Part shown: positions 1 to 64,000 of the stretch, one piece after another | How positions within the stretch are numbered: the stretch's first letter is position 1 | Layout of the letters: each line of letters starts with the position of its first letter | Origin: a bacterium | GTDB lineage: Bacteria; UBA8248 | DNA: 64,000 nucleotides | NCBI GenBank assembly: GCA_965204535.1 | Contig: CBDBEV010000001.1 | Location: 1,664,001-1,728,000 of the forward strand | Direction: 5' to 3' | The notes under the pieces: generated by a model | Told to the model about the DNA's origin: nothing | Seen by the model: the letters and a program-made list of their open reading frames with translations, nothing else | Database searches by the model: none | Position numbers and translations under genes: made by a program

Positions 1-251
1 TTTTATTTTCGTTTATTTATCGAAAGACACGTTCATAGTCCCGCCCTATCGACAATCGTACGATTGAACACCCATAAGCACGATAAACTGCTGTATTCAA
101 AGCGATAATTATCATATTTTCTTTTTCGTCTCCCCTTGCATTTACGTCATATTTACGCTATAACGGACGCATATTTGAGGCCGGACGTGTGCGATTTGAT
201 TACGGATCGTCCATATCCTCCGGCCTGTGACACGATTTCCTGGGAGTCCCC

Positions 252-1433
252 ATGCCCAAAAGAAGCGAACGCAAGCTTACCAAACGCGTGGTCGACGCGC
301 TATCCGTCGAGACGAACGACGCCGTCTTCTGGGACCGGGAACTGGCGGGCTTCGGAGTGCGGGTCTACGCCACGGGCCGGAAGATCTACGTGGTGCAGTC
401 ACGGGGTCCGTGGGGTCCCAAACGCGTGACGCTGGGCAAACACGGCGAGATGTCCACTGATGAGGCGAGGAAGACGGCGGCCGGCGTCATCGACCGCATC
501 AAGCGGGGCGAGGAGCCAGAGCCCAAGCCGCCCGAGGCCGCGCCCACGGTGGCGGGGCTTGCCGGGCGCTTCATGCGCGACCATGCCGAAACGCACTGCA
601 AGCCCGACACCGTCAGACTGTACCGTTCACTGCTCGGGAACCATGTCGTTCCGGCGCTGGGCGGGACCAGGCTCGTCGATGTCGGCCGTGCGGAGGTATC
701 GGAGTTGCACCACCGGTTGCGCGAGACGCCCGCCGTGGCCAACGCGGTGGCGGGACTACTCTCCAGGATGTTCAAGATGGCCGAGGCGTGGGGACTGGTT
801 CCGCCCGGGGAGAACCCCTGCCGGGGGCTGCGCCGCTACCGGACGCGCAAGCGCGAGCGGTTCCTGACGCCAGAGGAGTTCCGCCGCCTGGGCCGGGCGC
901 TCAGGGAGATCGAGGCCGAGGGGAATGCGTGGCCGGCCGCGGCCGCGGCGATCAGGCTCCTGGCGCTGACCGGGTGCAGGCGGAGCGAGATACTGGATCT
1001 CAGGTGGGACGACGTGGACCGCACGACGGGTGAACTCAGGCTCCGGGACGCCAAGGCGGGCCCGCGCATGGCGCCCCTGACCAAACCCGTATCGAGGGTG
1101 CTGGAGGGGATCCCCCGCTCGCCGGAGTACCCCTGGGTGATCTCCAGAGGGAACGGGAACGGCCGCCCGTTGAACCTCTCCTACTACTGGGAGGCCGTAA
1201 GGGAGCGGGCGGGGCTTCATGATGTCCGCATTCATGACCTCCGGCACTCGTACGCCAGCCGGGCGCTGGCGCTCGGCGAGAGTCTGCCGGCGATCGGCAG
1301 GCTGCTCGGACACCATCACGTGGTGAGCACGGCGCGCTACGCGCACCTGATGCGAGAGGCCGAGAAGGCGGCGGCCGCCCGCGTGGGCGAGAGCATCGGC
1401 GTTCACGTCACGAACGGGAGGATGGAGCGATGA
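252..1433 (+). CDS. Tyrosine recombinase/integrase with N-terminal arm-binding (DUF4102-like) domain
   Basis: N-terminal WDRELAGFGVRV; catalytic motifs TGCRRSEIL, HDLRHSYAS, LLGH...TARYAH. Confidence 0.95.
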   Translation: MPKRSERKLTKRVVDALSVETNDAVFWDRELAGFGVRVYATGRKIYVVQSRGPWGPKRVTLGKHGEMSTDEARKTAAGVIDRIKRGEEPEPKPPEAAPTVAGLAGRFMRDHAETHCKPDTVRLYRSLLGNHVVPALGGTRLVDVGRAEVSELHHRLRETPAVANAVAGLLSRMFKMAEAWGLVPPGENPCRGLRRYRTRKRERFLTPEEFRRLGRALREIEAEGNAWPAAAAAIRLLALTGCRRSEILDLRWDDVDRTTGELRLRDAKAGPRMAPLTKPVSRVLEGIPRSPEYPWVISRGNGNGRPLNLSYYWEAVRERAGLHDVRIHDLRHSYASRALALGESLPAIGRLLGHHHVVSTARYAHLMREAEKAAAARVGESIGVHVTNGRMER

Positions 1434-2629
1434 CGAAGCCCGCCATGAAAACGCTATCGAACCGGCTGGTGAGGAAACTCACTGTCGAGAAGGACACTGT
1501 CTTCTGGGACCGTGATCTGACCGGCTTCGGGGTGCGGGTATATCCCACCGGCTCAAAAGTCTACATCGCCCAGGCGCGGGGTCCCGAGGGCCCCAAACGC
1601 GTGGCGGTGGGCCGCCACGGCGTTATCCATGCGGAGGAGGCCAGGAAGCGCGCGGCGCTCGTCATCGCGCGCATCAAGGCGGGCGAGGAACCTGTGCCCG
1701 AGCCGATGAAGCCGGCCTGCGGTCCTACGGTGGCAGAACTCGCGAAGCGCTATCTCGAAGAATACGTCTCGGTGCGGTGCAAGCCGCGCACCGTGAAGAC
1801 GCTCCGCTCCGTGGTCGGCAGGAACATCGTCCCGGCGCTTGGCGCGATGCCGATATCCGCGGTCGAGCGCAAACACGTGGCGGAACTCCACGGGCGGCTG
1901 AGCGCCACGCCCGCGTCGGCGAACCATTCCGTCCGGGCGCTGTCCGCGATGTACCGCCTCGCAGGTGAATGGGGTCTCGTGCCCGAGGGCATGAACCCGT
2001 GCCGCGCCATCGCCGAATACCCGGTCGGCCGGCGGGAGCGCTTCCTCACCGAGGCGGAATTCGAACGCCTGGGACGCGCGCTCGACAAAGTCGAGACGGA
2101 AGGCGGCGCGTCCGCGTCAGCCGTGGCCGCCATCCGTCTCCTGATGCTGACCGGGTGCCGGAAGTCGGAGATCCTCACGCTGCGCTGGGAGGAGGTGGCG
2201 CTCGATCAGGCGGAACTGCGGCTCACCGACTCCAAGACGGGCGCGCGGGTCGTTTCGCTCTCGGAGCCCGCGGTGAAACTCCTCGCGGGTCTGCCGCGCA
2301 CCCCCGGGGTCCCCTGGGTCATTCCCGGCAGGAAGCCGGGAACGCACCTCCGGAAGCTCGATGACGCCTGGCAGTCCGTCCGCTCGCGTGCGGGGCTGGC
2401 CGACGTGCGCCTCCATGACCTGCGCCATTCGTTCGCATCGCGCGCTCTCGCGCTCGGCGAGGGACTTTCCGTGATCGGGAAATTACTCGGCCACGCCAGG
2501 ATCGAGACCACCTCGCGCTACGCCCATCTCGCGCGCGATTCGGTGCGCGAATCCGCCGAGCGGGTTGCCACGAGCATCGCGGCCGACATCTTGGATTGCG
2601 CTAGTGCACAGCGTCCCGAAGGGCCCTAG
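1430..2629 (+). CDS. Second tyrosine recombinase/integrase, paralog of the upstream gene
   Basis: WDRDLTGFGVRV, TGCRKSEIL, HDLRHSFAS, LLGH...TSRYAH; ATGA overlap with the first integrase. Confidence 0.95.
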   Translation: MTKPAMKTLSNRLVRKLTVEKDTVFWDRDLTGFGVRVYPTGSKVYIAQARGPEGPKRVAVGRHGVIHAEEARKRAALVIARIKAGEEPVPEPMKPACGPTVAELAKRYLEEYVSVRCKPRTVKTLRSVVGRNIVPALGAMPISAVERKHVAELHGRLSATPASANHSVRALSAMYRLAGEWGLVPEGMNPCRAIAEYPVGRRERFLTEAEFERLGRALDKVETEGGASASAVAAIRLLMLTGCRKSEILTLRWEEVALDQAELRLTDSKTGARVVSLSEPAVKLLAGLPRTPGVPWVIPGRKPGTHLRKLDDAWQSVRSRAGLADVRLHDLRHSFASRALALGEGLSVIGKLLGHARIETTSRYAHLARDSVRESAERVATSIAADILDCASAQRPEGP

Positions 2630-2850
2630 CGGCCCTGAAAAAGGGAACCTTCGAAGCGGGGACTTCGACACTCTCTCCGATCCGGAGTTTTCGTCCCTTC
2701 CGCGTTGGCCGACCCCTAGCCGAAAACGCGCCGAACTCCGGTACGGAGACCGTCTCCCCGCTTGCGGGAACGCCCCGGACGATCTCGAAAGCGCATCCAT
2801 CGCGCTTCGCGTCTCGGCCATCGACATGGAGGCCTGACTTGGTATCAGGT
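2601..2850 (-). pseudogene. Degenerate HU/IHF-family DNA-binding protein
   Basis: C-terminal GETVSVPEFGAFSARGRPTRKGRK...GESVEVPASKVPFFRAARALRDAV matches the HU arm; N-terminal helix (SMAETRSAMDAL) is in another frame; no clear start. Confidence 0.75.
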
Positions 2851-2904
2851 GAGGTAACCCTTCCGCAGGTGAAGGAACGGGTCAGCGTGACAGACCACGA
2901 AATC

Positions 2905-5058
2905 TTAACGCGATAAGCAGCACTTTTTGTACTTGAGTCCACTGCCACACGGGCAAGGCGTATTGCGGCCTATCTTTCTCGTCGCTCCCTGAGGCGATCG
3001 GGATATTGAGGCTACTAGGTCGAGAAAGTCTCGGGTCTTGGCGTCCATTTCGGCGCTTCGCTCCCATTTATGATCGAGGCTCACACTGAATCTCAACGTG
3101 GCAGTCTCGGGTGATATGCATATACCAAACCAAGTGTCCGCTTTTGCAATGTATTTCCGCTGAATGCAATACGCCCTCAACCGGCGGTCCGCCACAACCA
3201 CAGGGTCATTATTGCAATGAATGATAAGACCAGTTTTGCCCTCTCGAAAGGGCATCGTTAAATCATGATCTTTCCCATCTCTCCTTGCCAAGCCTACAAT
3301 TTCATCAATTTTATCGCTCACATGAACGAAGGTTTCCTCACTAAACGTCATCAGCATAAAACCAAGGTCAATCGTTGCGGGGCTAGGACTTGCTTCAATC
3401 GCTTTGACGATGCGTCCCAAGGTCGTTCTTCCGAGGCAGGTCAATATGCCGTCAGGTGTGCGTTTTCCTGGAAAACCCTCGCGTCGAACGGTCATAGCAG
3501 CATCGAGGTCCGTGGATATGTCATCACCGAGGAAGACCAAATCATGCTCGTCATCTACCCAAAGGTTGGTTTTGATGTGATGCGAAAGAATCGTCAACTC
3601 GTGGTTTGCGTGTAGTCGGTCAGAATAGTTCGTGCGCCGATTTATATAACTGAGCAGTGTGAGCGGCGACTGCAACATTTCCGTCATTGCATCAAGCGTG
3701 AACACTTCCATGATGAACGGGGGAGGTATGATATCGGTACTTTGAGACTTCAGGAACTGCCTCGCCTGAGAGCTCAGTGCCGGATAGTAACTGGAAACAA
3801 CGCAGATGACATATATCTCTTTGAGCTTGTGGCGCACGGTAATTTTCTGGGTATCAGTACCCTTCAGTTCGAATTCTCCGCGGGCCAGAAACTCCGCGCA
3901 CTTGTATCCTTGGTCATAGGCGTTCTGGACGCTCCTTGTGAAATCATCTCTGATTTTTCGGTCATTCCCCTTCCTTGCTTCTAATGTTAATTTCTTGGAC
4001 TTGGCTTGGAGTACGATAGCTCTGTTGCCAAAAAGCACCAGGACATCAATCTCGCCGATTTTTTCACCTTTCGATTTAACGATATCGACATTCGAGTGGA
4101 CATTCTTCTTCCCAAAAACAAGTTCCAACCTTTCTTGACAGAACTCTTCGGTAAACCGCCCTCTGTTCTGCATGGCAGTAGCTCTATACTGCCGATCTTC
4201 ACACATCCAGTAAAAGGGAGATTCGTACATCGCTTCGACTAGGCTATGGTTTTGAAAGAGGACGAATGAATCATCACTGTAACGAATTAGCGGCGCGGCA
4301 TTAACGATATTGAAGTCATTAAGCGTCTGAAAACTTCTGTTATTTTCTGCTGGCGGAACAGAGAACGCGGCAAAAACTCTCTGGGCTATGGCGACATCTA
4401 TGTCAGCGCGTTCTGCGACTTCACGGTCCGTGAACGTGAATGCTGGCAGGATAGACCAAGTATCCGGTGAAGTCTTTTGCATTCCTGCGAGTGTATGGGA
4501 GAGCTTTTCGTTCTGAATCTTCGCAACCACATACCCGATTTCTCGGGCTGTGTTGATAGAGAAGCCTTTGTTCGTTTCGAGCCACGCCTCATCGTTCTCG
4601 TATTTCCTGGGAGCCAGATCACGAAATTGAAAAGTATAGGCGGATTCATCCCCGTAGAATATCGTCTCTCGCAGTACTTTCCCGGAACCAAGTGGGTTGA
4701 AACCGCTCCCGGCAGGTGTCTCTTGCTCTGATTCTTCACTTGCTGCCGCAATCACAGGTTGGAGCATCGATTCATGTAGTTCTTGGAGCAGAGCTTCCGT
4801 TTCGTCTAAGTACTGTTGCATTACTGGAGGAGCAGGTAATGTCCAATCAATATCGTCTTTTACCAAAAGGCCGATCAGCGTGGATATCTCTGCTCTGGTT
4901 ATTGAGTGGTCGCGGTTCATGGCATCGGGTGTCAGACCTTCACCCTCACTATACGTGACGCAATTTTCTCTGTAGCACAGATAAGCGATTGCGTGCGCAT
5001 AACCCGGCGACACGCATAGCCGTGCAAGTTCGTCGAATATATCTTGCTCTTTTCTCAT
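2905..5058 (-). CDS. SEC-C motif protein with a central NERD/PD-(D/E)XK-like nuclease motif
   Basis: 717 aa; GEIDVLV...IVLQAKSK; C-terminal GRNTPCPCGSGLKYKKCC. Confidence 0.8.
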   Translation of the reverse strand: MRKEQDIFDELARLCVSPGYAHAIAYLCYRENCVTYSEGEGLTPDAMNRDHSITRAEISTLIGLLVKDDIDWTLPAPPVMQQYLDETEALLQELHESMLQPVIAAASEESEQETPAGSGFNPLGSGKVLRETIFYGDESAYTFQFRDLAPRKYENDEAWLETNKGFSINTAREIGYVVAKIQNEKLSHTLAGMQKTSPDTWSILPAFTFTDREVAERADIDVAIAQRVFAAFSVPPAENNRSFQTLNDFNIVNAAPLIRYSDDSFVLFQNHSLVEAMYESPFYWMCEDRQYRATAMQNRGRFTEEFCQERLELVFGKKNVHSNVDIVKSKGEKIGEIDVLVLFGNRAIVLQAKSKKLTLEARKGNDRKIRDDFTRSVQNAYDQGYKCAEFLARGEFELKGTDTQKITVRHKLKEIYVICVVSSYYPALSSQARQFLKSQSTDIIPPPFIMEVFTLDAMTEMLQSPLTLLSYINRRTNYSDRLHANHELTILSHHIKTNLWVDDEHDLVFLGDDISTDLDAAMTVRREGFPGKRTPDGILTCLGRTTLGRIVKAIEASPSPATIDLGFMLMTFSEETFVHVSDKIDEIVGLARRDGKDHDLTMPFREGKTGLIIHCNNDPVVVADRRLRAYCIQRKYIAKADTWFGICISPETATLRFSVSLDHKWERSAEMDAKTRDFLDLVASISRSPQGATRKIGRNTPCPCGSGLKYKKCCLSR

Positions 5059-5159
5059 ATGCTGAAGCCTTTATGCTGTTCCATGTCTAGGCATCACCGA
5101 TTTGCGCTGGCGGCGTGTCGGCTTTGTCCCCAATCAAGCGGCACATGCATCTTCTCATA

Positions 5160-5443
5160 GAGCATGAACAGATGCTCTATCCCCTCGCGTTCGAAAGCAA
5201 AACCTGAGCGTCGATAGAGCAGTCCATGGCGCAGTCGAGGGCTTGGTGAGCCTTGCGGAGAGTGAACGACATGAGGTCGGAGTCGTAGAGATCGGCCTGC
5301 GTCGCAGCGGGATGGTTTGCACGGGCTGCGAGGACGGCATCGGCGTGGGATGCGATGCGTTCCAGTTCCTTTTCTCTAAGAGGTGGTAGCGGGAAAGTGT
5401 TGTAGACGATGCCAACGAAATATAATAGCGATTCGCTCCCCAT
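5160..5443 (-). pseudogene. C-terminal remnant of an MmeI-like type IIL restriction-modification enzyme
   Basis: VYNTFPLP...ADAVLAARANHPAATQADLYDSDLM...LRKAHQALD resembles the MmeI-family C-terminus; the rest of the gene is absent. Confidence 0.75.
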
Positions 5444-5449
5444 GAGGGT

Positions 5450-6096
5450 GCTCGCCGCCAGTCCATTTCAAGAGGAAGGCCGAGGACGCGCCCAACGGTG
5501 CACGCGAGCCTGAGAACCGCCGCAGAATAACCCGGGAGCGGAAAAGGAAGTGCAGGCAAGAGCGCAGGGAGGCCAGCCTTTGCACGACCTGCGGAGAGCG
5601 TCACTCGGCAGAGGGGGCGCGGTTTGTGAGACCTGCCGCGATGCGAGGCGCGCGGCCGAGCGGGAACTCTACGCTGCCAGGAGAGCGAAAAGGCTTTGCG
5701 GTAGGTGCGGAGGAGCTGTCTTCGTGGGGGTTTCCAAATGCGGCCCGCGCCCGGCGCTCGAAGGTGGCCGCGCTCCCCGGAAGAACGCCGCGAGTCGCAG
5801 GCGCTATCGCGACAGGCGCGCCAGTCGGCTTTGTGTCGACTGTAGTGAACACGCAGGCGTAGCGGCGAGGTGTACGCCCTGCGCGTACCGCTTTTATGTG
5901 AGTTCGGGCGAGCATAAGGGCATTCCGCTCTACCCGCCGCGCTACACCGTGATCGAACTCGCCACGGGCGAAGACTTAGGTCCCTGGGAGAACTGGGAAG
6001 AGGTCTCTATATGCCTTGCCTTTACCAAGCTCTCCCAGGGTGGAAATCGAGATTATAAGCGATGCCTCGGTAATGGCGACGCTCATCGCTATGTAG
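5450..6096 (+). pseudogene. Frameshifted copy of the Cys-rich repeat protein at 30724-31533
   Basis: Shares GGAVCE.CR.ARRAAE, CGRCGG, HKG.P.YPPRYTVIELATGE..GPW..WEEV; frameshifts near 5590 and 6035. Confidence 0.8.
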
Positions 6097-6099
6097 AGC

Positions 6100-6245
6100 T
6101 CTACATAACCGTCAAACGCGACATCCTTGACGTGGCCTTAGCCATACTCGGAAAGGTAACTTTAGATGTTTATCTGAATGACCGTGCTTTTATGCGTGAT
6201 GTCGCCGCCGCCTGGCATTACAAGCTCTACGATCTATACAGATGA
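6100..6245 (+). pseudogene. Short remnant of a type ISP R-M enzyme C-terminal domain
   Basis: LGKVTLDVYLNDRAFMRDVAAAWHYKL resembles the type ISP motif T.D.YLN..A.W..VP..VW.YKLGGY. Confidence 0.55.
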
Positions 6246-6448
6246 CCACAGATGCTATTGACTTGCTCTTGGACAACATGACTTGCGGGCCGAGAGGCAG
6301 TACGTGGAGCGGCGCCGTCATCACCTCCCGAACTGCGGATTCAATATCGATTGCCAAGTCGAGGACCCCATACTTTGAAGTATCGCGAAGACCGGGTCAG
6401 ATTGAATTGTAGCCACAGGATTTCCTTCCGGTTGTGAGCAGTTCAGGC

Positions 6449-7630
6449 CTAGATGTCCATCGCTATTAGAAGACGCCGTGTTTCGGAATGAAGATACAGT
6501 TCGTCATCCTGAGTGATAATTCGGGAGTGCATTGTGCAGACGCGTATCGGGTAGAGTCTTTGGAATGACTCTTCGACCAATGACTTTCGACGGAATACCG
6601 GGGCAAATGCTTCGTCCCAATTATCCTTCCGTACGATGATTTTCACGTAATCGGTAAAATCCGCGTAGGCGATCAATGGTTGTTCGGATTCGCCTTCATC
6701 GCGCGCCTTTGCTTGTTTCTCGATCCATTGTTGGCGCATTTCGCCGGGGATACGATGCTTGATCCAGTTTTTGCACACGGTCTCCGTCATGCGTTGGTCG
6801 ATGAATGCGCGGACACGGGTCTCGAAACGCAGTAGACGGTCATGTGCGTCATTGGTGCGTTCAAACCCAGCTTCCTCCTCGTTTAGCTGATGGTCGGGCT
6901 CATGGTCGTAGGCACGGATGAAGTGTGCTGGGGCGCTTTTGATGCCCGCAATCGTGATGGCTTGGTCGAAGGCGCTGGCCGGGAAGTCAGTTAACTCTGG
7001 ATCGAGGCCGCGCTCAACGTAGAAATCTGAACGCGCCAGTGGATCGGTAAAGATTTCCTTGGGCCAGTCGATCCTTGCTTGCCAGTCGCCGAAGTGGGGC
7101 CGCAACTGCTCCGCTAGCTCGACATCGAAGGGAGATTTCGTGCGCAAAATATGGCCAATTTGCTGCAATCCAACAAATCCTGCAAGAGACTGAAGTTGGT
7201 TCTCTGTGTTGAGCCACGGGGTAGTCATCGCTTCGATCGCGTGGAGGAGCTGGTTCTTGTGATCGTGATAGTGAGCAACTGCTCTGGCCGATCCGGCCAT
7301 CTGCAGTTCCTGGAGAAGTTTTGTGGTTACCGACAATTGCGGTAAGTGGAACTGATTTTCGATTTCCACCCCTAAATTTCGAATGACATCTAGCTCAGTA
7401 GCAACGCTCGAAAGGGGGTGGAGCTGAAGGCTGCGACGTAGATCCTCAACCGGACCTAGAGCAGCGCGTCTAAGAGTGCGGGTACGGTCAGCATCCGCAA
7501 TGAGGTTCCGAATTCCCAAATCGGGTTGTAGAGCTTCGATCTGAGCCGACAACGGTTTAAGTTGACGCCGTATGGCTTCGTGCGCCGTAAGCGCTCTTTT
7601 GAGTGTTTCATCCATCATGTCATGCTCCAA
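6449..7630 (-). CDS. Swt1-like HEPN domain protein (putative RNase)
   Basis: C-terminal FETRVRAFI...YADFTDYVKIIVRKDNW...RVCTMHSR with an R-x4-H motif. Confidence 0.8.
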   Translation of the reverse strand: MEHDMMDETLKRALTAHEAIRRQLKPLSAQIEALQPDLGIRNLIADADRTRTLRRAALGPVEDLRRSLQLHPLSSVATELDVIRNLGVEIENQFHLPQLSVTTKLLQELQMAGSARAVAHYHDHKNQLLHAIEAMTTPWLNTENQLQSLAGFVGLQQIGHILRTKSPFDVELAEQLRPHFGDWQARIDWPKEIFTDPLARSDFYVERGLDPELTDFPASAFDQAITIAGIKSAPAHFIRAYDHEPDHQLNEEEAGFERTNDAHDRLLRFETRVRAFIDQRMTETVCKNWIKHRIPGEMRQQWIEKQAKARDEGESEQPLIAYADFTDYVKIIVRKDNWDEAFAPVFRRKSLVEESFQRLYPIRVCTMHSRIITQDDELYLHSETRRLLIAMDI

Positions 7631-7713
7631 TATCTATATGTTCAGCATAACCGGGCGCAACTTAGTGGCGCAGAGAACCTGGATACTTGTTGTCGCCGCG
7701 CCCTTATTGAAGA

Positions 7714-8943
7714 TCATAGCAGTTTTCCAAGGATGTAATCCAATTCGCTAGATGCTTCGAGGAATTTGAGAAAGCCCTTACCCCAGAACGCATAGGTGCA
7801 GTTTTTATCTATACTCCAGCCAGTCCCGTGTCGTGTAAGTCCATGATCCGAGAAAGGCATGCGTAGAGTGTGGATCATCGCGATTTCTTTTTGGTGTTCG
7901 TGAATTGTATAGGAGTCAGGGAAATGATCGTGACAGAGATCGATAAAAATGAGCGGCGGTTTTGGGTCGCGACGCCGTGCTTCACCCAGCCATGAGTTGA
8001 GGTGCAGGTCATTGAGCCCGGAACCGATCACGTAAATTATGTCGGCCGTCATCGCATCGCGGGCCATACTGGCGTAGTAGTGCGAGAATGGTTGTCGTTG
8101 TAGAGGGAAGAGCTTGTCGAGACCGATGATGATCTGCGTGCGGACGGCTCTTCCGCCATCCATCCTCGGATCGTCAGATACCCCGCGAAACGAATTGGCC
8201 AAGGCCTCGTCTCGATCGTCATACCAGTAGAGATCGCCCAGATCCGAATCGTATGACGGGGGGTGACCGAAGTTTAAATGCACGGAACCGTGCAGATGGA
8301 AGATGCAGTCTCGGTCAAAGGCCGCCCAGAATGCTTGGCGATCAAGTTCTTTTTGACCGGAGCATCGGGCAGGGGCAAATCCGGTATAGAGATCCGGGCA
8401 AGCTTGAAGGATAAAATCATCGTAATTGGTAGTATAGATGCGGGTGATGTGGTTTTCTTGTAACTTCGCAACGAACGCACTCAACGATTCAAGGTGCTTT
8501 GTCGGCGCTGCGGAGACGTCCGAGAGTTCGGCGAGAATGAGTTCCGCCATACGGTAGAGTAATTCCCTGAAGGTTTCTCGAGTAACGTCGATGCGACGTT
8601 CGACAAAAGGAACGAGGACCGGTTGATATTCTGGGGCGGTACCCAGAATTGGCTTGAAAGTGAACATCAGTTCATGGGCGCAATGATAGATGTGCTCGAA
8701 GTTGACAAGACCCTCACAGGCAACTTCGTCGGATACTTCCTTGTAGTAGCTCGTGAGAGCATGCTTAATCTCTAGCCAAGCACGGCCGCTTGCGCAATCC
8801 CGCTTCCTGTCGCCCGCAAGCATTTTTTTCTCAATGGATTTGGTCAGATCGGCGGTAGAAGACGCGCCGAAATCCATCGAAGCACCCGCCCCTGTCAATA
8901 CCAGTGCACGTTTTTTCCGCAAGGTCGGCATTCCTTTCTGCAA
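7714..8943 (-). CDS. SIR2-like (SIR2_2) domain protein, putative NADase
   Basis: VLTGAGAS, YTTNYDD, FHLHGSV, IGSGLNDLHLN motifs. Confidence 0.85.
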   Translation of the reverse strand: MQKGMPTLRKKRALVLTGAGASMDFGASSTADLTKSIEKKMLAGDRKRDCASGRAWLEIKHALTSYYKEVSDEVACEGLVNFEHIYHCAHELMFTFKPILGTAPEYQPVLVPFVERRIDVTRETFRELLYRMAELILAELSDVSAAPTKHLESLSAFVAKLQENHITRIYTTNYDDFILQACPDLYTGFAPARCSGQKELDRQAFWAAFDRDCIFHLHGSVHLNFGHPPSYDSDLGDLYWYDDRDEALANSFRGVSDDPRMDGGRAVRTQIIIGLDKLFPLQRQPFSHYYASMARDAMTADIIYVIGSGLNDLHLNSWLGEARRRDPKPPLIFIDLCHDHFPDSYTIHEHQKEIAMIHTLRMPFSDHGLTRHGTGWSIDKNCTYAFWGKGFLKFLEASSELDYILGKLL

Positions 8944-9404
8944 TTCCTATTGTACGGAGAACAGTAAAATCATCATTGGGCTCGTAGCGCGAGACTGTCT
9001 CATTTATGAAGGAAACATGACAGGGCTCGACGGTTCGCGCCGGAGCGCTTCTCTCTCGTCTTCTTCCATCGCGTTTTCTCACGTTTTTCTGTCATACCCC
9101 AGCGCACCGGAGCATATCTGTGAGCGTATTTGGAACAATTCCGTAGGATATGAGCTATTAAAACCTGTTGCCCCCGAGAAATTTTCGTATTAAATACGCT
9201 TCGATGAATGCGATCGAATCCCGCACCGGGACCACCCCGGCCTGTCAATCGAGACGCAGCATCCAGACCCGGCTCGCAAGCCGTCCGGCATCGCCGCCGT
9301 GGACCGGTTGGGCGAACGCGTCTCCACCCCACCCGGGAGAGGCCGGCAAGTGACTCCCCGAGGAAAATCACAGCCATCCATCAAACCCTGAAAAGGAGAA
9401 CCGA

Positions 9405-11489
9405 ATGACCATCGGAAACGCCACCCTGCGGGGCGGCCAGACCCTGCTCCACGACGCCAGGATGTGGGGCCAGCTCGCGCGCTGGGGGATTTTTGGACTC
9501 GTCCTGACTGTCGTCCTGACGCCCGCGGTCAGCGTCTTCACGACGACGACCGCGCACGAGTGGCGCGTCGTGGGCCTGGGCACCCTCGCCGAGGCCAAGC
9601 TCGCCATCGGGTATTCCCCCGATTCGGGCCAGGTGTACGAGTGGGGCGCGCGTGAGCGGACGATCGAGCGGATTGAACTCATCGCTTCGGACCCCAGGAT
9701 CGAGCGGATCAGGAGGCGCATGCTCGATACCATTTATGGGAAAGCCTGGCTGGGCCTCTGGCTCGGCCTGGGCGGCGTGGCCCTGTTCGCGTTCTTCTTC
9801 TGGATCCTGGGCCGGCGCATGGCGAGAGCGCACCGGGTCCGGGGTGCGGAGATGACCTCGGCTCAGGCGCTCGGGAGGCGTGTCCGGCCCCTCTCCTACC
9901 GCCTGGCGGAAAAATTCTTTCCGGCGGCGCGCAGACCCACGCCCCGCATCGCGGGCGTCCCCTGGCCCGCGCGCGCGGAAACCCAGCACACCATCGTCTC
10001 GGGCACCACGGGTTCGGGCAAGACCGTCCTGATCTCGGACCTGGTTGCGCAGATCAGGGAACGCGGCGAGCGCTGCATCCTCTACGACAAGATGGGGAGC
10101 TACACGCGGGCGTTCTTCGACCCCGCCCGCGACGTCCTCATGAATCCCCTCGACGCCCGGGCGCCGCGCTGGTCGCCTTTCCTGGAAGCCAGGACGCCCA
10201 GGGATTTCGACACGATGGCCGCCGCCCTGATACCCCAGCAGAAGGACACGGTGGACCCCTTCTGGGTCACGGCCGCCCGGCAGCTGTTCGCGAACGGCGC
10301 GGGCGTCCTCTGGAAGCGCGGCGTGACGGAGAACCGGATACTCGTCGAGCACCTGCTCAAGACGGAGCTGACCTCCCTGGCCGAGGCCATGGAGGGCACG
10401 GTGGCGCAGTCGATCGTGGACCCCGAGAACCCCAAGACGGCGCTCTCGGTGCGCGCCATGCTGACGGCGCACCTTGGCGCGCTCGAATGCCTGCCCGACT
10501 CGGGCGTCCCCTTCTCGATCAGGGAATGGGTGGAGCGCGAGGACGAGACGGGCTTCCTGTTCCTGACCTCGCGCGGGGACCAGCACGCGAGCCTCAGGGG
10601 CCTCATCTCGACCTGGCTCGAGATCGCGGTGAACGCGCTCCTCTCACTCGGCCGGGACGACGCGCGCAGGATATGGATTGTGCTCGACGAGCTTCCCACC
10701 CTCCATCAGGTGCCGAGCCTGCAGCCCGGACTCACCGAATCGCGGCAGTTCGGCGGGTGTTTCGTGCTCGGGATCCAGGTGATCTCCGCCCTGCGCGATT
10801 TGTACGGGCGAAACGGCGCCGAGACCGTATCGGGTCTCTGCGGCACCCGGGTGGTGCTGGCCGCGCCCGACCAGGAGACGGCGCGCTGGTCGGCCGAGAG
10901 CCTGGGACGCGGCGAGGTCACCGAGTACGCGGAGGGCCTGAGCTACGGCGCCAGCGCCATGCGCGACGGTGTCTCGCTCACCGAGCGCCGCGAGATGCGG
11001 CCCCTGGCGCTGCCGTCCGAGATCATGCGCCTCGAGAATCTGCACGGCTACCTCAAGTTCCCCGGTCCCTGGCCCGTGGCGCGCATCGAGCTCGACTACG
11101 TGAAGAGGCCCGTGGCGGCCGAGAGTTTCATGCCGAGGGAGAATGCGCCGACGCAAGAAACGGGAGGCGCCGAAGCCGGGGCATCGAAGACCGGGAAAAC
11201 ACACGAGTCCGGGAGGGCGACTGAATCCGGCGAGGCGGCGAATCGGCAGGAAGCCGAATCGCCCGGCGATACGACCGCGAACGGCGAGGCGGAAGACGGG
11301 GGTGAACGACCCTCTCCGCCGCCGGACTCAGGCCTGGCGGGGCCCGAGCAGGCCCCCGAACCATCCGGGGCGCCGCAACCCGCGGTCCGCTCCGCGGATG
11401 GGGATGACGCCGGTGCGACCGATGACGATGAGCAAAACCGGGGCGAAGAAGGCGAAGAGGCCGGGTCCCGCACACCGGACTGGTTGTGA
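9405..11489 (+). CDS. traD: Type IV coupling protein (TraD/TrwB family)
   Basis: Two N-terminal TM segments, Walker A GTTGSGKT, YDKMG, Walker B LDELPTL, acidic low-complexity tail; RBS AAGGAG. Confidence 0.95.
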   Translation: MTIGNATLRGGQTLLHDARMWGQLARWGIFGLVLTVVLTPAVSVFTTTTAHEWRVVGLGTLAEAKLAIGYSPDSGQVYEWGARERTIERIELIASDPRIERIRRRMLDTIYGKAWLGLWLGLGGVALFAFFFWILGRRMARAHRVRGAEMTSAQALGRRVRPLSYRLAEKFFPAARRPTPRIAGVPWPARAETQHTIVSGTTGSGKTVLISDLVAQIRERGERCILYDKMGSYTRAFFDPARDVLMNPLDARAPRWSPFLEARTPRDFDTMAAALIPQQKDTVDPFWVTAARQLFANGAGVLWKRGVTENRILVEHLLKTELTSLAEAMEGTVAQSIVDPENPKTALSVRAMLTAHLGALECLPDSGVPFSIREWVEREDETGFLFLTSRGDQHASLRGLISTWLEIAVNALLSLGRDDARRIWIVLDELPTLHQVPSLQPGLTESRQFGGCFVLGIQVISALRDLYGRNGAETVSGLCGTRVVLAAPDQETARWSAESLGRGEVTEYAEGLSYGASAMRDGVSLTERREMRPLALPSEIMRLENLHGYLKFPGPWPVARIELDYVKRPVAAESFMPRENAPTQETGGAEAGASKTGKTHESGRATESGEAANRQEAESPGDTTANGEAEDGGERPSPPPDSGLAGPEQAPEPSGAPQPAVRSADGDDAGATDDDEQNRGEEGEEAGSRTPDWL

Positions 11490-14395
11490 TGGTCGTCTCG
11501 ATCGGCGCCGTCGCCGCCCCCGCCCAGGGCGCCTCCTACTACGAGCGCGACGGCTACTACGCCAAAGACGACCCCGCCCACAGGGAGGTGAGCGCATGGG
11601 CCGGCAGGGGAGCGGAGGACTTAGGCCTCACGGGCCCGGTCGACCCGGAAGTGTTCAAGGCGGTGCTCGAGGGCGAAGTGCCCGACGGTTCGGGGAGAAA
11701 GCTCGGCCGCAGGCGCAAGGACGGCGTCCTGGAGCACCGTCCCGGACGCGATCTCACCTTCTCGGCCCCCAAATCCGTCTCGCTCGCCGCGCTGGTGGGC
11801 GGCGACGCCCGTGTCGTCGAGGCCCATGACCGGGCCGTCGAGCGCACCCTCGCCTGGGTCGAGGGCCACGCCGCCGAAACCAGGATGAAGGACCCGGAGA
11901 CGGGACGCATGGTCCGGGCAGGCGATCAGAAAACGGTGGCTGCGACCTTCCGCCACGACGCCTCGCGCAACCTCGACCCCCAGCTTCACACCCACGCGGT
12001 GCTGGCCAACATGGTCCGGGGTCCGGACGGCAAATGGAGGACGATGTCCAACGAGGCGCTCTACCGCAGCCAGAAGCTGATCGGCATGCTCTACAGGAGC
12101 GAGTTGGCGCAAGGACTGGGGAAGCTGGGCTACGGGATAGAGAAGACGCACGCCGACGGGCGGTTCGAGGTCGCCGGCGTCCGCCGCGAGGTGATCGAGG
12201 CGTTCTCGACCCGGCGGGCGGAGATCGAGGCGGCGATGGCCGAGCGGGGTCTGGGAACGACGGCGGAGAACCAGCGCACAGCCGAGCGCGCGGCGCTCAT
12301 GACCCGCGCCCGCAAGCGAGACGTGGACAAGTCCGCGCTCAGGGGCATATGGGAGAAACAGGCCGTGGACCTCGGGTTCGACGCCAGGGCCCATGCGGCA
12401 GAAGCGACCTCAAGGGTCGTTGGCCTTGAAGGCAAAGGAGCCGCCCGGGAGAGCGGTCCGGCCGGAGAGGCCGTGGAATGGGCCGTGTCGCATCTCGCGG
12501 AGCGCGAGGCCGTGTTCGCCCGCGCCGACGCGCTGGCTGCCGCGCTGGCCTGGCGGCCGGGCGTGGTGTCCGTCGAGGCGGCGGAGAGGGCGCTGAGCGA
12601 TCTCGAAAGAGGGGGACGGCTTCACCCCGCGCCGGGGCTGCACGGGAGGGACGACCTGGCGACTGACAGGGCGCTGGCGGACGAGCGCGAGACGATCGGG
12701 CTGATGCGGGACGGCCAGGGCCGGGGCCGGGTGGCGATGCGCAGCTGGATCGCGCAGGCGCATCTGCACAAGGGAGCGCTGACGCAGGGCCAGAGGGAAG
12801 CGGTCAAGCTCATCCTATCGACCAAGGACCGTGTCGTCGGCGTGCAGGGCTATGCCGGGACCGGCAAGACCACCATGCTGAACCGCGCCCGTGTGTTACT
12901 GGAAAAACGCGGGTTCGAGGTCAAGGGCCTCGCGCCCTCGGCCTCGGCGGTGAAGACGCTCGGAACCGAGGCCGGGATCGAGAGCGAGACGCTGCAGCGT
13001 TTCCTCGCGCGAAACGCCGGCGTGGCCGGAGGCAAGCTCACCAGAAAGGCCGAGAAGCGGATGCGCGCGGCATGGGGCAAGACGGTGCTCGTGGTGGACG
13101 AGGGGTCCCTCGCCTCCACACTGCAGGCCCGCGACCTCCTGCGGGTCGCGCGCGCCCTGCGCATCCCGAGGGTCGTGCTGGTGGGCGATGAGAAACAACT
13201 GGACGCCGTGGACGCCGGCAAGCCCTTCGCGCAGCTCCAGCAAGCCGGCATGAAGACCGCCGTGATGGACGATATCCTCCGCCAGCGCGACCCGGACCTC
13301 AAGGCCGCGGTCGAGGCGAGCCTCGCCGGCGAGATCGGCCGCGCGTTCGAGAAGCTGGGATCCAACGTCGCGCAGGTGAAGGCCGACAACATCGCGGGCG
13401 CGGTGGCGGCGCGCTGGCTCGCGCTCTCGCCCGAGGCGCGCGAGAACACCGGCGTCATGGCGCCCAGTCATGAACTTCGCCGGAAGATCAACACCCATAT
13501 AAGGGAGCGTCTCGCGCGCGAGGGCAGTATCCACGGCCCCGCCTTCAGAGGGGAGCGGCTCGTCTCGCGCGGTTATACGAACCCCGAGAAATCGCTCGCA
13601 GCGAACTACGCCCCGGGTGACGTCGTGGCCTTCCACCGCCCCTACAAGCGCCTGGGTGTGGAGAAGGGCGACGAACTCCGCGTATCGGGCGTGGATCACG
13701 AGAACCAGGCGGTGGTGCTCGAAGGCAAGGACGGCGGGCGCGTCTTGTGGAAGCCCGGGCGGATCGCCGGGCGGACGGGTGGCGCCGAGGTCTACCGGGC
13801 CGAAGAGATAGAGCTTCGCGCCGGCGACCGTATCCGCTGGACCCGCAACGACAAGGGATCAGGCCTCGTCAACAGCCGCACAGCCGAGGTCCTATCGGTC
13901 GGGAACGGCCGTGTCTCGTTGCGCCTGGAAGACGGGCGCAGGCTCGCTATGACCCCGGGCGATCCCCAACTGCGTCACCTCGACCATGCCTGGGCCTCGA
14001 CCGTGCACGCCTTCCAGGGCCGGACCGTAGACAACGTGATCGCCGCGATGCAGGCGAACCACCCTCACCTCACTACGCAGAAGAGCTTCTACGTGGAGAT
14101 CAGCCGCGCCAGGGACCGGGCGGAACTCGTGACCGACGACGCAAAGGCGTTACGCGAGCGGCTCGAAACGGCCACGGGCGAACGGGTATCGGCGCTCGAG
14201 GGGATCGGAGAAGCCGCACGGGAGGCATCCGGAGAGGAGAAGGTGAAGTCGGGGGAGGCGGAACCGGAGGCCGGAAAGGATACGGAGAGGTCAGAGAAAG
14301 CGCCCCAACCCGTTGAACGGCGGACGCAGAAGCCCGAGAAGACGCCGGGGATGGAGAAGGTCCGGACGGCGCGCGGGATAGAGATGGAGATGTAG
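11486..14395 (+). CDS. trwC: MOB-F conjugative relaxase-helicase (TrwC/TraI)
   Basis: YYERDGYY tyrosines, DLTFSAPKSVS, HDASRNLDPQLHTH, helicase GYAGTGKT and VVDEGS; overlaps the traD stop. Confidence 0.95.
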   Translation: MMVVSIGAVAAPAQGASYYERDGYYAKDDPAHREVSAWAGRGAEDLGLTGPVDPEVFKAVLEGEVPDGSGRKLGRRRKDGVLEHRPGRDLTFSAPKSVSLAALVGGDARVVEAHDRAVERTLAWVEGHAAETRMKDPETGRMVRAGDQKTVAATFRHDASRNLDPQLHTHAVLANMVRGPDGKWRTMSNEALYRSQKLIGMLYRSELAQGLGKLGYGIEKTHADGRFEVAGVRREVIEAFSTRRAEIEAAMAERGLGTTAENQRTAERAALMTRARKRDVDKSALRGIWEKQAVDLGFDARAHAAEATSRVVGLEGKGAARESGPAGEAVEWAVSHLAEREAVFARADALAAALAWRPGVVSVEAAERALSDLERGGRLHPAPGLHGRDDLATDRALADERETIGLMRDGQGRGRVAMRSWIAQAHLHKGALTQGQREAVKLILSTKDRVVGVQGYAGTGKTTMLNRARVLLEKRGFEVKGLAPSASAVKTLGTEAGIESETLQRFLARNAGVAGGKLTRKAEKRMRAAWGKTVLVVDEGSLASTLQARDLLRVARALRIPRVVLVGDEKQLDAVDAGKPFAQLQQAGMKTAVMDDILRQRDPDLKAAVEASLAGEIGRAFEKLGSNVAQVKADNIAGAVAARWLALSPEARENTGVMAPSHELRRKINTHIRERLAREGSIHGPAFRGERLVSRGYTNPEKSLAANYAPGDVVAFHRPYKRLGVEKGDELRVSGVDHENQAVVLEGKDGGRVLWKPGRIAGRTGGAEVYRAEEIELRAGDRIRWTRNDKGSGLVNSRTAEVLSVGNGRVSLRLEDGRRLAMTPGDPQLRHLDHAWASTVHAFQGRTVDNVIAAMQANHPHLTTQKSFYVEISRARDRAELVTDDAKALRERLETATGERVSALEGIGEAAREASGEEKVKSGEAEPEAGKDTERSEKAPQPVERRTQKPEKTPGMEKVRTARGIEMEM

Positions 14396-14511
14396 AAAAC
14401 CGTATCCGGTCTTCTCCGGCCGGGATCATGGAAAAATATCGCATATGTCCGGGGCGGGATACCGCGATGAATCCCTTGTCGATCCGGCATCCTCCGAAAA
14501 GCGCCCCGCCT

Positions 14512-14763
14512 TCAGATCATCCCGCCGACGAAACCCTGCCTGCGGGTCCTGGCGACCGGCTCGATATGCGCCTCCCTGCGGCCGCATTCCCGGCAGCACA
14601 GGAGGGGCTTCAAATCTTCCACGCGCATTCCGCGGTGCACTTTTCTCGTCTCGGGCCGGGACAGGAGTTCGGCAGGCTCCAGGGTCTTCTCCCGGCCGCA
14701 GGCCTTGCACCTCACGATAAAATACCAGTCTCCCCCGGCGTAATCGCCCAGACTGAGCGCCAT
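14512..14763 (-). CDS. Small Zn-ribbon protein coupled to the Y-family polymerase
   Basis: CKAC and CREC pairs; TAATG stop/start overlap with the polymerase. Confidence 0.7.
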   Translation of the reverse strand: MALSLGDYAGGDWYFIVRCKACGREKTLEPAELLSRPETRKVHRGMRVEDLKPLLCCRECGRREAHIEPVARTRRQGFVGGMI

Positions 14764-16001
14764 TACTGAAAGTCCTCCAGCCTAGGAATGCGGCCGTAGG
14801 CGATCTTGGCCCCCGCGTAGCCGCCCGGAGGAGCGCACCCGCCGTAGCCCACGAGGGTGCGCGCATAGCGGCCGTTGATCGAATCGACGGCGGCGGTAAG
14901 CCTCGCCAGTCGGCGCTTCTCGTCCGGATTCTCAAAAGGCAGTTCGAGCTGCGCTTCATCCGAGGGGATGAACCTGTCGAACGACACGGTGATCCGGAAC
15001 AGGGTGGCCTGGCCCCGCGCCCTGGCGAGCGCGCCCCACAGCGCCGAGAGGGCGTCCAGGCAGGTCAGATCGTCGTTCGCTCTCGCGACGATCGTCGAGG
15101 CCGTCCAGGCGGGCGCATTGAAAAAGTCGGTCGAGAGGATGAGCCTCCGGGCGAGGAACCCCTCCCGCCGCAGGCGCCGGGCGGCCTTCACCACCAGTTG
15201 CCTGGCCATCGGCCGGGCGAGTTGCACGCTGCGCTCCCCCGGTGGCAGGACCCGGCTGTGGCCAATCGAGCTTGGCCGCGTTACCGGCGGTTCCACGGCG
15301 TAGCCGTGCAGCGCGTACCAGAAGCGCGCGCCGTTCACGTTCCCCCACAGGGAGCTCAGCCGTCCGGGGCTGGCGTTCCAGACGTCCTCGACCGTCGCTA
15401 TCCCGCCCCGCTTCAAGCGAGCGCGCATGCGTCCCCCCACCCCGGGCAGCGCATCCAGCCCGAGGTCGAGCAGCGGACCCGGCAGATCGTCCGGAAACAG
15501 CACTGTCAAGCCGTCGGGCTTGTCCAGGTCGGCGGCGATCTTCGCGAGCCACCTGTTGGGTGCGCAGCCGATGGAGCAGGTGATGCGCTCACCTACGGCC
15601 CTCCGTATGCGGTGTTTGATCCTTCCGGCGATCTCTTCGGGGCGGTCCCGCTCCCCCAGAACGGCGGCCAACTCGTCGATCGAGCAGACGACGTCGACCG
15701 GCAGCACGGAGAGCACCGTGGCCACGACGCGGTGGTGGATCCGGACGTAGTGGTCCGGGCGCTGCGACGCGAGCGTTATCCGGGGACACAACCGGCGGGC
15801 TTCCGCGATCGTAGTCCCGGTCTTGACGCCAAACCGCTTGGCCGCGGCGTTCGCGGCGATCACGCAGCTGTTGCGCGCCCCCGCAAACGGTATGACGCCG
15901 ACGGGACAGCCGTGCAGGCCGGGGTCCGCCTGCTCCTCGCAGGACGCGAAAAAGCCGTCGAAATCGATATAGAGCCGCTTCGGTTTGGCTGGTCGTCGCA
16001 T
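14763..16001 (-). CDS. Y-family (DinB/UmuC-like) translesion DNA polymerase
   Basis: YIDFDGFFASCE, AKRFGVKTG, SIDE, AKIAADLDKPDG; start placed at MRRPAK. Confidence 0.92.
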   Translation of the reverse strand: MRRPAKPKRLYIDFDGFFASCEEQADPGLHGCPVGVIPFAGARNSCVIAANAAAKRFGVKTGTTIAEARRLCPRITLASQRPDHYVRIHHRVVATVLSVLPVDVVCSIDELAAVLGERDRPEEIAGRIKHRIRRAVGERITCSIGCAPNRWLAKIAADLDKPDGLTVLFPDDLPGPLLDLGLDALPGVGGRMRARLKRGGIATVEDVWNASPGRLSSLWGNVNGARFWYALHGYAVEPPVTRPSSIGHSRVLPPGERSVQLARPMARQLVVKAARRLRREGFLARRLILSTDFFNAPAWTASTIVARANDDLTCLDALSALWGALARARGQATLFRITVSFDRFIPSDEAQLELPFENPDEKRRLARLTAAVDSINGRYARTLVGYGGCAPPGGYAGAKIAYGRIPRLEDFQ

Positions 16002-16039
16002 GGCGGACTCAGGAGAACAAAAAACGAAAATACCACAGA

Positions 16040-17042
16040 ATGAGCGGCCCACGCAAGACGAAAATCGACCGGGCGAGGCGCCTGGCACAGGACCTGCTCG
16101 GACGCGTTGCCCGGGGCGAGGACCCCACCGGTGAGCGGGCAGACGTCCGAGGCGTCCCCACCCTGGTCCGGGCCTTCGAGGTCTACATGGCGGCGAACCC
16201 CGACCGCGCGAAAAATACCGTCAGGCTCTACCGGCAGAACCTGCGGGTCAACCTCTCCGACTGGCTGAAGCGCCCGCTCGACGCCATCACCCGCTAGGAC
16301 GTGGAGGACCGCTTCAATCTCATTACAGGCAAACACGGCTGGTCGGTGGCCAACCAGACGCTCTCGATGCTTCGCTCGATCTACCCAAGACCTTGTGTCG
16401 ATTTCGAGGGATTGCGCAATCCGGTCGATCTTTTGCTGGCCGGCCGGGGGGCGCTTCCACCGCAAGCGCAGGCGGCGGATATCGAGCCCGGCCGAGGTGT
16501 TGCCCCGCTGGTGTGCGGGCATCGAGGCCGCCGACCTCGAACCGGAGGTTCGTGACATCTTCCTGATCGGCATCTACACCGGCATGCGTCGGGGAGAGAT
16601 CGTATCCCTGCGCCGGGAGCAGGTGGAAACGGAACGGCGCATCCTCAGGGTCGAGGAGACCAAGACCGGGGAGCCTCTTGAGCTTCCGATCACCCGGCAA
16701 CTTGCTGTCATCTTCGAGCGGCGCCTCGCGGATGGCGACGGCCCGTGGGTGTTTCCGTCCCCCAGGAGCGAAGCCGGACACGTGGCGGATGTTGCACGGT
16801 TCTATGGCGAGATTTCGGAGAAAGGTGGAACCCGGCTCTGGTCCCACGGGCTGCGCTACGCCTTCATCACGGTGGCGGAGCGCGAACTCATGCTGCCGTG
16901 CTCGCTCACGAAGCGAATGGTGAATCACGCCCGGCCAAGCGACGTGACCGAGGGCTATGCCGCCGACTGGACGGTCGAGCAGCTACGCGAACCCGCGCAA
17001 CGTGTCGCCGACCGGATCGACCAACTGATGCGGGGAACGTGA
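16040..17042 (+). pseudogene. Degenerate tyrosine integrase
   Basis: TGMRRGEI, ETKTG, HGLRYAF, MVNH...VTEGY; in-frame TAG at 16295-16297, frameshift near 16445, 5' truncated. Confidence 0.88.
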
Positions 17043-17142
17043 CGGTGACTTGCAAAGTGAAACGGACAGGAGTGACGCATGATTCACGACGTCCATACAA
17101 CAAATTTGTAAGTAGTTCCCTCGCTACATCTCGGGCCGCCAG

Positions 17143-17757
17143 TCATTTGACAAGGCCATTTTCTTTCGCTAACTCGGAGGTAAGCCGTTCAGAGCGGTCG
17201 AGAAAGTCCAGCATTGGGTCGAGATCGTTCAAATAGTGCCGCCACTTTCCATTGAGTTGTTCCCAAGCAAATCGCTTGCTCCACAGCCCGACATCCTCAT
17301 CAAGATAAGCGCAAATGTCCATCAGCGTATCCAGCCTTCGATTTGGAGGTCCCTCCGGAGGTTCAGGTTCTTGAGTGCTGATGAACGCCAGAAGAGTCAA
17401 AGTTTTTTCGGCCATGGCCTGCCGGTATATTGTTTCGAGCCGATTCGACATTTCAGAAGGCAGCTGTTCAAGTAACTTACTTAAGTAATGGCCTTGGGCT
17501 CCACGTTTCTCCGGCTGTATGCGATGCAATGCCAACAGGCATTTCAATCGCAATTCAAGTGCGACACCAAGGTTGAAATGGCTCACCGTTTTGAGCGACT
17601 CCCAAACGTCGTGTTTTCGCCACCCGGTAGCCCCGCCAATGGGAGAGAGATCGCCCTCTTTGGCGCCCAACTCCAGTATTCGACGTTCGATCAGCCAAGC
17701 GGTCTCCGCAAACGCTTTGGTGTCCGCCAATATTCTGATGTACTGGTCACCATTCAT
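17143..17757 (-). CDS. Hypothetical protein with a HEPN-like fold signature
   Basis: NLGVALELRLKCLL...GHYLSKLL resembles HEPN N-terminal helices; ATGA overlap with the upstream gene. Confidence 0.55.
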   Translation of the reverse strand: MNGDQYIRILADTKAFAETAWLIERRILELGAKEGDLSPIGGATGWRKHDVWESLKTVSHFNLGVALELRLKCLLALHRIQPEKRGAQGHYLSKLLEQLPSEMSNRLETIYRQAMAEKTLTLLAFISTQEPEPPEGPPNRRLDTLMDICAYLDEDVGLWSKRFAWEQLNGKWRHYLNDLDPMLDFLDRSERLTSELAKENGLVK

Positions 17758-18197
17758 GCTGCAGGTTTATGAAGGTAGTATTGGGAGGTCGGAGATGGAG
17801 GAACGCTTGATAGCCAATCAATTCTTTCAATCCCTGGCTGGATGTTCTGCATAGTTGACGCAACCGAGGCGTCCGGCACCTCCTCCCGTATAGCCTGAAG
17901 AAGGCTTCTCAACTGGTTCTTGGCGAACCCGGGGGTGGCACCGTCGTCCAGCCACCGAACCGCGACTTCCTCTGCTTTGGCAAACTGCTTGGCTTTGTAG
18001 TGCAACGAGGCCGCGCTCACCGCAGAGATGCCGAGCGTCCGCGTTTTGGATACATCCAAGGATCCAAGGGCACTCATCTCCGCATCGGCGGCACGGGCAT
18101 ACAACTCCAAAGCGTCTTGCTTCCGACCTTCCCGCAGGGCTGCTTGCGCGTCAGAAGCCAGACGTTCACTGACATTGTGGTGTTCGATCCAGGACAT
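17754..18197 (-). CDS. Hypothetical helical (TPR-like) protein
   Basis: Start MSWIEHH after a GGAGG RBS; Ala-rich amphipathic helices. Confidence 0.6.
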   Translation of the reverse strand: MSWIEHHNVSERLASDAQAALREGRKQDALELYARAADAEMSALGSLDVSKTRTLGISAVSAASLHYKAKQFAKAEEVAVRWLDDGATPGFAKNQLRSLLQAIREEVPDASVASTMQNIQPGIERIDWLSSVPPSPTSQYYLHKPAA

Positions 18198-18217
18198 TGT
18201 ACCCTCCGAGAAGGAGT

Positions 18218-18754
18218 TCAAAGTTTGGCCAACAGAATCAAACGCGCCCTGAAGCCGACGACGCCCGCGATCGCGGGCAAGTTACTGTTTCCACTTTCGG
18301 CTTGCTTGAGTTTGGAGCGGAGACGCTGCTTGATCGTGCCCTCCTCTCCACGATCCACACCGGATATTTCAAGCCGCCAACAATCTTCCAGGTCAGTCGG
18401 AATTCTATCCTTGAGAGCAACATAGTAGTCTGCACCGGTCTGTGTCTCCGCCCGGCTGACGGCAACGAGGTTATTGGAAAGCTCAACCGCTGCCAGGACG
18501 CAGGCATAGGCACCAGCTTCCGTCGTGTCGATATAATTGGCCCATGCCTGCCCAATACGTGTATCGGGGGCTTCCCACTCGACCACGGTTATTGAACGCG
18601 CCTCGCTGTTGTCGAGATGGAATTCCGTCGGTGATTTGTGATGGCGGTCCATGCATACGCTGGCGGCCTCCGTGTACGAGTCTGCAATTGCCTTCGTCAA
18701 ACCAAAGTGGCGCTGTTCCATTTCGTGAATAGGCAAAATTGGTACGGTTGCCAA
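18218..18754 (-). CDS. Hypothetical protein with a possible restriction-endonuclease-like motif
   Basis: TEAGA...TGADYY...RLEISG pattern (E...D...ExS); RBS GGGGA. Confidence 0.6.
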   Translation of the reverse strand: MATVPILPIHEMEQRHFGLTKAIADSYTEAASVCMDRHHKSPTEFHLDNSEARSITVVEWEAPDTRIGQAWANYIDTTEAGAYACVLAAVELSNNLVAVSRAETQTGADYYVALKDRIPTDLEDCWRLEISGVDRGEEGTIKQRLRSKLKQAESGNSNLPAIAGVVGFRARLILLAKL

Positions 18755-18859
18755 AATGTCCCCCTGTACTGCCGCGTATCACGGTTGTGAGCAACCGTAT
18801 GAGCTTATATGCATCCCTTGATTACGGTAGGCAAACACTGTTGTTGAGTCAACCCGTAT

Positions 18860-19060
18860 AGATATCTTGCGGATGGTCGACGGGAAGGTGAACATCGGCA
18901 CGACGTGCTTCCAGGCGCGCCGCCAGACTGGGGCTACCGCCGAATAGCGGTCGCCCCAGTGGGTTTCGAACTCCACGAGCCTAACCTCTGCGGCTTCGGC
19001 CGTCTCGGCCCGGTAGATCGCATTGTCCCGCACCAGACCCTCGTCGCAGGCCTTTTTGCC
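18860..19060 (-). pseudogene. IS256-family transposase fragment
   Basis: AIYRAETAEAA...FETHWGDRYSAVAPVWRRAWKHVVPMFTFPSTIRK. Confidence 0.8.
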
Positions 19061-19196
19061 GACGACTTCGGGACGAGCGCACTCGGATCATGAACCGAAC
19101 ACGCAGTGGGAGGAAGGAGGAGTCATTTATCCGATTCGCAAGCAGTGATAAAGTGAGGGGAATAGAATATTCGCCGGTCGGGAGGTTGAGCGCATC

Positions 19197-19898
19197 GTGA
19201 AAAAGCGGGTTTGGCGTAATGGGGAATTGGCTCCGTTTTCCCTGAGTCTCAAAGAAATGGGAAGTGTTTGCTCGTCGTTGTCGGAGGAGTTCGACGAGCC
19301 GGATGATGTTCGCATTTCGATTGATGTAAATCTCCCCGGCGGAGTGCGTCTGGAATTTGAAAGCATTGAAGAAATGATTGGGCATCCATCATTACCCGAT
19401 GTCATCAACGAGTACGTTATACGGATGAGCAACGAGAGAGGGCAATCTCTTAGCGTAAATTATCCTGCTCCCATATATTCAAGAGCGACCGTCTCAGCGA
19501 GTTCCGAGCATGAGGGGTGGTGCACCGGAGTCGTCGAGGTGGCTTCCTCGGCCTTGCGGAAGCATCTGGTCTGGCATCGCTGGATTCCCCGCCATTACCT
19601 CGTCTGGCTAATGGTTCAACTTTTATATTTTCTTTCAGTATTCAAAGTGTGGCCAGCGCATCAAATTCGGAGGGAGATTGATTCACCACTCGAATTGGTG
19701 GTTTTCACTGCTGTTTGGGTTTTTAGTTTTTTGATGTGCTTAAGACCCGAACTCGTACTTCCGGCGGGTGCGATACGGGTGAGAGAGAAGGAAGGTTTTA
19801 TACACCGCTACGCTACCCAGATCATGATGGGCCTTGGTCTCATTACGGCTACCGCCGCGATTATCAACTTGTTCAAACCTTGGATATTCGGCTCGTAA
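19197..19898 (+). CDS. Hypothetical membrane protein (about 3 C-terminal TM helices)
   Basis: 233-aa ORF, GGAGG RBS, hydrophobic C-terminal segments. Confidence 0.65.
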   Translation: MKKRVWRNGELAPFSLSLKEMGSVCSSLSEEFDEPDDVRISIDVNLPGGVRLEFESIEEMIGHPSLPDVINEYVIRMSNERGQSLSVNYPAPIYSRATVSASSEHEGWCTGVVEVASSALRKHLVWHRWIPRHYLVWLMVQLLYFLSVFKVWPAHQIRREIDSPLELVVFTAVWVFSFLMCLRPELVLPAGAIRVREKEGFIHRYATQIMMGLGLITATAAIINLFKPWIFGS

Positions 19899-19986
19899 GT
19901 GGACACTCCCATCAAGATGGAACGGCGCGGATGATCCGCGAACGCCCGCCAGTGAGAACCGGAAACAAACATATGGACCATAACCC

Positions 19987-21228
19987 ATGCCTACCCTGAA
20001 CTGGCTGAAAAACGCGATGATTCCTTTTCTTGTTTTTTTGCTGGCCGTCCTGTTAGTGGCTTTTGTGGGCGTTATGTTCTCAGAAAGCGCTGAAAAGTGG
20101 ATCGGCGGATTTCTCGGTTTATCGGGAAAAAACGGAACCCTGAAATTCTTGGGATTCGGCATGGGCGGCGTTCTGCTGGTTATCCAAGCCGGAATATCCT
20201 ACAGGCGTGCCCAAGCGATGGAGGATGCGGCCAACGCGCAGGCGGATGCGGCGCGTGCGCAGGCCGGGGCCACGGTGGAGCAGGCCAAGGCCAACCAGAA
20301 TACCGAGAAGGGCTTGCGGCAGGAGCGCCTGAAAAACGCCATCGAGCATCTGGGCCACGGGTCGGATTCCGTGCGCTTGGGCGGGGCTTATGAACTTTTT
20401 CATCTGGCGGAGGAAACCAAAGAATTGCGCCGGACGGTGTTCGATATTCTCTGCGCCCACATCCGCCGGACGACGGGCGAGGCGGAATATTGGGAAGCGT
20501 ATGAGTCGAAGCCCTCGGAGGAAATTCAAAGCCTGTTGACTCTTCTTTTTGTGCAGGAGCATGAGGTTTTCAAAGGTCTCCATATCAACCTGCAGGGAAG
20601 CTGGTTGAAGGGAGCCTACCTCTGGGGAGCGCGTTTATATGGGGCCTCCTTGACCTTAGCCTGCTTAAAAGAGGCTTTTCTGATGAATGCGAATTTGAAG
20701 GGAGCTCTTCTTCGTAGTGCGTGCTTGCAAAGGGCTGATCTTCGTGGTGCACGCTTGCAAGGGGCTGTACTTCACTTGGCTGAATTGCAATTAGCTGATC
20801 TGAAGGAAGTGTGGTTGCAAGGAGCTTATCTTGGTGGCGCGAAACTTCAAGCAGCTGATCTTAATAGAGCACAATTTCAAGGAACCAGAGTCTGGCTCGA
20901 TCATCTTGGAACATTTGACAGGCTGAAAACATTCGCGGAGCGTATGCGGGAGGGGGTTAACCAAGAGGGGGATCTGTTTTCGGCAGAAGCAAAATTCTCC
21001 GGAGCGAAGTTCCAAGGTGGAATTAAAAAGGAAGATATTGATTCCCTAGTCGAAGGCATTCCTTATGCAGCGGCGAAGACCTTACGAGAGAAATTGGAAT
21101 CTTATATCGGTCAGCCCGAAAGTCGTGAACTGCCGGAAAATAGCGGAGCCATTCTTGGTGTCTACACTAAAAAAGAAGCCGAAGAATGGATTGCCGAGTA
21201 TGAGAAGGCCATGACGGAAAGTGAATAA
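19987..21228 (+). CDS. Membrane-anchored pentapeptide-repeat protein
   Basis: Two N-terminal TM helices, VRLGGAYELFHLA, tandem A(D/N)LxG repeats (ANLKGALLRSACLQRADLRGARLQG). Confidence 0.88.
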   Translation: MPTLNWLKNAMIPFLVFLLAVLLVAFVGVMFSESAEKWIGGFLGLSGKNGTLKFLGFGMGGVLLVIQAGISYRRAQAMEDAANAQADAARAQAGATVEQAKANQNTEKGLRQERLKNAIEHLGHGSDSVRLGGAYELFHLAEETKELRRTVFDILCAHIRRTTGEAEYWEAYESKPSEEIQSLLTLLFVQEHEVFKGLHINLQGSWLKGAYLWGARLYGASLTLACLKEAFLMNANLKGALLRSACLQRADLRGARLQGAVLHLAELQLADLKEVWLQGAYLGGAKLQAADLNRAQFQGTRVWLDHLGTFDRLKTFAERMREGVNQEGDLFSAEAKFSGAKFQGGIKKEDIDSLVEGIPYAAAKTLREKLESYIGQPESRELPENSGAILGVYTKKEAEEWIAEYEKAMTESE

Positions 21229-21249
21229 ACTGGAGATGAGTGCTGACCC

Positions 21250-21423
21250 ATGCCGATACTGAACTAGCTGACGAGAGACGAGGACGTTCGTACGGCATCG
21301 CGCGCGCCTTACCGCCTGCTGGAGGAGGCGTCCGATCTCTCCGCCGGAGACGCGGAGACCGACAACATGCTCGTTCAGGGAGACAACCTGAAGGCGTTGA
21401 AGGTGCTTTTGCCCTTCTACGCC
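21250..21423 (+). pseudogene. 5' remnant of a type III R-M Mod methyltransferase
   Basis: Translates as MPILN*LTRDEDVRTASRAPYRLLEE...DNMLVQGDNLKALKVLLPFYA; stop at codon 6; cut off where the Dsr1-like gene ends. Confidence 0.8.
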
Positions 21424-24400
21424 TCGCCAGAGTAGTCTCCAGGCGTAGGACTCGCATGTCGTATCTCTGGAAGAGGATCGTCTTTAGCGTTCTCTACCCA
21501 GCCGGCGACAGCTGGCTCATGATCGAAACCATGTTCGGCCATGGCAATCGACAAGTGTGTACAACCCCACCTCAGCAATGGCACGTCGATATCGTCATCG
21601 TGTATTGCATCGTACCTTAACTCCTTTGCAAGATAGCCGAGCCCTTCCGTTACTAATTCCTTAATAGCATTTCGCTGTTCCTCGCTACCTTTAAGAAACA
21701 CCCATCTAGCGATTCTGAGCGCCTGTATTAGAGCTGCCTTCCGTTGCGTAGCAACCATAAAGCCAATTTCTCGCACCAAATCAGTTGGCGGATGCTTCAA
21801 TTCAACACCCGCATCATGTCCGGCCTCCAACCAGAACTCCAATGCTTCTGCAGCGTTTTTCGCGGACTTTTTCTCGTCGGACGCTAATCCCATCTTCATC
21901 GACTTCACTATTTCCTCGAAACACTCCGGTAAAGTTTTGACCAATCCGGCCGAAAGCACTCGAGCCGGCATTTCCAATTTGTTCAGCTTTCGGAATTTCT
22001 CAAGCAATGTTTTTGCAATTTTTTCAGAAACATCGATCTCTAACAGAATATGTTGCAGGCCGATAATCGTTTTCCGAACCTTGACGTCCGCATCACCCGC
22101 AAAAATCGGCTCCGATTGTCCGGTAAGCGGAATAGGAACCGGTATCGATTCCTCGCCCCATTGTCCAGCTACATCCGCAAGATATGACCGTTCTGCATCG
22201 GAAAGCGATAGAGGTTTTCCATGAATCCTGAGGTTGGCTATGGCAATACCCACTTGCCAAAGAACTTCACCCGCTCTCAGGCTCACCCCATCACTCGATT
22301 CGTTCGGCAGTAGCCATTTTGCCCGGAACCGTTGTTCGGCAAGACCCGGCTTGGGCTCCGGCAATACCAGAAACTCCCACTCAAAGAAATTAGTCCCGCT
22401 CGGCAGATTTTTGCTGCTAAGATAATCTTCACTCCAAAGCGCCTGCGCGATCTCGGAAATTTCTTCACCATCCAGAACTTTGAGATCAACCAGACAACTC
22501 ATTCTGGTGGCGGCTCGCCTTCGCGCTTCTTCACTACCGCGCATGCCCCGCACAAGATTGACTGTAATCTCGTTCCATCTTGATCCCTTGTCTGGAGTTC
22601 GGACGACCGCTGGGATATCGGTCCTCAAAAGCACCTCACAGGGGTCCGGATATCGCCCCGCCCCTGCTAATCCAGCCGCAAATCCGTCCATTCCGACAAT
22701 GGGAGCACTCAGTAAATCGAGAATGCGCTTCTCCCGCCGTTCTTCCGGCATCGTTTCCCAGCATCTGGCAAGAATGCTCCTGACGGGATCCGCGAGCAGA
22801 AATTCACCGGCGATTACATTGTTTTCGTACCAACCTAAAGCCTTGGTGAAGATGGATTCCACCCGCTCTGGATCAAGGCGAAGCACGAACCGCGACAAGG
22901 CTTCAACTACAACCGGTAGCCTGTCCCTTCCGTGCGATCCGGCTTTCAAAGCGGTATTTCTCGATAAAATGAATTCGACTGCATCAACGCAGATTTCAGA
23001 CAACCGGCGGACAGCATCAAGTGGGATAATCGCAACGCGCGCCCGGGACAGAATGAAATTCAGCGCACCCTCCGCCTCGTTTCCGGCAGCCCTCAGAACG
23101 AGGCGAGCTGCTAATTCAGGTTCATGCGGCGACAACCGCCTTGCCGCAAGTTCGAGATTTCTCGAAGCCACCTTCCTGCCAGGAATGAAGGGAGGCAGAC
23201 CGGCGACTTCAGCAAGGCGAACTGCCCTGTGAGCGGCAGCCCAGCGCAAATATTCACCTTGAGAGAAGCTGAATCCCTTTTGCCACACGTTGCCGAGATC
23301 AAAAGGTTGCCCCCCCGCCAGATTGCTCTCACCCTTGATTGCCTCAGCGCAGTTACGCATTTCAAGTGGTGCGTTACACTTGATCGGCGTCAACTTGTCC
23401 CACCTGTGCCGCCATTCAATTGTTGCGTCCCAGAATTCCTCGTAATCCAGTGTCGTCCCTGTGCAATACAGTGCCCAAGACTCCCGTGACGACATACCTA
23501 CATCACTGTCATCCGAGACAACTCTACGCGTTGCGGCCAGCGCGGTAGCGTTCAACTCCTGCGCTTTTTGGTTTTCCCCCATTTCAAAGAGGAGGGATGC
23601 TTTCCGCATCATCCAGACCGGATCGCAACCGCTCGTATCCCAATCTATGAGCTCTTTCTCAAGAGAGGCATAGTCCAGTGAATAGATTGCCCAAAGGCAT
23701 TTTTCGTGGCGGATTTGGTGGGCAATGCCCTGGTCTTCTTCACTGAATGGTGAAACGGCCGAAATTCGTCGATTGAACTCATCTGCATCAAATTGAAATC
23801 GTGACGCCGTGACGAGTGCCAGTGCGACTGAAACCCATGCTTCCCGGATAGTAACCCAGTTAGCTGTCCCTACGGTTTCTCCGTCAATTTTTCGACTGCG
23901 GCAATCAATCCGGTCAAGGACATCCGTTGCCGTCTTTTCCAGCTTTGAAGATATTTCTTCCATGCGTGATATCGGTTCCAATTGTATTTCCCGGCGCCAT
24001 ATCAGTTCACGAAGCAAGAGCAAGGCTTCTACCAGATCAAGATTCGGCAATACCTCCATTACCAGAGGCGCTCTTTCCCTGGTAGAAGACATCATCGAGC
24101 GAACCTCGGCGGGAGCGGGCAACCACCCTGGGTAGGTTTCTTTCCTGTTATACCTCCAAACGTCAACGAGTTTTCGAACAGCCGCAACCTTTTTCTCAAC
24201 CGACGATTCGTCTCTTGACGGAACATGAGGTTCCGGTTTGGGTTCATTGATTGTGACCCGGTGTATAGGTTCAAGATATTCCGGTACCAAAGGCTCGACA
24301 AGACGGGAAGGTGAGGGCCATTTAGAAACGTTATAAGGACGGCCATACTCCAATGTGTGTAGAATCCAGTCCGTAGAACGCTCGTGCTGAATATGCTCCG

Positions 24401-25229
24401 GATGCTCCCGCCACTGAGCGGCTTTCGGATGGCGGGCCAGATCGATAGGGATAACGTTTCGAGCCTCCAGCATGCGACGACGATGGATGGACAAATCGAG
24501 CCATCCGGCCAGATAGATTCTGGGCGCTGACGTCCCAAGATTGTCGCGGACCCACCCCGACCAGTGCAGAAAGTTCGGATCGTCCCCGGAGAAACCGATC
24601 AGGCAAAAGACCGTCTCCATCATGGCTTGCTGTACCGTGTTCACGAATGGCGCAAATCGCGCGGGGTAGGTTCGGTAATGCTCTTCCGTAAAGATAAGTG
24701 AAGACCGAGCATCCACCGACCCGTGTAGCTTCACGATTCGTGGGCTCGCAGCAAGTGGAATCTCATCTGTATTGAAAAGGACGCTGTAGTCTTGTTCCGG
24801 AACGGACGGGCGCGTTCTCTCAAGCAACGTATCCCAGTTGGTGGTGAATACGTCGCGCCAGGGAAGTCGCAAGAGACGTTCGTGCATTCGTCCGGGCCGG
24901 AACTCATCATCCCGTATCGATTCTCGCAAAAAGCCGTGGAGGCCGGCTGGCCCGAAGGCGGCCTCGTATTCCTGCGCCAACCTCAATGCACCGCTTGTTT
25001 CCGAACTAGCGGCTGATGTCCCGTGCCTGACTTCTTCATCCGGATACAGTTTTTCGTGCATTGCTTTTCTGAGATCACTCCAGGTAGGCGGTGCAAGGGT
25101 AGACGGTAGAAGTTTCTCTGCATTTCTGGTGAATCCCGCTCCGACCATTACGGTCGCTCCTCGGGACCGTTTCCAGAGAGCGTCCCGAACGTGATTGATA
25201 TGGCTTTGGTCAGAAAACTGCATGATCAT
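21417..25229 (-). CDS. dsr1: Large defence-associated sirtuin, Dsr1-like
   Basis: 1270 aa; N-terminal SIR2 (MVGAGFT, FTTNWDTLLE, KLHGS, IGFSGDDPNF) followed by a long helical region. Confidence 0.75.
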   Translation of the reverse strand: MIMQFSDQSHINHVRDALWKRSRGATVMVGAGFTRNAEKLLPSTLAPPTWSDLRKAMHEKLYPDEEVRHGTSAASSETSGALRLAQEYEAAFGPAGLHGFLRESIRDDEFRPGRMHERLLRLPWRDVFTTNWDTLLERTRPSVPEQDYSVLFNTDEIPLAASPRIVKLHGSVDARSSLIFTEEHYRTYPARFAPFVNTVQQAMMETVFCLIGFSGDDPNFLHWSGWVRDNLGTSAPRIYLAGWLDLSIHRRRMLEARNVIPIDLARHPKAAQWREHPEHIQHERSTDWILHTLEYGRPYNVSKWPSPSRLVEPLVPEYLEPIHRVTINEPKPEPHVPSRDESSVEKKVAAVRKLVDVWRYNRKETYPGWLPAPAEVRSMMSSTRERAPLVMEVLPNLDLVEALLLLRELIWRREIQLEPISRMEEISSKLEKTATDVLDRIDCRSRKIDGETVGTANWVTIREAWVSVALALVTASRFQFDADEFNRRISAVSPFSEEDQGIAHQIRHEKCLWAIYSLDYASLEKELIDWDTSGCDPVWMMRKASLLFEMGENQKAQELNATALAATRRVVSDDSDVGMSSRESWALYCTGTTLDYEEFWDATIEWRHRWDKLTPIKCNAPLEMRNCAEAIKGESNLAGGQPFDLGNVWQKGFSFSQGEYLRWAAAHRAVRLAEVAGLPPFIPGRKVASRNLELAARRLSPHEPELAARLVLRAAGNEAEGALNFILSRARVAIIPLDAVRRLSEICVDAVEFILSRNTALKAGSHGRDRLPVVVEALSRFVLRLDPERVESIFTKALGWYENNVIAGEFLLADPVRSILARCWETMPEERREKRILDLLSAPIVGMDGFAAGLAGAGRYPDPCEVLLRTDIPAVVRTPDKGSRWNEITVNLVRGMRGSEEARRRAATRMSCLVDLKVLDGEEISEIAQALWSEDYLSSKNLPSGTNFFEWEFLVLPEPKPGLAEQRFRAKWLLPNESSDGVSLRAGEVLWQVGIAIANLRIHGKPLSLSDAERSYLADVAGQWGEESIPVPIPLTGQSEPIFAGDADVKVRKTIIGLQHILLEIDVSEKIAKTLLEKFRKLNKLEMPARVLSAGLVKTLPECFEEIVKSMKMGLASDEKKSAKNAAEALEFWLEAGHDAGVELKHPPTDLVREIGFMVATQRKAALIQALRIARWVFLKGSEEQRNAIKELVTEGLGYLAKELRYDAIHDDDIDVPLLRWGCTHLSIAMAEHGFDHEPAVAGWVENAKDDPLPEIRHASPTPGDYSGEA

Positions 25230-25690
25230 GTTGTCTCGCTACAGGAAATAGAGCTTCCTCGCACATATCGATTGACGAATGCGGCGCCAGCTTTGTATTC
25301 CTTAACTCCTGTCACGGGGATTCGTCCTGTCCGTACCTACCAACTCTTCGTAAAATAATGAACCGAACCCTGCGACGGCGACTGATTCTCAGTTCGCGAA
25401 AATATGCTGGATGGTTTCGAACAATGCGTTCACCGCACTCTCCGGCTGAGTTTTCTACAACGAAGCTCGGTATGGGACATGACCAAAAAATCGGATTTCT
25501 AATTTCCCTGTCTCTCCTGAACTTTGTTCGAATGCACGTACAAACTAAGATAACACCATCTCGGAATTGTGCAGCCGCATCGTTCCCTCCGCAACCAAAG
25601 ATGGGTCTATGCAATGTGTGAAGCCTGCTCGGGTTTCCTGGTTCGCTCGGCAATTCCGGTGCGATTTCGGAGATGCAAGAGGGTATTATC

Positions 25691-26074
25691 TCATTTTGAA
25701 GTATCGTCCAGGAGCGCAGACTGCGAGTCACGGGCGTCTTTCATGGTCCGGTCGAGCTCATCCCGGCGTCCTTCGCGCACCAATTCATCCCGCTTCAGCG
25801 TGGAAAGAAGGTAAACCCCGCGATAGATCCGCTCTATCTGGGCTGCGATTTCAGGTGGAAACCCCGGAGAATTTGCGGTCAGCTTGCCCGTAGCGAAACC
25901 CAATGCGGCATGGCGAACGAGTTCGGCGGCCGTCATTCCGCGCTCCCTGGCCTCCTTTTCAATGCAAGTCCACTCGGAATCGGAGAACCGGATCGAGCGT
26001 GGCGAACGCGATTCACTGTGTTTTTCGTCGGGATTCTCGCTGGAATCGCCGGCGATGGAATGGTTTTCGGTCAT
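25691..26074 (-). CDS. Ribbon-helix-helix protein, probable relaxosome accessory factor
   Basis: RSIRFSDSEWTCIEKEARERGMTAAELVRHAAL; lies next to the oriT-like site. Confidence 0.75.
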   Translation of the reverse strand: MTENHSIAGDSSENPDEKHSESRSPRSIRFSDSEWTCIEKEARERGMTAAELVRHAALGFATGKLTANSPGFPPEIAAQIERIYRGVYLLSTLKRDELVREGRRDELDRTMKDARDSQSALLDDTSK

Positions 26075-26367
26075 GTTTTTCCCCCAATGGTTCGATTTTT
26101 TCAGCCGGGAAATCGCTGGTATCGTTGCATTTACGGATCAAATCCCGTCGCTCCGGGCACAGATTCATTTGTAAGCTCATAGCACACAAATTTGGGAAAT
26201 ACTATATCCAGAGTATGCCATGAGCATACGCCTCTCGTGAGGCTCAAGGAATTCAATGAGATACGGGCGTGTTACGTCGTAATACGCTCTCCCAGCGAAA
26301 GCGGGGCGGTATTTGAGGGCGTTTGAGCAGGGAACGCCATGCCTGGAGCACGATTGGCCTGCACCCA

Positions 26368-26392
26368 GCAGCCCGCTGCGTGGGGTGTGAAA
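26368..26392 (+). other. Putative oriT 1 (MOB-F nic site)
   Basis: GCAGC-CC-GCTGC hairpin running into TGCGTGGGGTGT^G, the same core as the F-plasmid nic site. Confidence 0.75.
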
Positions 26393-26604
26393 CCCGAAGC
26401 GCCGAAGGGCGTCAGATTGCCGAATACGTGAGAACGAACGACGGGGGAACTTTCGCCGGAGAGAATGGCGGGCGGGAGCCGCCGCGGCGAGTGAGCGGAG
26501 AAGACGAGAGGAGAGCAACCAGGAGAGGAGCGGTGGAGTGATCGAGGAGAGAGGCGACGGGCCGCACCACCTGTGTGGCGATGCGACCCGCCGTGTCGAA
26601 CGTC

Positions 26605-27564
26605 CTATGCCGCGATTTTCTGGACGGGGATGCCGAGCGCTCTGGCCTTGTCGACGAGGTTGTCGGTGATGCCCGAACCGGGGAACGCGATCACACCCCT
26701 GGGGAGGAGGCTGAGCAGCTCGTCGTTGCGCCTGAAGGGAGCGGCCCTGCCGTGGGCGTCCCAGTCGGGCTTGCAGACGACCTGGTGGACGCCGTTCCGC
26801 TCGGCCCAGCCTGCCGCAATCTTCTCGGCGCCGGGGCCGCCGCCGTGGACGAGGACGACGTCGGCGTACTTGGCTTTCAGCTTGTCGAGCTGGCCGATGA
26901 TTTTGCCCGCGTCGGTGGCCTCCTTGCCGCCCGCGACGGCGACGAGCGTTCCCTGGGGGAGGTGGGCCGTGTTCTCGCGGTCCTTTTTCGCCCGCTGGAA
27001 GTCGCGCGCCTCGATCACCGCCGACGTGAGCTTGCCGGTCTGGCTGACGTGCGATCCTCGCCGGGGCCGCCAGACCTCGCCGGTCTCGACGCGGTAGGCC
27101 TCGGCGGCCGTGTCCCTGAGCCCTTCGAAGGCGTCGCGGCGGGCGGTGAGATTCTCGGCGCGGTCGGTGGCGAGTTCGAGTTCGCGAGACCTGATCTCGG
27201 AGCCGTCCTGCTCGCGCTGGAGTTCACGGATGCCGGGGATGAGTTTGTCGGCGGCGCGGTCGAGCCGCTGTGTCTGTGCGTCGAGGGTGTTGACGAAGCC
27301 CCACAGGAGACTCGCCCGCTCATCCGCGAGTTGAGTGCCGTCGGGTACTGCCTCGGCGAGCAGGTGGAATGCCTTGAGGACGGCGGCGGTGGACTCCGCC
27401 TCGCCCCAGACGGGCCGGTTGTCGAATTCGTCCGGCCCGGGGGTCGCGCCGAACAGGGCGGCCTGTTCGCAGACCATTGCGGTGAAGGATTCGTTCTGCG
27501 CTTCGATGTTGTCAACCTCGTGCATGATGCTCTCCTTGTGGTCGTGTGTCGCGGTGGCGGTCAT
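26605..27564 (-). CDS. DUF2493 / YspA-like SLOG domain protein (copy 1)
   Basis: VAVAGG, VLVHGGGPGAEKIAAGWA, PDWDAHGRAAPFRRND, IAFPGSG. Confidence 0.85.
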   Translation of the reverse strand: MTATATHDHKESIMHEVDNIEAQNESFTAMVCEQAALFGATPGPDEFDNRPVWGEAESTAAVLKAFHLLAEAVPDGTQLADERASLLWGFVNTLDAQTQRLDRAADKLIPGIRELQREQDGSEIRSRELELATDRAENLTARRDAFEGLRDTAAEAYRVETGEVWRPRRGSHVSQTGKLTSAVIEARDFQRAKKDRENTAHLPQGTLVAVAGGKEATDAGKIIGQLDKLKAKYADVVLVHGGGPGAEKIAAGWAERNGVHQVVCKPDWDAHGRAAPFRRNDELLSLLPRGVIAFPGSGITDNLVDKARALGIPVQKIAA

Positions 27565-27585
27565 CGTTCACTCCTTTCGTTGTCC

Positions 27586-27957
27586 TCAAGCGAGGGGATG
27601 GTCGTATTCCGGAAGAGCGTAGCCACGCTCGTTGCGCCCCACTTCTTTGGGCATCTCGTCGAGATACCTGGCGGCCCACTCGGCGGCGCGTGCGAGGACG
27701 TCGCCGTGACACGGGAGGGGATGGCAGTGGCAGCCGAGCTCGCAGCCTTGAAGGTCGGCGAGTTCGTAGAGGTCCTGCTCCTCGCGCCGGATTCTTTCCC
27801 ACAGCCATCGCCGGTATTTCTCGATCACCTCGGCGCGCTCGCCGTCCTGGCCGATGCGGAAGGGGTTTCCCCACTTCGTCATGCGGTCGATCCTGACCAG
27901 CAAGCCGCTGCCCATATCCGCCACATAGTTGTTCAGGTTCACCACGGTGGTTTCCAT
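27586..27957 (-). CDS. DUF4326 domain protein (copy 1)
   Basis: RIDR.TKWGNPF, YRRWL, LGCHCHPLPCHGDVL. Confidence 0.88.
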   Translation of the reverse strand: METTVVNLNNYVADMGSGLLVRIDRMTKWGNPFRIGQDGERAEVIEKYRRWLWERIRREEQDLYELADLQGCELGCHCHPLPCHGDVLARAAEWAARYLDEMPKEVGRNERGYALPEYDHPLA

Positions 27958-27993
27958 GCCTTTCTCCTTCGTAGAGAGTTAACGGATGCGCTT

Positions 27994-28182
27994 CTTAGCG
28001 CCCCATTTTCAGCACGTGCCAGGCGTGGGCGTCAGGGGCGGTTTTCAGTCTTTTTTCACCCGGAGGGCGCGCAGCGGAAAAAATCCACGCTTCACCGATT
28101 TTTTCTGAAAAAAGATGCTTTTGCGCTTTTTGCAAAAGCACCCTTGACCCCGCGCCGTGCGTGCTAAAATGGGGACGCTAAG
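27994..28182 (-). promoter_or_regulatory. Frpo-like single-stranded-DNA promoter hairpin (copy 1)
   Basis: Arms CTTAGCGCCCCATTTTCAGCACG and CGTGCTAAAATGGGGACGCTAAG pair; the distal arm carries TTGACC...TGCTAAAAT; lies just upstream of the DUF4326 RBS. Confidence 0.65.
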
Positions 28183-28477
28183 AGAGAGAGGGTAGTACCG
28201 CCACCGGGACACAAGAGCTTTTGGTGTTTCACGATGAAGGCGAAGCTCATCGGGAAACAGTCTCTCATGCTGCGGAAAGGGTCATTTCGGGCCGCATTTT
28301 CCGGCCCGAAATTCCCGCAGCGGGGGGTGGACCGAGCCACTATCCAGAACATGGGATGATTGCAGGAGCATGCCGAGCTTCCGGGAACACGGTTCATCGT
28401 TCACGGAACCGGAGATTTACCGGGTGGTCCCGGTAGCGGAGAGAGCCGGCAGGGCGGACCTTCTCTGGATAGCGAGC

Positions 28478-28513
28478 AAAAGAAAAGGGCTGACGCCGAA
28501 GCGCCAGCCCCTT
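28478..28513 (-). terminator. Intrinsic terminator after ssb (copy 1)
   Basis: GGGGCTGGCGC-TTCG-GCGTCAGCCCT followed by a T-rich tail. Confidence 0.8.
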
Positions 28514-28520
28514 GAAGCGC

Positions 28521-28967
28521 TCAAAATGGGATGTCTTCGCCCACTACGCCGGCGGTCGCCGCGACGTCCGCCGTCTCGGCGTGCGCGCCGTTTCCGTTGC
28601 CATTGCCGTTCCCGTTCACCTTGTCGAGGAACTGCACGCGCCCGCCCGGCGCGATGAGGATCTCGGTCGAGAACCGGTCCGAGTCCTCCTCGTCCTTCTT
28701 CCAGCGGCGGGTCTGGAGCTTGCCCGCGACGTAGACCAGGCGGCCCTTCTTCGCGTGCCGCTCGAGCATGTCCACCAGGCCGGGCTGGAAGGTGACGACC
28801 CGGTGCCATTCCGTCTTGTCCACCCGGTCGCCGGACTGCTTGTCGACGTAGCCCTCGTCGGTGGCGATGGATAGATTGGCCACGCGCCCCCCGCTCGTGA
28901 GGTGGTTGACGGTGACGTCGGCGCCGAGACGCCCGATCAGTTCCGCGCGGTTGAGTCCGAATGCCAT
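28521..28967 (-). CDS. ssb: Single-stranded DNA-binding protein
   Basis: LNRAELIGRLGAD, TEWHRVV, KGRLVYVAGKLQTR, C-terminal EDIPF; RBS AAGGAG. Confidence 0.95.
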   Translation of the reverse strand: MAFGLNRAELIGRLGADVTVNHLTSGGRVANLSIATDEGYVDKQSGDRVDKTEWHRVVTFQPGLVDMLERHAKKGRLVYVAGKLQTRRWKKDEEDSDRFSTEILIAPGGRVQFLDKVNGNGNGNGNGAHAETADVAATAGVVGEDIPF

Positions 28968-29046
28968 GGTGATTCTCCTTCGTGGTGTGAGTGAGAAAAA
29001 GTGACAGGAGGGAGAGAGCCTTTCTCTCCACCCCCCCCGGTTCGCC

Positions 29047-29187
29047 CTACACGCTATAAAACTCCTCCGCCTCGCCTTGCGCCTCGTCGCGGATCTTCCT
29101 GATCGTGTACGCGTCGAGTCCGAGTTCTGCGAGCAACTCGTCTGCGGTGGGAACATCGACGTCGAAGTCGTTCTCGTACATGGCCAT
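29047..29187 (-). CDS. Small acidic hypothetical protein (46 aa)
   Basis: AGGAGG RBS before ATG; MAMYENDFDVDVPTADELLAELGLD. Confidence 0.6.
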   Translation of the reverse strand: MAMYENDFDVDVPTADELLAELGLDAYTIRKIRDEAQGEAEEFYSV

Positions 29188-29367
29188 GCCTCCTGTCGGG
29201 GTTGTCGCCGGCAACGGGAGCTGGAGACCGTCTCCCTCTCCCCTGCCGGGCCTTTGCCCGGCTCCCCGCTTCGCTCCACCTCTCACGGTCAGGTTCACTG
29301 CCGATGAGGACCGCCCGCCGACCACGCCCGGACTTGCGCCTGCCTCGGGATTGGGGTCAGATGGGAC

Positions 29368-29727
29368 ATGGACGATCGCAGACGTATCGGGCGTGTCGGC
29401 TTCCGGGTGCTTGCGCTCCTTTGGCTGCCGGCCGGGGTGTTCACGACGGCGGCCGTGCTCTTCTGGACGGCGCCCGCGGCCTGGACGCCGATGACGCCTG
29501 CATCGGCGGCAACGCTTGCGCCAGGCGGTATTCCGCTCGCCCTGGCGTGCCGGCAGTTGTGGCGGCTGGGCCGGCGCCGCGCCGCCTGGGCGACGTGGGA
29601 GGTGCTCGGCGGGGTGACGGCGCCGCTTGTGGCGGGACTGTCCGGCCCGCTCGCGATAGCCGCCTGTGCGGTCCTTCTCAGCCCCCCGGCCTGGATCGTC
29701 TGGTGGTGGCTCGCGGGGCGGGACTGA
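29368..29727 (+). CDS. Hypothetical membrane protein
   Basis: 119 aa with about 4 hydrophobic segments. Confidence 0.5.
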   Translation: MDDRRRIGRVGFRVLALLWLPAGVFTTAAVLFWTAPAAWTPMTPASAATLAPGGIPLALACRQLWRLGRRRAAWATWEVLGGVTAPLVAGLSGPLAIAACAVLLSPPAWIVWWWLAGRD

Positions 29728-29850
29728 AAACGGCCGAGGGTGGGCCGGCTGCGTAGCAGGGCGGCGTCAAACCCTCCTCCCCGGCCGGGTCCGGTCCCCC
29801 GGCGGCCGGCCGTACGTACCCCCGGAGGGCGGAGAGAGGAGGCTTCCGGG

Positions 29851-30702
29851 ATGATCAGGGTCGTGAGCTGGAATATCGCCAGGCACCAGGAGCCGTGGCG
29901 CGAACTGGAGAGGATGGCGAGGCGGGACGAGGCGGACGTCGCGCTGCTCCAGGAAGCCGGGAGTCCGCCCGGCGAGCTGGCGCACCTGCTCCCCCGCGAG
30001 GACGAGACGTTCTGGAGCCGTCACCTCTATGACCGATGGTGCCTGGTCGCGGGTTTGTCCGGCCGGGTCCGGGTCGAGCGCTTCCGCGAGGTCCCCCCGA
30101 TCAGCTATCTCGGCGAGGGCGACGTCGGCGTGAGCGGCATCGGCACCATCGCCGCCGCGCGGGTGGTCCCCCACGAGGACGAAGCGGAGGCTTTCGTGGC
30201 GGTCTCGATGTACGCGCGCTGGATGAAGCCCCACCCCTCGACCGGAAGTCCCTTCAGGGTCGGCGCTTCCGACGTTTCGGCGCACCGGATCATCTCGGAC
30301 CTCTCGGCCTTCATTGGTCACGTCGACCCGTCCAAACACCGCATCCTGGCCGCGGGCGACCTGAACATGTTCTACGGCGCGACGGGTCATGAACTCTCGC
30401 TGCCGGAGCGAGAGCGCACGGTCTGGGCGCGGATGGAGGCGCTCGGGCTGGAGTTTCTCGGGCCGCAGGCGCCGGACGGACGCCTATCGGCGACGCCTCA
30501 GCCCGATGTGCCGGCCGACACGAAGAATGTCCCGACATTCCACATTATCGGGCAATCTCCGGCGGATGCCGACCGCCAGTTCGACTACGCCTTCGCCTCG
30601 CGGGGTTTTCACGAGGGAGTGCGGGTCCGCGCGCTCAACGACGTGGATGAGTGGGGCGCCAGCGACCATTGCCGGCTGCTGATCGAGGTCGACACGGGAT
30701 GA
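29851..30702 (+). CDS. Endonuclease/exonuclease/phosphatase (EEP) family protein
   Basis: VVSWNIA, DVALLQEA, AGDLN, FDYAF, SDH; GGAGG RBS. Confidence 0.9.
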   Translation: MIRVVSWNIARHQEPWRELERMARRDEADVALLQEAGSPPGELAHLLPREDETFWSRHLYDRWCLVAGLSGRVRVERFREVPPISYLGEGDVGVSGIGTIAAARVVPHEDEAEAFVAVSMYARWMKPHPSTGSPFRVGASDVSAHRIISDLSAFIGHVDPSKHRILAAGDLNMFYGATGHELSLPERERTVWARMEALGLEFLGPQAPDGRLSATPQPDVPADTKNVPTFHIIGQSPADADRQFDYAFASRGFHEGVRVRALNDVDEWGASDHCRLLIEVDTG

Positions 30703-30723
30703 AGGACTTGGCGGGGACGGCGA

Positions 30724-31533
30724 CTACCAACCGGTCATGGACGCAATGAGCGGTGCGTCTTCGATGACTTCCACTTCCTCCCGGGAGAGCTTCTCGAATG
30801 CGAGGCACATCGCCACCTCCTCCCAGGAGTCCCAGGGTCCGTGCTCCTCGCCCGTGGCAAGTTCTATTACGGTGTAGCGCGGCGGATAGACGGGCATTCC
30901 CTTGTGCTCATCCGAGGAGTGATACGACCGACGCGCGCAGGGAGTACATCTCACCCCTGCGTCCGCATTGACACCGCAGTCGACGCAAAGTCCGAGGGCC
31001 CGCCTGTCGTGATAGCGCGCCCGGCTCGCGGCGTTCTTCTTCGTTGAACGGGACTGCTCGCGCGCGGCGCAGGCTTCGCACCTGGAAGCTCCTGCGAAGA
31101 CCTGTCCTCCGCACCGACCGCATCGCCCCCCGGCGCGCCTTTCGGCGTAGAGTTTCTTCTCGGCCGCGCGCCTCGCCTCTCGGCAAGGTTCGCAGACGGC
31201 GCCACCCTCTGCCGGAGGAAGCTCGCCGCAACGGGTGCACAACCCGGCTTCGGTGCGCTCGCGCCTGCGGCGTTTGCTCCTCTCCCGCGCCATGCGCCGG
31301 CGGCTCTCGGGGTTTCTCCCCCCGTAGGGATCCCCGGCAGCTTTCCGCCTCTCGTAGCGGGCGCGCTCGGACTTGCGGCTTTTTTCGAGGCAGACCTCGC
31401 AAAGACTTCGCCCGGACGCAGGGCGTCTGCGTCCGCATTTGATGCAAAGGCCTTGCGCGCGGCGTTCGGCGACGCGCCGCCTGTGGCGTTCGCGATCGAA
31501 CTTGCGCCTCGTCTCCGGGTCCTTGTGCGGCAT
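30724..31533 (-). CDS. Basic protein with four CxxC...CxxC Zn-binding repeats
   Basis: CIKC/CEVC, CTRC/CEPC, CGRC/CEAC, CVDC/CTPC separated by Arg-rich helices; GGAG RBS. Confidence 0.8.
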   Translation of the reverse strand: MPHKDPETRRKFDRERHRRRVAERRAQGLCIKCGRRRPASGRSLCEVCLEKSRKSERARYERRKAAGDPYGGRNPESRRRMARERSKRRRRERTEAGLCTRCGELPPAEGGAVCEPCREARRAAEKKLYAERRAGGRCGRCGGQVFAGASRCEACAAREQSRSTKKNAASRARYHDRRALGLCVDCGVNADAGVRCTPCARRSYHSSDEHKGMPVYPPRYTVIELATGEEHGPWDSWEEVAMCLAFEKLSREEVEVIEDAPLIASMTGW

Positions 31534-31622
31534 GGTTTTCTCCGTATGTTGGTGAAGTCGTTCGGACGGCGCCGGGTCGGCAAGACGTCTTGCGGGCGGA
31601 AGTCCTCCCGGGGGGGACTCCC

Positions 31623-31919
31623 TCACCGGCACAGCATGCGGGCCCACACGAGGTGCTCGCCCCAGAGCTGAAGCCCGCTGCCGGGGACCCGGAGCCCCGT
31701 GCAGACGATGAGTTCATCTCGTGCGGGACGCATCTCGCAGACCGCCCGGCGTGAGGCGGTCACGCGTTTGCTCTTGCGTTTCCCACTCTCCCTGTCGGGC
31801 ACGGGCCTGATGTCGCCATCGGCGGACTTGTAGCGTTTCACTTCGTAGCGCTCATCCTCGAGGCCGCGTCCGAACAGGTGGGTGAGGAAGGTGCTCGCTT
31901 CGGGTTTGGGTTTTCGCAT
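31623..31919 (-). CDS. Small hypothetical protein
   Basis: 98-aa ORF with a GGGAG RBS, co-oriented with the Cys-rich gene. Confidence 0.45.
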   Translation of the reverse strand: MRKPKPEASTFLTHLFGRGLEDERYEVKRYKSADGDIRPVPDRESGKRKSKRVTASRRAVCEMRPARDELIVCTGLRVPGSGLQLWGEHLVWARMLCR

Positions 31920-32979
31920 CTCGTGAGTCTCCCTGTATTGGATGATTTGCGCGTAGCGGGGAAACGCCCTCTCCCAGACGCCCCTGCTCCGCCCCCTCCC
32001 GGCCGGACTCCGCCTCTTTCCAGCGCGAACCGCGCCGGAGGCCTTCTACGGGAAGGGGACGTCCGGGCCGTGATCGTGAAGCTCCTGCTGCTCCAGTTCG
32101 CGGCGCCAAGCATAGCGGCCGGTGCGTGACGACCACTCGAAGTGCTCGTCTTTCCCGTCGGGCAGTTCATAGCGATGAAAGGCGGACCAATCCCCACCCC
32201 GGGACCCCCGCCACAGGACGCACGATAGGGCCGTGAGGAGGCTCCAGAGGGCCGAACAGGCCCAGAACGGCCCCCACAAGGAGGCGGAGGCCGATGCCTG
32301 TCGCGAGAGAGAGGATTGTGGCGAGGAGCGCCAGGGCGGGTCCCGCCAGAACGAGAACCCGGGTGGATCGGGATGGATTCCGGTTCGTCATGGGTCGCGC
32401 CTCCGGTGCTGCAGGTGAGGGGAATGCGGGCGCCGCCCGGCCTCTCCGACCCGGCTCCCGCGCCCCCTCCCGTCCCGGCTCGGCTTCTCCGGGGCGAAAG
32501 GTATGGCGGAGGACAGCGTCGGAGAGACGATGACGCGACGGGGCATTGTTCGAGAGTGCCGCGTCGCTGGGGTTGGACGGCTTGCGCAGGTTGCTGTTGT
32601 GCGCGCGGGACCATCCTCGACCAAAGAGGAGAACTGTCGGCCAGATGGCGTCCGGACCCTGTAGGCGTCATGCTTTCAAGCAAGTGTTCATGAGCCGTCA
32701 GTGACGATGGCTGTCCGGACCCTAAACTTCATGGACGTCTCTTCCCTGTGGCGCTTTCGGTCATACTGAAAGCAAATTGTCCATGTTGAAGATGAGGTTT
32801 CGATTTATTTTCATGCATCATGCCGTTCTTTGCTGCGCGGAGGTGGAGAGAAACGCGGCTATGGCGAGTCTTTCGCAAGGGACGTATAGATATCCATTTT
32901 TAATAGAAATAATCGGAGTCTGAACGTGATATGTGTCTTCGGATTGTGGGGATAAGGATTTTTTCAGGAAAATAAAAAT

Positions 32980-33015
32980 TGCATTATATTTGCACTTTAT
33001 AAATGCATTATATTT
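32980..33015 (+). promoter_or_regulatory. Direct-repeat operator candidate upstream of the XRE regulator
   Basis: TGCATTATATTT at 32980 and 33004 in an AT-rich promoter region. Confidence 0.5.
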
Positions 33016-33063
33016 TGATACTCATTGTCATATTAATTAACCTTTGATAAATGGAGAACTGAA

Positions 33064-33996
33064 ATGCAGATAAATCACATCACCCTGAAGAAACTCCGTA
33101 AAGAGCAAGGCTACAGCCAGGAGGAGTTGGCAGAGATAGCGAAAATTTCCAAGAGAACGATAGCGGAAATTGAAGGCGGAAAAAAAGAAGTAGGGACACG
33201 CGGCTCCACGGTGAGACTGCTCGCTGAAGCTTTACGCGTCGAACCCGAAGTGCTGGGTCAAGAACCTGAATCCGATGCGGTAAGGGAGGTGGAGATCAGA
33301 AAATACGGCTTGCGATTTGCAAATCTCCCCCTCAAGGATGAAACGATACTCTCGTATGATTTGATCAAGGATCGCTATGGCGTCGAGATGGGGCAGATCG
33401 TCAATGCCGCGCCGTTTCTCTTCACCCTGCTCGCCGAGATGAGCTTGGCCGACCGCCGCCGTCGCCTAAAGGAAGCGGAGGAGGCGATGGACGCCTTCAA
33501 CAGGGTTTGCCCGGAACATATCACGGGACGCTATTGGGATGGCTTCTCTGAAAAAGATTCCATCGCCAGGAGAGACCTTTTCGCAACCTTCATAGACTCG
33601 ATGGAAGCCGACATGGGTTATTACTCGGAAGAGCGCAACCCGTTCACTGATTACCTCGTCCGATTGGCAGAGGAGCTGGGTCCCAACGACGCAATCGACC
33701 CCGAAGAAATCCATTTTGATGCGGATGGATATCTCGATTACGTCCCTCTTTTCGAGGAATATGTTAAAGGCCTTACGAGTGGATCTCGCCGCGCCGGGTA
33801 TGCCCTGTCTCGCGGATTCGCACGCATCAGCCAAATCCCGAAAGAACTGGTAGATGAAGAAGCCGCTTCTGAGCGCAAAAAATGGTTGGAATCGAAAATT
33901 TCAGATACTGAATATGCTGAATATGAAGATGAAAGAATTCGGATCGCACAATTACTCGAAGAGGTGTCAAGCAAGGGAGGTGCGGATGATGTATAG
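33064..33996 (+). CDS. XRE-family HTH protein with a large acidic C-terminal domain
   Basis: LKKLRKEQGYSQEELAEIAKISKRTIAEIEGG. Confidence 0.88.
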   Translation: MQINHITLKKLRKEQGYSQEELAEIAKISKRTIAEIEGGKKEVGTRGSTVRLLAEALRVEPEVLGQEPESDAVREVEIRKYGLRFANLPLKDETILSYDLIKDRYGVEMGQIVNAAPFLFTLLAEMSLADRRRRLKEAEEAMDAFNRVCPEHITGRYWDGFSEKDSIARRDLFATFIDSMEADMGYYSEERNPFTDYLVRLAEELGPNDAIDPEEIHFDADGYLDYVPLFEEYVKGLTSGSRRAGYALSRGFARISQIPKELVDEEAASERKKWLESKISDTEYAEYEDERIRIAQLLEEVSSKGGADDV

Positions 33997-34342
33997 AACC
34001 AGACACGCCGAAACCCGTATGCGCCAGAGGGGAGTCCGATGGGCGGATATCGAGTTGGTTCTGAACTGCGGGACACAGCTCGCCCCCGACGTTTGGTTCA
34101 TGAGAGATGTCGACGCGAGCCGCGAGATCGCCGACCTGAAGCGTACGTTCCGGCGGATTGAACGTACGTTGCAAAAAGGGAAGCAACGGCTCGAACGCGC
34201 CCTGAAACGTAGGATACAGCGGCTCGAACGTCTGAGGGGTCTCCAGGTCATCGTCGTGGGTGAGGCGGTTCTCACGAGCTACAGGCCCAGCCTTGCGCAT
34301 CAGCGGCGGGCGCGCCGCATGGGGAAAAGGGATCGCTTATGA
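33986..34342 (+). CDS. DUF4258-like small basic protein (possible toxin)
   Basis: TRHAETRMRQRGV...IELVL..G; GGAGG RBS; overlaps the XRE stop. Confidence 0.65.
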   Translation: MMYRTRHAETRMRQRGVRWADIELVLNCGTQLAPDVWFMRDVDASREIADLKRTFRRIERTLQKGKQRLERALKRRIQRLERLRGLQVIVVGEAVLTSYRPSLAHQRRARRMGKRDRL

Positions 34343-35325
34343 GTGGCGTGGCGAACCCGTTCGAGGAACTCTGCCGCCTCGCTTCCTTGAGCCGCTGGTG
34401 CCAGAATCCCGCCTGCACGACCTGCGGGAACCGTCACCTGAGCGTGGATCTGGCGCTCATCGCGCATGGCGTTCCGATCGCCGCGTGGGACCATACGAAG
34501 ACGAGATGGCCAAAGGAGTTGGTTCCGTGGACTCGGTGGACGCTAGGAGCCGCTGAATCCGCGCGTCTCGCTGAAACCCTCGGCGACGCTGATCTAGTGG
34601 CGATGGGAAAGAAATTCAGGTCGCCTCTACTGGACTGCTTGGAACTTGTTCTAGTCCGCTCGGGGCTGTCCGAGTCGGATCGGGATAAGGTCGAAAAGGC
34701 ATGGAGTGAACGGCAGGGACGAGAGAGCAGAATGGAAAAAGAACAACGGCGCTTGAGTCTTTTGGAAAGCATCAGGCAAAAGCATCCGGACCTTGTTAAA
34801 CGCGACATAAAAAACAGATTCGAGGAGCTTTGCCATCTGGCAGCCTCGAACAACTGGAACTGGAGTATACGAACTCCCAATCTTCACCTGCGCGCCGGCC
34901 TGCTGCTTATTGCGCGCAACATGCCGTTTGGTGAATGGGATTACACGAAAGACCGGTGGCCGGATGAATTGCTTCCGTCCGGCCGGGGCAGACTGATTCC
35001 TCTCGAGGATACCGAATCCGCAATTCTTGCCGAAGTACTCTGCGCCGCTGATTTGGTGGCGATAAGAAGGGATGCTGTATTCCGTTGGCTTGAATCATCA
35101 CGTGGTGGCATCCGGGAGTATTGGCTGGGCTACTTGGGAGTCGCCTTGCACCGCTCCCGGTTTTTACCGCCGCACCGCGAGCGGGTCGGGAAGTCATGGC
35201 GGGCTCAATTGAATCGCATGGCCGGAAGCAACACGCCATGTTCGACACCCGTCTCTTTTGAGGAGCTTAAGACTTACGAATGGCGTTTATCGCAAGAACC
35301 CATAGAGGAAATATACGGGATATGA
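34339..35325 (+). CDS. Hypothetical protein built from two homologous domains
   Basis: NPFEELCRLA...WDHTKTRWPKEL versus NRFEELCHLA...WDYTKDRWPDEL; ATGA overlap. Confidence 0.75.
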   Translation: MSGVANPFEELCRLASLSRWCQNPACTTCGNRHLSVDLALIAHGVPIAAWDHTKTRWPKELVPWTRWTLGAAESARLAETLGDADLVAMGKKFRSPLLDCLELVLVRSGLSESDRDKVEKAWSERQGRESRMEKEQRRLSLLESIRQKHPDLVKRDIKNRFEELCHLAASNNWNWSIRTPNLHLRAGLLLIARNMPFGEWDYTKDRWPDELLPSGRGRLIPLEDTESAILAEVLCAADLVAIRRDAVFRWLESSRGGIREYWLGYLGVALHRSRFLPPHRERVGKSWRAQLNRMAGSNTPCSTPVSFEELKTYEWRLSQEPIEEIYGI

Positions 35326-35464
35326 GTTTCACCGCTCTGTATGGAGACATCACTTGGGAGGGCGCGGAATACGTTCGCAGGAGCTGGTATAAATAGGTTT
35401 CCTACCCCTACGCCACGCCTCTCTTCCTTACGCTGTCCGCTGCTTTATCCCATGCGTCCAACCA

Positions 35465-36334
35465 CTACGGGGCAGGGAGTCGACAATTGTCGCACGCACG
35501 GCTAATGGACACTTGTTGTCCGATCCTTTCGCAGTGGCTACAACCGTGTTTGCCAAAGAACCAAAGGGCAGGATCGAGCGCTGCGCAAGTATCGGCTATT
35601 CCTTGCGGTCCTCCGATCCTTGCACACTGAACCGCACTTTGCCAAGCAGACTGGATCTCCGGTTTAACTTCTTTGAGTTCAAGCCCCGAGGTGTCCGTCA
35701 CACCCAAGTTTTCGGTAGCCCGGCGAACGTGTACATCCACCGCTACAGGGATGGCGTCGATATGAGCGATTTTCGCCCCGCCCGGGTTCGCCATGATCCG
35801 CACCCACATCGGCCCAATCTTGGGACCACGAAGCATCGGATATCGTGGGCGACCCGCGCTATCGTGGCTGCGTAGCTCTTTCTGCAACTCCCTTGCATCG
35901 CCATTGCCGGAGTCGACCACCTGACACACTGAATCGCTTCCTGATGTCAAGCTGCATGCAATCCTGTGCCATGCTTCAGCGTCCGGCCCGTGGCGTTGGC
36001 TTACACCGCTTTCAAAAAGCAATGAAGTCAGCGTTTCGGCAGACATCGAAGACACCTGATCCGGGTCGAAGACCTCAGGATGCAGTTTGAAGAGGCTAAC
36101 GCCCGCACACCAAAGCCGGGTGGCGTCTCTCGCACGATCCATGGCCGAAACGAAAGTCAGAAACAATCGGAGTGAACGCTCAGACGTGCCGAAGGCTCGG
36201 AGTTTTTGCGCGCATTCAACTTCTGGCACGAGCGACCAATTGGTACCCAAAACCTCTCCTCTTTCCGAGAGATCAAACCGGTCATTATAGAAATCGTCAG
36301 CAATCATCTTGGCCAGTTGCGCGGTGTCAGGCAT
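35465..36334 (-). CDS. HhH-GPD superfamily DNA glycosylase-like protein with a C-terminal Cys cluster
   Basis: LRGPKIGPMWVR (HhH), VAVDVHVRR (catalytic Asp), WFFGKHGCSHC...CDNC. Confidence 0.75.
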   Translation of the reverse strand: MPDTAQLAKMIADDFYNDRFDLSERGEVLGTNWSLVPEVECAQKLRAFGTSERSLRLFLTFVSAMDRARDATRLWCAGVSLFKLHPEVFDPDQVSSMSAETLTSLLFESGVSQRHGPDAEAWHRIACSLTSGSDSVCQVVDSGNGDARELQKELRSHDSAGRPRYPMLRGPKIGPMWVRIMANPGGAKIAHIDAIPVAVDVHVRRATENLGVTDTSGLELKEVKPEIQSAWQSAVQCARIGGPQGIADTCAALDPALWFFGKHGCSHCERIGQQVSISRACDNCRLPAP

Positions 36335-36416
36335 TAGAGGAACTCATGATAGACAAGTGTAGCATTATCATAATTATCCAGTTGAATAACCATATTGCAA
36401 GATGTAGTGTTGCGCA

Positions 36417-36935
36417 ATGGACACGAAGAACTGGCTTTGCTCACTTTTGGCATTATGCAATATGTTTCTGTTTGTCTTGGGCGTTCCGGGACACATTGAT
36501 GATGCAAAGGCCTGGGGCGAAGCCATGAAAGACTTAACACTGTTCCATTACGTATGGGGTTTTTTGACCGTTTTGCTCGGCATTTACGGAACATCTCCGG
36601 TTTGGATGAAATTGCTTGGTTTGTCTCCTGAGAATACGATAAAAAAAGCCTTAAAAACGGGGCTGGCTGTAGAATATGAGGAAATATGTAAATGGAGAGA
36701 TGTTTTGCATGACGCACACTTGAGGGAAGGACTGCACCAAGGATCGATAAACTGGCGCATGGCAGTTCGAGGCCTCATTCTCGTTTGTGAAAAGCATTCA
36801 ATTCCGCACCCAGGGCCTCTATCGTTTAGGGACGATAACAAGAACCTTGAGGAATGGCGAAGTTTTTCATCAGACCTAGCTTTCTTTGCGAAAAACAACG
36901 ATATCGAAGAAGCTCGGGACTTTTGGAATGCTTAG
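36417..36935 (+). CDS. Hypothetical membrane protein
   Basis: 172-aa ORF with N-terminal hydrophobic helices. Confidence 0.5.
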   Translation: MDTKNWLCSLLALCNMFLFVLGVPGHIDDAKAWGEAMKDLTLFHYVWGFLTVLLGIYGTSPVWMKLLGLSPENTIKKALKTGLAVEYEEICKWRDVLHDAHLREGLHQGSINWRMAVRGLILVCEKHSIPHPGPLSFRDDNKNLEEWRSFSSDLAFFAKNNDIEEARDFWNA

Positions 36936-36939
36936 ACGC

Positions 36940-37443
36940 TCACCTTTTCCACCGCTTGTTGCACGCTTTTTCGTTTACGCGGAGAAACTCAGCGATGAAT
37001 TTGTCGATTTGTTGCGAAAGCACAGGGAAAATTCGGGCTTTTGTTCTCCCTTTACCGCTTACGCCAGTTTGCCAAGTTGTTGTGGGAAGCTTCACTTTAG
37101 AATAGTCGTCATAAAGCAACTTGCTAAAAAACATCCAAACGTAAAAGTCATTACTGGAAACGTTAACTCCCACATAAATGCTGTGGGACAAGTTTCTTGC
37201 TTTTTGAGAGTCGCGATAAAGGCGAGCGGCGCGAAACCGGCTTTCAACGATATATCGAATCGCCTTTTCGCTGAACTTGGGCTTTGGGTCTTTCGGGGCG
37301 TTCAGTTCTACCGATACAAACATCGGCTTGCATTCAGCGAAAAGCATGAATCTTTGGTAATTAACCGATTTGTTGGATATGTCCATTGCCGACACTGGCG
37401 ACGTCAAAAGAAGCAAGACGAAAACACCAAGCAATTTACGCAT
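36940..37443 (-). CDS. Hypothetical exported protein
   Basis: Signal peptide MRKLLGVFVLLLLTSPVSA. Confidence 0.65.
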   Translation of the reverse strand: MRKLLGVFVLLLLTSPVSAMDISNKSVNYQRFMLFAECKPMFVSVELNAPKDPKPKFSEKAIRYIVESRFRAARLYRDSQKARNLSHSIYVGVNVSSNDFYVWMFFSKLLYDDYSKVKLPTTTWQTGVSGKGRTKARIFPVLSQQIDKFIAEFLRVNEKACNKRWKR

Positions 37444-37675
37444 AGCACATCCCCATTGCCGAAAAAATTTGTTCCTTTCGGCGCAGTTTCATTGTCTCGA
37501 GTGGTGGGGTGTGTTAAGCAGGGAGTCCAATCTGTTGGATGATGACTAACCCCACCATGCCGGAACCCTCGTTGGCGCGGGAGTTTCGGCGCATTTATAT
37601 TTCATTCCCTATTCGCAATTGTCGCACAGTCAACGGCGTATTCGATAAAATAGCAGATATTTCTGGGGTAAGTTA

Positions 37676-40600
37676 ATGGAGTCTTTCAAAAACACAACGC
37701 CCGATCCTAACTATGATGTGGCTGCTGCGCTCCTGGCGAACTTTGCGGCTGACGACATGCGCGAAATCAGAGGGATGGTCTTGCGTCTAGCGCGCGTGAG
37801 CAAGCGTCTTGAGAAATTCAGTTTTCCTCTAGTAGCTCAAAGTCTGGCCAGTTTGCTTATACGCCCCGAGAATCATACCGCCACCGCGCGAATTGAGGCA
37901 TTGATTCATCTGGCTGCGTTTGCCTGTCGAGGCGAAAAGGGACCGACACCAACCCAAGTGAGCGAATGGTTGAACGTCATGGTCTACAAGGATCCGATCA
38001 CGGAGCTTGAGGGCCCCGTAGAGGATGTCTTCGTTTCGAACGTTGCCACTTGGTTCGGAAATGTCCGGTTGTTTGAGGGGCGCTGGCAAAACAATGGGGA
38101 CTATATGCAGGCCTGCATCCTAGCGATGTACAGGGTCGCGGAACATTCGTGGGCAGCGGAAGCGTTTCGTTGCATCATGGCCTTGTTTCGGGTCAGCGAG
38201 GCTGTTGCTGAACGCGCCAAAGTTGATCGGTATTTACGCACGGAAAGCAGTCCGAGAGCAAAGATCGCACTAAATTTCTCAAATGCCACGGAAACCACTG
38301 GGTATGTGAGTTTCAGTCGCGAAGAGTTGATCGCCATCGGTGTCGATCCCGTAGATCTCGATCCCTTCGTGTTTCAGGAGGAACATGCAGACTTGCTCGT
38401 GGAACAGTCTATCGGGCATACGGCGTTGGAACGACGACCCTTGGTGAGATTAGGAGGCCGGACGATAGTTGTGCTACCTACTGCTATCGGCGCGGCGATC
38501 AGGCGATTTGTTATTGAACGTGCCGAAGCGGCAGGCGACCTAGACATATTCCAGTCAGCATGCCATCAGGCGCAATATGGCGAAGTCTTTCTGTTAGGCC
38601 GTGCGGCGTGGGAAATCGAATTCATCAAGGCGCTGCAACATGATCCCGACGACGATTTGAGGGAGTTCGTGGGAACTTTCGACGACGGCGGGTATGTCCA
38701 TCTTATCTTTGTTCCCGATGATTTTGGAGAAATAGCCCGGGATGGATTTGTAAGCACTCACAAGCTCAAGGGCATGATCAAGGACCGAATCCATGATCGG
38801 GCGGCCTACCTAGCGGCCAAGCCAGACTATCGCCGGGGATTGACCGTGCTGGTTCATGGTGGCATTGGTCGCGAGTTTTCCCCGCCTTGGGGAGAGCTTC
38901 CAAGCGGTTGGCATCAACTGTGTTTGTCCGCACCTGACTTCATGCTCCTGGGAAATGAATCCGAGTTTACGGCCCTGCGTGCCTGGAAATTGCTTCAACA
39001 GGTGGACGATCTGGAAGCAAAAGGCGTCGTCTTTCCGAACCTGCGCGGGTTTTTAAACTTGGCGGCTTTCGCTTACTACGGCGACTTTGAACTCGTACCA
39101 GTGAATATGAGCCTCGCTCCAATCTATCTGCACAGCGACTTTATTTTGCCTCTACGCCACAGAGTGCGAACTGCTCTCGACCAGCACGCAGTGTTGGCTC
39201 CCGATGGCAAGTCATGGGTCAGCGTCCAGCGTGAGACGACGAGCGGCTTCCTCGGCCAAACGCAAGGAAGACCGGTTTTCATCAATCCTGGGTATATGGC
39301 TCAACACAAACTTCTGGCATGTGTCGAAACCAACGCACGGCCGTGGTGGGTTCATTGTAGTGAGTTACCGGAGTCCAGATGGCATCGTGGCATGGTGTTC
39401 AACATTCTGGAGTTGGTTCTCGGCTGGCTGGTTCGCTTGAGTCCATTGCTTGAAGAATGGATATGCTCGTTGCCATCGGGACCTGTCACTTTCCAGTTCC
39501 GGTTTCCAGACATAGAGATTTTGAGTCAAAACGATATACAGACGACGAAAACGCCTTCAGCGCCAACGGTTGCGGTTGAAGATGGGCAGATCGTAATCGA
39601 CTGCACGCTGCTCTATCTTCGGAGTTTCCTGAGCGCTGCCAATACGGGTGACCGCTTAATGATTAGTGCAATGATGCGAGGCGTGCATGAGCTTTGCGGC
39701 AATCTGGCACCCTCAGATACCGAAATGGGAGAATTGGTGCAAACCGTGGTGGGTTCGGAAGACGCACGATTCTTCCAAATGACTCCCGGCAGAACACCCC
39801 AGGATATGATCTATGACGTAGCTGCGCTTCCAATGCCGCGCTTGGTGATGCCGGAGGATCAAGCATGGAGTCGCCTCGACCTCGTACGTAGGGCGGGATA
39901 TGAGGCCGCACCAGGCCCTATTCCATTGGGCAAGGCCCAAGCGACCCTTGGAAAGGCGGTGGATTGTGTTTGGGAGCGCGCCAGGTCTCGATTGAGCAAC
40001 TTGAACCGGGAAAGCGTGATAGAAAGTTCTCTTCTGAATTTCATGGCTATCCAGAAGGAACACAGGGATTGGCTCCGTTCAGCGGCGGCGCAGCTTGCGC
40101 TCCACGACAATGACGAGGTGCTGGCGGCCGCAAACGAACGTGGCTTTCGACGGGATATTGCTGGTCTGTCTTGCCGTGTCATTTCAGAGATGGCGTTGTG
40201 CACATCGCCCTATCAGGACGATTCTTCCTGCACAGGAGCGGACTTGGACTTCCTGATAGCAGAGGTTGCGACGCTTCTGGAATGTGCCAGTCATAGTGAT
40301 GCACTGCGCTACTGCCTGGCGGCAGGACAACCAAGCATGCTCCCCAACGGATCTTTCGATTTCGATCCTTCGACAGTTCAGGCGATAAAACAACTTCTGA
40401 ATGAATATGGCAAGCGAACATTTCAAGATGCAGCGCTTGAGCGCGGCACCGAATTTGGAGGTGGAGACGAAGTTGCAGATGCGGACTTCGAAGCGGCGTT
40501 TATCGCCGAGTTTGGGCTAAGCATGGATCAATATGGGAAGTTCGTTCTTGATGTAACACTGGAAGCCCTGGAACATGGCGAAGCTCTCTTTCAGCTTCGA

Positions 40601-41404
40601 AGAAGTGAGGTGATTCAGCGGCTACGAGAGGTAGGCACTATGAATCCGGAGCGGGTTTTCGAGGCATTCGCCCTCAAGCCTAGGGCGCGGTGGGATGAGA
40701 AAAATCCGACAAACGCCAAAGAAAGAGACTGGTACCCTTGGCGGTACAACAGGCGTCTGTCGATTCTGCGGCGCCCTCTCGTGCAATTATCGATGGAGGA
40801 CGACCCGGTCGTGCTCGTGATGCCGTCGATTCTTGGAGGCACACTGGATTACTTGCAGCAAGCGTCATTTGGCCGACTGCCCGTAGAACTTTTTGACAAC
40901 CCCGAGATGGCTTCGTGCATCGGGCGTGCGGCTGACAGGAACGGACGTGATTTCAACCGAAGGGTTGCCGAGCGATTTGACCACCTGGAATGGAAGACAG
41001 AGCAGGAAGTAGCTCTCACCCGGCTCGGTGGCGCGGTGGAACTCGGCGATATTGACGTCCTCGCATGGCGGTGCGACACAGGACTTGTCTACGTAGTCGA
41101 GTGCAAGAGTCTCCGGTTCGATCGCACCTGTGGTGAGATCGGGGAACGTCTGGCGGAATATGCTACCGGCACCGTTGACGGTAAGCGCACTCCATTACAG
41201 AAGCATCTCGACCGTATTTCATATCTCGAAGGCAACAGGGAACGGCTCTCACATCTTACGGACATCTCTCTTGAGAAGTTACAATTGCGCTCGGCACTGG
41301 TCACCGAGAAGCTTGTTCCAATGCAATTTACCGGAAGAGCTCGGGAGATGTTGAACATTGTTACGGACTATGAGTTGCTTGAGGAAGTAATTGTAAATCA
41401 GTGA
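37676..41404 (+). CDS. Large protein with a C-terminal PD-(D/E)XK-like nuclease motif
   Basis: 1242 aa; GRDFN...GDIDVLAW...VVECKSL. Confidence 0.75.
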   Translation: MESFKNTTPDPNYDVAAALLANFAADDMREIRGMVLRLARVSKRLEKFSFPLVAQSLASLLIRPENHTATARIEALIHLAAFACRGEKGPTPTQVSEWLNVMVYKDPITELEGPVEDVFVSNVATWFGNVRLFEGRWQNNGDYMQACILAMYRVAEHSWAAEAFRCIMALFRVSEAVAERAKVDRYLRTESSPRAKIALNFSNATETTGYVSFSREELIAIGVDPVDLDPFVFQEEHADLLVEQSIGHTALERRPLVRLGGRTIVVLPTAIGAAIRRFVIERAEAAGDLDIFQSACHQAQYGEVFLLGRAAWEIEFIKALQHDPDDDLREFVGTFDDGGYVHLIFVPDDFGEIARDGFVSTHKLKGMIKDRIHDRAAYLAAKPDYRRGLTVLVHGGIGREFSPPWGELPSGWHQLCLSAPDFMLLGNESEFTALRAWKLLQQVDDLEAKGVVFPNLRGFLNLAAFAYYGDFELVPVNMSLAPIYLHSDFILPLRHRVRTALDQHAVLAPDGKSWVSVQRETTSGFLGQTQGRPVFINPGYMAQHKLLACVETNARPWWVHCSELPESRWHRGMVFNILELVLGWLVRLSPLLEEWICSLPSGPVTFQFRFPDIEILSQNDIQTTKTPSAPTVAVEDGQIVIDCTLLYLRSFLSAANTGDRLMISAMMRGVHELCGNLAPSDTEMGELVQTVVGSEDARFFQMTPGRTPQDMIYDVAALPMPRLVMPEDQAWSRLDLVRRAGYEAAPGPIPLGKAQATLGKAVDCVWERARSRLSNLNRESVIESSLLNFMAIQKEHRDWLRSAAAQLALHDNDEVLAAANERGFRRDIAGLSCRVISEMALCTSPYQDDSSCTGADLDFLIAEVATLLECASHSDALRYCLAAGQPSMLPNGSFDFDPSTVQAIKQLLNEYGKRTFQDAALERGTEFGGGDEVADADFEAAFIAEFGLSMDQYGKFVLDVTLEALEHGEALFQLRRSEVIQRLREVGTMNPERVFEAFALKPRARWDEKNPTNAKERDWYPWRYNRRLSILRRPLVQLSMEDDPVVLVMPSILGGTLDYLQQASFGRLPVELFDNPEMASCIGRAADRNGRDFNRRVAERFDHLEWKTEQEVALTRLGGAVELGDIDVLAWRCDTGLVYVVECKSLRFDRTCGEIGERLAEYATGTVDGKRTPLQKHLDRISYLEGNRERLSHLTDISLEKLQLRSALVTEKLVPMQFTGRAREMLNIVTDYELLEEVIVNQ

Positions 41405-42005
41405 TTGTAGTCGTCTGCACTTGGGAGGTGTACCCGAATGAACATCGCGGTTGCAGAAAAACGTTTATTCCGTTGCGCCGTGGTGTGGTGATTCCTGCGC
41501 CTTGCGGATGTCTTTGACGAGTCCGTCCAAGGTTTCACCTCATTTTCCCTGGGTCATGCATTTGCATGGAATTCATTCCGGGGGCGCTCACCCGGGCGGT
41601 TAGGTACAGCGAGATTGCGCCCCGTCGCGCTCTTTGCGAACATGCATGCTAGCATGCGGTTCTCTTCCGGGAACAAAATATGGAAGTCCGGTATCGCGCG
41701 GTTTGTGCAAGAGGCGCTTGTGAAGGCGCTCCAGAGCGTTCTCGCGAGGGGGAAATGCTTTAGTGCCCGAGATTTGACGAGCACTCGATCGGGAGCCGGA
41801 CGGCGCTGCGGCTTCCGGTAAATTCTTGCACATAGGCTGCCGGGGGGTGTCAGGCGGCGACGGAATTACGGCTTTCATGCGGTGTTGCTATAGTGTTGAT
41901 TCGATGTCGGATTGAATGATCGATCATATCTCCATCCATGCAACTTATTGTAATAAATTCGCTTACACAATACCCTCTGCAGGAAATTCCCTAGATAGCC
42001 AAATC

Positions 42006-42350
42006 GCCAACCTGTCCATCGCCACGGACGAGGGCTACGTCGACAAGCAGTCCGGCGAGCGGGTGGACAAGACCGAGTGGCACCGGGTCGTCACCTTCCA
42101 GCCCGGGCTGGTCGACATGTTCGAGAAGCACGCGAAGAAGGGCCGCCTGGTCTACATCGCGGGCAAGCTGCAGACCCGCCGCTGGAAGAAGGACGAGGAG
42201 GACTCCGATCGGTTCTCGACCGAGATACTCATCGCGCCTGGCGGGCGCATTCAGTTCCTCGACAAGGTGAACGGGAACGGCAATGGCAACGGCGCGCACG
42301 CCGAGGCGACGGTGCCCGCAGGCGTAGCCGGGGACGACATCCCGTTCTAG
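42006..42350 (+). pseudogene. ssb: 5'-truncated ssb
   Basis: Homology starts abruptly at ANLSIATDEG; the first ~29 codons are replaced by unrelated AT-rich DNA; ends DDIPF. Confidence 0.85.
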
Positions 42351-42356
42351 GCTCAG

Positions 42357-42392
42357 AAGGGGTCGGCGCTTCGGCGTCGGCCCCTTTTTCTT
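42357..42392 (+). terminator. Intrinsic terminator after ssb (copy 2)
   Basis: GGGGTCGGCGC-TTCG-GCGTCGGCCCC-TTTTT. Confidence 0.8.
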
Positions 42393-42689
42393 TGCTCCTT
42401 ATCCAGAGGAGGTCCGCTCTGTCGGTCCTCTCATCTACCGGGAACACCCGGTCAATCCTCCGGTTCCGTGAACGATGAACCGTGTTCCCGGAAGATCGGC
42501 TTGCACCTGCAATCATCCCATAATTCCAGACAGTGGCTCGGTCCACCCCCCGCTGCGGGAATTTCGGGCCGGAAAAACGGCCCGAAATGACCCTTTCCGC
42601 AGCATGAGAGATTGTTTCCCGATGAGCTTCGCCTTCATCGTGAAACACCAAAAGCTCTTGTGTCCCGGTGGCGGTACTACCCTCTCTCT

Positions 42690-42878
42690 CTTAGCGCTCC
42701 CATTTTAGCACGCACGGCGCGGGGTCAAGGGTGCTTTTGCAAAAAACGCAAAAGCATCTTTTTTCAGAAAAAATCGGTGAAACGTGGATTTTTTCCGCTG
42801 CGCGCCCTCCGGGTGAAAAAAGACTGAAAACCGCCCCTGACGCCCACGCCTAGCACGTGCTGAAAATGGGACGCTAAG
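42690..42878 (+). promoter_or_regulatory. Frpo-like single-stranded-DNA promoter hairpin (copy 2)
   Basis: CTTAGCGCTCCCATTTTAGCACG pairs with CGTGCTGAAAATGGGACGCTAAG; inner hairpin TGCTTTTGC/GCAAAAGCA. Confidence 0.65.
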
Positions 42879-42914
42879 AAGCGCATCCGTTAACTCTCTG
42901 GAAAGGAGAAAGGC

Positions 42915-43289
42915 ATGGAAACCACCGTGGTGAACCTGAACGACTACGTTGCTCCCCAGTTCGGAGGCGGCTTGCTGGTCAGGATCGACCGGGCGACGAA
43001 GTGGGGAAACCCCTTCCGGGTCGGCAAGGACGGCTCCCGCAGCGAGGTCATCGAGAAATACCGGCGATGGCTGTGGGGAAAAATCCAGCGCGAGGAGCAG
43101 GACCTCCATGAACTCGCCGACCTGCAAGGCTGCGAGCTCGGCTGCCACTGCCATCCCCTGCCGTGCCACGGCGACGTACTCGCGCGTGCCGCCGAGTGGG
43201 CAGCCAGGTATCTCGACGAGATGCCGAAAGAAGTGGGGCGCAACGAGCGTGGCTACGCTCTTCCCGAATTCAACCATCCCCTCGCTTGA
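42915..43289 (+). CDS. DUF4326 domain protein (copy 2)
   Basis: TKWGNPF, LGCHCHPLPCHGDVL; AAGGAG RBS. Confidence 0.88.
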   Translation: METTVVNLNDYVAPQFGGGLLVRIDRATKWGNPFRVGKDGSRSEVIEKYRRWLWGKIQREEQDLHELADLQGCELGCHCHPLPCHGDVLARAAEWAARYLDEMPKEVGRNERGYALPEFNHPLA

Positions 43290-43310
43290 GGACAACGAAA
43301 GGAGTGAACG

Positions 43311-44264
43311 ATGACCGCCACCGAGACACACAAGGAGATGATCATGCACGAGGTTGACACCATCGAAGCGCAGAACGAATCCTTCACCGCCATGGTATGC
43401 GAACAGGCAGCACTCTTCGGCGCGACCCCCGGCCCCGACGAGTTCGACAACCGGCCCGTCTGGGGCGAGGCGGAGTCCACCGCCGCCGTCCTCAAGGCCT
43501 TCGGCGCACTCGCGGAAGCCGCACCCGACGGAACGCAACTCGCGGATGAGCGGGCGAGCCTCCTGTGGGGCTTCGTCAACACCCTCGACGCCCAGACCCA
43601 GCGCCTCGACCGCGCCGCCGACAAGCTCATCCCCGGCATCCGTGAAATGCAGCGCGAGCAGGACGGCTCCGAGATCAGGTCCCGCGAACTTGAACTCGCC
43701 ACCGATCGGGCCGAGAATCTCACCGCCCGCCGCGACGCCTTCGAGGTGCTGCGCGACACGGCCGCCGAGGCCTACCGCGTCGAGACCGGCGAGGTATGGC
43801 GGCCCAGGCGAGGATCGCACGTCTCACAGACCGGCAAGCTCACATCGGCGGTGATCGAGGCGCGGGACTTCCAGCGCGCGAGAAAGGACCGCGAGAACAC
43901 CGCCCACCTCCCCCAGGGAACCCTCGTCGCCGTCGCGGGCGGCAAGGAAGCCACCGACGCCGGCAGGATCATCGGCCAGCTCGACAAGCTGAAAGCCAAG
44001 TACGCCGACGTCGTCCTCGTCCACGGCGGCGGCCCGGGTGCGGAGAAGGTTGCAGCCGGCTGGGCCGAGCGCAACGGCGTCCACCAGGTCGTCTGCAAGC
44101 CCGACTGGGACGCCCACGGCAGGGCCGCTCCCTTCAGGCGCAACGACGAGTTGCTCTCCCTCCTCCCCAGGGGCGTGATCGCGTTCCCGGGTTCGGGCAT
44201 CACCGACAACCTCGTCGACAAGGCCCGAAGCCTGGGCATCCCCGTTCAACGCGTGGCCGCCTGA
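43311..44264 (+). CDS. DUF2493 / YspA-like SLOG domain protein (copy 2)
   Basis: Near-identical protein to 26605-27564. Confidence 0.85.
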   Translation: MTATETHKEMIMHEVDTIEAQNESFTAMVCEQAALFGATPGPDEFDNRPVWGEAESTAAVLKAFGALAEAAPDGTQLADERASLLWGFVNTLDAQTQRLDRAADKLIPGIREMQREQDGSEIRSRELELATDRAENLTARRDAFEVLRDTAAEAYRVETGEVWRPRRGSHVSQTGKLTSAVIEARDFQRARKDRENTAHLPQGTLVAVAGGKEATDAGRIIGQLDKLKAKYADVVLVHGGGPGAEKVAAGWAERNGVHQVVCKPDWDAHGRAAPFRRNDELLSLLPRGVIAFPGSGITDNLVDKARSLGIPVQRVAA

Positions 44265-44302
44265 TGTGAACACTCCTCGGGTCGCGTCGTCGTCGCCCGG
44301 CG

Positions 44303-46084
44303 GAGACTGTGAGAGTATTGGATTTCACAGTCTCCGGAACAGGGCTCGCTTACGCTTGCAGCCCGATGGCCGGACACTGTCTTCAACTTCGGGAGCAACA
44401 ACACCGCAGAGCCGGGAGAGAAACGTCTCGGCGGCCGGTCAGCTCGGGGTCGCGGTCAAGTCCTCGAAGAATCGGCTTCAAGTTCACACGCCATTCGTCC
44501 CCAACCGCTGTTTTTGCAGACAATGCTCCACAAATGCAGCTCCGCCCAGCACACGCATGACCCGCTTGAAGTTGTAACCCAGCGTCATCAGGCTGAATTC
44601 GCCGCGGCATTTGCCGAGTCCGCGCATCACAAAATGATCCATCCCCGCCCAGCGCTTGATCGTACCGAATGGATGTTCGACGAGTGTGCTTCGCCCGCGC
44701 ATCAATGGCACACGGGCGTTCATCTTCTTGCGATGCCGGTCCACCACGTCCTCATGCTCCCAGCGTTGTATCCTGCGCGTCGATCTCGACTTTGTCAGGC
44801 ATCGGCCCGACAACGAACAGTCCCGGCAAACCGCCGCCGTCCCGCGATAAAAGTAATACAGCCTGCCCCTGACGGTGGTCGTGCCGCCTCGAACCAGACG
44901 CTCTCCGGCCGGACAGACATACGTGTCATCCTGCGCATCGTAACGGAATTCATCGCTGCCGAATCGTCCGTCCTTGCCCTTGCGGGCCGTCTGGTTCGGT
45001 ATCGGAACATACACCTCCATTCCCTTGTCTTCGCAACTCTTCAACTGTGCGCCGTTGAAGTAGCCCGAATCCGCCAGGCCGACCAGGCGTTCGCTGCCCA
45101 TGGCTTCGCCGGCTTTCGTCATCATCGGCTCCAACTGAGCGGAGTCATTGCCGTCCTGCACCACATCCTCCGCGACAATCAGCTTGTGCTTGTCGTCCAC
45201 CGCGATCTGGCAGTTGTATCCGCCCACCATTATATCGCCGTTCCTCAGAAGTCGAGCATCTGCATCGACCCCCGATACCTGACGCTCTCCGCTTTCCTGC
45301 AAATGCTCTTGCAGTGCCTTCTTCTTTTGTTGCCTCTCGATCAAGGCCTTGAGCTTCACCGGCAGGTCCGGATCCTCCGAACCGTCCCCACACTCCTCCC
45401 CGCGCGCATCCGCCTCGTCCAACTGCCGGTGATACGCCGCAATCCTCTTCTCCAAACGCCTCAGGTCCCTTGCCAGGGACCGCTTGGTTTGGAAGCTGTC
45501 CAGGTTCGCATCGGCCTTCAAAAAAGTCCCGTCGACCGCCACCCGGCTGCCGCCCAGCAGCGAGAGTTCGCGGCACAGCAGCACGAACTCCCGGTTGGCC
45601 TCCTGCAGCGCAGCCACATTGTTCTTGCGAAAATCCGCAATCGTCTTGTAGCTCGGCGTCGCACCCTGGCACAGCCAGATCACTTCCAGATTGCGCCGCG
45701 TCTCCGCTTCGAGACGGCGCGAACTCCGTACCCGGTGCTGGTAGCCGTACAGATACAGCTTCAGCAGCAGCGCCGGGTCGAAAGCCGGCTGACCGGCGCC
45801 GCAGTTCGCTTCGGCATGCGCGAACCCCAGCGCCTCCAGGTCCAGCGTGCCGACGAACGCATCGATCGCGCGCACCGCATTGTGCTCGGACACGTAGTCG
45901 TCCAGACACGGCGGAAGCAGCATCATCTGGCTTCGGGACTGCACCTCCTGATAACGTCTCTCGGACATGGTGGTGACCCTTTATGTGGTTATCTCACTCA
46001 CCGGTAAAGATAGCATGTACAGACAACCCGGGCATCGCTCGCCAGCGTCACCCACCAGAATCGTGGGAATACTTTCACAGTCTC
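44303..46084 (-). mobile_element. IS1182-family insertion sequence
   Basis: Terminal IRs GAGACTGTGAGAGTATT / AATACTTTCACAGTCTC; flanking direct repeat CGTCGCCCGGCG at 44291-44302 and 46085-46096. Confidence 0.9.
44484..45968 (-). CDS. IS1182-family DDE transposase
   Basis: LLKLYLYGY, SSRRLE, TIADFRK, VDGTFLKA, GYNCQIAVD, ADSGY, VEHPFGTIK. Confidence 0.95.
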   Translation of the reverse strand: MSERRYQEVQSRSQMMLLPPCLDDYVSEHNAVRAIDAFVGTLDLEALGFAHAEANCGAGQPAFDPALLLKLYLYGYQHRVRSSRRLEAETRRNLEVIWLCQGATPSYKTIADFRKNNVAALQEANREFVLLCRELSLLGGSRVAVDGTFLKADANLDSFQTKRSLARDLRRLEKRIAAYHRQLDEADARGEECGDGSEDPDLPVKLKALIERQQKKKALQEHLQESGERQVSGVDADARLLRNGDIMVGGYNCQIAVDDKHKLIVAEDVVQDGNDSAQLEPMMTKAGEAMGSERLVGLADSGYFNGAQLKSCEDKGMEVYVPIPNQTARKGKDGRFGSDEFRYDAQDDTYVCPAGERLVRGGTTTVRGRLYYFYRGTAAVCRDCSLSGRCLTKSRSTRRIQRWEHEDVVDRHRKKMNARVPLMRGRSTLVEHPFGTIKRWAGMDHFVMRGLGKCRGEFSLMTLGYNFKRVMRVLGGAAFVEHCLQKQRLGTNGV

Positions 46085-46246
46085 CGTCGCCCGGCGGCGG
46101 CGCGGCCCGTCGCTTCTCCTGATTGCTCCGCTCGCCTCCTCCCGCTCACTCGCCGCGGCGGCTTCCGCTCGCCATCCTCTCCGGCGAAAATTCCCCTGTC
46201 GTTCGTTCCCAAGAATCCGCCGTTAGCCGCCCTTCGGCGCTTCGGA

Positions 46247-46272
46247 TTTCACACCGGACGCATCGCTGATGC
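46247..46272 (-). other. Putative oriT 2 (variant MOB-F nic site)
   Basis: Minus strand GCATC-AGC-GATGC hairpin running into TGCGTCCGGTGT^GAAA, at the position equivalent to oriT 1. Confidence 0.65.
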
Positions 46273-46628
46273 AGGTGTCGCGTTGGTGCGGCTGCCTGCG
46301 ATATGCTTTGAAAATTCGCATCCCCGGGTATTCCTGTCGCGCCGAAAAAAGTAATACCAATCTGGTAGCACTCGAACCTTTTGAAATCATTTCACTTAGA
46401 GAATCGCGTATGCTCATGTAATACGGGGAGTTCCTAAAAGATACCAGATTGGTAGTACACGGAGGCGCGCTGCGCTATGATGGCTACCATTTTGGTAGTT
46501 CATGAAACGGCGTCACGGGCATCGTTTTTGGGCCCGATGCGGGTGTGTTTGGTGCAGGAAATGAGAATTTTGCGGTCGTTTTGCGACCGGTACGGATGAA
46601 AATCTTGTTGAGAGGAGCGGCGAAACGG

Positions 46629-46970
46629 ATGGTTCAGACGATACAGAAGAACATCAGGGTCACGCCCGAACAGTGGAAACGAATTGAAAATGAGGCCGAA
46701 AAGCGCGAAATGTCGCCCAACCGACTGGTGGTAGAGCTCGTGATGGAAGCCCTGGAGCGCCGCGAATGGCCCCGCACAGAGGCCGAAATCCATCTGTTGC
46801 GCTCTGCGATGTTCACCGCGCAGGCCATCATCCGCGACATGGAGAGGACCGGACGAGAGGAAGAAATTGAGCAAATCAGCAGGAATATTTCCGAAGTCGC
46901 GCCCGAATTGCCCGACAAATTAACGAAAGACCCACAAAATCGGGCGGATTCGCAGAACGGCGATGTATGA
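46629..46970 (+). CDS. Ribbon-helix-helix protein, probable relaxosome accessory factor
   Basis: QKNIRVTPEQWKRIENEAEKREMSPNRLVVEL; same position as the RHH gene of module copy 1. Confidence 0.7.
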   Translation: MVQTIQKNIRVTPEQWKRIENEAEKREMSPNRLVVELVMEALERREWPRTEAEIHLLRSAMFTAQAIIRDMERTGREEEIEQISRNISEVAPELPDKLTKDPQNRADSQNGDV

Positions 46971-47367
46971 GTCGGCTTCCTCAGGGGAAGTGGTCAGCTG
47001 GATTAAACCAAAGTTCATTGGCGAAGACGGTCATCGATAACTCACGCTACACGGATATCTAAACTGCATTCCGAATAACTATTATAAGGTATGTTGGCTC
47101 CTTTTCTGTCTGCATTAACTAGGGCAATTTACGGAAAACAGGTAGCGTTGGGCGAACCAAGTGCGGTATCTTCGATATACGGTGCTAAGTAGTAAGTAAT
47201 AAAAGATATTGTATCATGTTGCGTTCATCTGGCGGTTTAGAATCTGTCTGTGTATTCAACTAGTGCTTGAATCGACTCAGCAAAGCAAAAGACTCAAGGT
47301 TGTCGGATGGGAGGGCAGCTTGATAAGTCCAACACGACGAATAAATTGTTAAAATTATTGATGGGCT

Positions 47368-48774
47368 ATGGCCATGCCACTTTCTAGCGCTGAAAAAAAA
47401 AGTGATCAGGCACGGCCTGTCGTTCAATTAACCCAAGAATGGGGAGATTGGAGCAGTGTTTCACTCTACCTCGATCGGTGCCGCGTAGATACACCCTTGC
47501 ATTTAATTGAGGCAATATGGGCACACGTTAAGAATCTTCGTAGAACTGTTGGGAAAGTCCTAGATTTTGGAGCAGGTGACGGGCGATTTTCCCGAGGCGG
47601 AGTTTACGGTGAATACATTGGGTATGAAATTGATGACTCACTCTGTCAGAATTCAATCTTGCCAGACAACGCGAAATTACTGAATCAATGTGCATTTTCT
47701 GATGAAATATCCGACGCAGATCTTTGTATTGGGAACCCTCCATATGTGAGAAATCAGGATCTTCCCACTGGATGGCGGCAATATGTTTCAGAGATACTAC
47801 AACGAAGATCTGGAGTTGCTGTTTCTGGTCTGGCTAATGCGTGGCAATATTTCTTTCTTCATGCTTTGACCTCGTTGAAAGATGATGGGCTATGTGTACT
47901 AGTAATTCCATATGAATGGGTATCACGTCCATCAGCCAAGGCCCTGCGGGACTATATCCATGAGCATGGCTGGAACGTAAAAGTCTATCGTTTGGTTGAT
48001 TCGAGTTTTGACAACGTTCTAACCACCTCTTCCATTACAATTGTCGACAAAGCCAAATCAGATGGAAAGTGGGAATATTACGAAGAAACTTCGGCTGGAC
48101 GCTCTATCCCAATAAAATCCCCAAGTGGCTCAAAAGCTGAGGTGTTAGATTATCTTTGTAAGAGGGACATTCCCCGAAACACCCCTTTGGCAAAAAGAGG
48201 TTTGAGTCCTGGAACGCAAAAAGTTCTTACCCTTACTGAGGGTGAGCGCGTAAGAAACGGACTCGTTATCGATCTGGATGTCGTGCCTTGTGTAACCAGT
48301 TTGAGAAACTTATCTGCGGATATCAAAGAACTTAGCGATGAAATCTTTCGACTCTATTATCGCGATCAGGGTCGGAAGTGTTGGTTAATTCGAACAGACA
48401 AAGAGGTGAGTCCCGCATTACGCCTTTACCTTGATGCAGTTCCCGAGTCGAACTATCAGACAGCGACATGTCTTGGGCGCGAAGAATGGTGGAAATTCAC
48501 CATGCCGTCTGTACCATCCATGCTGATTGCACAAAGCTTCAAGGGCAAATTCCCCAAAAGAGTATACAATCAGGTAAAAGCACGAGCAGTAGGTAGCGTG
48601 TGCGGAATCTATAATGTAAACAAGGGGCAAGCTCAGCGAATTGCTCACGGTTTGGGTATTTCCGATCTACGTAATCAAGTTGTTGCCCATGCTAACGGGT
48701 TTTATAAAATCGAAATCAACCAGTTAAACTTTCTGCTTCAACGGGAATTTGGAGCATTAGAGGCCTATGAATAA
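47368..48774 (+). CDS. Amino (probably N6-adenine) DNA methyltransferase, gamma class / Eco57I-like
   Basis: Motif I VLDFGAGDG before motif IV GNPPY; C-terminal TRD-like region; no nuclease domain seen. Confidence 0.88.
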   Translation: MAMPLSSAEKKSDQARPVVQLTQEWGDWSSVSLYLDRCRVDTPLHLIEAIWAHVKNLRRTVGKVLDFGAGDGRFSRGGVYGEYIGYEIDDSLCQNSILPDNAKLLNQCAFSDEISDADLCIGNPPYVRNQDLPTGWRQYVSEILQRRSGVAVSGLANAWQYFFLHALTSLKDDGLCVLVIPYEWVSRPSAKALRDYIHEHGWNVKVYRLVDSSFDNVLTTSSITIVDKAKSDGKWEYYEETSAGRSIPIKSPSGSKAEVLDYLCKRDIPRNTPLAKRGLSPGTQKVLTLTEGERVRNGLVIDLDVVPCVTSLRNLSADIKELSDEIFRLYYRDQGRKCWLIRTDKEVSPALRLYLDAVPESNYQTATCLGREEWWKFTMPSVPSMLIAQSFKGKFPKRVYNQVKARAVGSVCGIYNVNKGQAQRIAHGLGISDLRNQVVAHANGFYKIEINQLNFLLQREFGALEAYE

Positions 48775-51040
48775 TTCGTCATTGGCGACACAAAACCTGC
48801 TCGATAAGGGAACACTGTCATTCACGATTGAGAGCAGGATTCTCCGCGAACTCGGTGAACGCCTTGTCAAGCAGCCGGAAGTTGCTGTGGTTGAACTGGT
48901 CAAGAATTCCTATGACGCAGATGCATCAAAGTGCGTGGTGGCTTTCAACTCTCCAGAATCGGTCACTGTTTCAGATGACGGAATTGGAATGACGCTGGAC
49001 CGCTTTATCGAAGGTTGGATGCGGATCGGGACTTCTTCTAAAGAAGAATCAGTTGTTAGTGAAAAATTTGTCCGGCTTATAACAGGTGAAAAAGGTATCG
49101 GGCGCTTCGCGGTGCGTTTTCTTGGCCGGGAACTAAAATTAGAATCTATTGCTGACGATCCTGACAGAGGAGTTCGTACTCTGTTGACGGCCAATTTTGA
49201 TTGGCCGAACTTTGACCGAAATGAAGATCTTGGACAAGTGCAGGTTCCCTATGAACTCGTTAAGGTAGAAAAGACTACTGGGACTGGGACTAAATTAGAG
49301 ATAACTCGTCTTCGGTCGGTAACAAATCGGCTTAATCTGAATACAATTCGAACAGGCTCAATCGGTATTTTGTCCCCACTACGTTCCCTTTTCCGAGAAA
49401 TGTCAGCTGGCGCTAACGTTAAAATCCGAGATAGGTTTTCTGATCCAGGTTTTACGTTGGAGCTAAAGACTGAAGATTCTTCTGATGAGATTGACGACGT
49501 TGCGTCCCAAATTCTCAATTCGTTCGTTTTGCGTGCATGGTTGAGTGTAAACAAAAATAAAATTAATCTAAGAATTTATTGTCGCAACTCGAAAAAGCCA
49601 TATCTTGAAATTACAGACTCTTATCCAAATGAAATTGGAAAGCTTAACGCGGATATACGATTTTTCCCCCGCCGCGCGGGAACATTCACAAACATGCCTC
49701 TTGATGGGCGACGCGCGCAACGTTGGATAACCAATAATCATGGTGTTGCTGTTTTCGATCGGAATTTCCGTGTCCCGCCTTATGGATACCGAGGAAACGA
49801 TTGGTTACAACTTCAGGCAGATGCTGCCCGCAACCGCCGAGACCCACGGTCCGAGTTGGCTAAAAAGCACTTTCAAATGACACAACCCGTTAAGTCCGAT
49901 ACTTCACTAAATTGGATGTTGCGGCTTCCGCAGTCACTCCAACTCGTGGGGCTTGTGCAAGTCCAAGCTCATCGAAGCAAGGTATCTGATACTCAACAGG
50001 ATGAAATGAGATTGATTGCGTCAGCCGATCGCCAAGGGTTCGTTGAAAATACTGCATTTGAACAGCTTCAAGATCTTGTCCGTGGGGCCGTAGAGGCAAT
50101 CGCGTTCGTTGACCGTCAACTGCAAATAAAAGAAGAAGAAGCAGAACATCGGGCACAAGTAGCGGCGATCCAAGAGCAAACAAAAGCAGCAATCTCGGAA
50201 TTGGAAGCCAACCCTGGTATATCTGCTCGAGCTAAAGCACAACTCATTGGTGTTTTAGCTGAAACACAGCGCATGGTAGAAAAGCAAGAGGAGAGTTCCA
50301 AGGAGCGTGAACAACAATTGGAAGTCATGAGTCTCCTAGGTGTTGTTGCCGGGTTTATGACCCATGAATTCGACGCTGCATTAAAGAAGCTAGAACAAAC
50401 TCACAAAGAATTACTCAAGATAGCTAATACAACTCCGAAGTTTGGGGAAGCAGCCAATCAGTTTTCTCTTCGGATTAAGCAGTTGAAAGAGTTTGTGACT
50501 TACTCAAAGGGCTATATCCAAGGTGCTCGTGTAGCACCTGCAAAACCATATCCAGTAAGACCTCGGCTTCGCCAAGTTCAGCGAGTTTTCGGAAAGTACG
50601 CAGAGGATCGCAACATCCAAGTTCAAATCATGGCAGACGCTGAGTTGATAGCACCGCCAGTACCGGTTTCGCTTTACAATGGTCTTGCACTTAATCTCTA
50701 TACGAACGCCTTGAAGGCCGTCACGGCTAAGTTAGGAAGACGGCAAGGAAAAATTGCATTCCGTGCTTGGAACGATGGTCGGTGGCACTATCTTGAAGTA
50801 TCAGACACGGGGATCGGCATACCATCTGCATTACGGGAGAGAGTATTCGACCCACTTTTTACCACAACCGATTCTCGTAATGACCCAATGGGTTCCGGAA
50901 TGGGACTCGGTTTAGCTCTCGTGAAGCGCGGCGCTGAGGCATTCGGCGGAAATGCCAGTGTGGTCGACCCTCCAGGAGAATTTTCAACTTGTGTTCGTGT
51001 TCGCTTGCCTTTAGCTACGAAAGAGACCCAGCATGAATAA
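48767..51040 (+). CDS. MORC-like GHKL ATPase fused to a histidine kinase
   Basis: N-terminal ELVKNSYDADA, DDGIGM, GEKGIGRFA; C-terminal H-box MTHEF, N-box NLYTNA, DTGIG, FDPLFTT, GMGLGL; no TM helices. Confidence 0.92.
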   Translation: MNNSSLATQNLLDKGTLSFTIESRILRELGERLVKQPEVAVVELVKNSYDADASKCVVAFNSPESVTVSDDGIGMTLDRFIEGWMRIGTSSKEESVVSEKFVRLITGEKGIGRFAVRFLGRELKLESIADDPDRGVRTLLTANFDWPNFDRNEDLGQVQVPYELVKVEKTTGTGTKLEITRLRSVTNRLNLNTIRTGSIGILSPLRSLFREMSAGANVKIRDRFSDPGFTLELKTEDSSDEIDDVASQILNSFVLRAWLSVNKNKINLRIYCRNSKKPYLEITDSYPNEIGKLNADIRFFPRRAGTFTNMPLDGRRAQRWITNNHGVAVFDRNFRVPPYGYRGNDWLQLQADAARNRRDPRSELAKKHFQMTQPVKSDTSLNWMLRLPQSLQLVGLVQVQAHRSKVSDTQQDEMRLIASADRQGFVENTAFEQLQDLVRGAVEAIAFVDRQLQIKEEEAEHRAQVAAIQEQTKAAISELEANPGISARAKAQLIGVLAETQRMVEKQEESSKEREQQLEVMSLLGVVAGFMTHEFDAALKKLEQTHKELLKIANTTPKFGEAANQFSLRIKQLKEFVTYSKGYIQGARVAPAKPYPVRPRLRQVQRVFGKYAEDRNIQVQIMADAELIAPPVPVSLYNGLALNLYTNALKAVTAKLGRRQGKIAFRAWNDGRWHYLEVSDTGIGIPSALRERVFDPLFTTTDSRNDPMGSGMGLGLALVKRGAEAFGGNASVVDPPGEFSTCVRVRLPLATKETQHE

Positions 51041-52136
51041 GGTCAAATCGGCGATTTTGGTAATCGACGATGATGAAAAGAGTCTCAAAGGGCTCTCTGC
51101 TCTTTTGAAAAATCTGCTCCCAGATGTTGTTGTTAATTCATGGCAACCAACAGAAAAAGATGCTTCGCCAGCGGAGGCTTTTGAAAAACACCTCGGTAAT
51201 AATACGGAACTAGTTGTTACAGACTACGACTTGACGACAACCGTGAAGGGTCTATTTGGCTTGAGCGTTGTAGGGTGGTGTCAACATCGGACAATCCCCG
51301 TCGGTGAATTTGCGCGGATTAATGTTGACGCACTCCCGAAGGAACCCAGCCTTTTTGAGCTTCGGGTTCCCACGGATGAAGAAGAGGCTGCAAAATTTAT
51401 AGCGAACACATTCGAAGGTTTTAGAGAAGTTCGAACAAGCATTGAGCGCAACCCTACGTTAATTTCTGAAGGTCGAAGCTTATCAGCCGTGTTATCAGTG
51501 TTGCTGGAACGTCCTCATTTGGAAAGTCAATTCGCAGCATATATGTCTCGGCTTGGTTCGACAAACTCCGCGCTCCTCGAAATTCTTAAAAGTTTTGCCA
51601 ACAGGAAAGATAAGCAAAATGACGACGAAAAGCTTAAACTCTTAACTTACGTGTTGGGACATGTCTTGGTGAATTCTGTGTTGAAATATCCAGGACCTAT
51701 TCTGTCCGAAGAAGTCCTGTGCGCTTACCTTACGACCGAGGGAGAAGCAATCGATGCAGTGAAAAATTGCTTCGAGGAGGCTAGGTATAAGGGGCCGTTT
51801 GGTCAGGTAGGCCATTTATACTGGCGAGATGAAGTAGATGTTATTCTAGATGACTTGGCAACAACAATTGAAAATATTGATGAAGAAGTCTTCGATTCCT
51901 TCGGTGAATATAACCGCTACATTATAGAAAGTGCCTTGAAAATTGATCTTCCACCACATCAATGTGATCGATGCAAAGGTAGAAAAGGCGGATTCTGGTG
52001 TCCTTTCACAAAACGTCCCATCTGTGAACGCGCCGACTGTTCAGTACCTGCGAGTAGTTGGATTCCTTCAGGAGCGCAACTCTGTCGAGTAGAACGAGAT
52101 TATTACGACGAGTGGGCACCTCTTCTTGGTTTGTAG
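51033..52136 (+). CDS. Receiver-domain protein with a Cys-rich C-terminus
   Basis: ILVIDDDE, VVTDYDL (phosphoacceptor Asp); CDRC...WCPF...C...C tail; 8-bp overlap with the kinase. Confidence 0.8.
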   Translation: MNKVKSAILVIDDDEKSLKGLSALLKNLLPDVVVNSWQPTEKDASPAEAFEKHLGNNTELVVTDYDLTTTVKGLFGLSVVGWCQHRTIPVGEFARINVDALPKEPSLFELRVPTDEEEAAKFIANTFEGFREVRTSIERNPTLISEGRSLSAVLSVLLERPHLESQFAAYMSRLGSTNSALLEILKSFANRKDKQNDDEKLKLLTYVLGHVLVNSVLKYPGPILSEEVLCAYLTTEGEAIDAVKNCFEEARYKGPFGQVGHLYWRDEVDVILDDLATTIENIDEEVFDSFGEYNRYIIESALKIDLPPHQCDRCKGRKGGFWCPFTKRPICERADCSVPASSWIPSGAQLCRVERDYYDEWAPLLGL

Positions 52137-52152
52137 CGTCCGGACCATTCTC

Positions 52153-52884
52153 ATGAATCAACACGCTTTTCGAGTAGAGCAAAAGGTTCATTCCGCTTGG
52201 AATGGAGTTCTCGACGGTCTAAAGCAGATGAATCAGGCGAGTACAGTGCGTCCAGAAGTTCCTTCGATGGTATTCAAGGTTGACCAATGTGCGCCTGATG
52301 ACGTTGTTAAACTGTTGGTTGGTCCAGTCGTATTTAACATTCCTGAACGCGCGAATGGCCAAGCAGCAAATCTTTTTATTGTGATAAAAGGGTGGTTGAC
52401 TTTTGAGGGGCCAGATTTTGGAAACACACCGTTCAAGACGGGGAATTTTGGAACAAATGTGGCATATTTTCGATTAAAGGATAGTCGACTCGAACATGTT
52501 TTTGGCGCGCATTATGATATGGACGAAATGAGAAATGGGCACCCAGTATTTCACGCACAGTTTAGCTCCCAAATTAATATTGGCTCAAGCATAAAAGAGC
52601 TCTTCAATCGCAGTGATGAGTTGGTTGATCATTTAGAAAAAATTCTTAACAGAGTCCGAACACCTACTGCGCAGATGGACGTATTCTCAGTCTTTACACA
52701 GATATGCGCGGATCATCTGATGTGGGAACAGTCGGCGCCGGAGGTGCAACGCGCTTTTGAACAAACACGCAGTTCATGCAACTTTATCGTTGGTGCTGCT
52801 CATCGCTTAGCATACCTTAATAGCAAGCCCGCTATTGGATGTTATCGATCAACTCACTGGTATGGGCCCAATGTTAAAGTTTGA
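52153..52884 (+). CDS. Hypothetical protein, last gene of the operon
   Basis: 243 aa, 16 bp after the receiver gene; HYD...HPVFHAQ motif. Confidence 0.7.
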   Translation: MNQHAFRVEQKVHSAWNGVLDGLKQMNQASTVRPEVPSMVFKVDQCAPDDVVKLLVGPVVFNIPERANGQAANLFIVIKGWLTFEGPDFGNTPFKTGNFGTNVAYFRLKDSRLEHVFGAHYDMDEMRNGHPVFHAQFSSQINIGSSIKELFNRSDELVDHLEKILNRVRTPTAQMDVFSVFTQICADHLMWEQSAPEVQRAFEQTRSSCNFIVGAAHRLAYLNSKPAIGCYRSTHWYGPNVKV

Positions 52885-53300
52885 TGAAAGCGATATTTCG
52901 AATCGCAGAAATACGCACCTCATTGAATAAAATGCACACTCCTATGCACATAGAGAAAAATTCGAATAAAGCCATGCCATCATATAGGCGTAATACAATT
53001 TAGACTAGGTAGCCATCAAAGCTAGGAAGGTTGTGTATGGGCCTACCAAAGCTCCATTCTTCTTTATTGGATTTGGCTACGCATCCAGCCGATTATCATC
53101 TCAGCTATCGGATAGCTCGTGCTGAGAGCGAAGATGCCATCCATATCAAAGGTGTGGTCACGAGCGTGATGACATCGTGAGTTGTGTCAGCACTCGTATG
53201 TGGGTCAAGAGTTATTCAACCATCGACAGATCTTTCTCGAGAAATATGTATAGGTGCAAACGAATACAAAAGTGACGAACTCTCATATCTTTCAATCTTA

Positions 53301-53855
53301 TTATTTGTTTCTAAGCAACAATTTCGATAACACGGCCACCTGACTATTTTCATAACTTTCCTTTGATATTTCCTCCAGTTTTTTCTCTAACCATTCGTTG
53401 TCCAATAGTATCCAACCATTATTATTGAAGTGCTCGCGAAGTTTCTTCCCATCCGAAGCCCTCACGATTTTTCCACATGCAAGAGCAAGTTTGATTGTGG
53501 TTTTAGTCTTGCTTGCGATGAGCCCTTTGTCATACATTTGGTGGCGCAGTCGCTCGAAAACAACGCGCCTCAAATTCTCATCGTTGAACAATTTGTAACG
53601 TTCCGCCGCCTTTGGATTGCTGCCATCGAACGCCTTGTAAGCAACACCTCCTGAATCCAGAAAACTTTTGCACTCAACAACAAGGAGTTCGTTCCGGTTC
53701 GCACTGTATCCAACCAGGTCAAGTTCCCATCTCGGACTCGATGGTCGACCTATTGCTCTTTTCTCCCCCTTGGTCAGTTCAACCTTGAAAGCGCTTCGGA
53801 TCCAGTACCCATCCCGATGCAAGATTTCACCGACCACGCTCTCAAAGGCATCCAT
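53301..53855 (-). CDS. Small PD-(D/E)XK nuclease-like protein
   Basis: FE...WELDLVGY...LLVVECKS. Confidence 0.75.
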   Translation of the reverse strand: MDAFESVVGEILHRDGYWIRSAFKVELTKGEKRAIGRPSSPRWELDLVGYSANRNELLVVECKSFLDSGGVAYKAFDGSNPKAAERYKLFNDENLRRVVFERLRHQMYDKGLIASKTKTTIKLALACGKIVRASDGKKLREHFNNNGWILLDNEWLEKKLEEISKESYENSQVAVLSKLLLRNK

Positions 53856-53930
53856 AGCGGTTCTTTATAATAAATGATTCGAAAGTCATCTCAGTTGAGA
53901 CACCACCCTACCAAGTAGAAGCTCTCCCGC

Positions 53931-56900
53931 TCACTTGATCTCCTTCTCGATAAACCCGAGCGTGATGGCGTTCTCGGTTAGGGTGCGGACTTTCCCTTGA
54001 TCAAGGCCCTCGGGAACCTCGGCGTCGATTTCAAGCTTGATGGACACCTCACTGCCGGGAAGGGTAGTGAGTTGTTCAACAACGCCTTCAATAACTTGGT
54101 GGATGTCACGGGCAGGACGCTCAGGAGAGATCATCACCGTGCCGACAAAGCGCGTCGGCTTTTTCTCGTCCGGATCAGGCGGAACGGGTTTGTTGATATC
54201 TGGATCTGGGGGGAGTTTCTTCTCTCGACGTTTCTCAGGCGGTTCGGGGCGATTCGCCTCCGCGACCTTCGAGGCCACGATCAGGCTCTCGCTGTCGATG
54301 ACGACCTGCACATTTACAGCACTGTCTATAGCGAGACCCCGATAAGCGCCGGCAGCATCGTCCCAACCCTCGGCATAGGCGAAGGGTCCTGGATGCAATT
54401 CGCTGATGGCAGAGGTGATGGACCTGGCGAGCACCGAGCGGTTTTTCAGCCGTGGCAGGTAGGTGTAGCGATTGCAGTATTCCCATAGGTCTTTCAGGGA
54501 AAGGTGGTCCTTGTCTTTCCAGATATATTTTTGAAGCTCGTTATCGAGACGCTGCGGGCCGATTTCGATCAAGAGTGCCTCTTCGTCCACCAGACGCTTG
54601 CTCGCCCGCCTGAGCAGACCGTCTTGAACCGATATCTTTCCCGATACCCATTCGACCTCGGCCTCGGGGCTCTCTTGCGCCGGATAGAGGAGGTAGCACC
54701 AGGCCTCTTTGAGCCGCGCGCCCAGCGCCTCTTTCGCTTCCTTGAGTTTCTCTTTCGCAAGCGCGCTGTCGCTCTGGGTGAGATTGAGCCGCTCGGTTTC
54801 GCGTACGATGCTCTCCCAGGCGAGGACGTCGCGCATGCCGTCCTTGAGAATTCCAATCTGACGCGCTTCGGCAGCGAGAAACACCAGCATGTTGCGGTTG
54901 ACGCGGGGCGTAGAACCGCGATTCAGCAGAATTTCCCCGCCGAACTCCAAGGCTTCCGATTTCTCGCGACCGTTGTGCGGATGAGTCACGCCGAGCACCA
55001 CCGCGCGCACCCCGCCCGCTTCATCGGGCACGTCCCCTGAATTTCCCGGCGCTACCTGAACGGCGTCGAAGTGCTCCCGATCTCTTTGGCTGTTGATGTA
55101 GACCGCCAGCGCCTTATCGATCTCGACGAGGACAAGTGCCTCCTCAACCTGACCCGCCCGGTCTGCGGCCAACCGGTTGAGGCTGGCCGAAACCGAATAC
55201 CAGTAGCGTCCGAGATCGGTGTGGAGGAACCGCGCATGGTTGCCGAGCCGCCGCAGCGCATCGCTGAAGAGCGCCGGACGCTCACCCGGCTGGATAACAC
55301 CCAGGTTAATCTGCTTATCGTCCAATCCCTTGTTTTCCTGGCTGTGAACAGGAGCCGTGCCCATGAAGATCGCCCGCGCAACCCGGCGTGTTGCTGAATA
55401 GCGGTTCAGGTTGGGTGTTGATTGGTCGATCTTGTAAGGAATGGAACCACCGCCTTCTACATCGCCAGCGATAATCGCTTGCCAATTCACGTCGAGGTAG
55501 CGCAGCAGTTCCGGTCCTACCCGGTCTGAGTCGACCGCAATGTTTCCCGGCATGATCATTACCGAAGGATCGCCCTTCATCCACAACTCGTGTACAGCTT
55601 GCGCCATCAGACGCAGCACGCCACGAGTGCGCTGGAACTCCTCCAGCGAGCCCCAACTCGTATATAATTGGTCGAAGAGTTCCGGGTGGATGGGGTAGGC
55701 CTTCTCCATCTTGCGGCGGTAGTCCTCATCGGCCGAGCCGCGCGGGAACTCGTTCGCGTTGTCTCGGTAGAGTCTGGCGAATTGCTTGAGCGTGTTGTCG
55801 CGATGGTGGTATCTGTCGCCGGGTATCTCCCTGAATAGGCGTCGACGGACTATCTCGTAGCTTTCTTCCTGGGATGCTGGCCGCCAGGAGGATTCGATGC
55901 GCGAGAAGGTCTGCTTTAGCCGGTCCAAAGCCTCGGCACCGCCTTCGCCTCCCACCTCGATCTGTGAAGCAGGCAGAGCCGCCACGAGCACGGTCTGAGG
56001 GCTGGCCTTGACCGCCTCGGTAAGAGACTGAACGAAGCTCAGATTGGCGTCGAACGAGCCGGCCGGGAGTCCTTCCGTCCTGTAAATCTGACGGAGATAA
56101 GCTACCCATTCGTCGATCAGGATGAGGCAGGGGGCGCAGTCCCTGAAAATGGCCTCAAGAATATCTGAGCCGGGCGCGATCCCCTTGGCGTCGTTTTCGG
56201 CTATCGCATCGAAGGCCGCAGACCCGCCCAATTGCCAGGCCATCTCGCCCCAGGTCGTGCGGATTTCCCTTCCGCCCTCACAAGAAATCGTATCCTGTGG
56301 GCCACGGGAGGTGCCGACCATCACCGCGCGTTTGATTTCCTTCGGCAAGGATACATCATGCTCCGAGAGAAGCTGGTCGAGGCCCGGCAGGTCCTGCGCG
56401 GGCGTGTCTCCCGCCATGTGGTAGAGCGCCAACATGGAGTGGGTCTTGCCGCCGCCGAAGTTGGTCTGAAGCTCCATCACGGGGTCACCGCCTGCTCCTG
56501 ATAGCCTTTTGGCTGCACTCACCAGAAGCGTTGACAGGCCGTCAGTCAAATATGTTCGGCTGAAAAACTCTTGCGGGTTCAGGTATTCAGAAGGGGCGCT
56601 GCCGGCGTGAACATTGCCCAAATGAGCAGCGAATTCCGCTTGTTGGAACTCGCCCGTGGCAACATCCTCGTGCGGTTCGACCACCTCGCGCCAGGGCCGC
56701 AGGCCGCCCGCCGCCTCGATGGAGAGTTGCTGCCCCTTCGTCTTTCGGCGTTCTTCGTTCCGCCGAAGCTCCGCAAACTTTGTGCGCAATATCGTATCCC
56801 GCATTTTGCCGAGTTGCCCGGCGGCATCGCCTGCACCGATCGCCTCCGTCAGGCGGCGCATGGAATCGAGCGCGCGCTCGGCATCGTCGTAGCTGAAAGT

Positions 56901-57197
56901 CTCGTTGTGAGAGAACCTGTTTCGCACGTCGAGCAGTTCGTTGACGATTGCGCGCTCCGCCCGCCCCAGCACAGCGCCGAAGGCATCTCCCCAGTAGCGG
57001 TTCATGGCGTGGAGCAACCCTGCCTGATCCCAGGCGATGTTGTCGCTGCTATCAGTTCGAAGGCGGAATTTTTCGACCATCTCCACCTGCCAATGGCCGG
57101 TAAGAGCGTTTTCCAGACGTTTTTCGACAAAAGGCGCCAGCGCCTCGGGCAGGACTTCCATACCTTCAAAAACGATTTGGCGCGCGCTCTTGGCCAT
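53931..57197 (-). CDS. Swt1-HEPN fused DUF499 AAA+ ATPase
   Basis: N-terminal RNRFSH (R-x4-H); PWREVVEPH, EFAA, TNFGGGKTHS, LILIDEW, YPIHPE, FQRTRGVLRL. Confidence 0.92.
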   Translation of the reverse strand: MAKSARQIVFEGMEVLPEALAPFVEKRLENALTGHWQVEMVEKFRLRTDSSDNIAWDQAGLLHAMNRYWGDAFGAVLGRAERAIVNELLDVRNRFSHNETFSYDDAERALDSMRRLTEAIGAGDAAGQLGKMRDTILRTKFAELRRNEERRKTKGQQLSIEAAGGLRPWREVVEPHEDVATGEFQQAEFAAHLGNVHAGSAPSEYLNPQEFFSRTYLTDGLSTLLVSAAKRLSGAGGDPVMELQTNFGGGKTHSMLALYHMAGDTPAQDLPGLDQLLSEHDVSLPKEIKRAVMVGTSRGPQDTISCEGGREIRTTWGEMAWQLGGSAAFDAIAENDAKGIAPGSDILEAIFRDCAPCLILIDEWVAYLRQIYRTEGLPAGSFDANLSFVQSLTEAVKASPQTVLVAALPASQIEVGGEGGAEALDRLKQTFSRIESSWRPASQEESYEIVRRRLFREIPGDRYHHRDNTLKQFARLYRDNANEFPRGSADEDYRRKMEKAYPIHPELFDQLYTSWGSLEEFQRTRGVLRLMAQAVHELWMKGDPSVMIMPGNIAVDSDRVGPELLRYLDVNWQAIIAGDVEGGGSIPYKIDQSTPNLNRYSATRRVARAIFMGTAPVHSQENKGLDDKQINLGVIQPGERPALFSDALRRLGNHARFLHTDLGRYWYSVSASLNRLAADRAGQVEEALVLVEIDKALAVYINSQRDREHFDAVQVAPGNSGDVPDEAGGVRAVVLGVTHPHNGREKSEALEFGGEILLNRGSTPRVNRNMLVFLAAEARQIGILKDGMRDVLAWESIVRETERLNLTQSDSALAKEKLKEAKEALGARLKEAWCYLLYPAQESPEAEVEWVSGKISVQDGLLRRASKRLVDEEALLIEIGPQRLDNELQKYIWKDKDHLSLKDLWEYCNRYTYLPRLKNRSVLARSITSAISELHPGPFAYAEGWDDAAGAYRGLAIDSAVNVQVVIDSESLIVASKVAEANRPEPPEKRREKKLPPDPDINKPVPPDPDEKKPTRFVGTVMISPERPARDIHQVIEGVVEQLTTLPGSEVSIKLEIDAEVPEGLDQGKVRTLTENAITLGFIEKEIK

Positions 57198-57211
57198 CCT
57201 CTACTCCTCCT

Positions 57212-59995
57212 TTAAAGGTCCAGTTCGCCTTGCAGGTCGTCGGGCGTATCGCCAATCGCCGCCGCCTGCCGGGTGAGCTCCGGCCAAACGGCTATCAGGC
57301 CGTTCCATGCGGTTGCCTCCGCCGCATCTTTTCGTTTGTTGGCAGCAATGTCGTAGAGGCAATAGGCCAAATCTCTGGTCGCGTCGGTATTCCTGGGGCC
57401 GATCTTCTTGAGAAGCACGGCGGCACCATTTTCTCCGTTATGCTCAAGCGCGCGGACGAGATGCTGGCTGCATTCCCAGACGGTAAGGTGCCCGTCCTGC
57501 GCCGGGTCCCAGCCCGAGTCGAGCTCGTCGCGTCCGAGGATGCGGACCTTGCCGCCTGAAGCCTCCACGATCCCGGCGTGGCGGACACCCTCAACCGAGA
57601 TGCCGCGCGCCGTAGCGATGCTGTTCGCCACCCCGAAATCGCCCGCCTCCACCCCGTGCTGTTCGAACCAGGTGAGAGCGAAGCGTGTTTCGGCGTCGAA
57701 CTCGCCCTGTATGCCACCCAGGTATTCGTCGAGTTCGCGGTTGATGAGTTGCAGCGCAGTTTTCACGGGCATGGGAGTATCGGCGGCTTCCAGCACGGCC
57801 TTGCAGCGGCTGAAGACGGCCATTCCCGGGCCGATGGCCGCTTGCGGCATGTCGGCGGGTGCGATGTTCGCCTTTTGGAGAGTTTCGATAGCCGGGGGAA
57901 GTTGTCTCTTTAGAGCGCGTATGAATTCTGCGCGGCTGAGGGTTTCTGCGTTGCCATCCCGTTTGCGGCAAACTAAAACGACGGAGTTGGCAAGAGCGTT
58001 ACTTGCTTGGCCTCGCATGCGGTTGGGCAACTCTGTACGTATTGGCCATGTTCCGACGACGGCAAAACCTGCATTGATGATGGCCTCAAGAAACGTCGCC
58101 CAACCGGTCGAACTGATACCTTCGTCATTGATTTCGCTTTGCTTGAAGGCATAATAGAGAGTGGCTGGGAAATTGTCCGACGATTGGCGAACCATATTTG
58201 CAATCGCCTTGGACATGCCCCTAAGGAAAAAATATTCTGCCTTTTCCTTTCCTCCGTGCCGACAAGGTGTAGCGACCAGTTCCTCTTGCTTGGGGGTCGC
58301 AAGCACTCCGAACAAGTCCGGATAAACTGACTGAAGAGCGGGCTTCATCCAGCAAAAGAAAAAATCAGAGAGATCTGCGTATCCGATATTGTCGTAGTAA
58401 GGCGGGTCGGTGGAAAATACCGTGTCCTTAGGAAATCCAGCGGATTGGGCGTCGTATTGGCATAACGAACCACTACTGTTCAGCTTCAAATTAGCGAGCA
58501 CCTTCCATACCCAATCGCACATCGACATCCAATTGCCGGTGGATGTACTGAAAGGATTTGCTTCTGCGAAATCCCAGACCATAGGGATCGCTTGGCGGCC
58601 GAAAGTATTCCTCACTTTTGTGTATCCTGAATCCCAAGAACATATTGCGCTTCCCCGATCTGCCAGTCGATTTATGGTTAATCCTAAATACACACTCACC
58701 GCCTCGGCATAGGCTTTCGCGCCGGTGCCGCCGTGACGTACTGGGGTCTGGGCGTCGGAAAACCCGGCCGCCAGTGCGTCGCATTCAATTACTTCGCGGG
58801 CTTCATGAACCAATTCACTAAACGTGTTAAGCGCGGCAATTTGACGATCAGTGAAAAGGTCTCCGAAAGTAGTCAAGCCATAGCTACCAATCCTGAACCC
58901 GAGCGCATTCGGTTCGAAAACGATGTCAGGACGTTTTTCTGGTTTAACAGAACGAGCTAATTCTTCATGTTCAATTGTCGGGGGAATATATGTTCGGCCA
59001 TGTAACCCTTCGACGACGACAGCCATCAGCCTTACGCCTATATTACATTTTCGACCTTGAGCACGAATATACTCGAAAGGCATTGCCGCATCGGAAACAA
59101 GGCAAATCCCGCCTCGTCGGTTCATGGTTCCTTCAAGACCGTAGCGCGCGTCCCCATTTGCCGTAGAACGAATTGTAAAATAATAATCTTTGCCTTCAAC
59201 GATTGGCTCGACCCAGACTTCTTTTCCTTTCTTTGTCGAAAGATCAAAACTCCGAACCAGCGGCACATGCGCATCCGAAAACGCCGGATCAGGGCTTGGC
59301 ACGGTGCGTGTCCATATCCAGGCAATTACCGTCGCCTTGCCGCCGCCATGCTCCTTGGGGAGATCCACCTTCGGGTACAAATGGCCAATGCGCTCGAAGG
59401 CCTGCTCCCGCATCCAGGCGCCGTAGTATTTAACGTCTTCGGCCAAGCCCTCGGCGTTGCGATAGTGGTTGCGTTCCTTGGGACCTGGATGCGCCGGCTC
59501 TCTTTCTTTGAACAGTGGGGGAATCTCGATCATCGCCTTGCCGATCACCACGGCTACGGGGTTAAGATCGCTGCCATAAGCAGGAAGGCCAAGGCGCTGT
59601 GCCTCAAGCGGGATGGAGCCTCCGCCCGAGAAGGGATCGTAGATGGGGGGCAGTTCTCCTTTGCAACTACGGGCTATTTCCGCACGAGCGCGCGCGAGCA
59701 CCTCCTCGTTTGTGGAATTTTCCCATTTCACGAGGTCTTCGATGATCTTGAACAGCCGTCGTCGCTCCTTCTCGACGGTCTCTTGCGTGGGGAACTTTTC
59801 GGGATGGCTGGAGGGGTCGTCCACAAGTTGCGCGAACAGCACCGCCCGGCAGGCCGCCAGTGGCCTTCTGGCCCACCATAGGTGGAGCGTGGAAGGGTGG
59901 CCGTGGCGGATCGATTTCTCCCGCGCCGATGCGGCGTTGATCATATCGAGCGGAAGCGCAACCTCGATGAGTTTTTTCCTAACGCCTGAGTCCAT
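57212..59995 (-). CDS. DUF1156-domain adenine DNA methyltransferase (copy B)
   Basis: KKLIEVALPL, LHLWWARRPL, DPFSGGGSIP, TDPPYYDNI. Confidence 0.93.
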   Translation of the reverse strand: MDSGVRKKLIEVALPLDMINAASAREKSIRHGHPSTLHLWWARRPLAACRAVLFAQLVDDPSSHPEKFPTQETVEKERRRLFKIIEDLVKWENSTNEEVLARARAEIARSCKGELPPIYDPFSGGGSIPLEAQRLGLPAYGSDLNPVAVVIGKAMIEIPPLFKEREPAHPGPKERNHYRNAEGLAEDVKYYGAWMREQAFERIGHLYPKVDLPKEHGGGKATVIAWIWTRTVPSPDPAFSDAHVPLVRSFDLSTKKGKEVWVEPIVEGKDYYFTIRSTANGDARYGLEGTMNRRGGICLVSDAAMPFEYIRAQGRKCNIGVRLMAVVVEGLHGRTYIPPTIEHEELARSVKPEKRPDIVFEPNALGFRIGSYGLTTFGDLFTDRQIAALNTFSELVHEAREVIECDALAAGFSDAQTPVRHGGTGAKAYAEAVSVYLGLTINRLADRGSAICSWDSGYTKVRNTFGRQAIPMVWDFAEANPFSTSTGNWMSMCDWVWKVLANLKLNSSGSLCQYDAQSAGFPKDTVFSTDPPYYDNIGYADLSDFFFCWMKPALQSVYPDLFGVLATPKQEELVATPCRHGGKEKAEYFFLRGMSKAIANMVRQSSDNFPATLYYAFKQSEINDEGISSTGWATFLEAIINAGFAVVGTWPIRTELPNRMRGQASNALANSVVLVCRKRDGNAETLSRAEFIRALKRQLPPAIETLQKANIAPADMPQAAIGPGMAVFSRCKAVLEAADTPMPVKTALQLINRELDEYLGGIQGEFDAETRFALTWFEQHGVEAGDFGVANSIATARGISVEGVRHAGIVEASGGKVRILGRDELDSGWDPAQDGHLTVWECSQHLVRALEHNGENGAAVLLKKIGPRNTDATRDLAYCLYDIAANKRKDAAEATAWNGLIAVWPELTRQAAAIGDTPDDLQGELDL

Positions 59996-60061
59996 GTGCT
60001 TGCCTCGTGTTTTCCGCTCGGCGCAGCTGATTTATGCACCGAAGGTTTCGTTTCAAATCCC

Positions 60062-62878
60062 TCAAAGATTCAGCACGCCTTGCAGGTCGCCGGGCGTTTC
60101 GCGAATCGCCGCCGCCTGTTGGGTGAGTTCCGGCCAAACGGCTATCAGGCCGTTCCATGCGGTCGCCTCCGCCGCATCCTTTCGCTTGTTGGCCGCGATG
60201 TCGTAGAGGCAATAGGCCAAATCCCTGGTTGCATCGGCATATCTGGGGCCGATTTTCTTGAGAAGCACGGCGGCCCCGTCTTCGCCGCCATGCTCCAAAG
60301 CGCGGACGAGATGTTGGCTGCACTCCCAGACGGTGAGATGCCCGTCCTGCGCCGGGTCCCAACCCGAGTCGAGCTCGTCGCGTCCAAGGATGCGGACCTT
60401 GCCGCCGGAAGCCTCGGCGATCCCGGCATGACGCACGCTTTCCACCGAGATGCCGCGCGCCGTAGCGATGCTGTTCGCCGCACCGAAATCACCCTCCGTC
60501 ATGCCGTGCTGCTCGTACCAGGTGAGGGCGAAGCGCGTTTCGGCGTCGAACTCGCCTTGGATACCGCCTAGATATTCGTCGAGTTCGAGGTTGATAAGTT
60601 GTAGCGCGGTCTTCACGGGCATTGGCGTGTCGGCGGCTTCCAGCACGGCCTTGCAGCGGCTGAACACGGCCATGCCCGGGCCTATGGCCGCCTGCGGCAT
60701 GTCGGCGGGTGCGATGTTCGCTTGTTGTAACGTCTCAATAGCTGGTTGGAGTTCTCGCTTGAGCGTGCGGATAAATTCCGCGCGGCTTAAGATCTCAGCA
60801 TTATCGTCTCGTTTGCGGCAGACGAGTACGACCGAGTTGGCAAGAGCGTTCACATTTTTCTTAAGATTTCCGGTCAATTCACTGCGGATTGGCCACGTCC
60901 CAAAGACAGCATACCCAGCATTGATGACGGCCTGTAGAAAGGTCGCCCAACCAGCTGAATTTATATGCTCTTGTTTAACCTCGCTTTGTTTAAAGGCATA
61001 CCAAATGACTGCGGGAAATTCGTAGGATGATTTTTGCGCCATATTGGTGATAGCCTTTGACATGCCATCCAGAAAAAACGATTCTGCCGCTTCCTTTCCT
61101 CCGTGTCGATAGGACGTGGCAACCAGTTCTTCCTGCTTTGGGGTCGCAAGCACATCGAACAAGTCTGGATAAACTGACTGAAGGGTGGGCCTCATCCAGC
61201 AAAAGAAAAAATCAGAGAGGTCGGCATAGGCGATATTGTCGTAGTAGGGCGGGTCAGTGGAAATTACTATGTGTTCCGGAAAAGAAGCGTTTTGCGCTTC
61301 CTGTTGATTGATCTCCCCCTTGGAACCCAATCCCAATTTAACGATGACTTTTGTCAAGTAATCGAGTTGTCCTAGGAAATTACCACTGGAGTTACTGAAT
61401 GGATTACCCTCGCAAAAATCCCAGACCATAGGTAGTGCTTGTCGGGCGAATACCTGTTCTACTGTTTGACGTCCGGTGTGCCAGAACGTTAACGAAGACT
61501 GCCGATTGGCGAGGCGACCGATATTCAACCCCAAATACACACTCACCGCCTCGGCATAGGCTTTTGTGCCGGTTCCACCTTCGCGCAGTGGAGTAGGGTC
61601 GTCGGAAAAACCCGTCATCAGAGCGTCCCGTTCTATTTCATAGCGGGCCTCATGCGCCAACTCGCTGAAGGTGCTCAGCGCGACAAGCTGCCGGTCAGTG
61701 AAGAGCTTCCCCCATTGATCCAACCCATAACCATGACAAGTGCCGCCTGTGAGCTTCGATGGAGTGTCGGCTGATAGAAATGTATTGCGGCATTTTTGAG
61801 CAATGTCGCTCATTTGGGGTGATTTTGCCGCAGCAGTGTGTAAGTCACTAGGAGCGAAATAGTTGCGGCTACGTTTCCCTTGGGTGACTATAGCGATAAG
61901 AGTTTGACTCATTTTTCCAGATTTGCCGCATTTTTTCACATAGTCTGCAGTGATAGCAGCACCGGATAACAGACACTGAAATATTCCACGCCCCGCTTTT
62001 GTTCCTGCCTTTGCTGCTAAAATTTCGTCCTTAGCCCCGGCTTTTCGGATACGGTAGCGGATTGTCTTCTCTGACTTGTCTAAAATAGGCTCGATCCATA
62101 CTTCTTTCCCGGCTTTGGAATTCAGTAGAAAACTCGATGCAATAGGCACCTGCACCTCAGAAAACGCCGGGTCCGGGCTCGGCACGGTGCGCGCCCAAAT
62201 CCAAGCGATCACCGTCGCCTTCCCGCCACCATGTTCCTTGGGCAAATCCACCTGCGGATACAGATGACCGATGTACTCGAAAGCTCGCTCTCGCATCCAT
62301 GCGCCGTAGTATTTGACGTCCTCGGCCAGGCCTTCCGCGTTACGGTAATGGTTGCGCTCTCTCGGGCCCGGGTGCGCCGGCTCTCTATCTTTGAACAGTG
62401 GGGGTATCTCGATCATCGCCTTGCCGATCACGACGGCCACGGGGTTCAGATCGCTGCCGTAGGCGGGAAGGCCCAGGCGCTGGGCCTCAAGCGGGATGGA
62501 GCCGCCGCCCGAGAAAGGATCGTAGATAGGGGGTAATTCGCCGTTACAACTTCGGGCAATCTCGGCGCGGGCGCGCACGAGTACCTCTTCGTTGGTGGAG
62601 TTCTCCCACTTTACAAGGTCTTCGATGATGGCGAAGAGCCGCTTGCGCTCTTTATCCTCAGCCTCTTGGGTGGGGAATTTATCGGGATGGCTGGAGGGGT
62701 CGTCCACCAGTTGCGCGAACAGGACCGCGCGGCAGGCCGCCAGCGGCCTGCGCGCCCACCACAGGTGGAGCGTGGAAGGGTGGCCGTGGCGGATCGATTT
62801 CTCCCGCGCCGATGCGGCGTTGATCGCATCGAGCGGAAGCGCAACCTCAATGAGTTTTTTCTTAACGCCTGGGTCCAT
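60062..62878 (-). CDS. DUF1156-domain adenine DNA methyltransferase (copy A)
   Basis: Same motifs as copy B; divergent central segments. Confidence 0.93.
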   Translation of the reverse strand: MDPGVKKKLIEVALPLDAINAASAREKSIRHGHPSTLHLWWARRPLAACRAVLFAQLVDDPSSHPDKFPTQEAEDKERKRLFAIIEDLVKWENSTNEEVLVRARAEIARSCNGELPPIYDPFSGGGSIPLEAQRLGLPAYGSDLNPVAVVIGKAMIEIPPLFKDREPAHPGPRERNHYRNAEGLAEDVKYYGAWMRERAFEYIGHLYPQVDLPKEHGGGKATVIAWIWARTVPSPDPAFSEVQVPIASSFLLNSKAGKEVWIEPILDKSEKTIRYRIRKAGAKDEILAAKAGTKAGRGIFQCLLSGAAITADYVKKCGKSGKMSQTLIAIVTQGKRSRNYFAPSDLHTAAAKSPQMSDIAQKCRNTFLSADTPSKLTGGTCHGYGLDQWGKLFTDRQLVALSTFSELAHEARYEIERDALMTGFSDDPTPLREGGTGTKAYAEAVSVYLGLNIGRLANRQSSLTFWHTGRQTVEQVFARQALPMVWDFCEGNPFSNSSGNFLGQLDYLTKVIVKLGLGSKGEINQQEAQNASFPEHIVISTDPPYYDNIAYADLSDFFFCWMRPTLQSVYPDLFDVLATPKQEELVATSYRHGGKEAAESFFLDGMSKAITNMAQKSSYEFPAVIWYAFKQSEVKQEHINSAGWATFLQAVINAGYAVFGTWPIRSELTGNLKKNVNALANSVVLVCRKRDDNAEILSRAEFIRTLKRELQPAIETLQQANIAPADMPQAAIGPGMAVFSRCKAVLEAADTPMPVKTALQLINLELDEYLGGIQGEFDAETRFALTWYEQHGMTEGDFGAANSIATARGISVESVRHAGIAEASGGKVRILGRDELDSGWDPAQDGHLTVWECSQHLVRALEHGGEDGAAVLLKKIGPRYADATRDLAYCLYDIAANKRKDAAEATAWNGLIAVWPELTQQAAAIRETPGDLQGVLNL

Positions 62879-63031
62879 GAACTAGCCTCGTGTTCGTTCT
62901 TTTTGGCGTTGTTACGTCGTTATTCCGTTTTCAAAAGCGCTTTTCATCTCCCCGATAAAGCGCTCAAGTCGGCACCGCCGCATCTATGAGCGTATCAAGC
63001 GTAAGGGCGGCCCCGATGAGTTATTTGCTTG

Positions 63032-64000
63032 TCACCTAGTAGCTACAAGTCCGGCTGTTTTAGAAATGTTTTTGGCCAATTCTTTGTAATCACCATAGGC
63101 TTTGTTTACGGCTATCGAATGGCTGCCGATGGCCCCATCGGCGGAAGTCAACTGAAAGATCGGCTTGCGCATCTCTTGGGCCATCGGCACGAGGCTGCGG
63201 TAATGACGAATGGTAGCCAGGCAATTTCCGTCTTCCGCTGGAGTATTGGCCGGAGGCAGTAATTCGTCTGCTGCGCCTCCCAACATTTCGGCGTATTCCG
63301 CGGGCATTCTGTTGACCCATTTGTCATAAGCCTTGGCCGGTCGATCCAACCTGACCCCGTGTTGCTGAATAATATAACCTACGGGCTGCATCCTGCCCTC
63401 TGGCAGCGGAAAATCTGGATTCTCCCAGTTCTCCAGTCGTTTTCTCCAATCCTGGCGCCATTGGCGCAACGTCGGGCCAAGGTTGCGCAAACCCTGAAGT
63501 GAGAAGAGATCGGCCGCTAGAGGCACGATGACCTTGTCCGTCGCTATCAACGCCGACCGGTTGATGGCTCCGAGATTGGGGCCGACGTCGGCAATGATCA
63601 CCGTCGCATCGCATTTTTCCGCCCCGTTCTGCATCACAATCCAAAAGCTTGAAAGGATACGAAACGCCCGGTACAGGCTATCGGAGCCGAGGGCGTTTGG
63701 CCACTGCTCCGACAGCGTGCTCTCGAAACCGGACAGCGCCAGGTCACCAGGCAAAACGGAAAGTGACGACGTAATTCTTTGAACGTCCGGCGGCAGGAGA
63801 TCGCCGACTTCCGTCAGCGGCTTGACGCACTGAAAGATAGTCGCGCCGCGATTTTCCTTTTGTCCCCCATTCCAGATTTCTTCCAAGAAATCCTCTTCGA
63901 GAAACGCCGCCGTCAGGTTGGCTTGCGGATCCAAATCGCACACGAGCACGGTATGGCCGATTTCAGACAGCATCCAGGCCAGATGATAGGCAAGCGAAGT
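63032..64000 (-). CDS. ParA/Soj-family ATPase (5' end beyond the window)
   Basis: TSLAYHLAWML, DLDPQANLT, DVGPNLGAINRSAL. Confidence 0.88.
   Translation of the reverse strand, partial: TSLAYHLAWMLSEIGHTVLVCDLDPQANLTAAFLEEDFLEEIWNGGQKENRGATIFQCVKPLTEVGDLLPPDVQRITSSLSVLPGDLALSGFESTLSEQWPNALGSDSLYRAFRILSSFWIVMQNGAEKCDATVIIADVGPNLGAINRSALIATDKVIVPLAADLFSLQGLRNLGPTLRQWRQDWRKRLENWENPDFPLPEGRMQPVGYIIQQHGVRLDRPAKAYDKWVNRMPAEYAEMLGGAADELLPPANTPAEDGNCLATIRHYRSLVPMAQEMRKPIFQLTSADGAIGSHSIAVNKAYGDYKELAKNISKTAGLVATR

What the first reader, a model, noticed from the sequence alone, without database searches (positions are those of the whole stretch)
26368..46272. Two opposed MOB-F oriT sites with different nic cores, each paired with a different RHH gene
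Seen: oriT 1 (+ strand) is GCAGC-CC-GCTGC-GTGGGGTGT^GAAA; oriT 2 (- strand) is GCATC-AGC-GATGC-GTCCGGTGT^GAAA. The hairpin arms co-vary, homology stops just past the hairpin, and the adjacent RHH proteins are strongly diverged. Known: F nic is TGCGTGGGGTGT^GG preceded by an inverted repeat. Only one relaxase and no mating-pair genes are in the window. Inference: two specificity variants, mobilised by different relaxases or defining alternative transferable sub-segments.
Basis: partly seen in the sequence, partly recalled or inferred. Interest (0 to 1): 0.7.

Follow-up and report, generated by a model that had tools for sequence, protein, structure and literature searches.

The report
Island with two opposed transfer origins
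A 72-kb defence-gene island carries two F-plasmid-like DNA-transfer start sites facing each other, taken from two sub-lineages of one large family of mobile elements, so it would likely be exportable either by its own nicking enzyme or by those of two complete conjugative elements elsewhere in the same genome.

Summary
Both sites are real. Each is the core of a whole module, RHH gene – hairpin+nic – SLOG/DUF4326/SSB block, and homology runs 150 bp (then 2.3 kb) past the nick. They lie in one 71.7-kb att-bounded island that two relatives lack at this site. The genome holds 14 such sites, 8 TrwC relaxases and two F-type conjugation operons; 98 sites were parsed in 18 genomes. Site 1 (GG core, RHH1) goes with the window's own relaxase clade (GG in 23 of 25). 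Site 2 (CC core, RHH2, TACCA-N3-TGGTA repeats) belongs to the other clade, which both co-resident ICEs carry. Facing pairs recur (10 of 13 close pairs, none divergent), most likely as chimeras of sibling elements. Opposite strands exclude a start/stop pair for a sub-segment. Against a strict two-key model: the second relaxase clade sits with eight different cores including GG, and 3 of 10 facing pairs share one core. No nicking, excision or transfer was shown. Dual-oriT elements are known; this family and its graded oriT/RHH/relaxase subtypes were not found in my searches.

The parts
15..25 (+). Left attachment core ATTTATCGAAA; the right copy lies beyond the window at G000:C2:1735702-1735712 (window-equivalent 71,702-71,712)
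   Evidence: Empty site in G011 (L052) and G002 (L051): left flank and right flank join with this overlap
252..2629 (+). Two tandem tyrosine integrases (Arm-DNA-bind_3 + Phage_integrase)
   Evidence: 12 such pairs in the genome
5509..6045 (+). Stranded piece of a leading-block gene, paralogous (72%) to 30775-31311; oriented like the block beside site 2
9405..11489 (+). TraD/TrwB-type coupling protein
11486..14395 (+). MobF relaxase-helicase, 'Q-type' clade (motif QKLIGM, aligned to F TraI 193-198)
21417..25229 (-). Cargo: Dsr2-like Sir2 defence protein
25691..26074 (-). RHH1, NikA-like ribbon-helix-helix protein read away from site 1
   Evidence: Pfam NikA-like 26 bits, just under the 27 cut-off; family profile and model both rank NikA 2ba3 first
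26272..26282 (+). Palindrome TTACG-T-CGTAA, 117 nt before the predicted nick; candidate RHH1 site (weak: 4 of 17 RHH1 sites)
26368..26388 (+). oriT1 hairpin + GG core; predicted nick after 26388, + strand transferred rightwards
   Evidence: last 12 nt identical to the F oligonucleotide in PMC3074121
26389..26526 (+). Conserved first-entering 140 nt with a near-invariant CGCC-N4-GGCG hairpin
26605..29279 (-). Leading block 1: YAcAr SLOG (26605-27564), DUF4326 (27586-27957), SSB (28521-29279), all read towards oriT1
37676..41404 (+). Cargo between the two leading blocks: Upx-like defence protein
42004..44264 (+). Leading block 2: 5'-truncated SSB (to 42350), DUF4326 copy (42915-43289), YAcAr SLOG (43311-44264), read towards oriT2
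44303..46084 (-). IS1182-family element inserted 167 nt past the predicted nick of oriT2, with target duplication
46115..46250 (-). Conserved first-entering stretch of oriT2
46251..46272 (-). oriT2 hairpin + CC core; predicted nick after 46251, - strand transferred leftwards
46355..46497 (-). Three TACCA-N3-TGGTA palindromes (117, 204 and 247 nt before the nick); candidate RHH2 sites
   Evidence: present at 53 of 60 RHH2 sites and 1 of 17 RHH1 sites
46629..46970 (+). RHH2, NikA-like protein read away from site 2 (ORF open from 46545; homologues start near 46629)
47368..62878 (.). Cargo: type II MTase with HATPase partner, HmaC and two HmaB paralogues (HmaA lies just beyond the window)

Best explanation
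The window holds most of a 71.7-kb att-bounded island with a relaxase and coupling protein but no mating-pair genes, and its two opposed sites are likely transfer origins of two sub-lineages of one MOB-F/F-type ICE family, likely joined by recombination between sibling elements. Predicted working: the integrase pair excises the island as a circle. RHH1 and the island's own Q-type relaxase would nick oriT1 and export the + strand; RHH2 with a K-type relaxase supplied in trans by a co-resident ICE would nick oriT2 and export the - strand. Either route would move the whole circle through a borrowed F-type channel, with a SLOG-DUF4326-SSB block entering first. Specificity is likely asymmetric: Q-type relaxases would read the GG core strictly, K-type ones would tolerate several cores and rely on RHH2 and its upstream repeats. 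Shown: anatomy, boundaries, copy number, co-variation, helper operons. Inferred: nick position, protein-DNA pairing, excision, transfer.
For: Empty site in 2 of 5 relatives examined. Polarity is constant: wherever detected among 98 sites, RHH reads away and SLOG reads towards the nick, matching the leading-region orientation in PMC11541004 (passages). All 16 of 41 genomes with TrwC also have the site; 2 have the site alone; 23 have neither. In 80 relaxase loci from a GTDB scan, 29 have the hairpin+core within 10 kb and all 29 are on the relaxase coding strand; 24 of them come from other taxa. Core by relaxase clade: Q-type GG in 23 of 25 assigned, K-type GG in 5 of 48; 2 changes on 1.66 against 19 on 4.54 substitutions per site. 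Core by RHH in the genus: RHH1 GG 9 of 9, RHH3 TCC 8 of 9, RHH2 CC 23 of 49. Two F-type tra operons in G000 (C2 ~570-592 kb and ~1,503-1,526 kb), each ending in TraD and a K-type relaxase; the second carries a CC/RHH2 site whose upstream 330 bp is 77% identical to oriT2's and shows no match to oriT1's. Unitigs of 9.7-10.2 kb with no differences span 32394-42056 in three runs from two samples; the longest (31824-42056) joins the two modules.
Against: The Q-type clade arose once (monophyletic) and at least ten alignment columns track GG equally well, so the link may be shared descent. K-type relaxases sit with eight cores; four identical relaxase domains in G030 sit with CA, CA, CG and GG. The more complete-looking ICE of G000 pairs a K-type relaxase with a recombinant GG/RHH2 site. 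3 of 10 facing pairs have the same core. The block beside oriT2 is damaged (truncated SSB, IS1182). Relaxase-site pairing is by nearest same-strand site within 45 kb and can be wrong. No excised-circle or empty-site joint was seen in three runs' contigs (contigs drop rare forms). In the CC-type ICE no TraN or TraF hit was found at the expected place, so it may be defective.
Confidence: 0.6

Rival explanations
1. Both are true oriTs but functionally one specificity: the two variable bases are tolerated by any family relaxase, and oriT2 is a passive relic of a recombination between sibling islands, with no second route under selection.
For: Seven cores among 98 sites, freely combined with hairpin types. 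Identical relaxase domains with different cores. 3 of 10 facing pairs share a core. In F, a 5' hairpin lets TraI join R100-type and G144'C substrates (PMC3074121 passages). Decay beside oriT2. RHH2 modules mostly lie antiparallel to the integrase and RHH1/RHH3 modules parallel in G000, so chimeras come out facing without selection.
Against: GG stays fixed across the Q-type clade, which spans several phyla (8 of 9 outside the class). RHH type and upstream repeats track the core. oriT2, its three repeats and RHH2 are intact.
Confidence: 0.27
2. The inverted 2.3-kb paralogous blocks matter as recombination arms that flip the 13-kb cargo between them; the oriTs are bystanders.
For: 91% identical inverted blocks. 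One opposite-strand joint 28362/42510 in contigs of two runs.
Against: A dozen paralogous blocks in the genome explain such a joint equally well; no dedicated invertase nearby; the oriT anatomy is conserved in single-copy elements.
Confidence: 0.05
3. The pair is an assembly chimera of two paralogous islands.
For: Metagenome-derived genome, 5.26% contamination, many near-identical repeats.
Against: A 10.2-kb unitig bridges the internal join, and 9.7-kb unitigs of two further runs cover nearly the same stretch without differences; both outer flanks match one empty site; the same architecture occurs in five other genomes.
Confidence: 0.04
4. The two sites are a start and a stop for transfer of the 20-kb segment between them.
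For: They bracket a defined segment; F TraI does terminate at a second short oriT (PMC3074121 passages).
Against: They are on opposite strands, so a relaxase moving along one transferred strand meets only the complement of the other site (established rolling-circle logic).
Confidence: 0.02

Closest known systems
F plasmid oriT/TraI and its R100 variant (MOB-F; PMC3074121 and PMC2504302, passages read)
   Same: Hairpin GCA...TGC directly before the core; oriT1's last 12 nt equal F's; the bases equivalent to G144', G142' and T141' are kept; the base after the nick is G (67) or A (31) of 98, and G140'A transfers at 1.0 in F; F and R100 also differ by two bases in this core.
   Different: 5-bp stem instead of 8; variation is at -7/-6 (F/R100: -7/-5); chromosomal islands; relaxase gene is on the transferred strand; accessory protein is NikA-like.
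R388 TrwA-TrwB-TrwC module
   Same: Best solved-structure match of the relaxase domain (1omh, E 5e-63); short relaxase-helicase plus coupling protein; RHH accessory protein beside oriT (TrwA role recalled).
   Different: Core is F-like, the mating-pair system is F-type, and oriT lies 4-40 kb from the relaxase.
ICEclc and R6K, elements with two oriTs (PMC6561031 passages; bioRxiv 10.64898/2026.01.13.699239 section 6, which reports one oriT in 85% of islands that have any)
   Same: Two origins in one mobile element.
   Different: ICEclc's two origins serve one relaxase in a self-transmissible element; here each origin has its own RHH and leading block and matches a different relaxase clade.
pWBG749-family oriT subtypes with SmpO (PMC8136818, abstract only)
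   Same: oriT subtypes paired with divergent accessory proteins; hitch-hikers matching co-resident helpers.
   Different: There the accessory factor alone sets specificity; here the nic core and the relaxase clade also vary; different MOB class and phylum.
IMEs carrying defence cargo, e.g. PIMEs (bioRxiv 10.64898/2026.01.12.698999, abstract and outline)
   Same: att-bounded, helper-dependent, rich in anti-phage systems.
   Different: PIMEs use IncP helpers; this island has a MOB-F relaxase, tandem integrases and sibling F-type ICEs as likely helpers.

Membership tests
MOB-F oriT (F/R388 type) | Inverted repeat immediately 5' of the nic core | tested here: met
   97.9% of cells paired, 45 double-sided changes, 0 of 500 shuffles as high, slid controls 1-13
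MOB-F oriT (F/R388 type) | Core with the G(-4), G(-2), T(-1) triad | tested here: met
   Invariant in 86 of 86 aligned, but the parsing pattern favoured it; 3 of 6 unparsed profile hits change the -2 base
MOB-F oriT (F/R388 type) | Linked MobF relaxase with catalytic tyrosines and histidine triad | tested here: met
   NF041492 297.6 bits over cut-off 100; YY-x5-YY and H...HTH present; strand-linked in 29 of 29 loci with the motif
MOB-F oriT (F/R388 type) | Adjacent RHH accessory gene read away from nic | tested here: inconclusive
   Position and direction met; RHH fold likely but scores are weak: Pfam under cut-off, profile E 4e-4 to NikA, Foldseek E 0.22 with probability 0.97; binding untested
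MOB-F oriT (F/R388 type) | Cleavage at nic and mobilisation in cis | not testable with these tools
   needs bench work
Integrative mobilisable element | Integrase, att repeats and an empty site in relatives | tested here: met
Integrative mobilisable element | Relaxase/oriT without own mating-pair genes, helper available | tested here: met
   none among the island ORFs scanned; two F-type operons elsewhere in G000
Integrative mobilisable element | Excision to a circle | tested here: inconclusive
   no attP or attB loose end listed in contigs of three runs
ICEclc-type dual oriT | Both origins processed by the element's own relaxase | not testable with these tools
   co-variation points the other way
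pWBG749-type oriT subtypes | Accessory protein sets subtype through its own upstream sites | tested here: inconclusive
   TACCA-N3-TGGTA at 53 of 60 RHH2, 1 of 17 RHH1, 5 of 9 RHH3 sites; core differs as well
Initiation/termination oriT pair | Both sites on the same strand in direct orientation | tested here: not met
   + at 26368 and - at 46272

The most novel reading that the evidence does not exclude
A cross-phylum family of F-type ICEs and their truncated islands runs a two-tier key system: a strict Q-type relaxase lineage that reads only the F-identical GG core and a permissive K-type lineage steered by its RHH protein. Facing double-origin islands are selected master-key hitch-hikers that can leave with whichever helper is present, and the many natural core/relaxase/RHH combinations give a ready code for how MOB-F relaxases change target specificity.
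Probability: 0.3. Interest if true: 0.65.

Novelty: new variant of a known kind. Interest (0 to 1): 0.42.

Why it matters
How relaxases diversify their nic specificity is known mainly from the F/R100 pair. Here one genome holds three oriT/RHH/relaxase subtypes, natural recombinants between them and the helper operons, and about 120 sites across several phyla give matched natural variants. That makes 'strict versus permissive reader' and 'relaxase versus RHH as the key' directly testable with short oligonucleotides. It also suggests how phage-defence islands move between unrelated taxa in sponge-type communities. The dual-oriT arrangement by itself is not new.

Tried and rejected
Rfam at gathering scores: no match in the window. 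RNAalifold consensus on 86 sites gave a structure with no covarying pair, so a structured RNA reading was dropped; the second hairpin (CGCC-N4-GGCG) hardly varies and is neither supported nor refuted. tRNA target: none in the window. The motif CG(T/A)TTTGAT(T/G)AC, first taken as the att core, proved sub-terminal once the empty site was aligned. PF03135 found no VirB4 in 41 genomes, which wrongly suggested no helper; PF11130 found F-type TraC over cut-off in 10 of 41. Excision joints: none listed. Plasmid collection: best relaxase match 47% identity. Harley and Schildbach 2003 was not held, so the F/R100 switch residues 193 and 201 are recalled; PMC7826260 passages confirm only that a double mutant switches specificity. 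Sponge-metagenome run X4 covered only the paralogous blocks (13 of 30 bins), so it shows relatives, not this island. Literature searches (listings only unless cited) showed no description of this family; subscription journals and bioRxiv supplements were not searchable. Earlier-findings look-ups by place and sequence were empty. Protein homologue, cluster, atlas and complex-prediction tools were not used.
Full report
Observation. A hairpin-plus-core pattern finds only these two in the window and none in 40 simulated 64-kb sequences. The statement that homology stops at the hairpin is true upstream only. Downstream it continues at 83% over 153 bp, and beyond an IS1182 next to site 2 an inverted 2,266-bp block is 91% identical. 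That block encodes a YAcAr SLOG protein, DUF4326 and SSB. Each site is thus the centre of a module: RHH gene read away, intergenic region, hairpin and core, then three genes read back towards the core.

The element. The window begins at the left end of an island. Two relatives of five examined, G011 and G002, have the flanks joined, with an overlap at ATTTATCGAAA (window 15-25 and G000:C2:1735702-1735712), giving 71.7 kb; G020 has another insertion at the same place. Inside are two tandem tyrosine integrases, a TraD-type coupling protein, a MobF relaxase-helicase and defence cargo (Dsr2-like, Upx-like, Hma, a methyltransferase). No att-associated motif scored between the two sites. Unitigs of 9.7-10.2 kb from three runs (two samples, one study, one possibly the source) match 32394-42056 without differences, and the longest, 31824-42056, joins module 1's distal part to module 2.

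A family. G000 has 14 parsed sites, 8 TrwC relaxases (two in a near-identical duplicated island) and 12 integrase pairs. Among 41 genomes, 18 have the site and 16 have TrwC, all 16 among the 18. From the loci I fetched (most but not all matches) a profile gave 105 hits; 99 parsed, 6 did not, 1 mis-parsed row was dropped, leaving 98. Cores between TGCGT and GGTGT were GG 30, CC 29, TCC 15, CG 10, CA 8, CT 5, TA 1. The hairpin is held by compensatory change. A GTDB scan kept the best 80 of 185 relaxase loci, titled as Alpha- and Gammaproteobacteria, Gemmatimonadetes, Acidobacteria, Binatia, Nitrospinota and others at 64-97% identity. In 29 of 80 the motif lies within 10 kb, always on the relaxase coding strand. 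Related sequence occurs in sponge metagenome runs.

Why oriT. The last 12 bases of site 1 equal the F oligonucleotide printed in PMC3074121 (passages). The bases that PMC2504302 shows to be critical in F (G144', G142', T141') are kept, and the base after the nick is G or A, both tolerated in F (passages); my parsing favoured that core, and 3 of the 6 unparsed hits change the -2 base. Genes 3' of the nick read towards it wherever detected, the orientation reported for leading-region genes in PMC11541004 (passages). The small proteins rank NikA first by profile and by fold, with weak scores.

Specificity. I paired each of 56 class-level relaxases with the nearest same-strand site within 45 kb (49 assigned) and added 24 loci from other taxa. 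One clade, containing the window's enzyme, has QKLIGM where the others have KM(L/V)xGA; the Q aligns with F TraI residue 193, which I recall as one of the F/R100 switch residues (paper not held). Q-type: GG in 23 of 25 assigned. K-type: GG in 5 of 48, with seven other cores. In the genus RHH1 goes with GG 9 of 9, RHH3 with TCC 8 of 9, RHH2 with CC 23 of 49. TACCA-N3-TGGTA repeats mark 53 of 60 RHH2 sites and 1 of 17 RHH1 sites; oriT2 has three, oriT1 none. Against over-reading: the Q clade arose once, many columns track GG equally, four identical G030 domains sit with three different cores, and one G000 ICE has a K-type relaxase with a site that is RHH2-type distally and oriT1-type proximally, crossing over at the shared 12-bp box. 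The pattern fits a strict Q reader and a permissive K reader better than two exclusive keys.

Helpers. PF03135 found nothing, but F-type TraC is over cut-off in 10 of 41 genomes, twice in G000. Both G000 loci are tra operons ending in TraD and a K-type relaxase; one shows TraE, B, V, C, W, U, TrbC, N, F, H, G, the other lacks TraN and TraF hits. The second carries a CC/RHH2 site like oriT2.

Why opposed. Among neighbouring sites within 40 kb, 10 of 13 face each other, 3 are tandem, none diverge (binomial 1.3e-4 against random orientation, overstated because kin are not independent); core pairs differ from case to case and 3 of 10 share a core. In G000, RHH2 modules lie antiparallel to the island's integrase direction in 7 of 8 distinct islands and RHH1/RHH3 modules parallel in 3 of 3 (read), so a left half of one kind joined to a right half of the other gives a facing pair. 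In the window a piece of the RHH2-type leading block is stranded at 5509-6045 and the SSB at 42004 is cut at its 5' end, as if an RHH1-type module had been set into an RHH2-type element; G000:C1 826-921 kb shows a similar layout. This origin is inferred. Opposite strands rule out a start/stop pair.

Mechanism, stated with its basis. Shown: boundaries, modules, co-variation, helpers. Inferred: excision by the integrase pair; nicking of oriT1 in cis and oriT2 in trans; export of the whole circle in either direction through a sibling's F-type channel. No excision joint was listed in contigs of three runs, a weak test.

Novelty. Elements with two oriTs (ICEclc, R6K) and oriT subtypes set by accessory proteins (pWBG749) are in print. 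Eight searches showed no account of this family or of facing origins with separate RHH and leading blocks. I rate it a new variant of a known kind, interest 0.42: ordinary in kind, useful as a natural series for relaxase specificity.

Noticed in passing
window 44303-46084 and seven sibling islands in G000: An IS1182-family element has 14 copies identical over 1,560 nt; 8 sit between an oriT and its SLOG gene, in both orientations and, by eye, at seven different points of one GC-rich hairpin region. It was not found at the sites of other genomes. A target hotspot in the first-entering DNA.
   Followed up: partly
G000:C1 183-221 kb and G000:C2 end/start: About 30 kb of one island occur twice at 99.6-99.9% identity with different flanks: a very recent copy or an assembly duplication.
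   Followed up: partly
window 57212-59995 and 60062-62878: Two tandem HmaB methylase paralogues (78-84% nucleotide identity in two blocks, divergent between) in one Hma system; possibly two target specificities.
   Followed up: no
G000:C2:1733066-1733157 (L031) and G000:C1:919698-919781: ARAGORN calls long tRNA-like genes with a GCG anticodon near the right end of both double-oriT islands.
   Followed up: no
window 190 and 31 or more other places in G000: A sub-terminal motif ending in CG(T/A)TTTGAT(T/G)AC lies about 170 bp inside the left end and 110 bp inside the right end of islands, often several per island; candidate integrase arm sites marking accreted segments.
   Followed up: partly
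G000:C2:618407 region: A natural recombinant oriT: RHH2-type distal half, oriT1-type proximal half, crossover at the shared 12-bp box, inside the more complete F-type ICE.
   Followed up: partly
window 14763-16088: A DinB/IMS-family polymerase gene lies just after the relaxase.
   Followed up: no
L031:6600-7199: Reverse-transcriptase fragment just inside the right end of the island.
   Followed up: no

Follow-up and report, generated by a model that had tools for sequence, protein, structure and literature searches.

Mobile four-gene cassette with a DNA methylase, a MORC-like ATPase–histidine kinase, a receiver and a histidine-motif protein as a possible Ambrosia-like anti-phage system

Ambrosia (AbrR-AbrA-AbrB-AbrC-AbrD) of Pseudomonas aeruginosa is an anti-phage system in which an N6 methyltransferase (MTase) is combined with a histidine kinase/HATPase, a receiver (REC) and an HNH protein (bioRxiv 10.1101/2025.09.30.679545). 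It blocks phages, for which every gene and the REC Asp are required; growth on a host with the Ambrosia methylase left phages sensitive, and no host toxicity was seen with the defence (bioRxiv 10.1101/2025.09.30.679545). Two-component-like pairs of HEF_HK (PF19191) and Response_reg_2 (PF19192) beside restriction-modification (R-M) genes were predicted in 2021; the founding kinase–receiver genes were stress-induced, and a regulatory role was proposed for them (PMC8011034). Prokaryotic MORC and paraMORC ATPases occur in R-M neighbourhoods and were described as R-M components (PMC2292703). In addition, PMC9122126 reports an anti-phage system made of a helicase and a DUF2290 protein.

Here we describe a cassette of four genes and 5.5 kb in a stretch of 64,000 nucleotides of bacterial DNA, called the window in the following. 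The features are listed below, all on the forward strand.

Gene 1, 47368-48774, +, 468 aa: gamma-class N6-adenine-type DNA methyltransferase
Gene 2, 48767-51040, +, 757 aa: soluble paraMORC-like GHKL ATPase with a complete histidine kinase
Gene 3, 51033-52136, +, 367 aa: atypical receiver with a helical middle and a Cys/His-rich tail
Gene 4, 52153-52884, +, 243 aa from ATG: histidine-motif protein, candidate effector, weakly DUF2290-like
Context, outside the cassette, 46545-46970, +: NikA/RHH-like mobilisation gene (PF21983, E 1e-4, below cut-off)

Ambrosia is the closest experimentally tested system, by a likeness of layout and described parts. Gene 1 is the counterpart of AbrA (N6-adenine methylase), gene 2 of AbrB (sensor histidine kinase/HSP90-like ATPase) and gene 3, with D64, of AbrC (phospho-Asp receiver). 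In contrast, the fourth Ambrosia gene AbrD is a type IV HNH endonuclease, whereas gene 4 has no HNH. The cassette receiver differs by its length of 367 aa and its Cys-rich tail. The Ambrosia receiver protein includes a winged HTH. An XRE regulator like AbrR is absent from the window cassette, although some cassette relatives have one. With the HEF_HK pairs, the cassette shares a soluble kinase composed of HATPase_c_3, H-box and HATPase_c, followed by a receiver and preceded by a methylase; these pairs, however, mostly have C5 rather than N6 methylases and another fourth gene, and the cassette scores below the HEF_HK cut-off and lacks a Response_reg_2 match. Novelty of the layout is not supported, as the same layout is known from PMC8011034 and bioRxiv 10.1101/2025.09.30.679545, with one version shown to block phages. 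A literature search, which covered few subscription papers, found no paper on the exact four-gene variant. With a probability of roughly 0.5, we read this mobile cassette as an anti-phage system of the Ambrosia kind, gated by its kinase, in which gene 4 is predicted to do the damage.

Genes 1 and 2 as well as genes 2 and 3 overlap by 8 bp, and a gap of 16 bp separates genes 3 and 4. The cassette GC content is 0.455 (45.5%) versus 0.60 and 0.61 for the two contigs (genome about 61%). ORF coordinates and GC thus confirm the earlier description of four AT-rich, tightly spaced genes on one strand. All four are foreign to the host genome, and gene 4 was found in 0/50 relatives. A promoter scan gave one site, the same as expected by chance, and no XRE gene lies within 800 bp before gene 1.

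In gene-4-anchored metagenomic loci with at least 4 kb of upstream DNA, the order methylase, MORC-like kinase, receiver and gene 4 was kept in 32/33 cases, 30 of them intact, and in 26/27 once near-duplicates were removed. The genes also diverge in step: from locus to locus, their pairwise divergences have Spearman correlations of 0.61-0.76 (25 loci, among which kin are not independent). The four genes stay linked as a unit, as the check proposed in the initial annotation had asked, and their spread is patchy and horizontal. In locus L114, an HNH gene takes the fourth place, and an XRE/HTH gene lies upstream in 7/33 loci and in one Paraburkholderia plasmid copy; together with the layout, we count both for the Ambrosia-like reading. 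A scan of genome contigs with gene 3 as the sole query yielded one locus. In viral contigs, the gene 3 scan found two loci, which match L073, and the gene 4 scan none among 40 candidates.

Gene 1 contains DFGAGDG at 66 and NPPY at 123, matches PF07669 (E 1e-11) and the PADLOC family MTase_II (E 8e-18), and has adenine MTases including M.TaqI as its best solved relatives in the PDB. NPP[YF] is kept in 29/29 aligned homologues. The assignment as a gamma-class NPPY MTase is therefore well founded, and its sequence predicts N6-adenine as the target base. That methylation simply marks self, as proposed initially, is doubtful in view of the phages that stayed sensitive after growth on an Ambrosia methylase host. 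The methylase is probably more than a simple self shield; by analogy with Ambrosia, its likely role is to mark the target or to be what the system monitors.

A licensed R-M system, along the lines of the initial annotation, appears rather unlikely to us. In it, self DNA would bear the mark of the methylase, the MORC-kinase would detect DNA without this mark, and gene 4 would cleave unmethylated sites as a restriction enzyme with a new fold. The gamma-class MTase of gene 1 is related to type II MTases, paraMORCs were described as R-M components (PMC2292703), and the C5 methylases paired with Vsr genes in sister cassettes fit a lasting host methylation. However, Ambrosia methylation did not protect phage, and related fourth-slot proteins occur with both N6 and C5 methylases, which is unexpected for a simple cognate pair.

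Gene 2 has the Pfam domains HATPase_c_3 (37-138) and HATPase_c (642-750), and its GHKL ATPase is joined to the kinase via a predicted coiled coil. Its match to HEF_HK is sub-threshold with 16.7 bits versus a cut-off of 24.1. Among homologues, E43 and N47 are conserved in 27/28, and H533, N647 and D680 in 28/28. Because the maximum hydropathy in a 19-residue window is only 1.18, the protein has no membrane segment. Hydropathy, both ATPase domains and the invariant H533 uphold the view of a soluble protein with two GHKL domains and a complete histidine kinase. Like paraMORCs, gene 2 carries a GHKL ATPase at the N-terminus, followed by a conserved region, and lies beside a DNA methylase; unlike them, its MORC signature is shifted by one residue, a kinase is fused and the cassette has no SF2 helicase. 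Judged by eye, residues 326-336 depart from the strict motif GhXhhpXXRhl (S5 domain) by an Arg one position late. PADLOC matches of gene 2 to REase_II span its GHKL domain only.

For gene 3, the structure model reached a pLDDT of 92.7, and fold searches, made with the receiver part only, gave a receiver match with a VIA Z of 12.6 (rmsd 3.1, 128 aligned). D12, D13 and D64 as well as five C-terminal Cys are invariant in the family (41/41), in agreement with the earlier description as a receiver with a Cys-rich tail. The C-terminal part is predicted to bind zinc. Arg111 occupies the usual Lys position and is Arg in 40/41 members, while residue 94 is Ala in this copy and Ser/Thr in 40/41. Changes of the type Lys to Arg or Ser/Thr to Ala at receiver positions impair CheY signalling, and R111 and Ala94 hence count against a kinase-gated reading. 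Residues 223-277 were modelled as strand-helix-helix-strand-helix, an order that we take to resemble a MerR/Xis-type wHTH; profile searches of gene 3 against Pfam, PHROGs and the PDB found no HTH. The lack of an HTH output stated in the initial annotation is thus no more than tentative. An Atlas search with residues 140-367 found no usable match, and none of the 41 family members matched Response_reg_2 (PF19192) at E<=1. A complex prediction for genes 3 and 4 scored 0.00, which gives no verdict either way. A putative receiver–gene 4 fusion, P0231, was dropped, its Cys tail being out of frame and treated as a frameshift.

Gene 4 was modelled with a pLDDT of 91 and belongs to a family of 469 representatives at E<=0.001, in which H120, H130, P131, H134, R169, D176 and D187 are invariant (110/110). 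Foldseek returned no match at E<=0.001 in PDB or BFVD, the best VIA Z of 5.4 was under the usual background, and a profile search of PDB sequences was empty. Pfam and PADLOC gave no family match, so that no cognate endonuclease of a known family is assigned, and HNH families were matched neither by 120 gene 4 homologues at E<=1 nor in PADLOC. These searches bear out the initial annotation of a 243-aa protein of no recognised family. A resemblance to TumE/DUF6516 may exist as well.

A short motif H-x-D…H-P-x-x-H-x-Q is common to gene 4, DUF2290 and the fourth gene of sister cassettes. Its pattern, composed after the families had been seen, occurs in 236/244 members of the gene 4 family, 92/103 of the sister fourth-slot family, 4/5 DUF2290 proteins and 0/4750 other host ORFs. 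This shared motif makes gene 4 a candidate, and likely, metal-dependent enzyme, possibly a nuclease. Gene 4 is also similar to DUF2290 as a protein of about 230 aa with [HRF]-[YF]-D ... H-P-x-x-H, then R-x-P ... D; it differs from the helicase system in that gene 4 gives no PF10053 match (none among 120 members) and no helicase is found among the four genes. In the Atlas, gene 4 was placed with a DUF2290 cluster at 0.89 with 185 shared features, the family lying on 15% of that cluster. Hhalign against DUF2290 gave a probability of 2-3% (E 0.015-0.023), and cross-family HMM scores were mostly at decoy level. Kinship with DUF2290 is hence weakly indicated. We only tentatively suggest that gene 4, DUF2290 and the fourth-slot proteins of bacterial and archaeal MORC-kinase cassettes belong to a single superfamily of histidine-cluster nucleases, hitherto undescribed, whose fold the PDB does not contain; in the cassettes, a phosphorelay under control of a MORC-like DNA clamp would switch the nuclease on.

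In the anti-phage reading that we prefer, the N-terminal MORC-like ATPase of gene 2 would respond when infection alters the DNA or the methylase, releasing the fused kinase, which would autophosphorylate at H533 and pass the phosphate to D64 of gene 3. The helical and predicted zinc-binding C-terminal part of gene 3 might then turn on the methylase and gene 4, in expression or activity, and gene 4, most likely a nuclease, would act via a His/Asp metal site (H120, D122, H130, H134, Q136). Gene 4 deserves attention as a widespread, well-predicted protein with an invariant His/Asp set in a slot held elsewhere by an HNH nuclease. The compact cassette with its obvious point mutants makes both the coupling of a MORC-type ATPase to a kinase and the role of a DUF2290-like protein testable. 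If the superfamily exists, one could test directly to which signal prokaryotic MORC-type ATPases respond, and DUF2290 would gain a function.

Seven sister kinases lack a fourth-slot motif gene, which counts against the preferred reading, and some sister cassettes consist of methylase, kinase and receiver alone; the kinase tree was a quick version with long-branch warnings, and its deep branching is not relied on. These shorter cassettes, like the stress induction and proposed regulatory role of the founding kinase–receiver genes (PMC8011034), would suit an epigenetic or stress-signalling module of a mobile element, in which gene 4, much like Vsr, would have a repair or accessory role. We regard this as quite improbable given the anti-phage activity shown for the same layout in Ambrosia, the patchy horizontal spread and the genomic position of the cassette.

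This position is a defence-cargo slot behind a repeated RHH gene. An 800-bp block with the RHH gene recurs at nine places in the genome, and homology stops near the gene's 3' end. The slot does follow the RHH gene, although the cassette does not abut it as "right behind" would imply, 397 bp lying between the RHH gene end and the gene 1 start. Defence-type genes fill the same slot at 7/8 other RHH copies, with AbiE (twice), Septu, a SIR2 protein, PIN proteins (twice) and Cas1/Cas9 among the contents, but this evidence has a high background because the host elements are defence-rich overall. Around related loci, most neighbours belong to mobile elements or are of unknown kind, and only a minority have defence-type domains, which counts against a defence reading. 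The earlier inference of a defence system as such gains from linkage, cargo slot, conserved kinase and receiver residues and the phage-blocking Ambrosia layout, while novelty of the layout is not supported and self-marking is doubtful.

Related cassettes adjoin relaxases, resolvases, integrases and IS elements. Strict four-gene linkage on such mobile DNA, and AbiE toxin-antitoxin pairs in the same slot, would be compatible with a guard or addiction module, in which the kinase monitors the methylase or its mark and their loss, by a phage inhibitor or with the element, lets gene 4 kill the cell as a toxin. Such a module is distinctly unlikely in our view: Ambrosia defends without host toxicity, and gene 4 persists in the broken copies L055/L057 and L072, from which the kinase half or the methylase is gone.

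On the 3' side, a 184-aa gene (53301-53855, opposite strand, 416 bp 3' of gene 4) was excluded from the cassette, as 0/81 loci carry a match. With its motif judged by eye, this gene resembles PD-(D/E)xK.

The four genes of the cassette are encoded on the plus strand, and their coordinates confirmed the ORFs proposed in the initial annotation:

47368-48774, plus strand: gene 1, DNA methyltransferase
48767-51040, plus strand: gene 2, MORC-like ATPase/histidine kinase
51033-52136, plus strand: gene 3, receiver protein
52153-52884, plus strand: gene 4, 243-aa candidate effector

Junctions 1/2, 2/3 and 3/4 are of 8, 8 and 16 bp, and cassette GC content is 45.5% versus 60–61% in the host genome. Our analyses lead us to propose, with a probability of roughly 0.5, that infection would trigger the kinase, which would relay to the receiver, and that the receiver would in turn switch on the effector, gene 4, a histidine-cluster protein and likely nuclease.

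Searching metagenomes with the gene 4 alignment yielded 105 relatives. Among the best 80 of these, gene 3 lay upstream of gene 4 in 68/71 loci that had at least 150 bp there, gene 2 in 47/49 that had at least 1.5 kb, and genes 1–3 together in 32 of 33 with at least 4 kb (26/27 once near-identical loci were merged); these counts are anchored on gene 4, and the frequency of the kinase without gene 4 is outside their reach. Two of the 32 loci (L055, L057) have lost the kinase half of gene 2 and the receiver start, leaving 30/33 intact. Among these gene 4-anchored loci, the co-occurrence that the initial annotation had asked about held. Other exceptions had a transposase (L027) or unrelated genes (L036) upstream, a deletion (L029) or no methylase (L072). 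On plasmids, kinase, receiver and methylase had a single close match, in Paraburkholderia, where the complete set of four genes is preceded by an HTH gene. Pairwise identities of the four genes were correlated across 25 loci (Spearman 0.61–0.76). In 7/33 loci the methylase has an XRE/HTH gene ahead of it, which is absent before gene 1 in the window.

Gene 1 is a gamma-class methyltransferase, because its SAM-binding motif (66–72) comes ahead of NPPY (123–126); it matches Pfam Eco57I (E 1e-11), and its relatives of solved structure are adenine methylases, M.TaqI among them. Cys38, Cys338 and Cys368 are invariant in 29/29 homologues, Cys308 nearly so. Gene 2 proved to carry the two GHKL domains expected of it, HATPase_c_3 at 37–138 and HATPase_c at 642–750 (Pfam), with a sub-threshold HEF_HK match at 524–574 and no membrane segment predicted from hydropathy. 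H533, N643, N647 and D680 are present in 28/28 aligned homologues, E43 and N47 in 27, the remaining one having a gap. For gene 3 (pLDDT 92.7), residues 6–148 of the model resemble receiver domains (Z 12.6, rmsd 3.1, 128 aligned), and D12, D13 and D64 are invariant in 41/41 aligned members, in support of its assignment as a receiver. Receiver domains usually hold Lys and Ser or Thr at canonical positions. Arg occupies the Lys position in 40/41 members, and Ala94 occurs only in the window's protein, Ser or Thr standing there in 40/41, which may weaken this copy of the cassette. The five Cys of the C-terminal tail are invariant and therefore suggest zinc binding. Three profile searches found no HTH, and residues 223–277 could form a winged HTH.

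The gene 4 family comprises 248 homologues at 90% and 469 representatives at 50% clustering. Its predicted structure (pLDDT 91) had no clear match in PDB or BFVD, and Atlas matched it at 0.89 to a cluster with 15% DUF2290. H120, H130, P131, H134, R169, D176 and D187 are invariant in 110/110 homologues, D122 and Q136 in 109. The pattern [HRF][YF][DE]-x(4-14)-H[PDNC]xxHx[QH], composed after the families had been inspected, was found in 236/244 gene 4 family members, 92/103 members of a second, ~230-aa family occupying the place of gene 4 (the fourth slot) in related cassettes, 4/5 DUF2290 proteins and 0/4750 other host ORFs. Profile comparisons line up on this motif weakly (probability 0.4–14%). 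From these comparisons, a metal site is likely common to the three families, and kinship among them is possible. DUF2290 with a helicase is reported to have anti-T7 activity, in passages of PMC9122126 and PMC10952713 that give no mechanism.

Distant kinases, gathered to see what fills the fourth slot, were found in 10/401 genomes of another phylum and 6/51 of the host's phylum, and plasmids added four loci. Six genome loci carry the second family, which is unnamed, has 98 homologues and features R-[YF]-E-x-P-E ... H-x-x-x-H-x-Q; several of them have a C5 methylase or Vsr gene. Their positions, and that of a separate plasmid ORF, are:

L119:3770-4444 and L110:3404-4099, also L108, L111, L117, L118: second-family members
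L087:8200-9400 (Halomicrobium plasmid NZ_CP044130.1): unannotated motif ORF after the receiver gene, absent from the plasmid gene table

The latter, in an archaeal locus with no annotated fourth gene, came from a forward check and shows by eye a similar motif with Lys in place of the first His, which the pattern itself does not match. Nor does the pattern match the fourth-slot proteins of L085, L108 and L118. Those of L085 and L086 carry H-P-x-x-H, an HNH gene occupies the slot at L114, and no motif gene fills it at L084, L109, L112, L113, L115, L116 and L121. L121 (G000:C2, about 2018200-2023050) is a second, distant MORC-kinase cassette of the host, ordered Vsr, kinase, receiver, C5 methylase.

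MORC and paraMORC ATPases have been found in restriction–modification neighbourhoods (PMC2292703), and soluble HATPase_c_3–HEF_HK–HATPase_c kinases with linked receiver genes have been described as predictions, their neighbouring methylases being mostly C5 (PMC8011034). The nearest system with tested activity is Ambrosia of Pseudomonas aeruginosa, with genes for XRE (AbrR), an N6 methylase, a kinase/HATPase, a receiver-wHTH and HNH; according to its preprint (bioRxiv 10.1101/2025.09.30.679545), it requires every gene and the receiver Asp, and infection raises its expression. By analogy, the cassette likely works in the same way. In contrast to Ambrosia, it has neither AbrR, absent from the window, nor HNH, and hence, judged by the features given for that system, falls outside it. 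A licensed restriction–modification system with self-marking seems unlikely to us; the same preprint reports phage unprotected by Ambrosia methylation. It also reports no host toxicity, and a guard or addiction module appears rather improbable.

That the relay serves regulation unrelated to defence is likewise improbable.

The window also has Dsr2-, Upx- and Hma-like genes, so that any finding on the cargo around the cassette has a defence-rich background. A dense defence cargo, from Dsr2-like to NERD/SEC-C in the list below, surrounds TrwB/TrwC and two integrases; the RHH block and the Hma-like operon are listed with it:

46100-46970: repeated 800-bp block with NikA/RHH-like gene, also at 8 other places in the host genome
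21417-25229: Dsr2-like
37676-41404: Upx-like
7714-8943: SIR2
6449-7630: HEPN_Swt1
2905-5058: NERD/SEC-C
53301-62878, minus strand: Hma-like operon

Homology among the nine RHH blocks stops near the 3' end of the gene, which in the window ends at 46970, 397 bp ahead of gene 1. What follows the blocks varies from copy to copy, as in a cargo slot. The 6 kb after each of the other eight copies yielded AbiEi/AbiEii (twice), Septu PtuAB, a SIR2 protein, Cas1/Cas9, a PIN_8 and GHKL gene pair (L122:3615-7089) and a 2073-aa PIN-type protein (L124:775-6993), the eighth copy being at a contig end. Neither PIN locus had a PADLOC match at E<=1e-8, and these are possible uncatalogued defence genes. The host genome has TrwC relaxase genes at 8 sites. 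Gene 4 was found in 0/50 host relatives (22 of the same genus; several genomes incomplete). Mechanical ORF calling on either side of 27 related loci gave 123 ORFs, among them relaxases, resolvases, integrases, IS genes and some defence-type domains (HNH, TIR, AbiEii, HipA-like, RES, Schlafen), with many ORFs lacking a match.

In the Hma-like operon, two HmaB methylases of 927 and 938 aa stand in tandem and share 74% identity; HmaC begins with a HEPN domain, and the last gene, of 184 aa, has a PD-(D/E)xK-looking motif and no library match. Inverted homology between 26374-28880 and 42006-46265 (arms up to 935 nt, 83–94%) suggests that the backbones of two related mobile elements lie here in opposite orientation, face to face, and an IS with a DDE transposase lies at 44484-45968.
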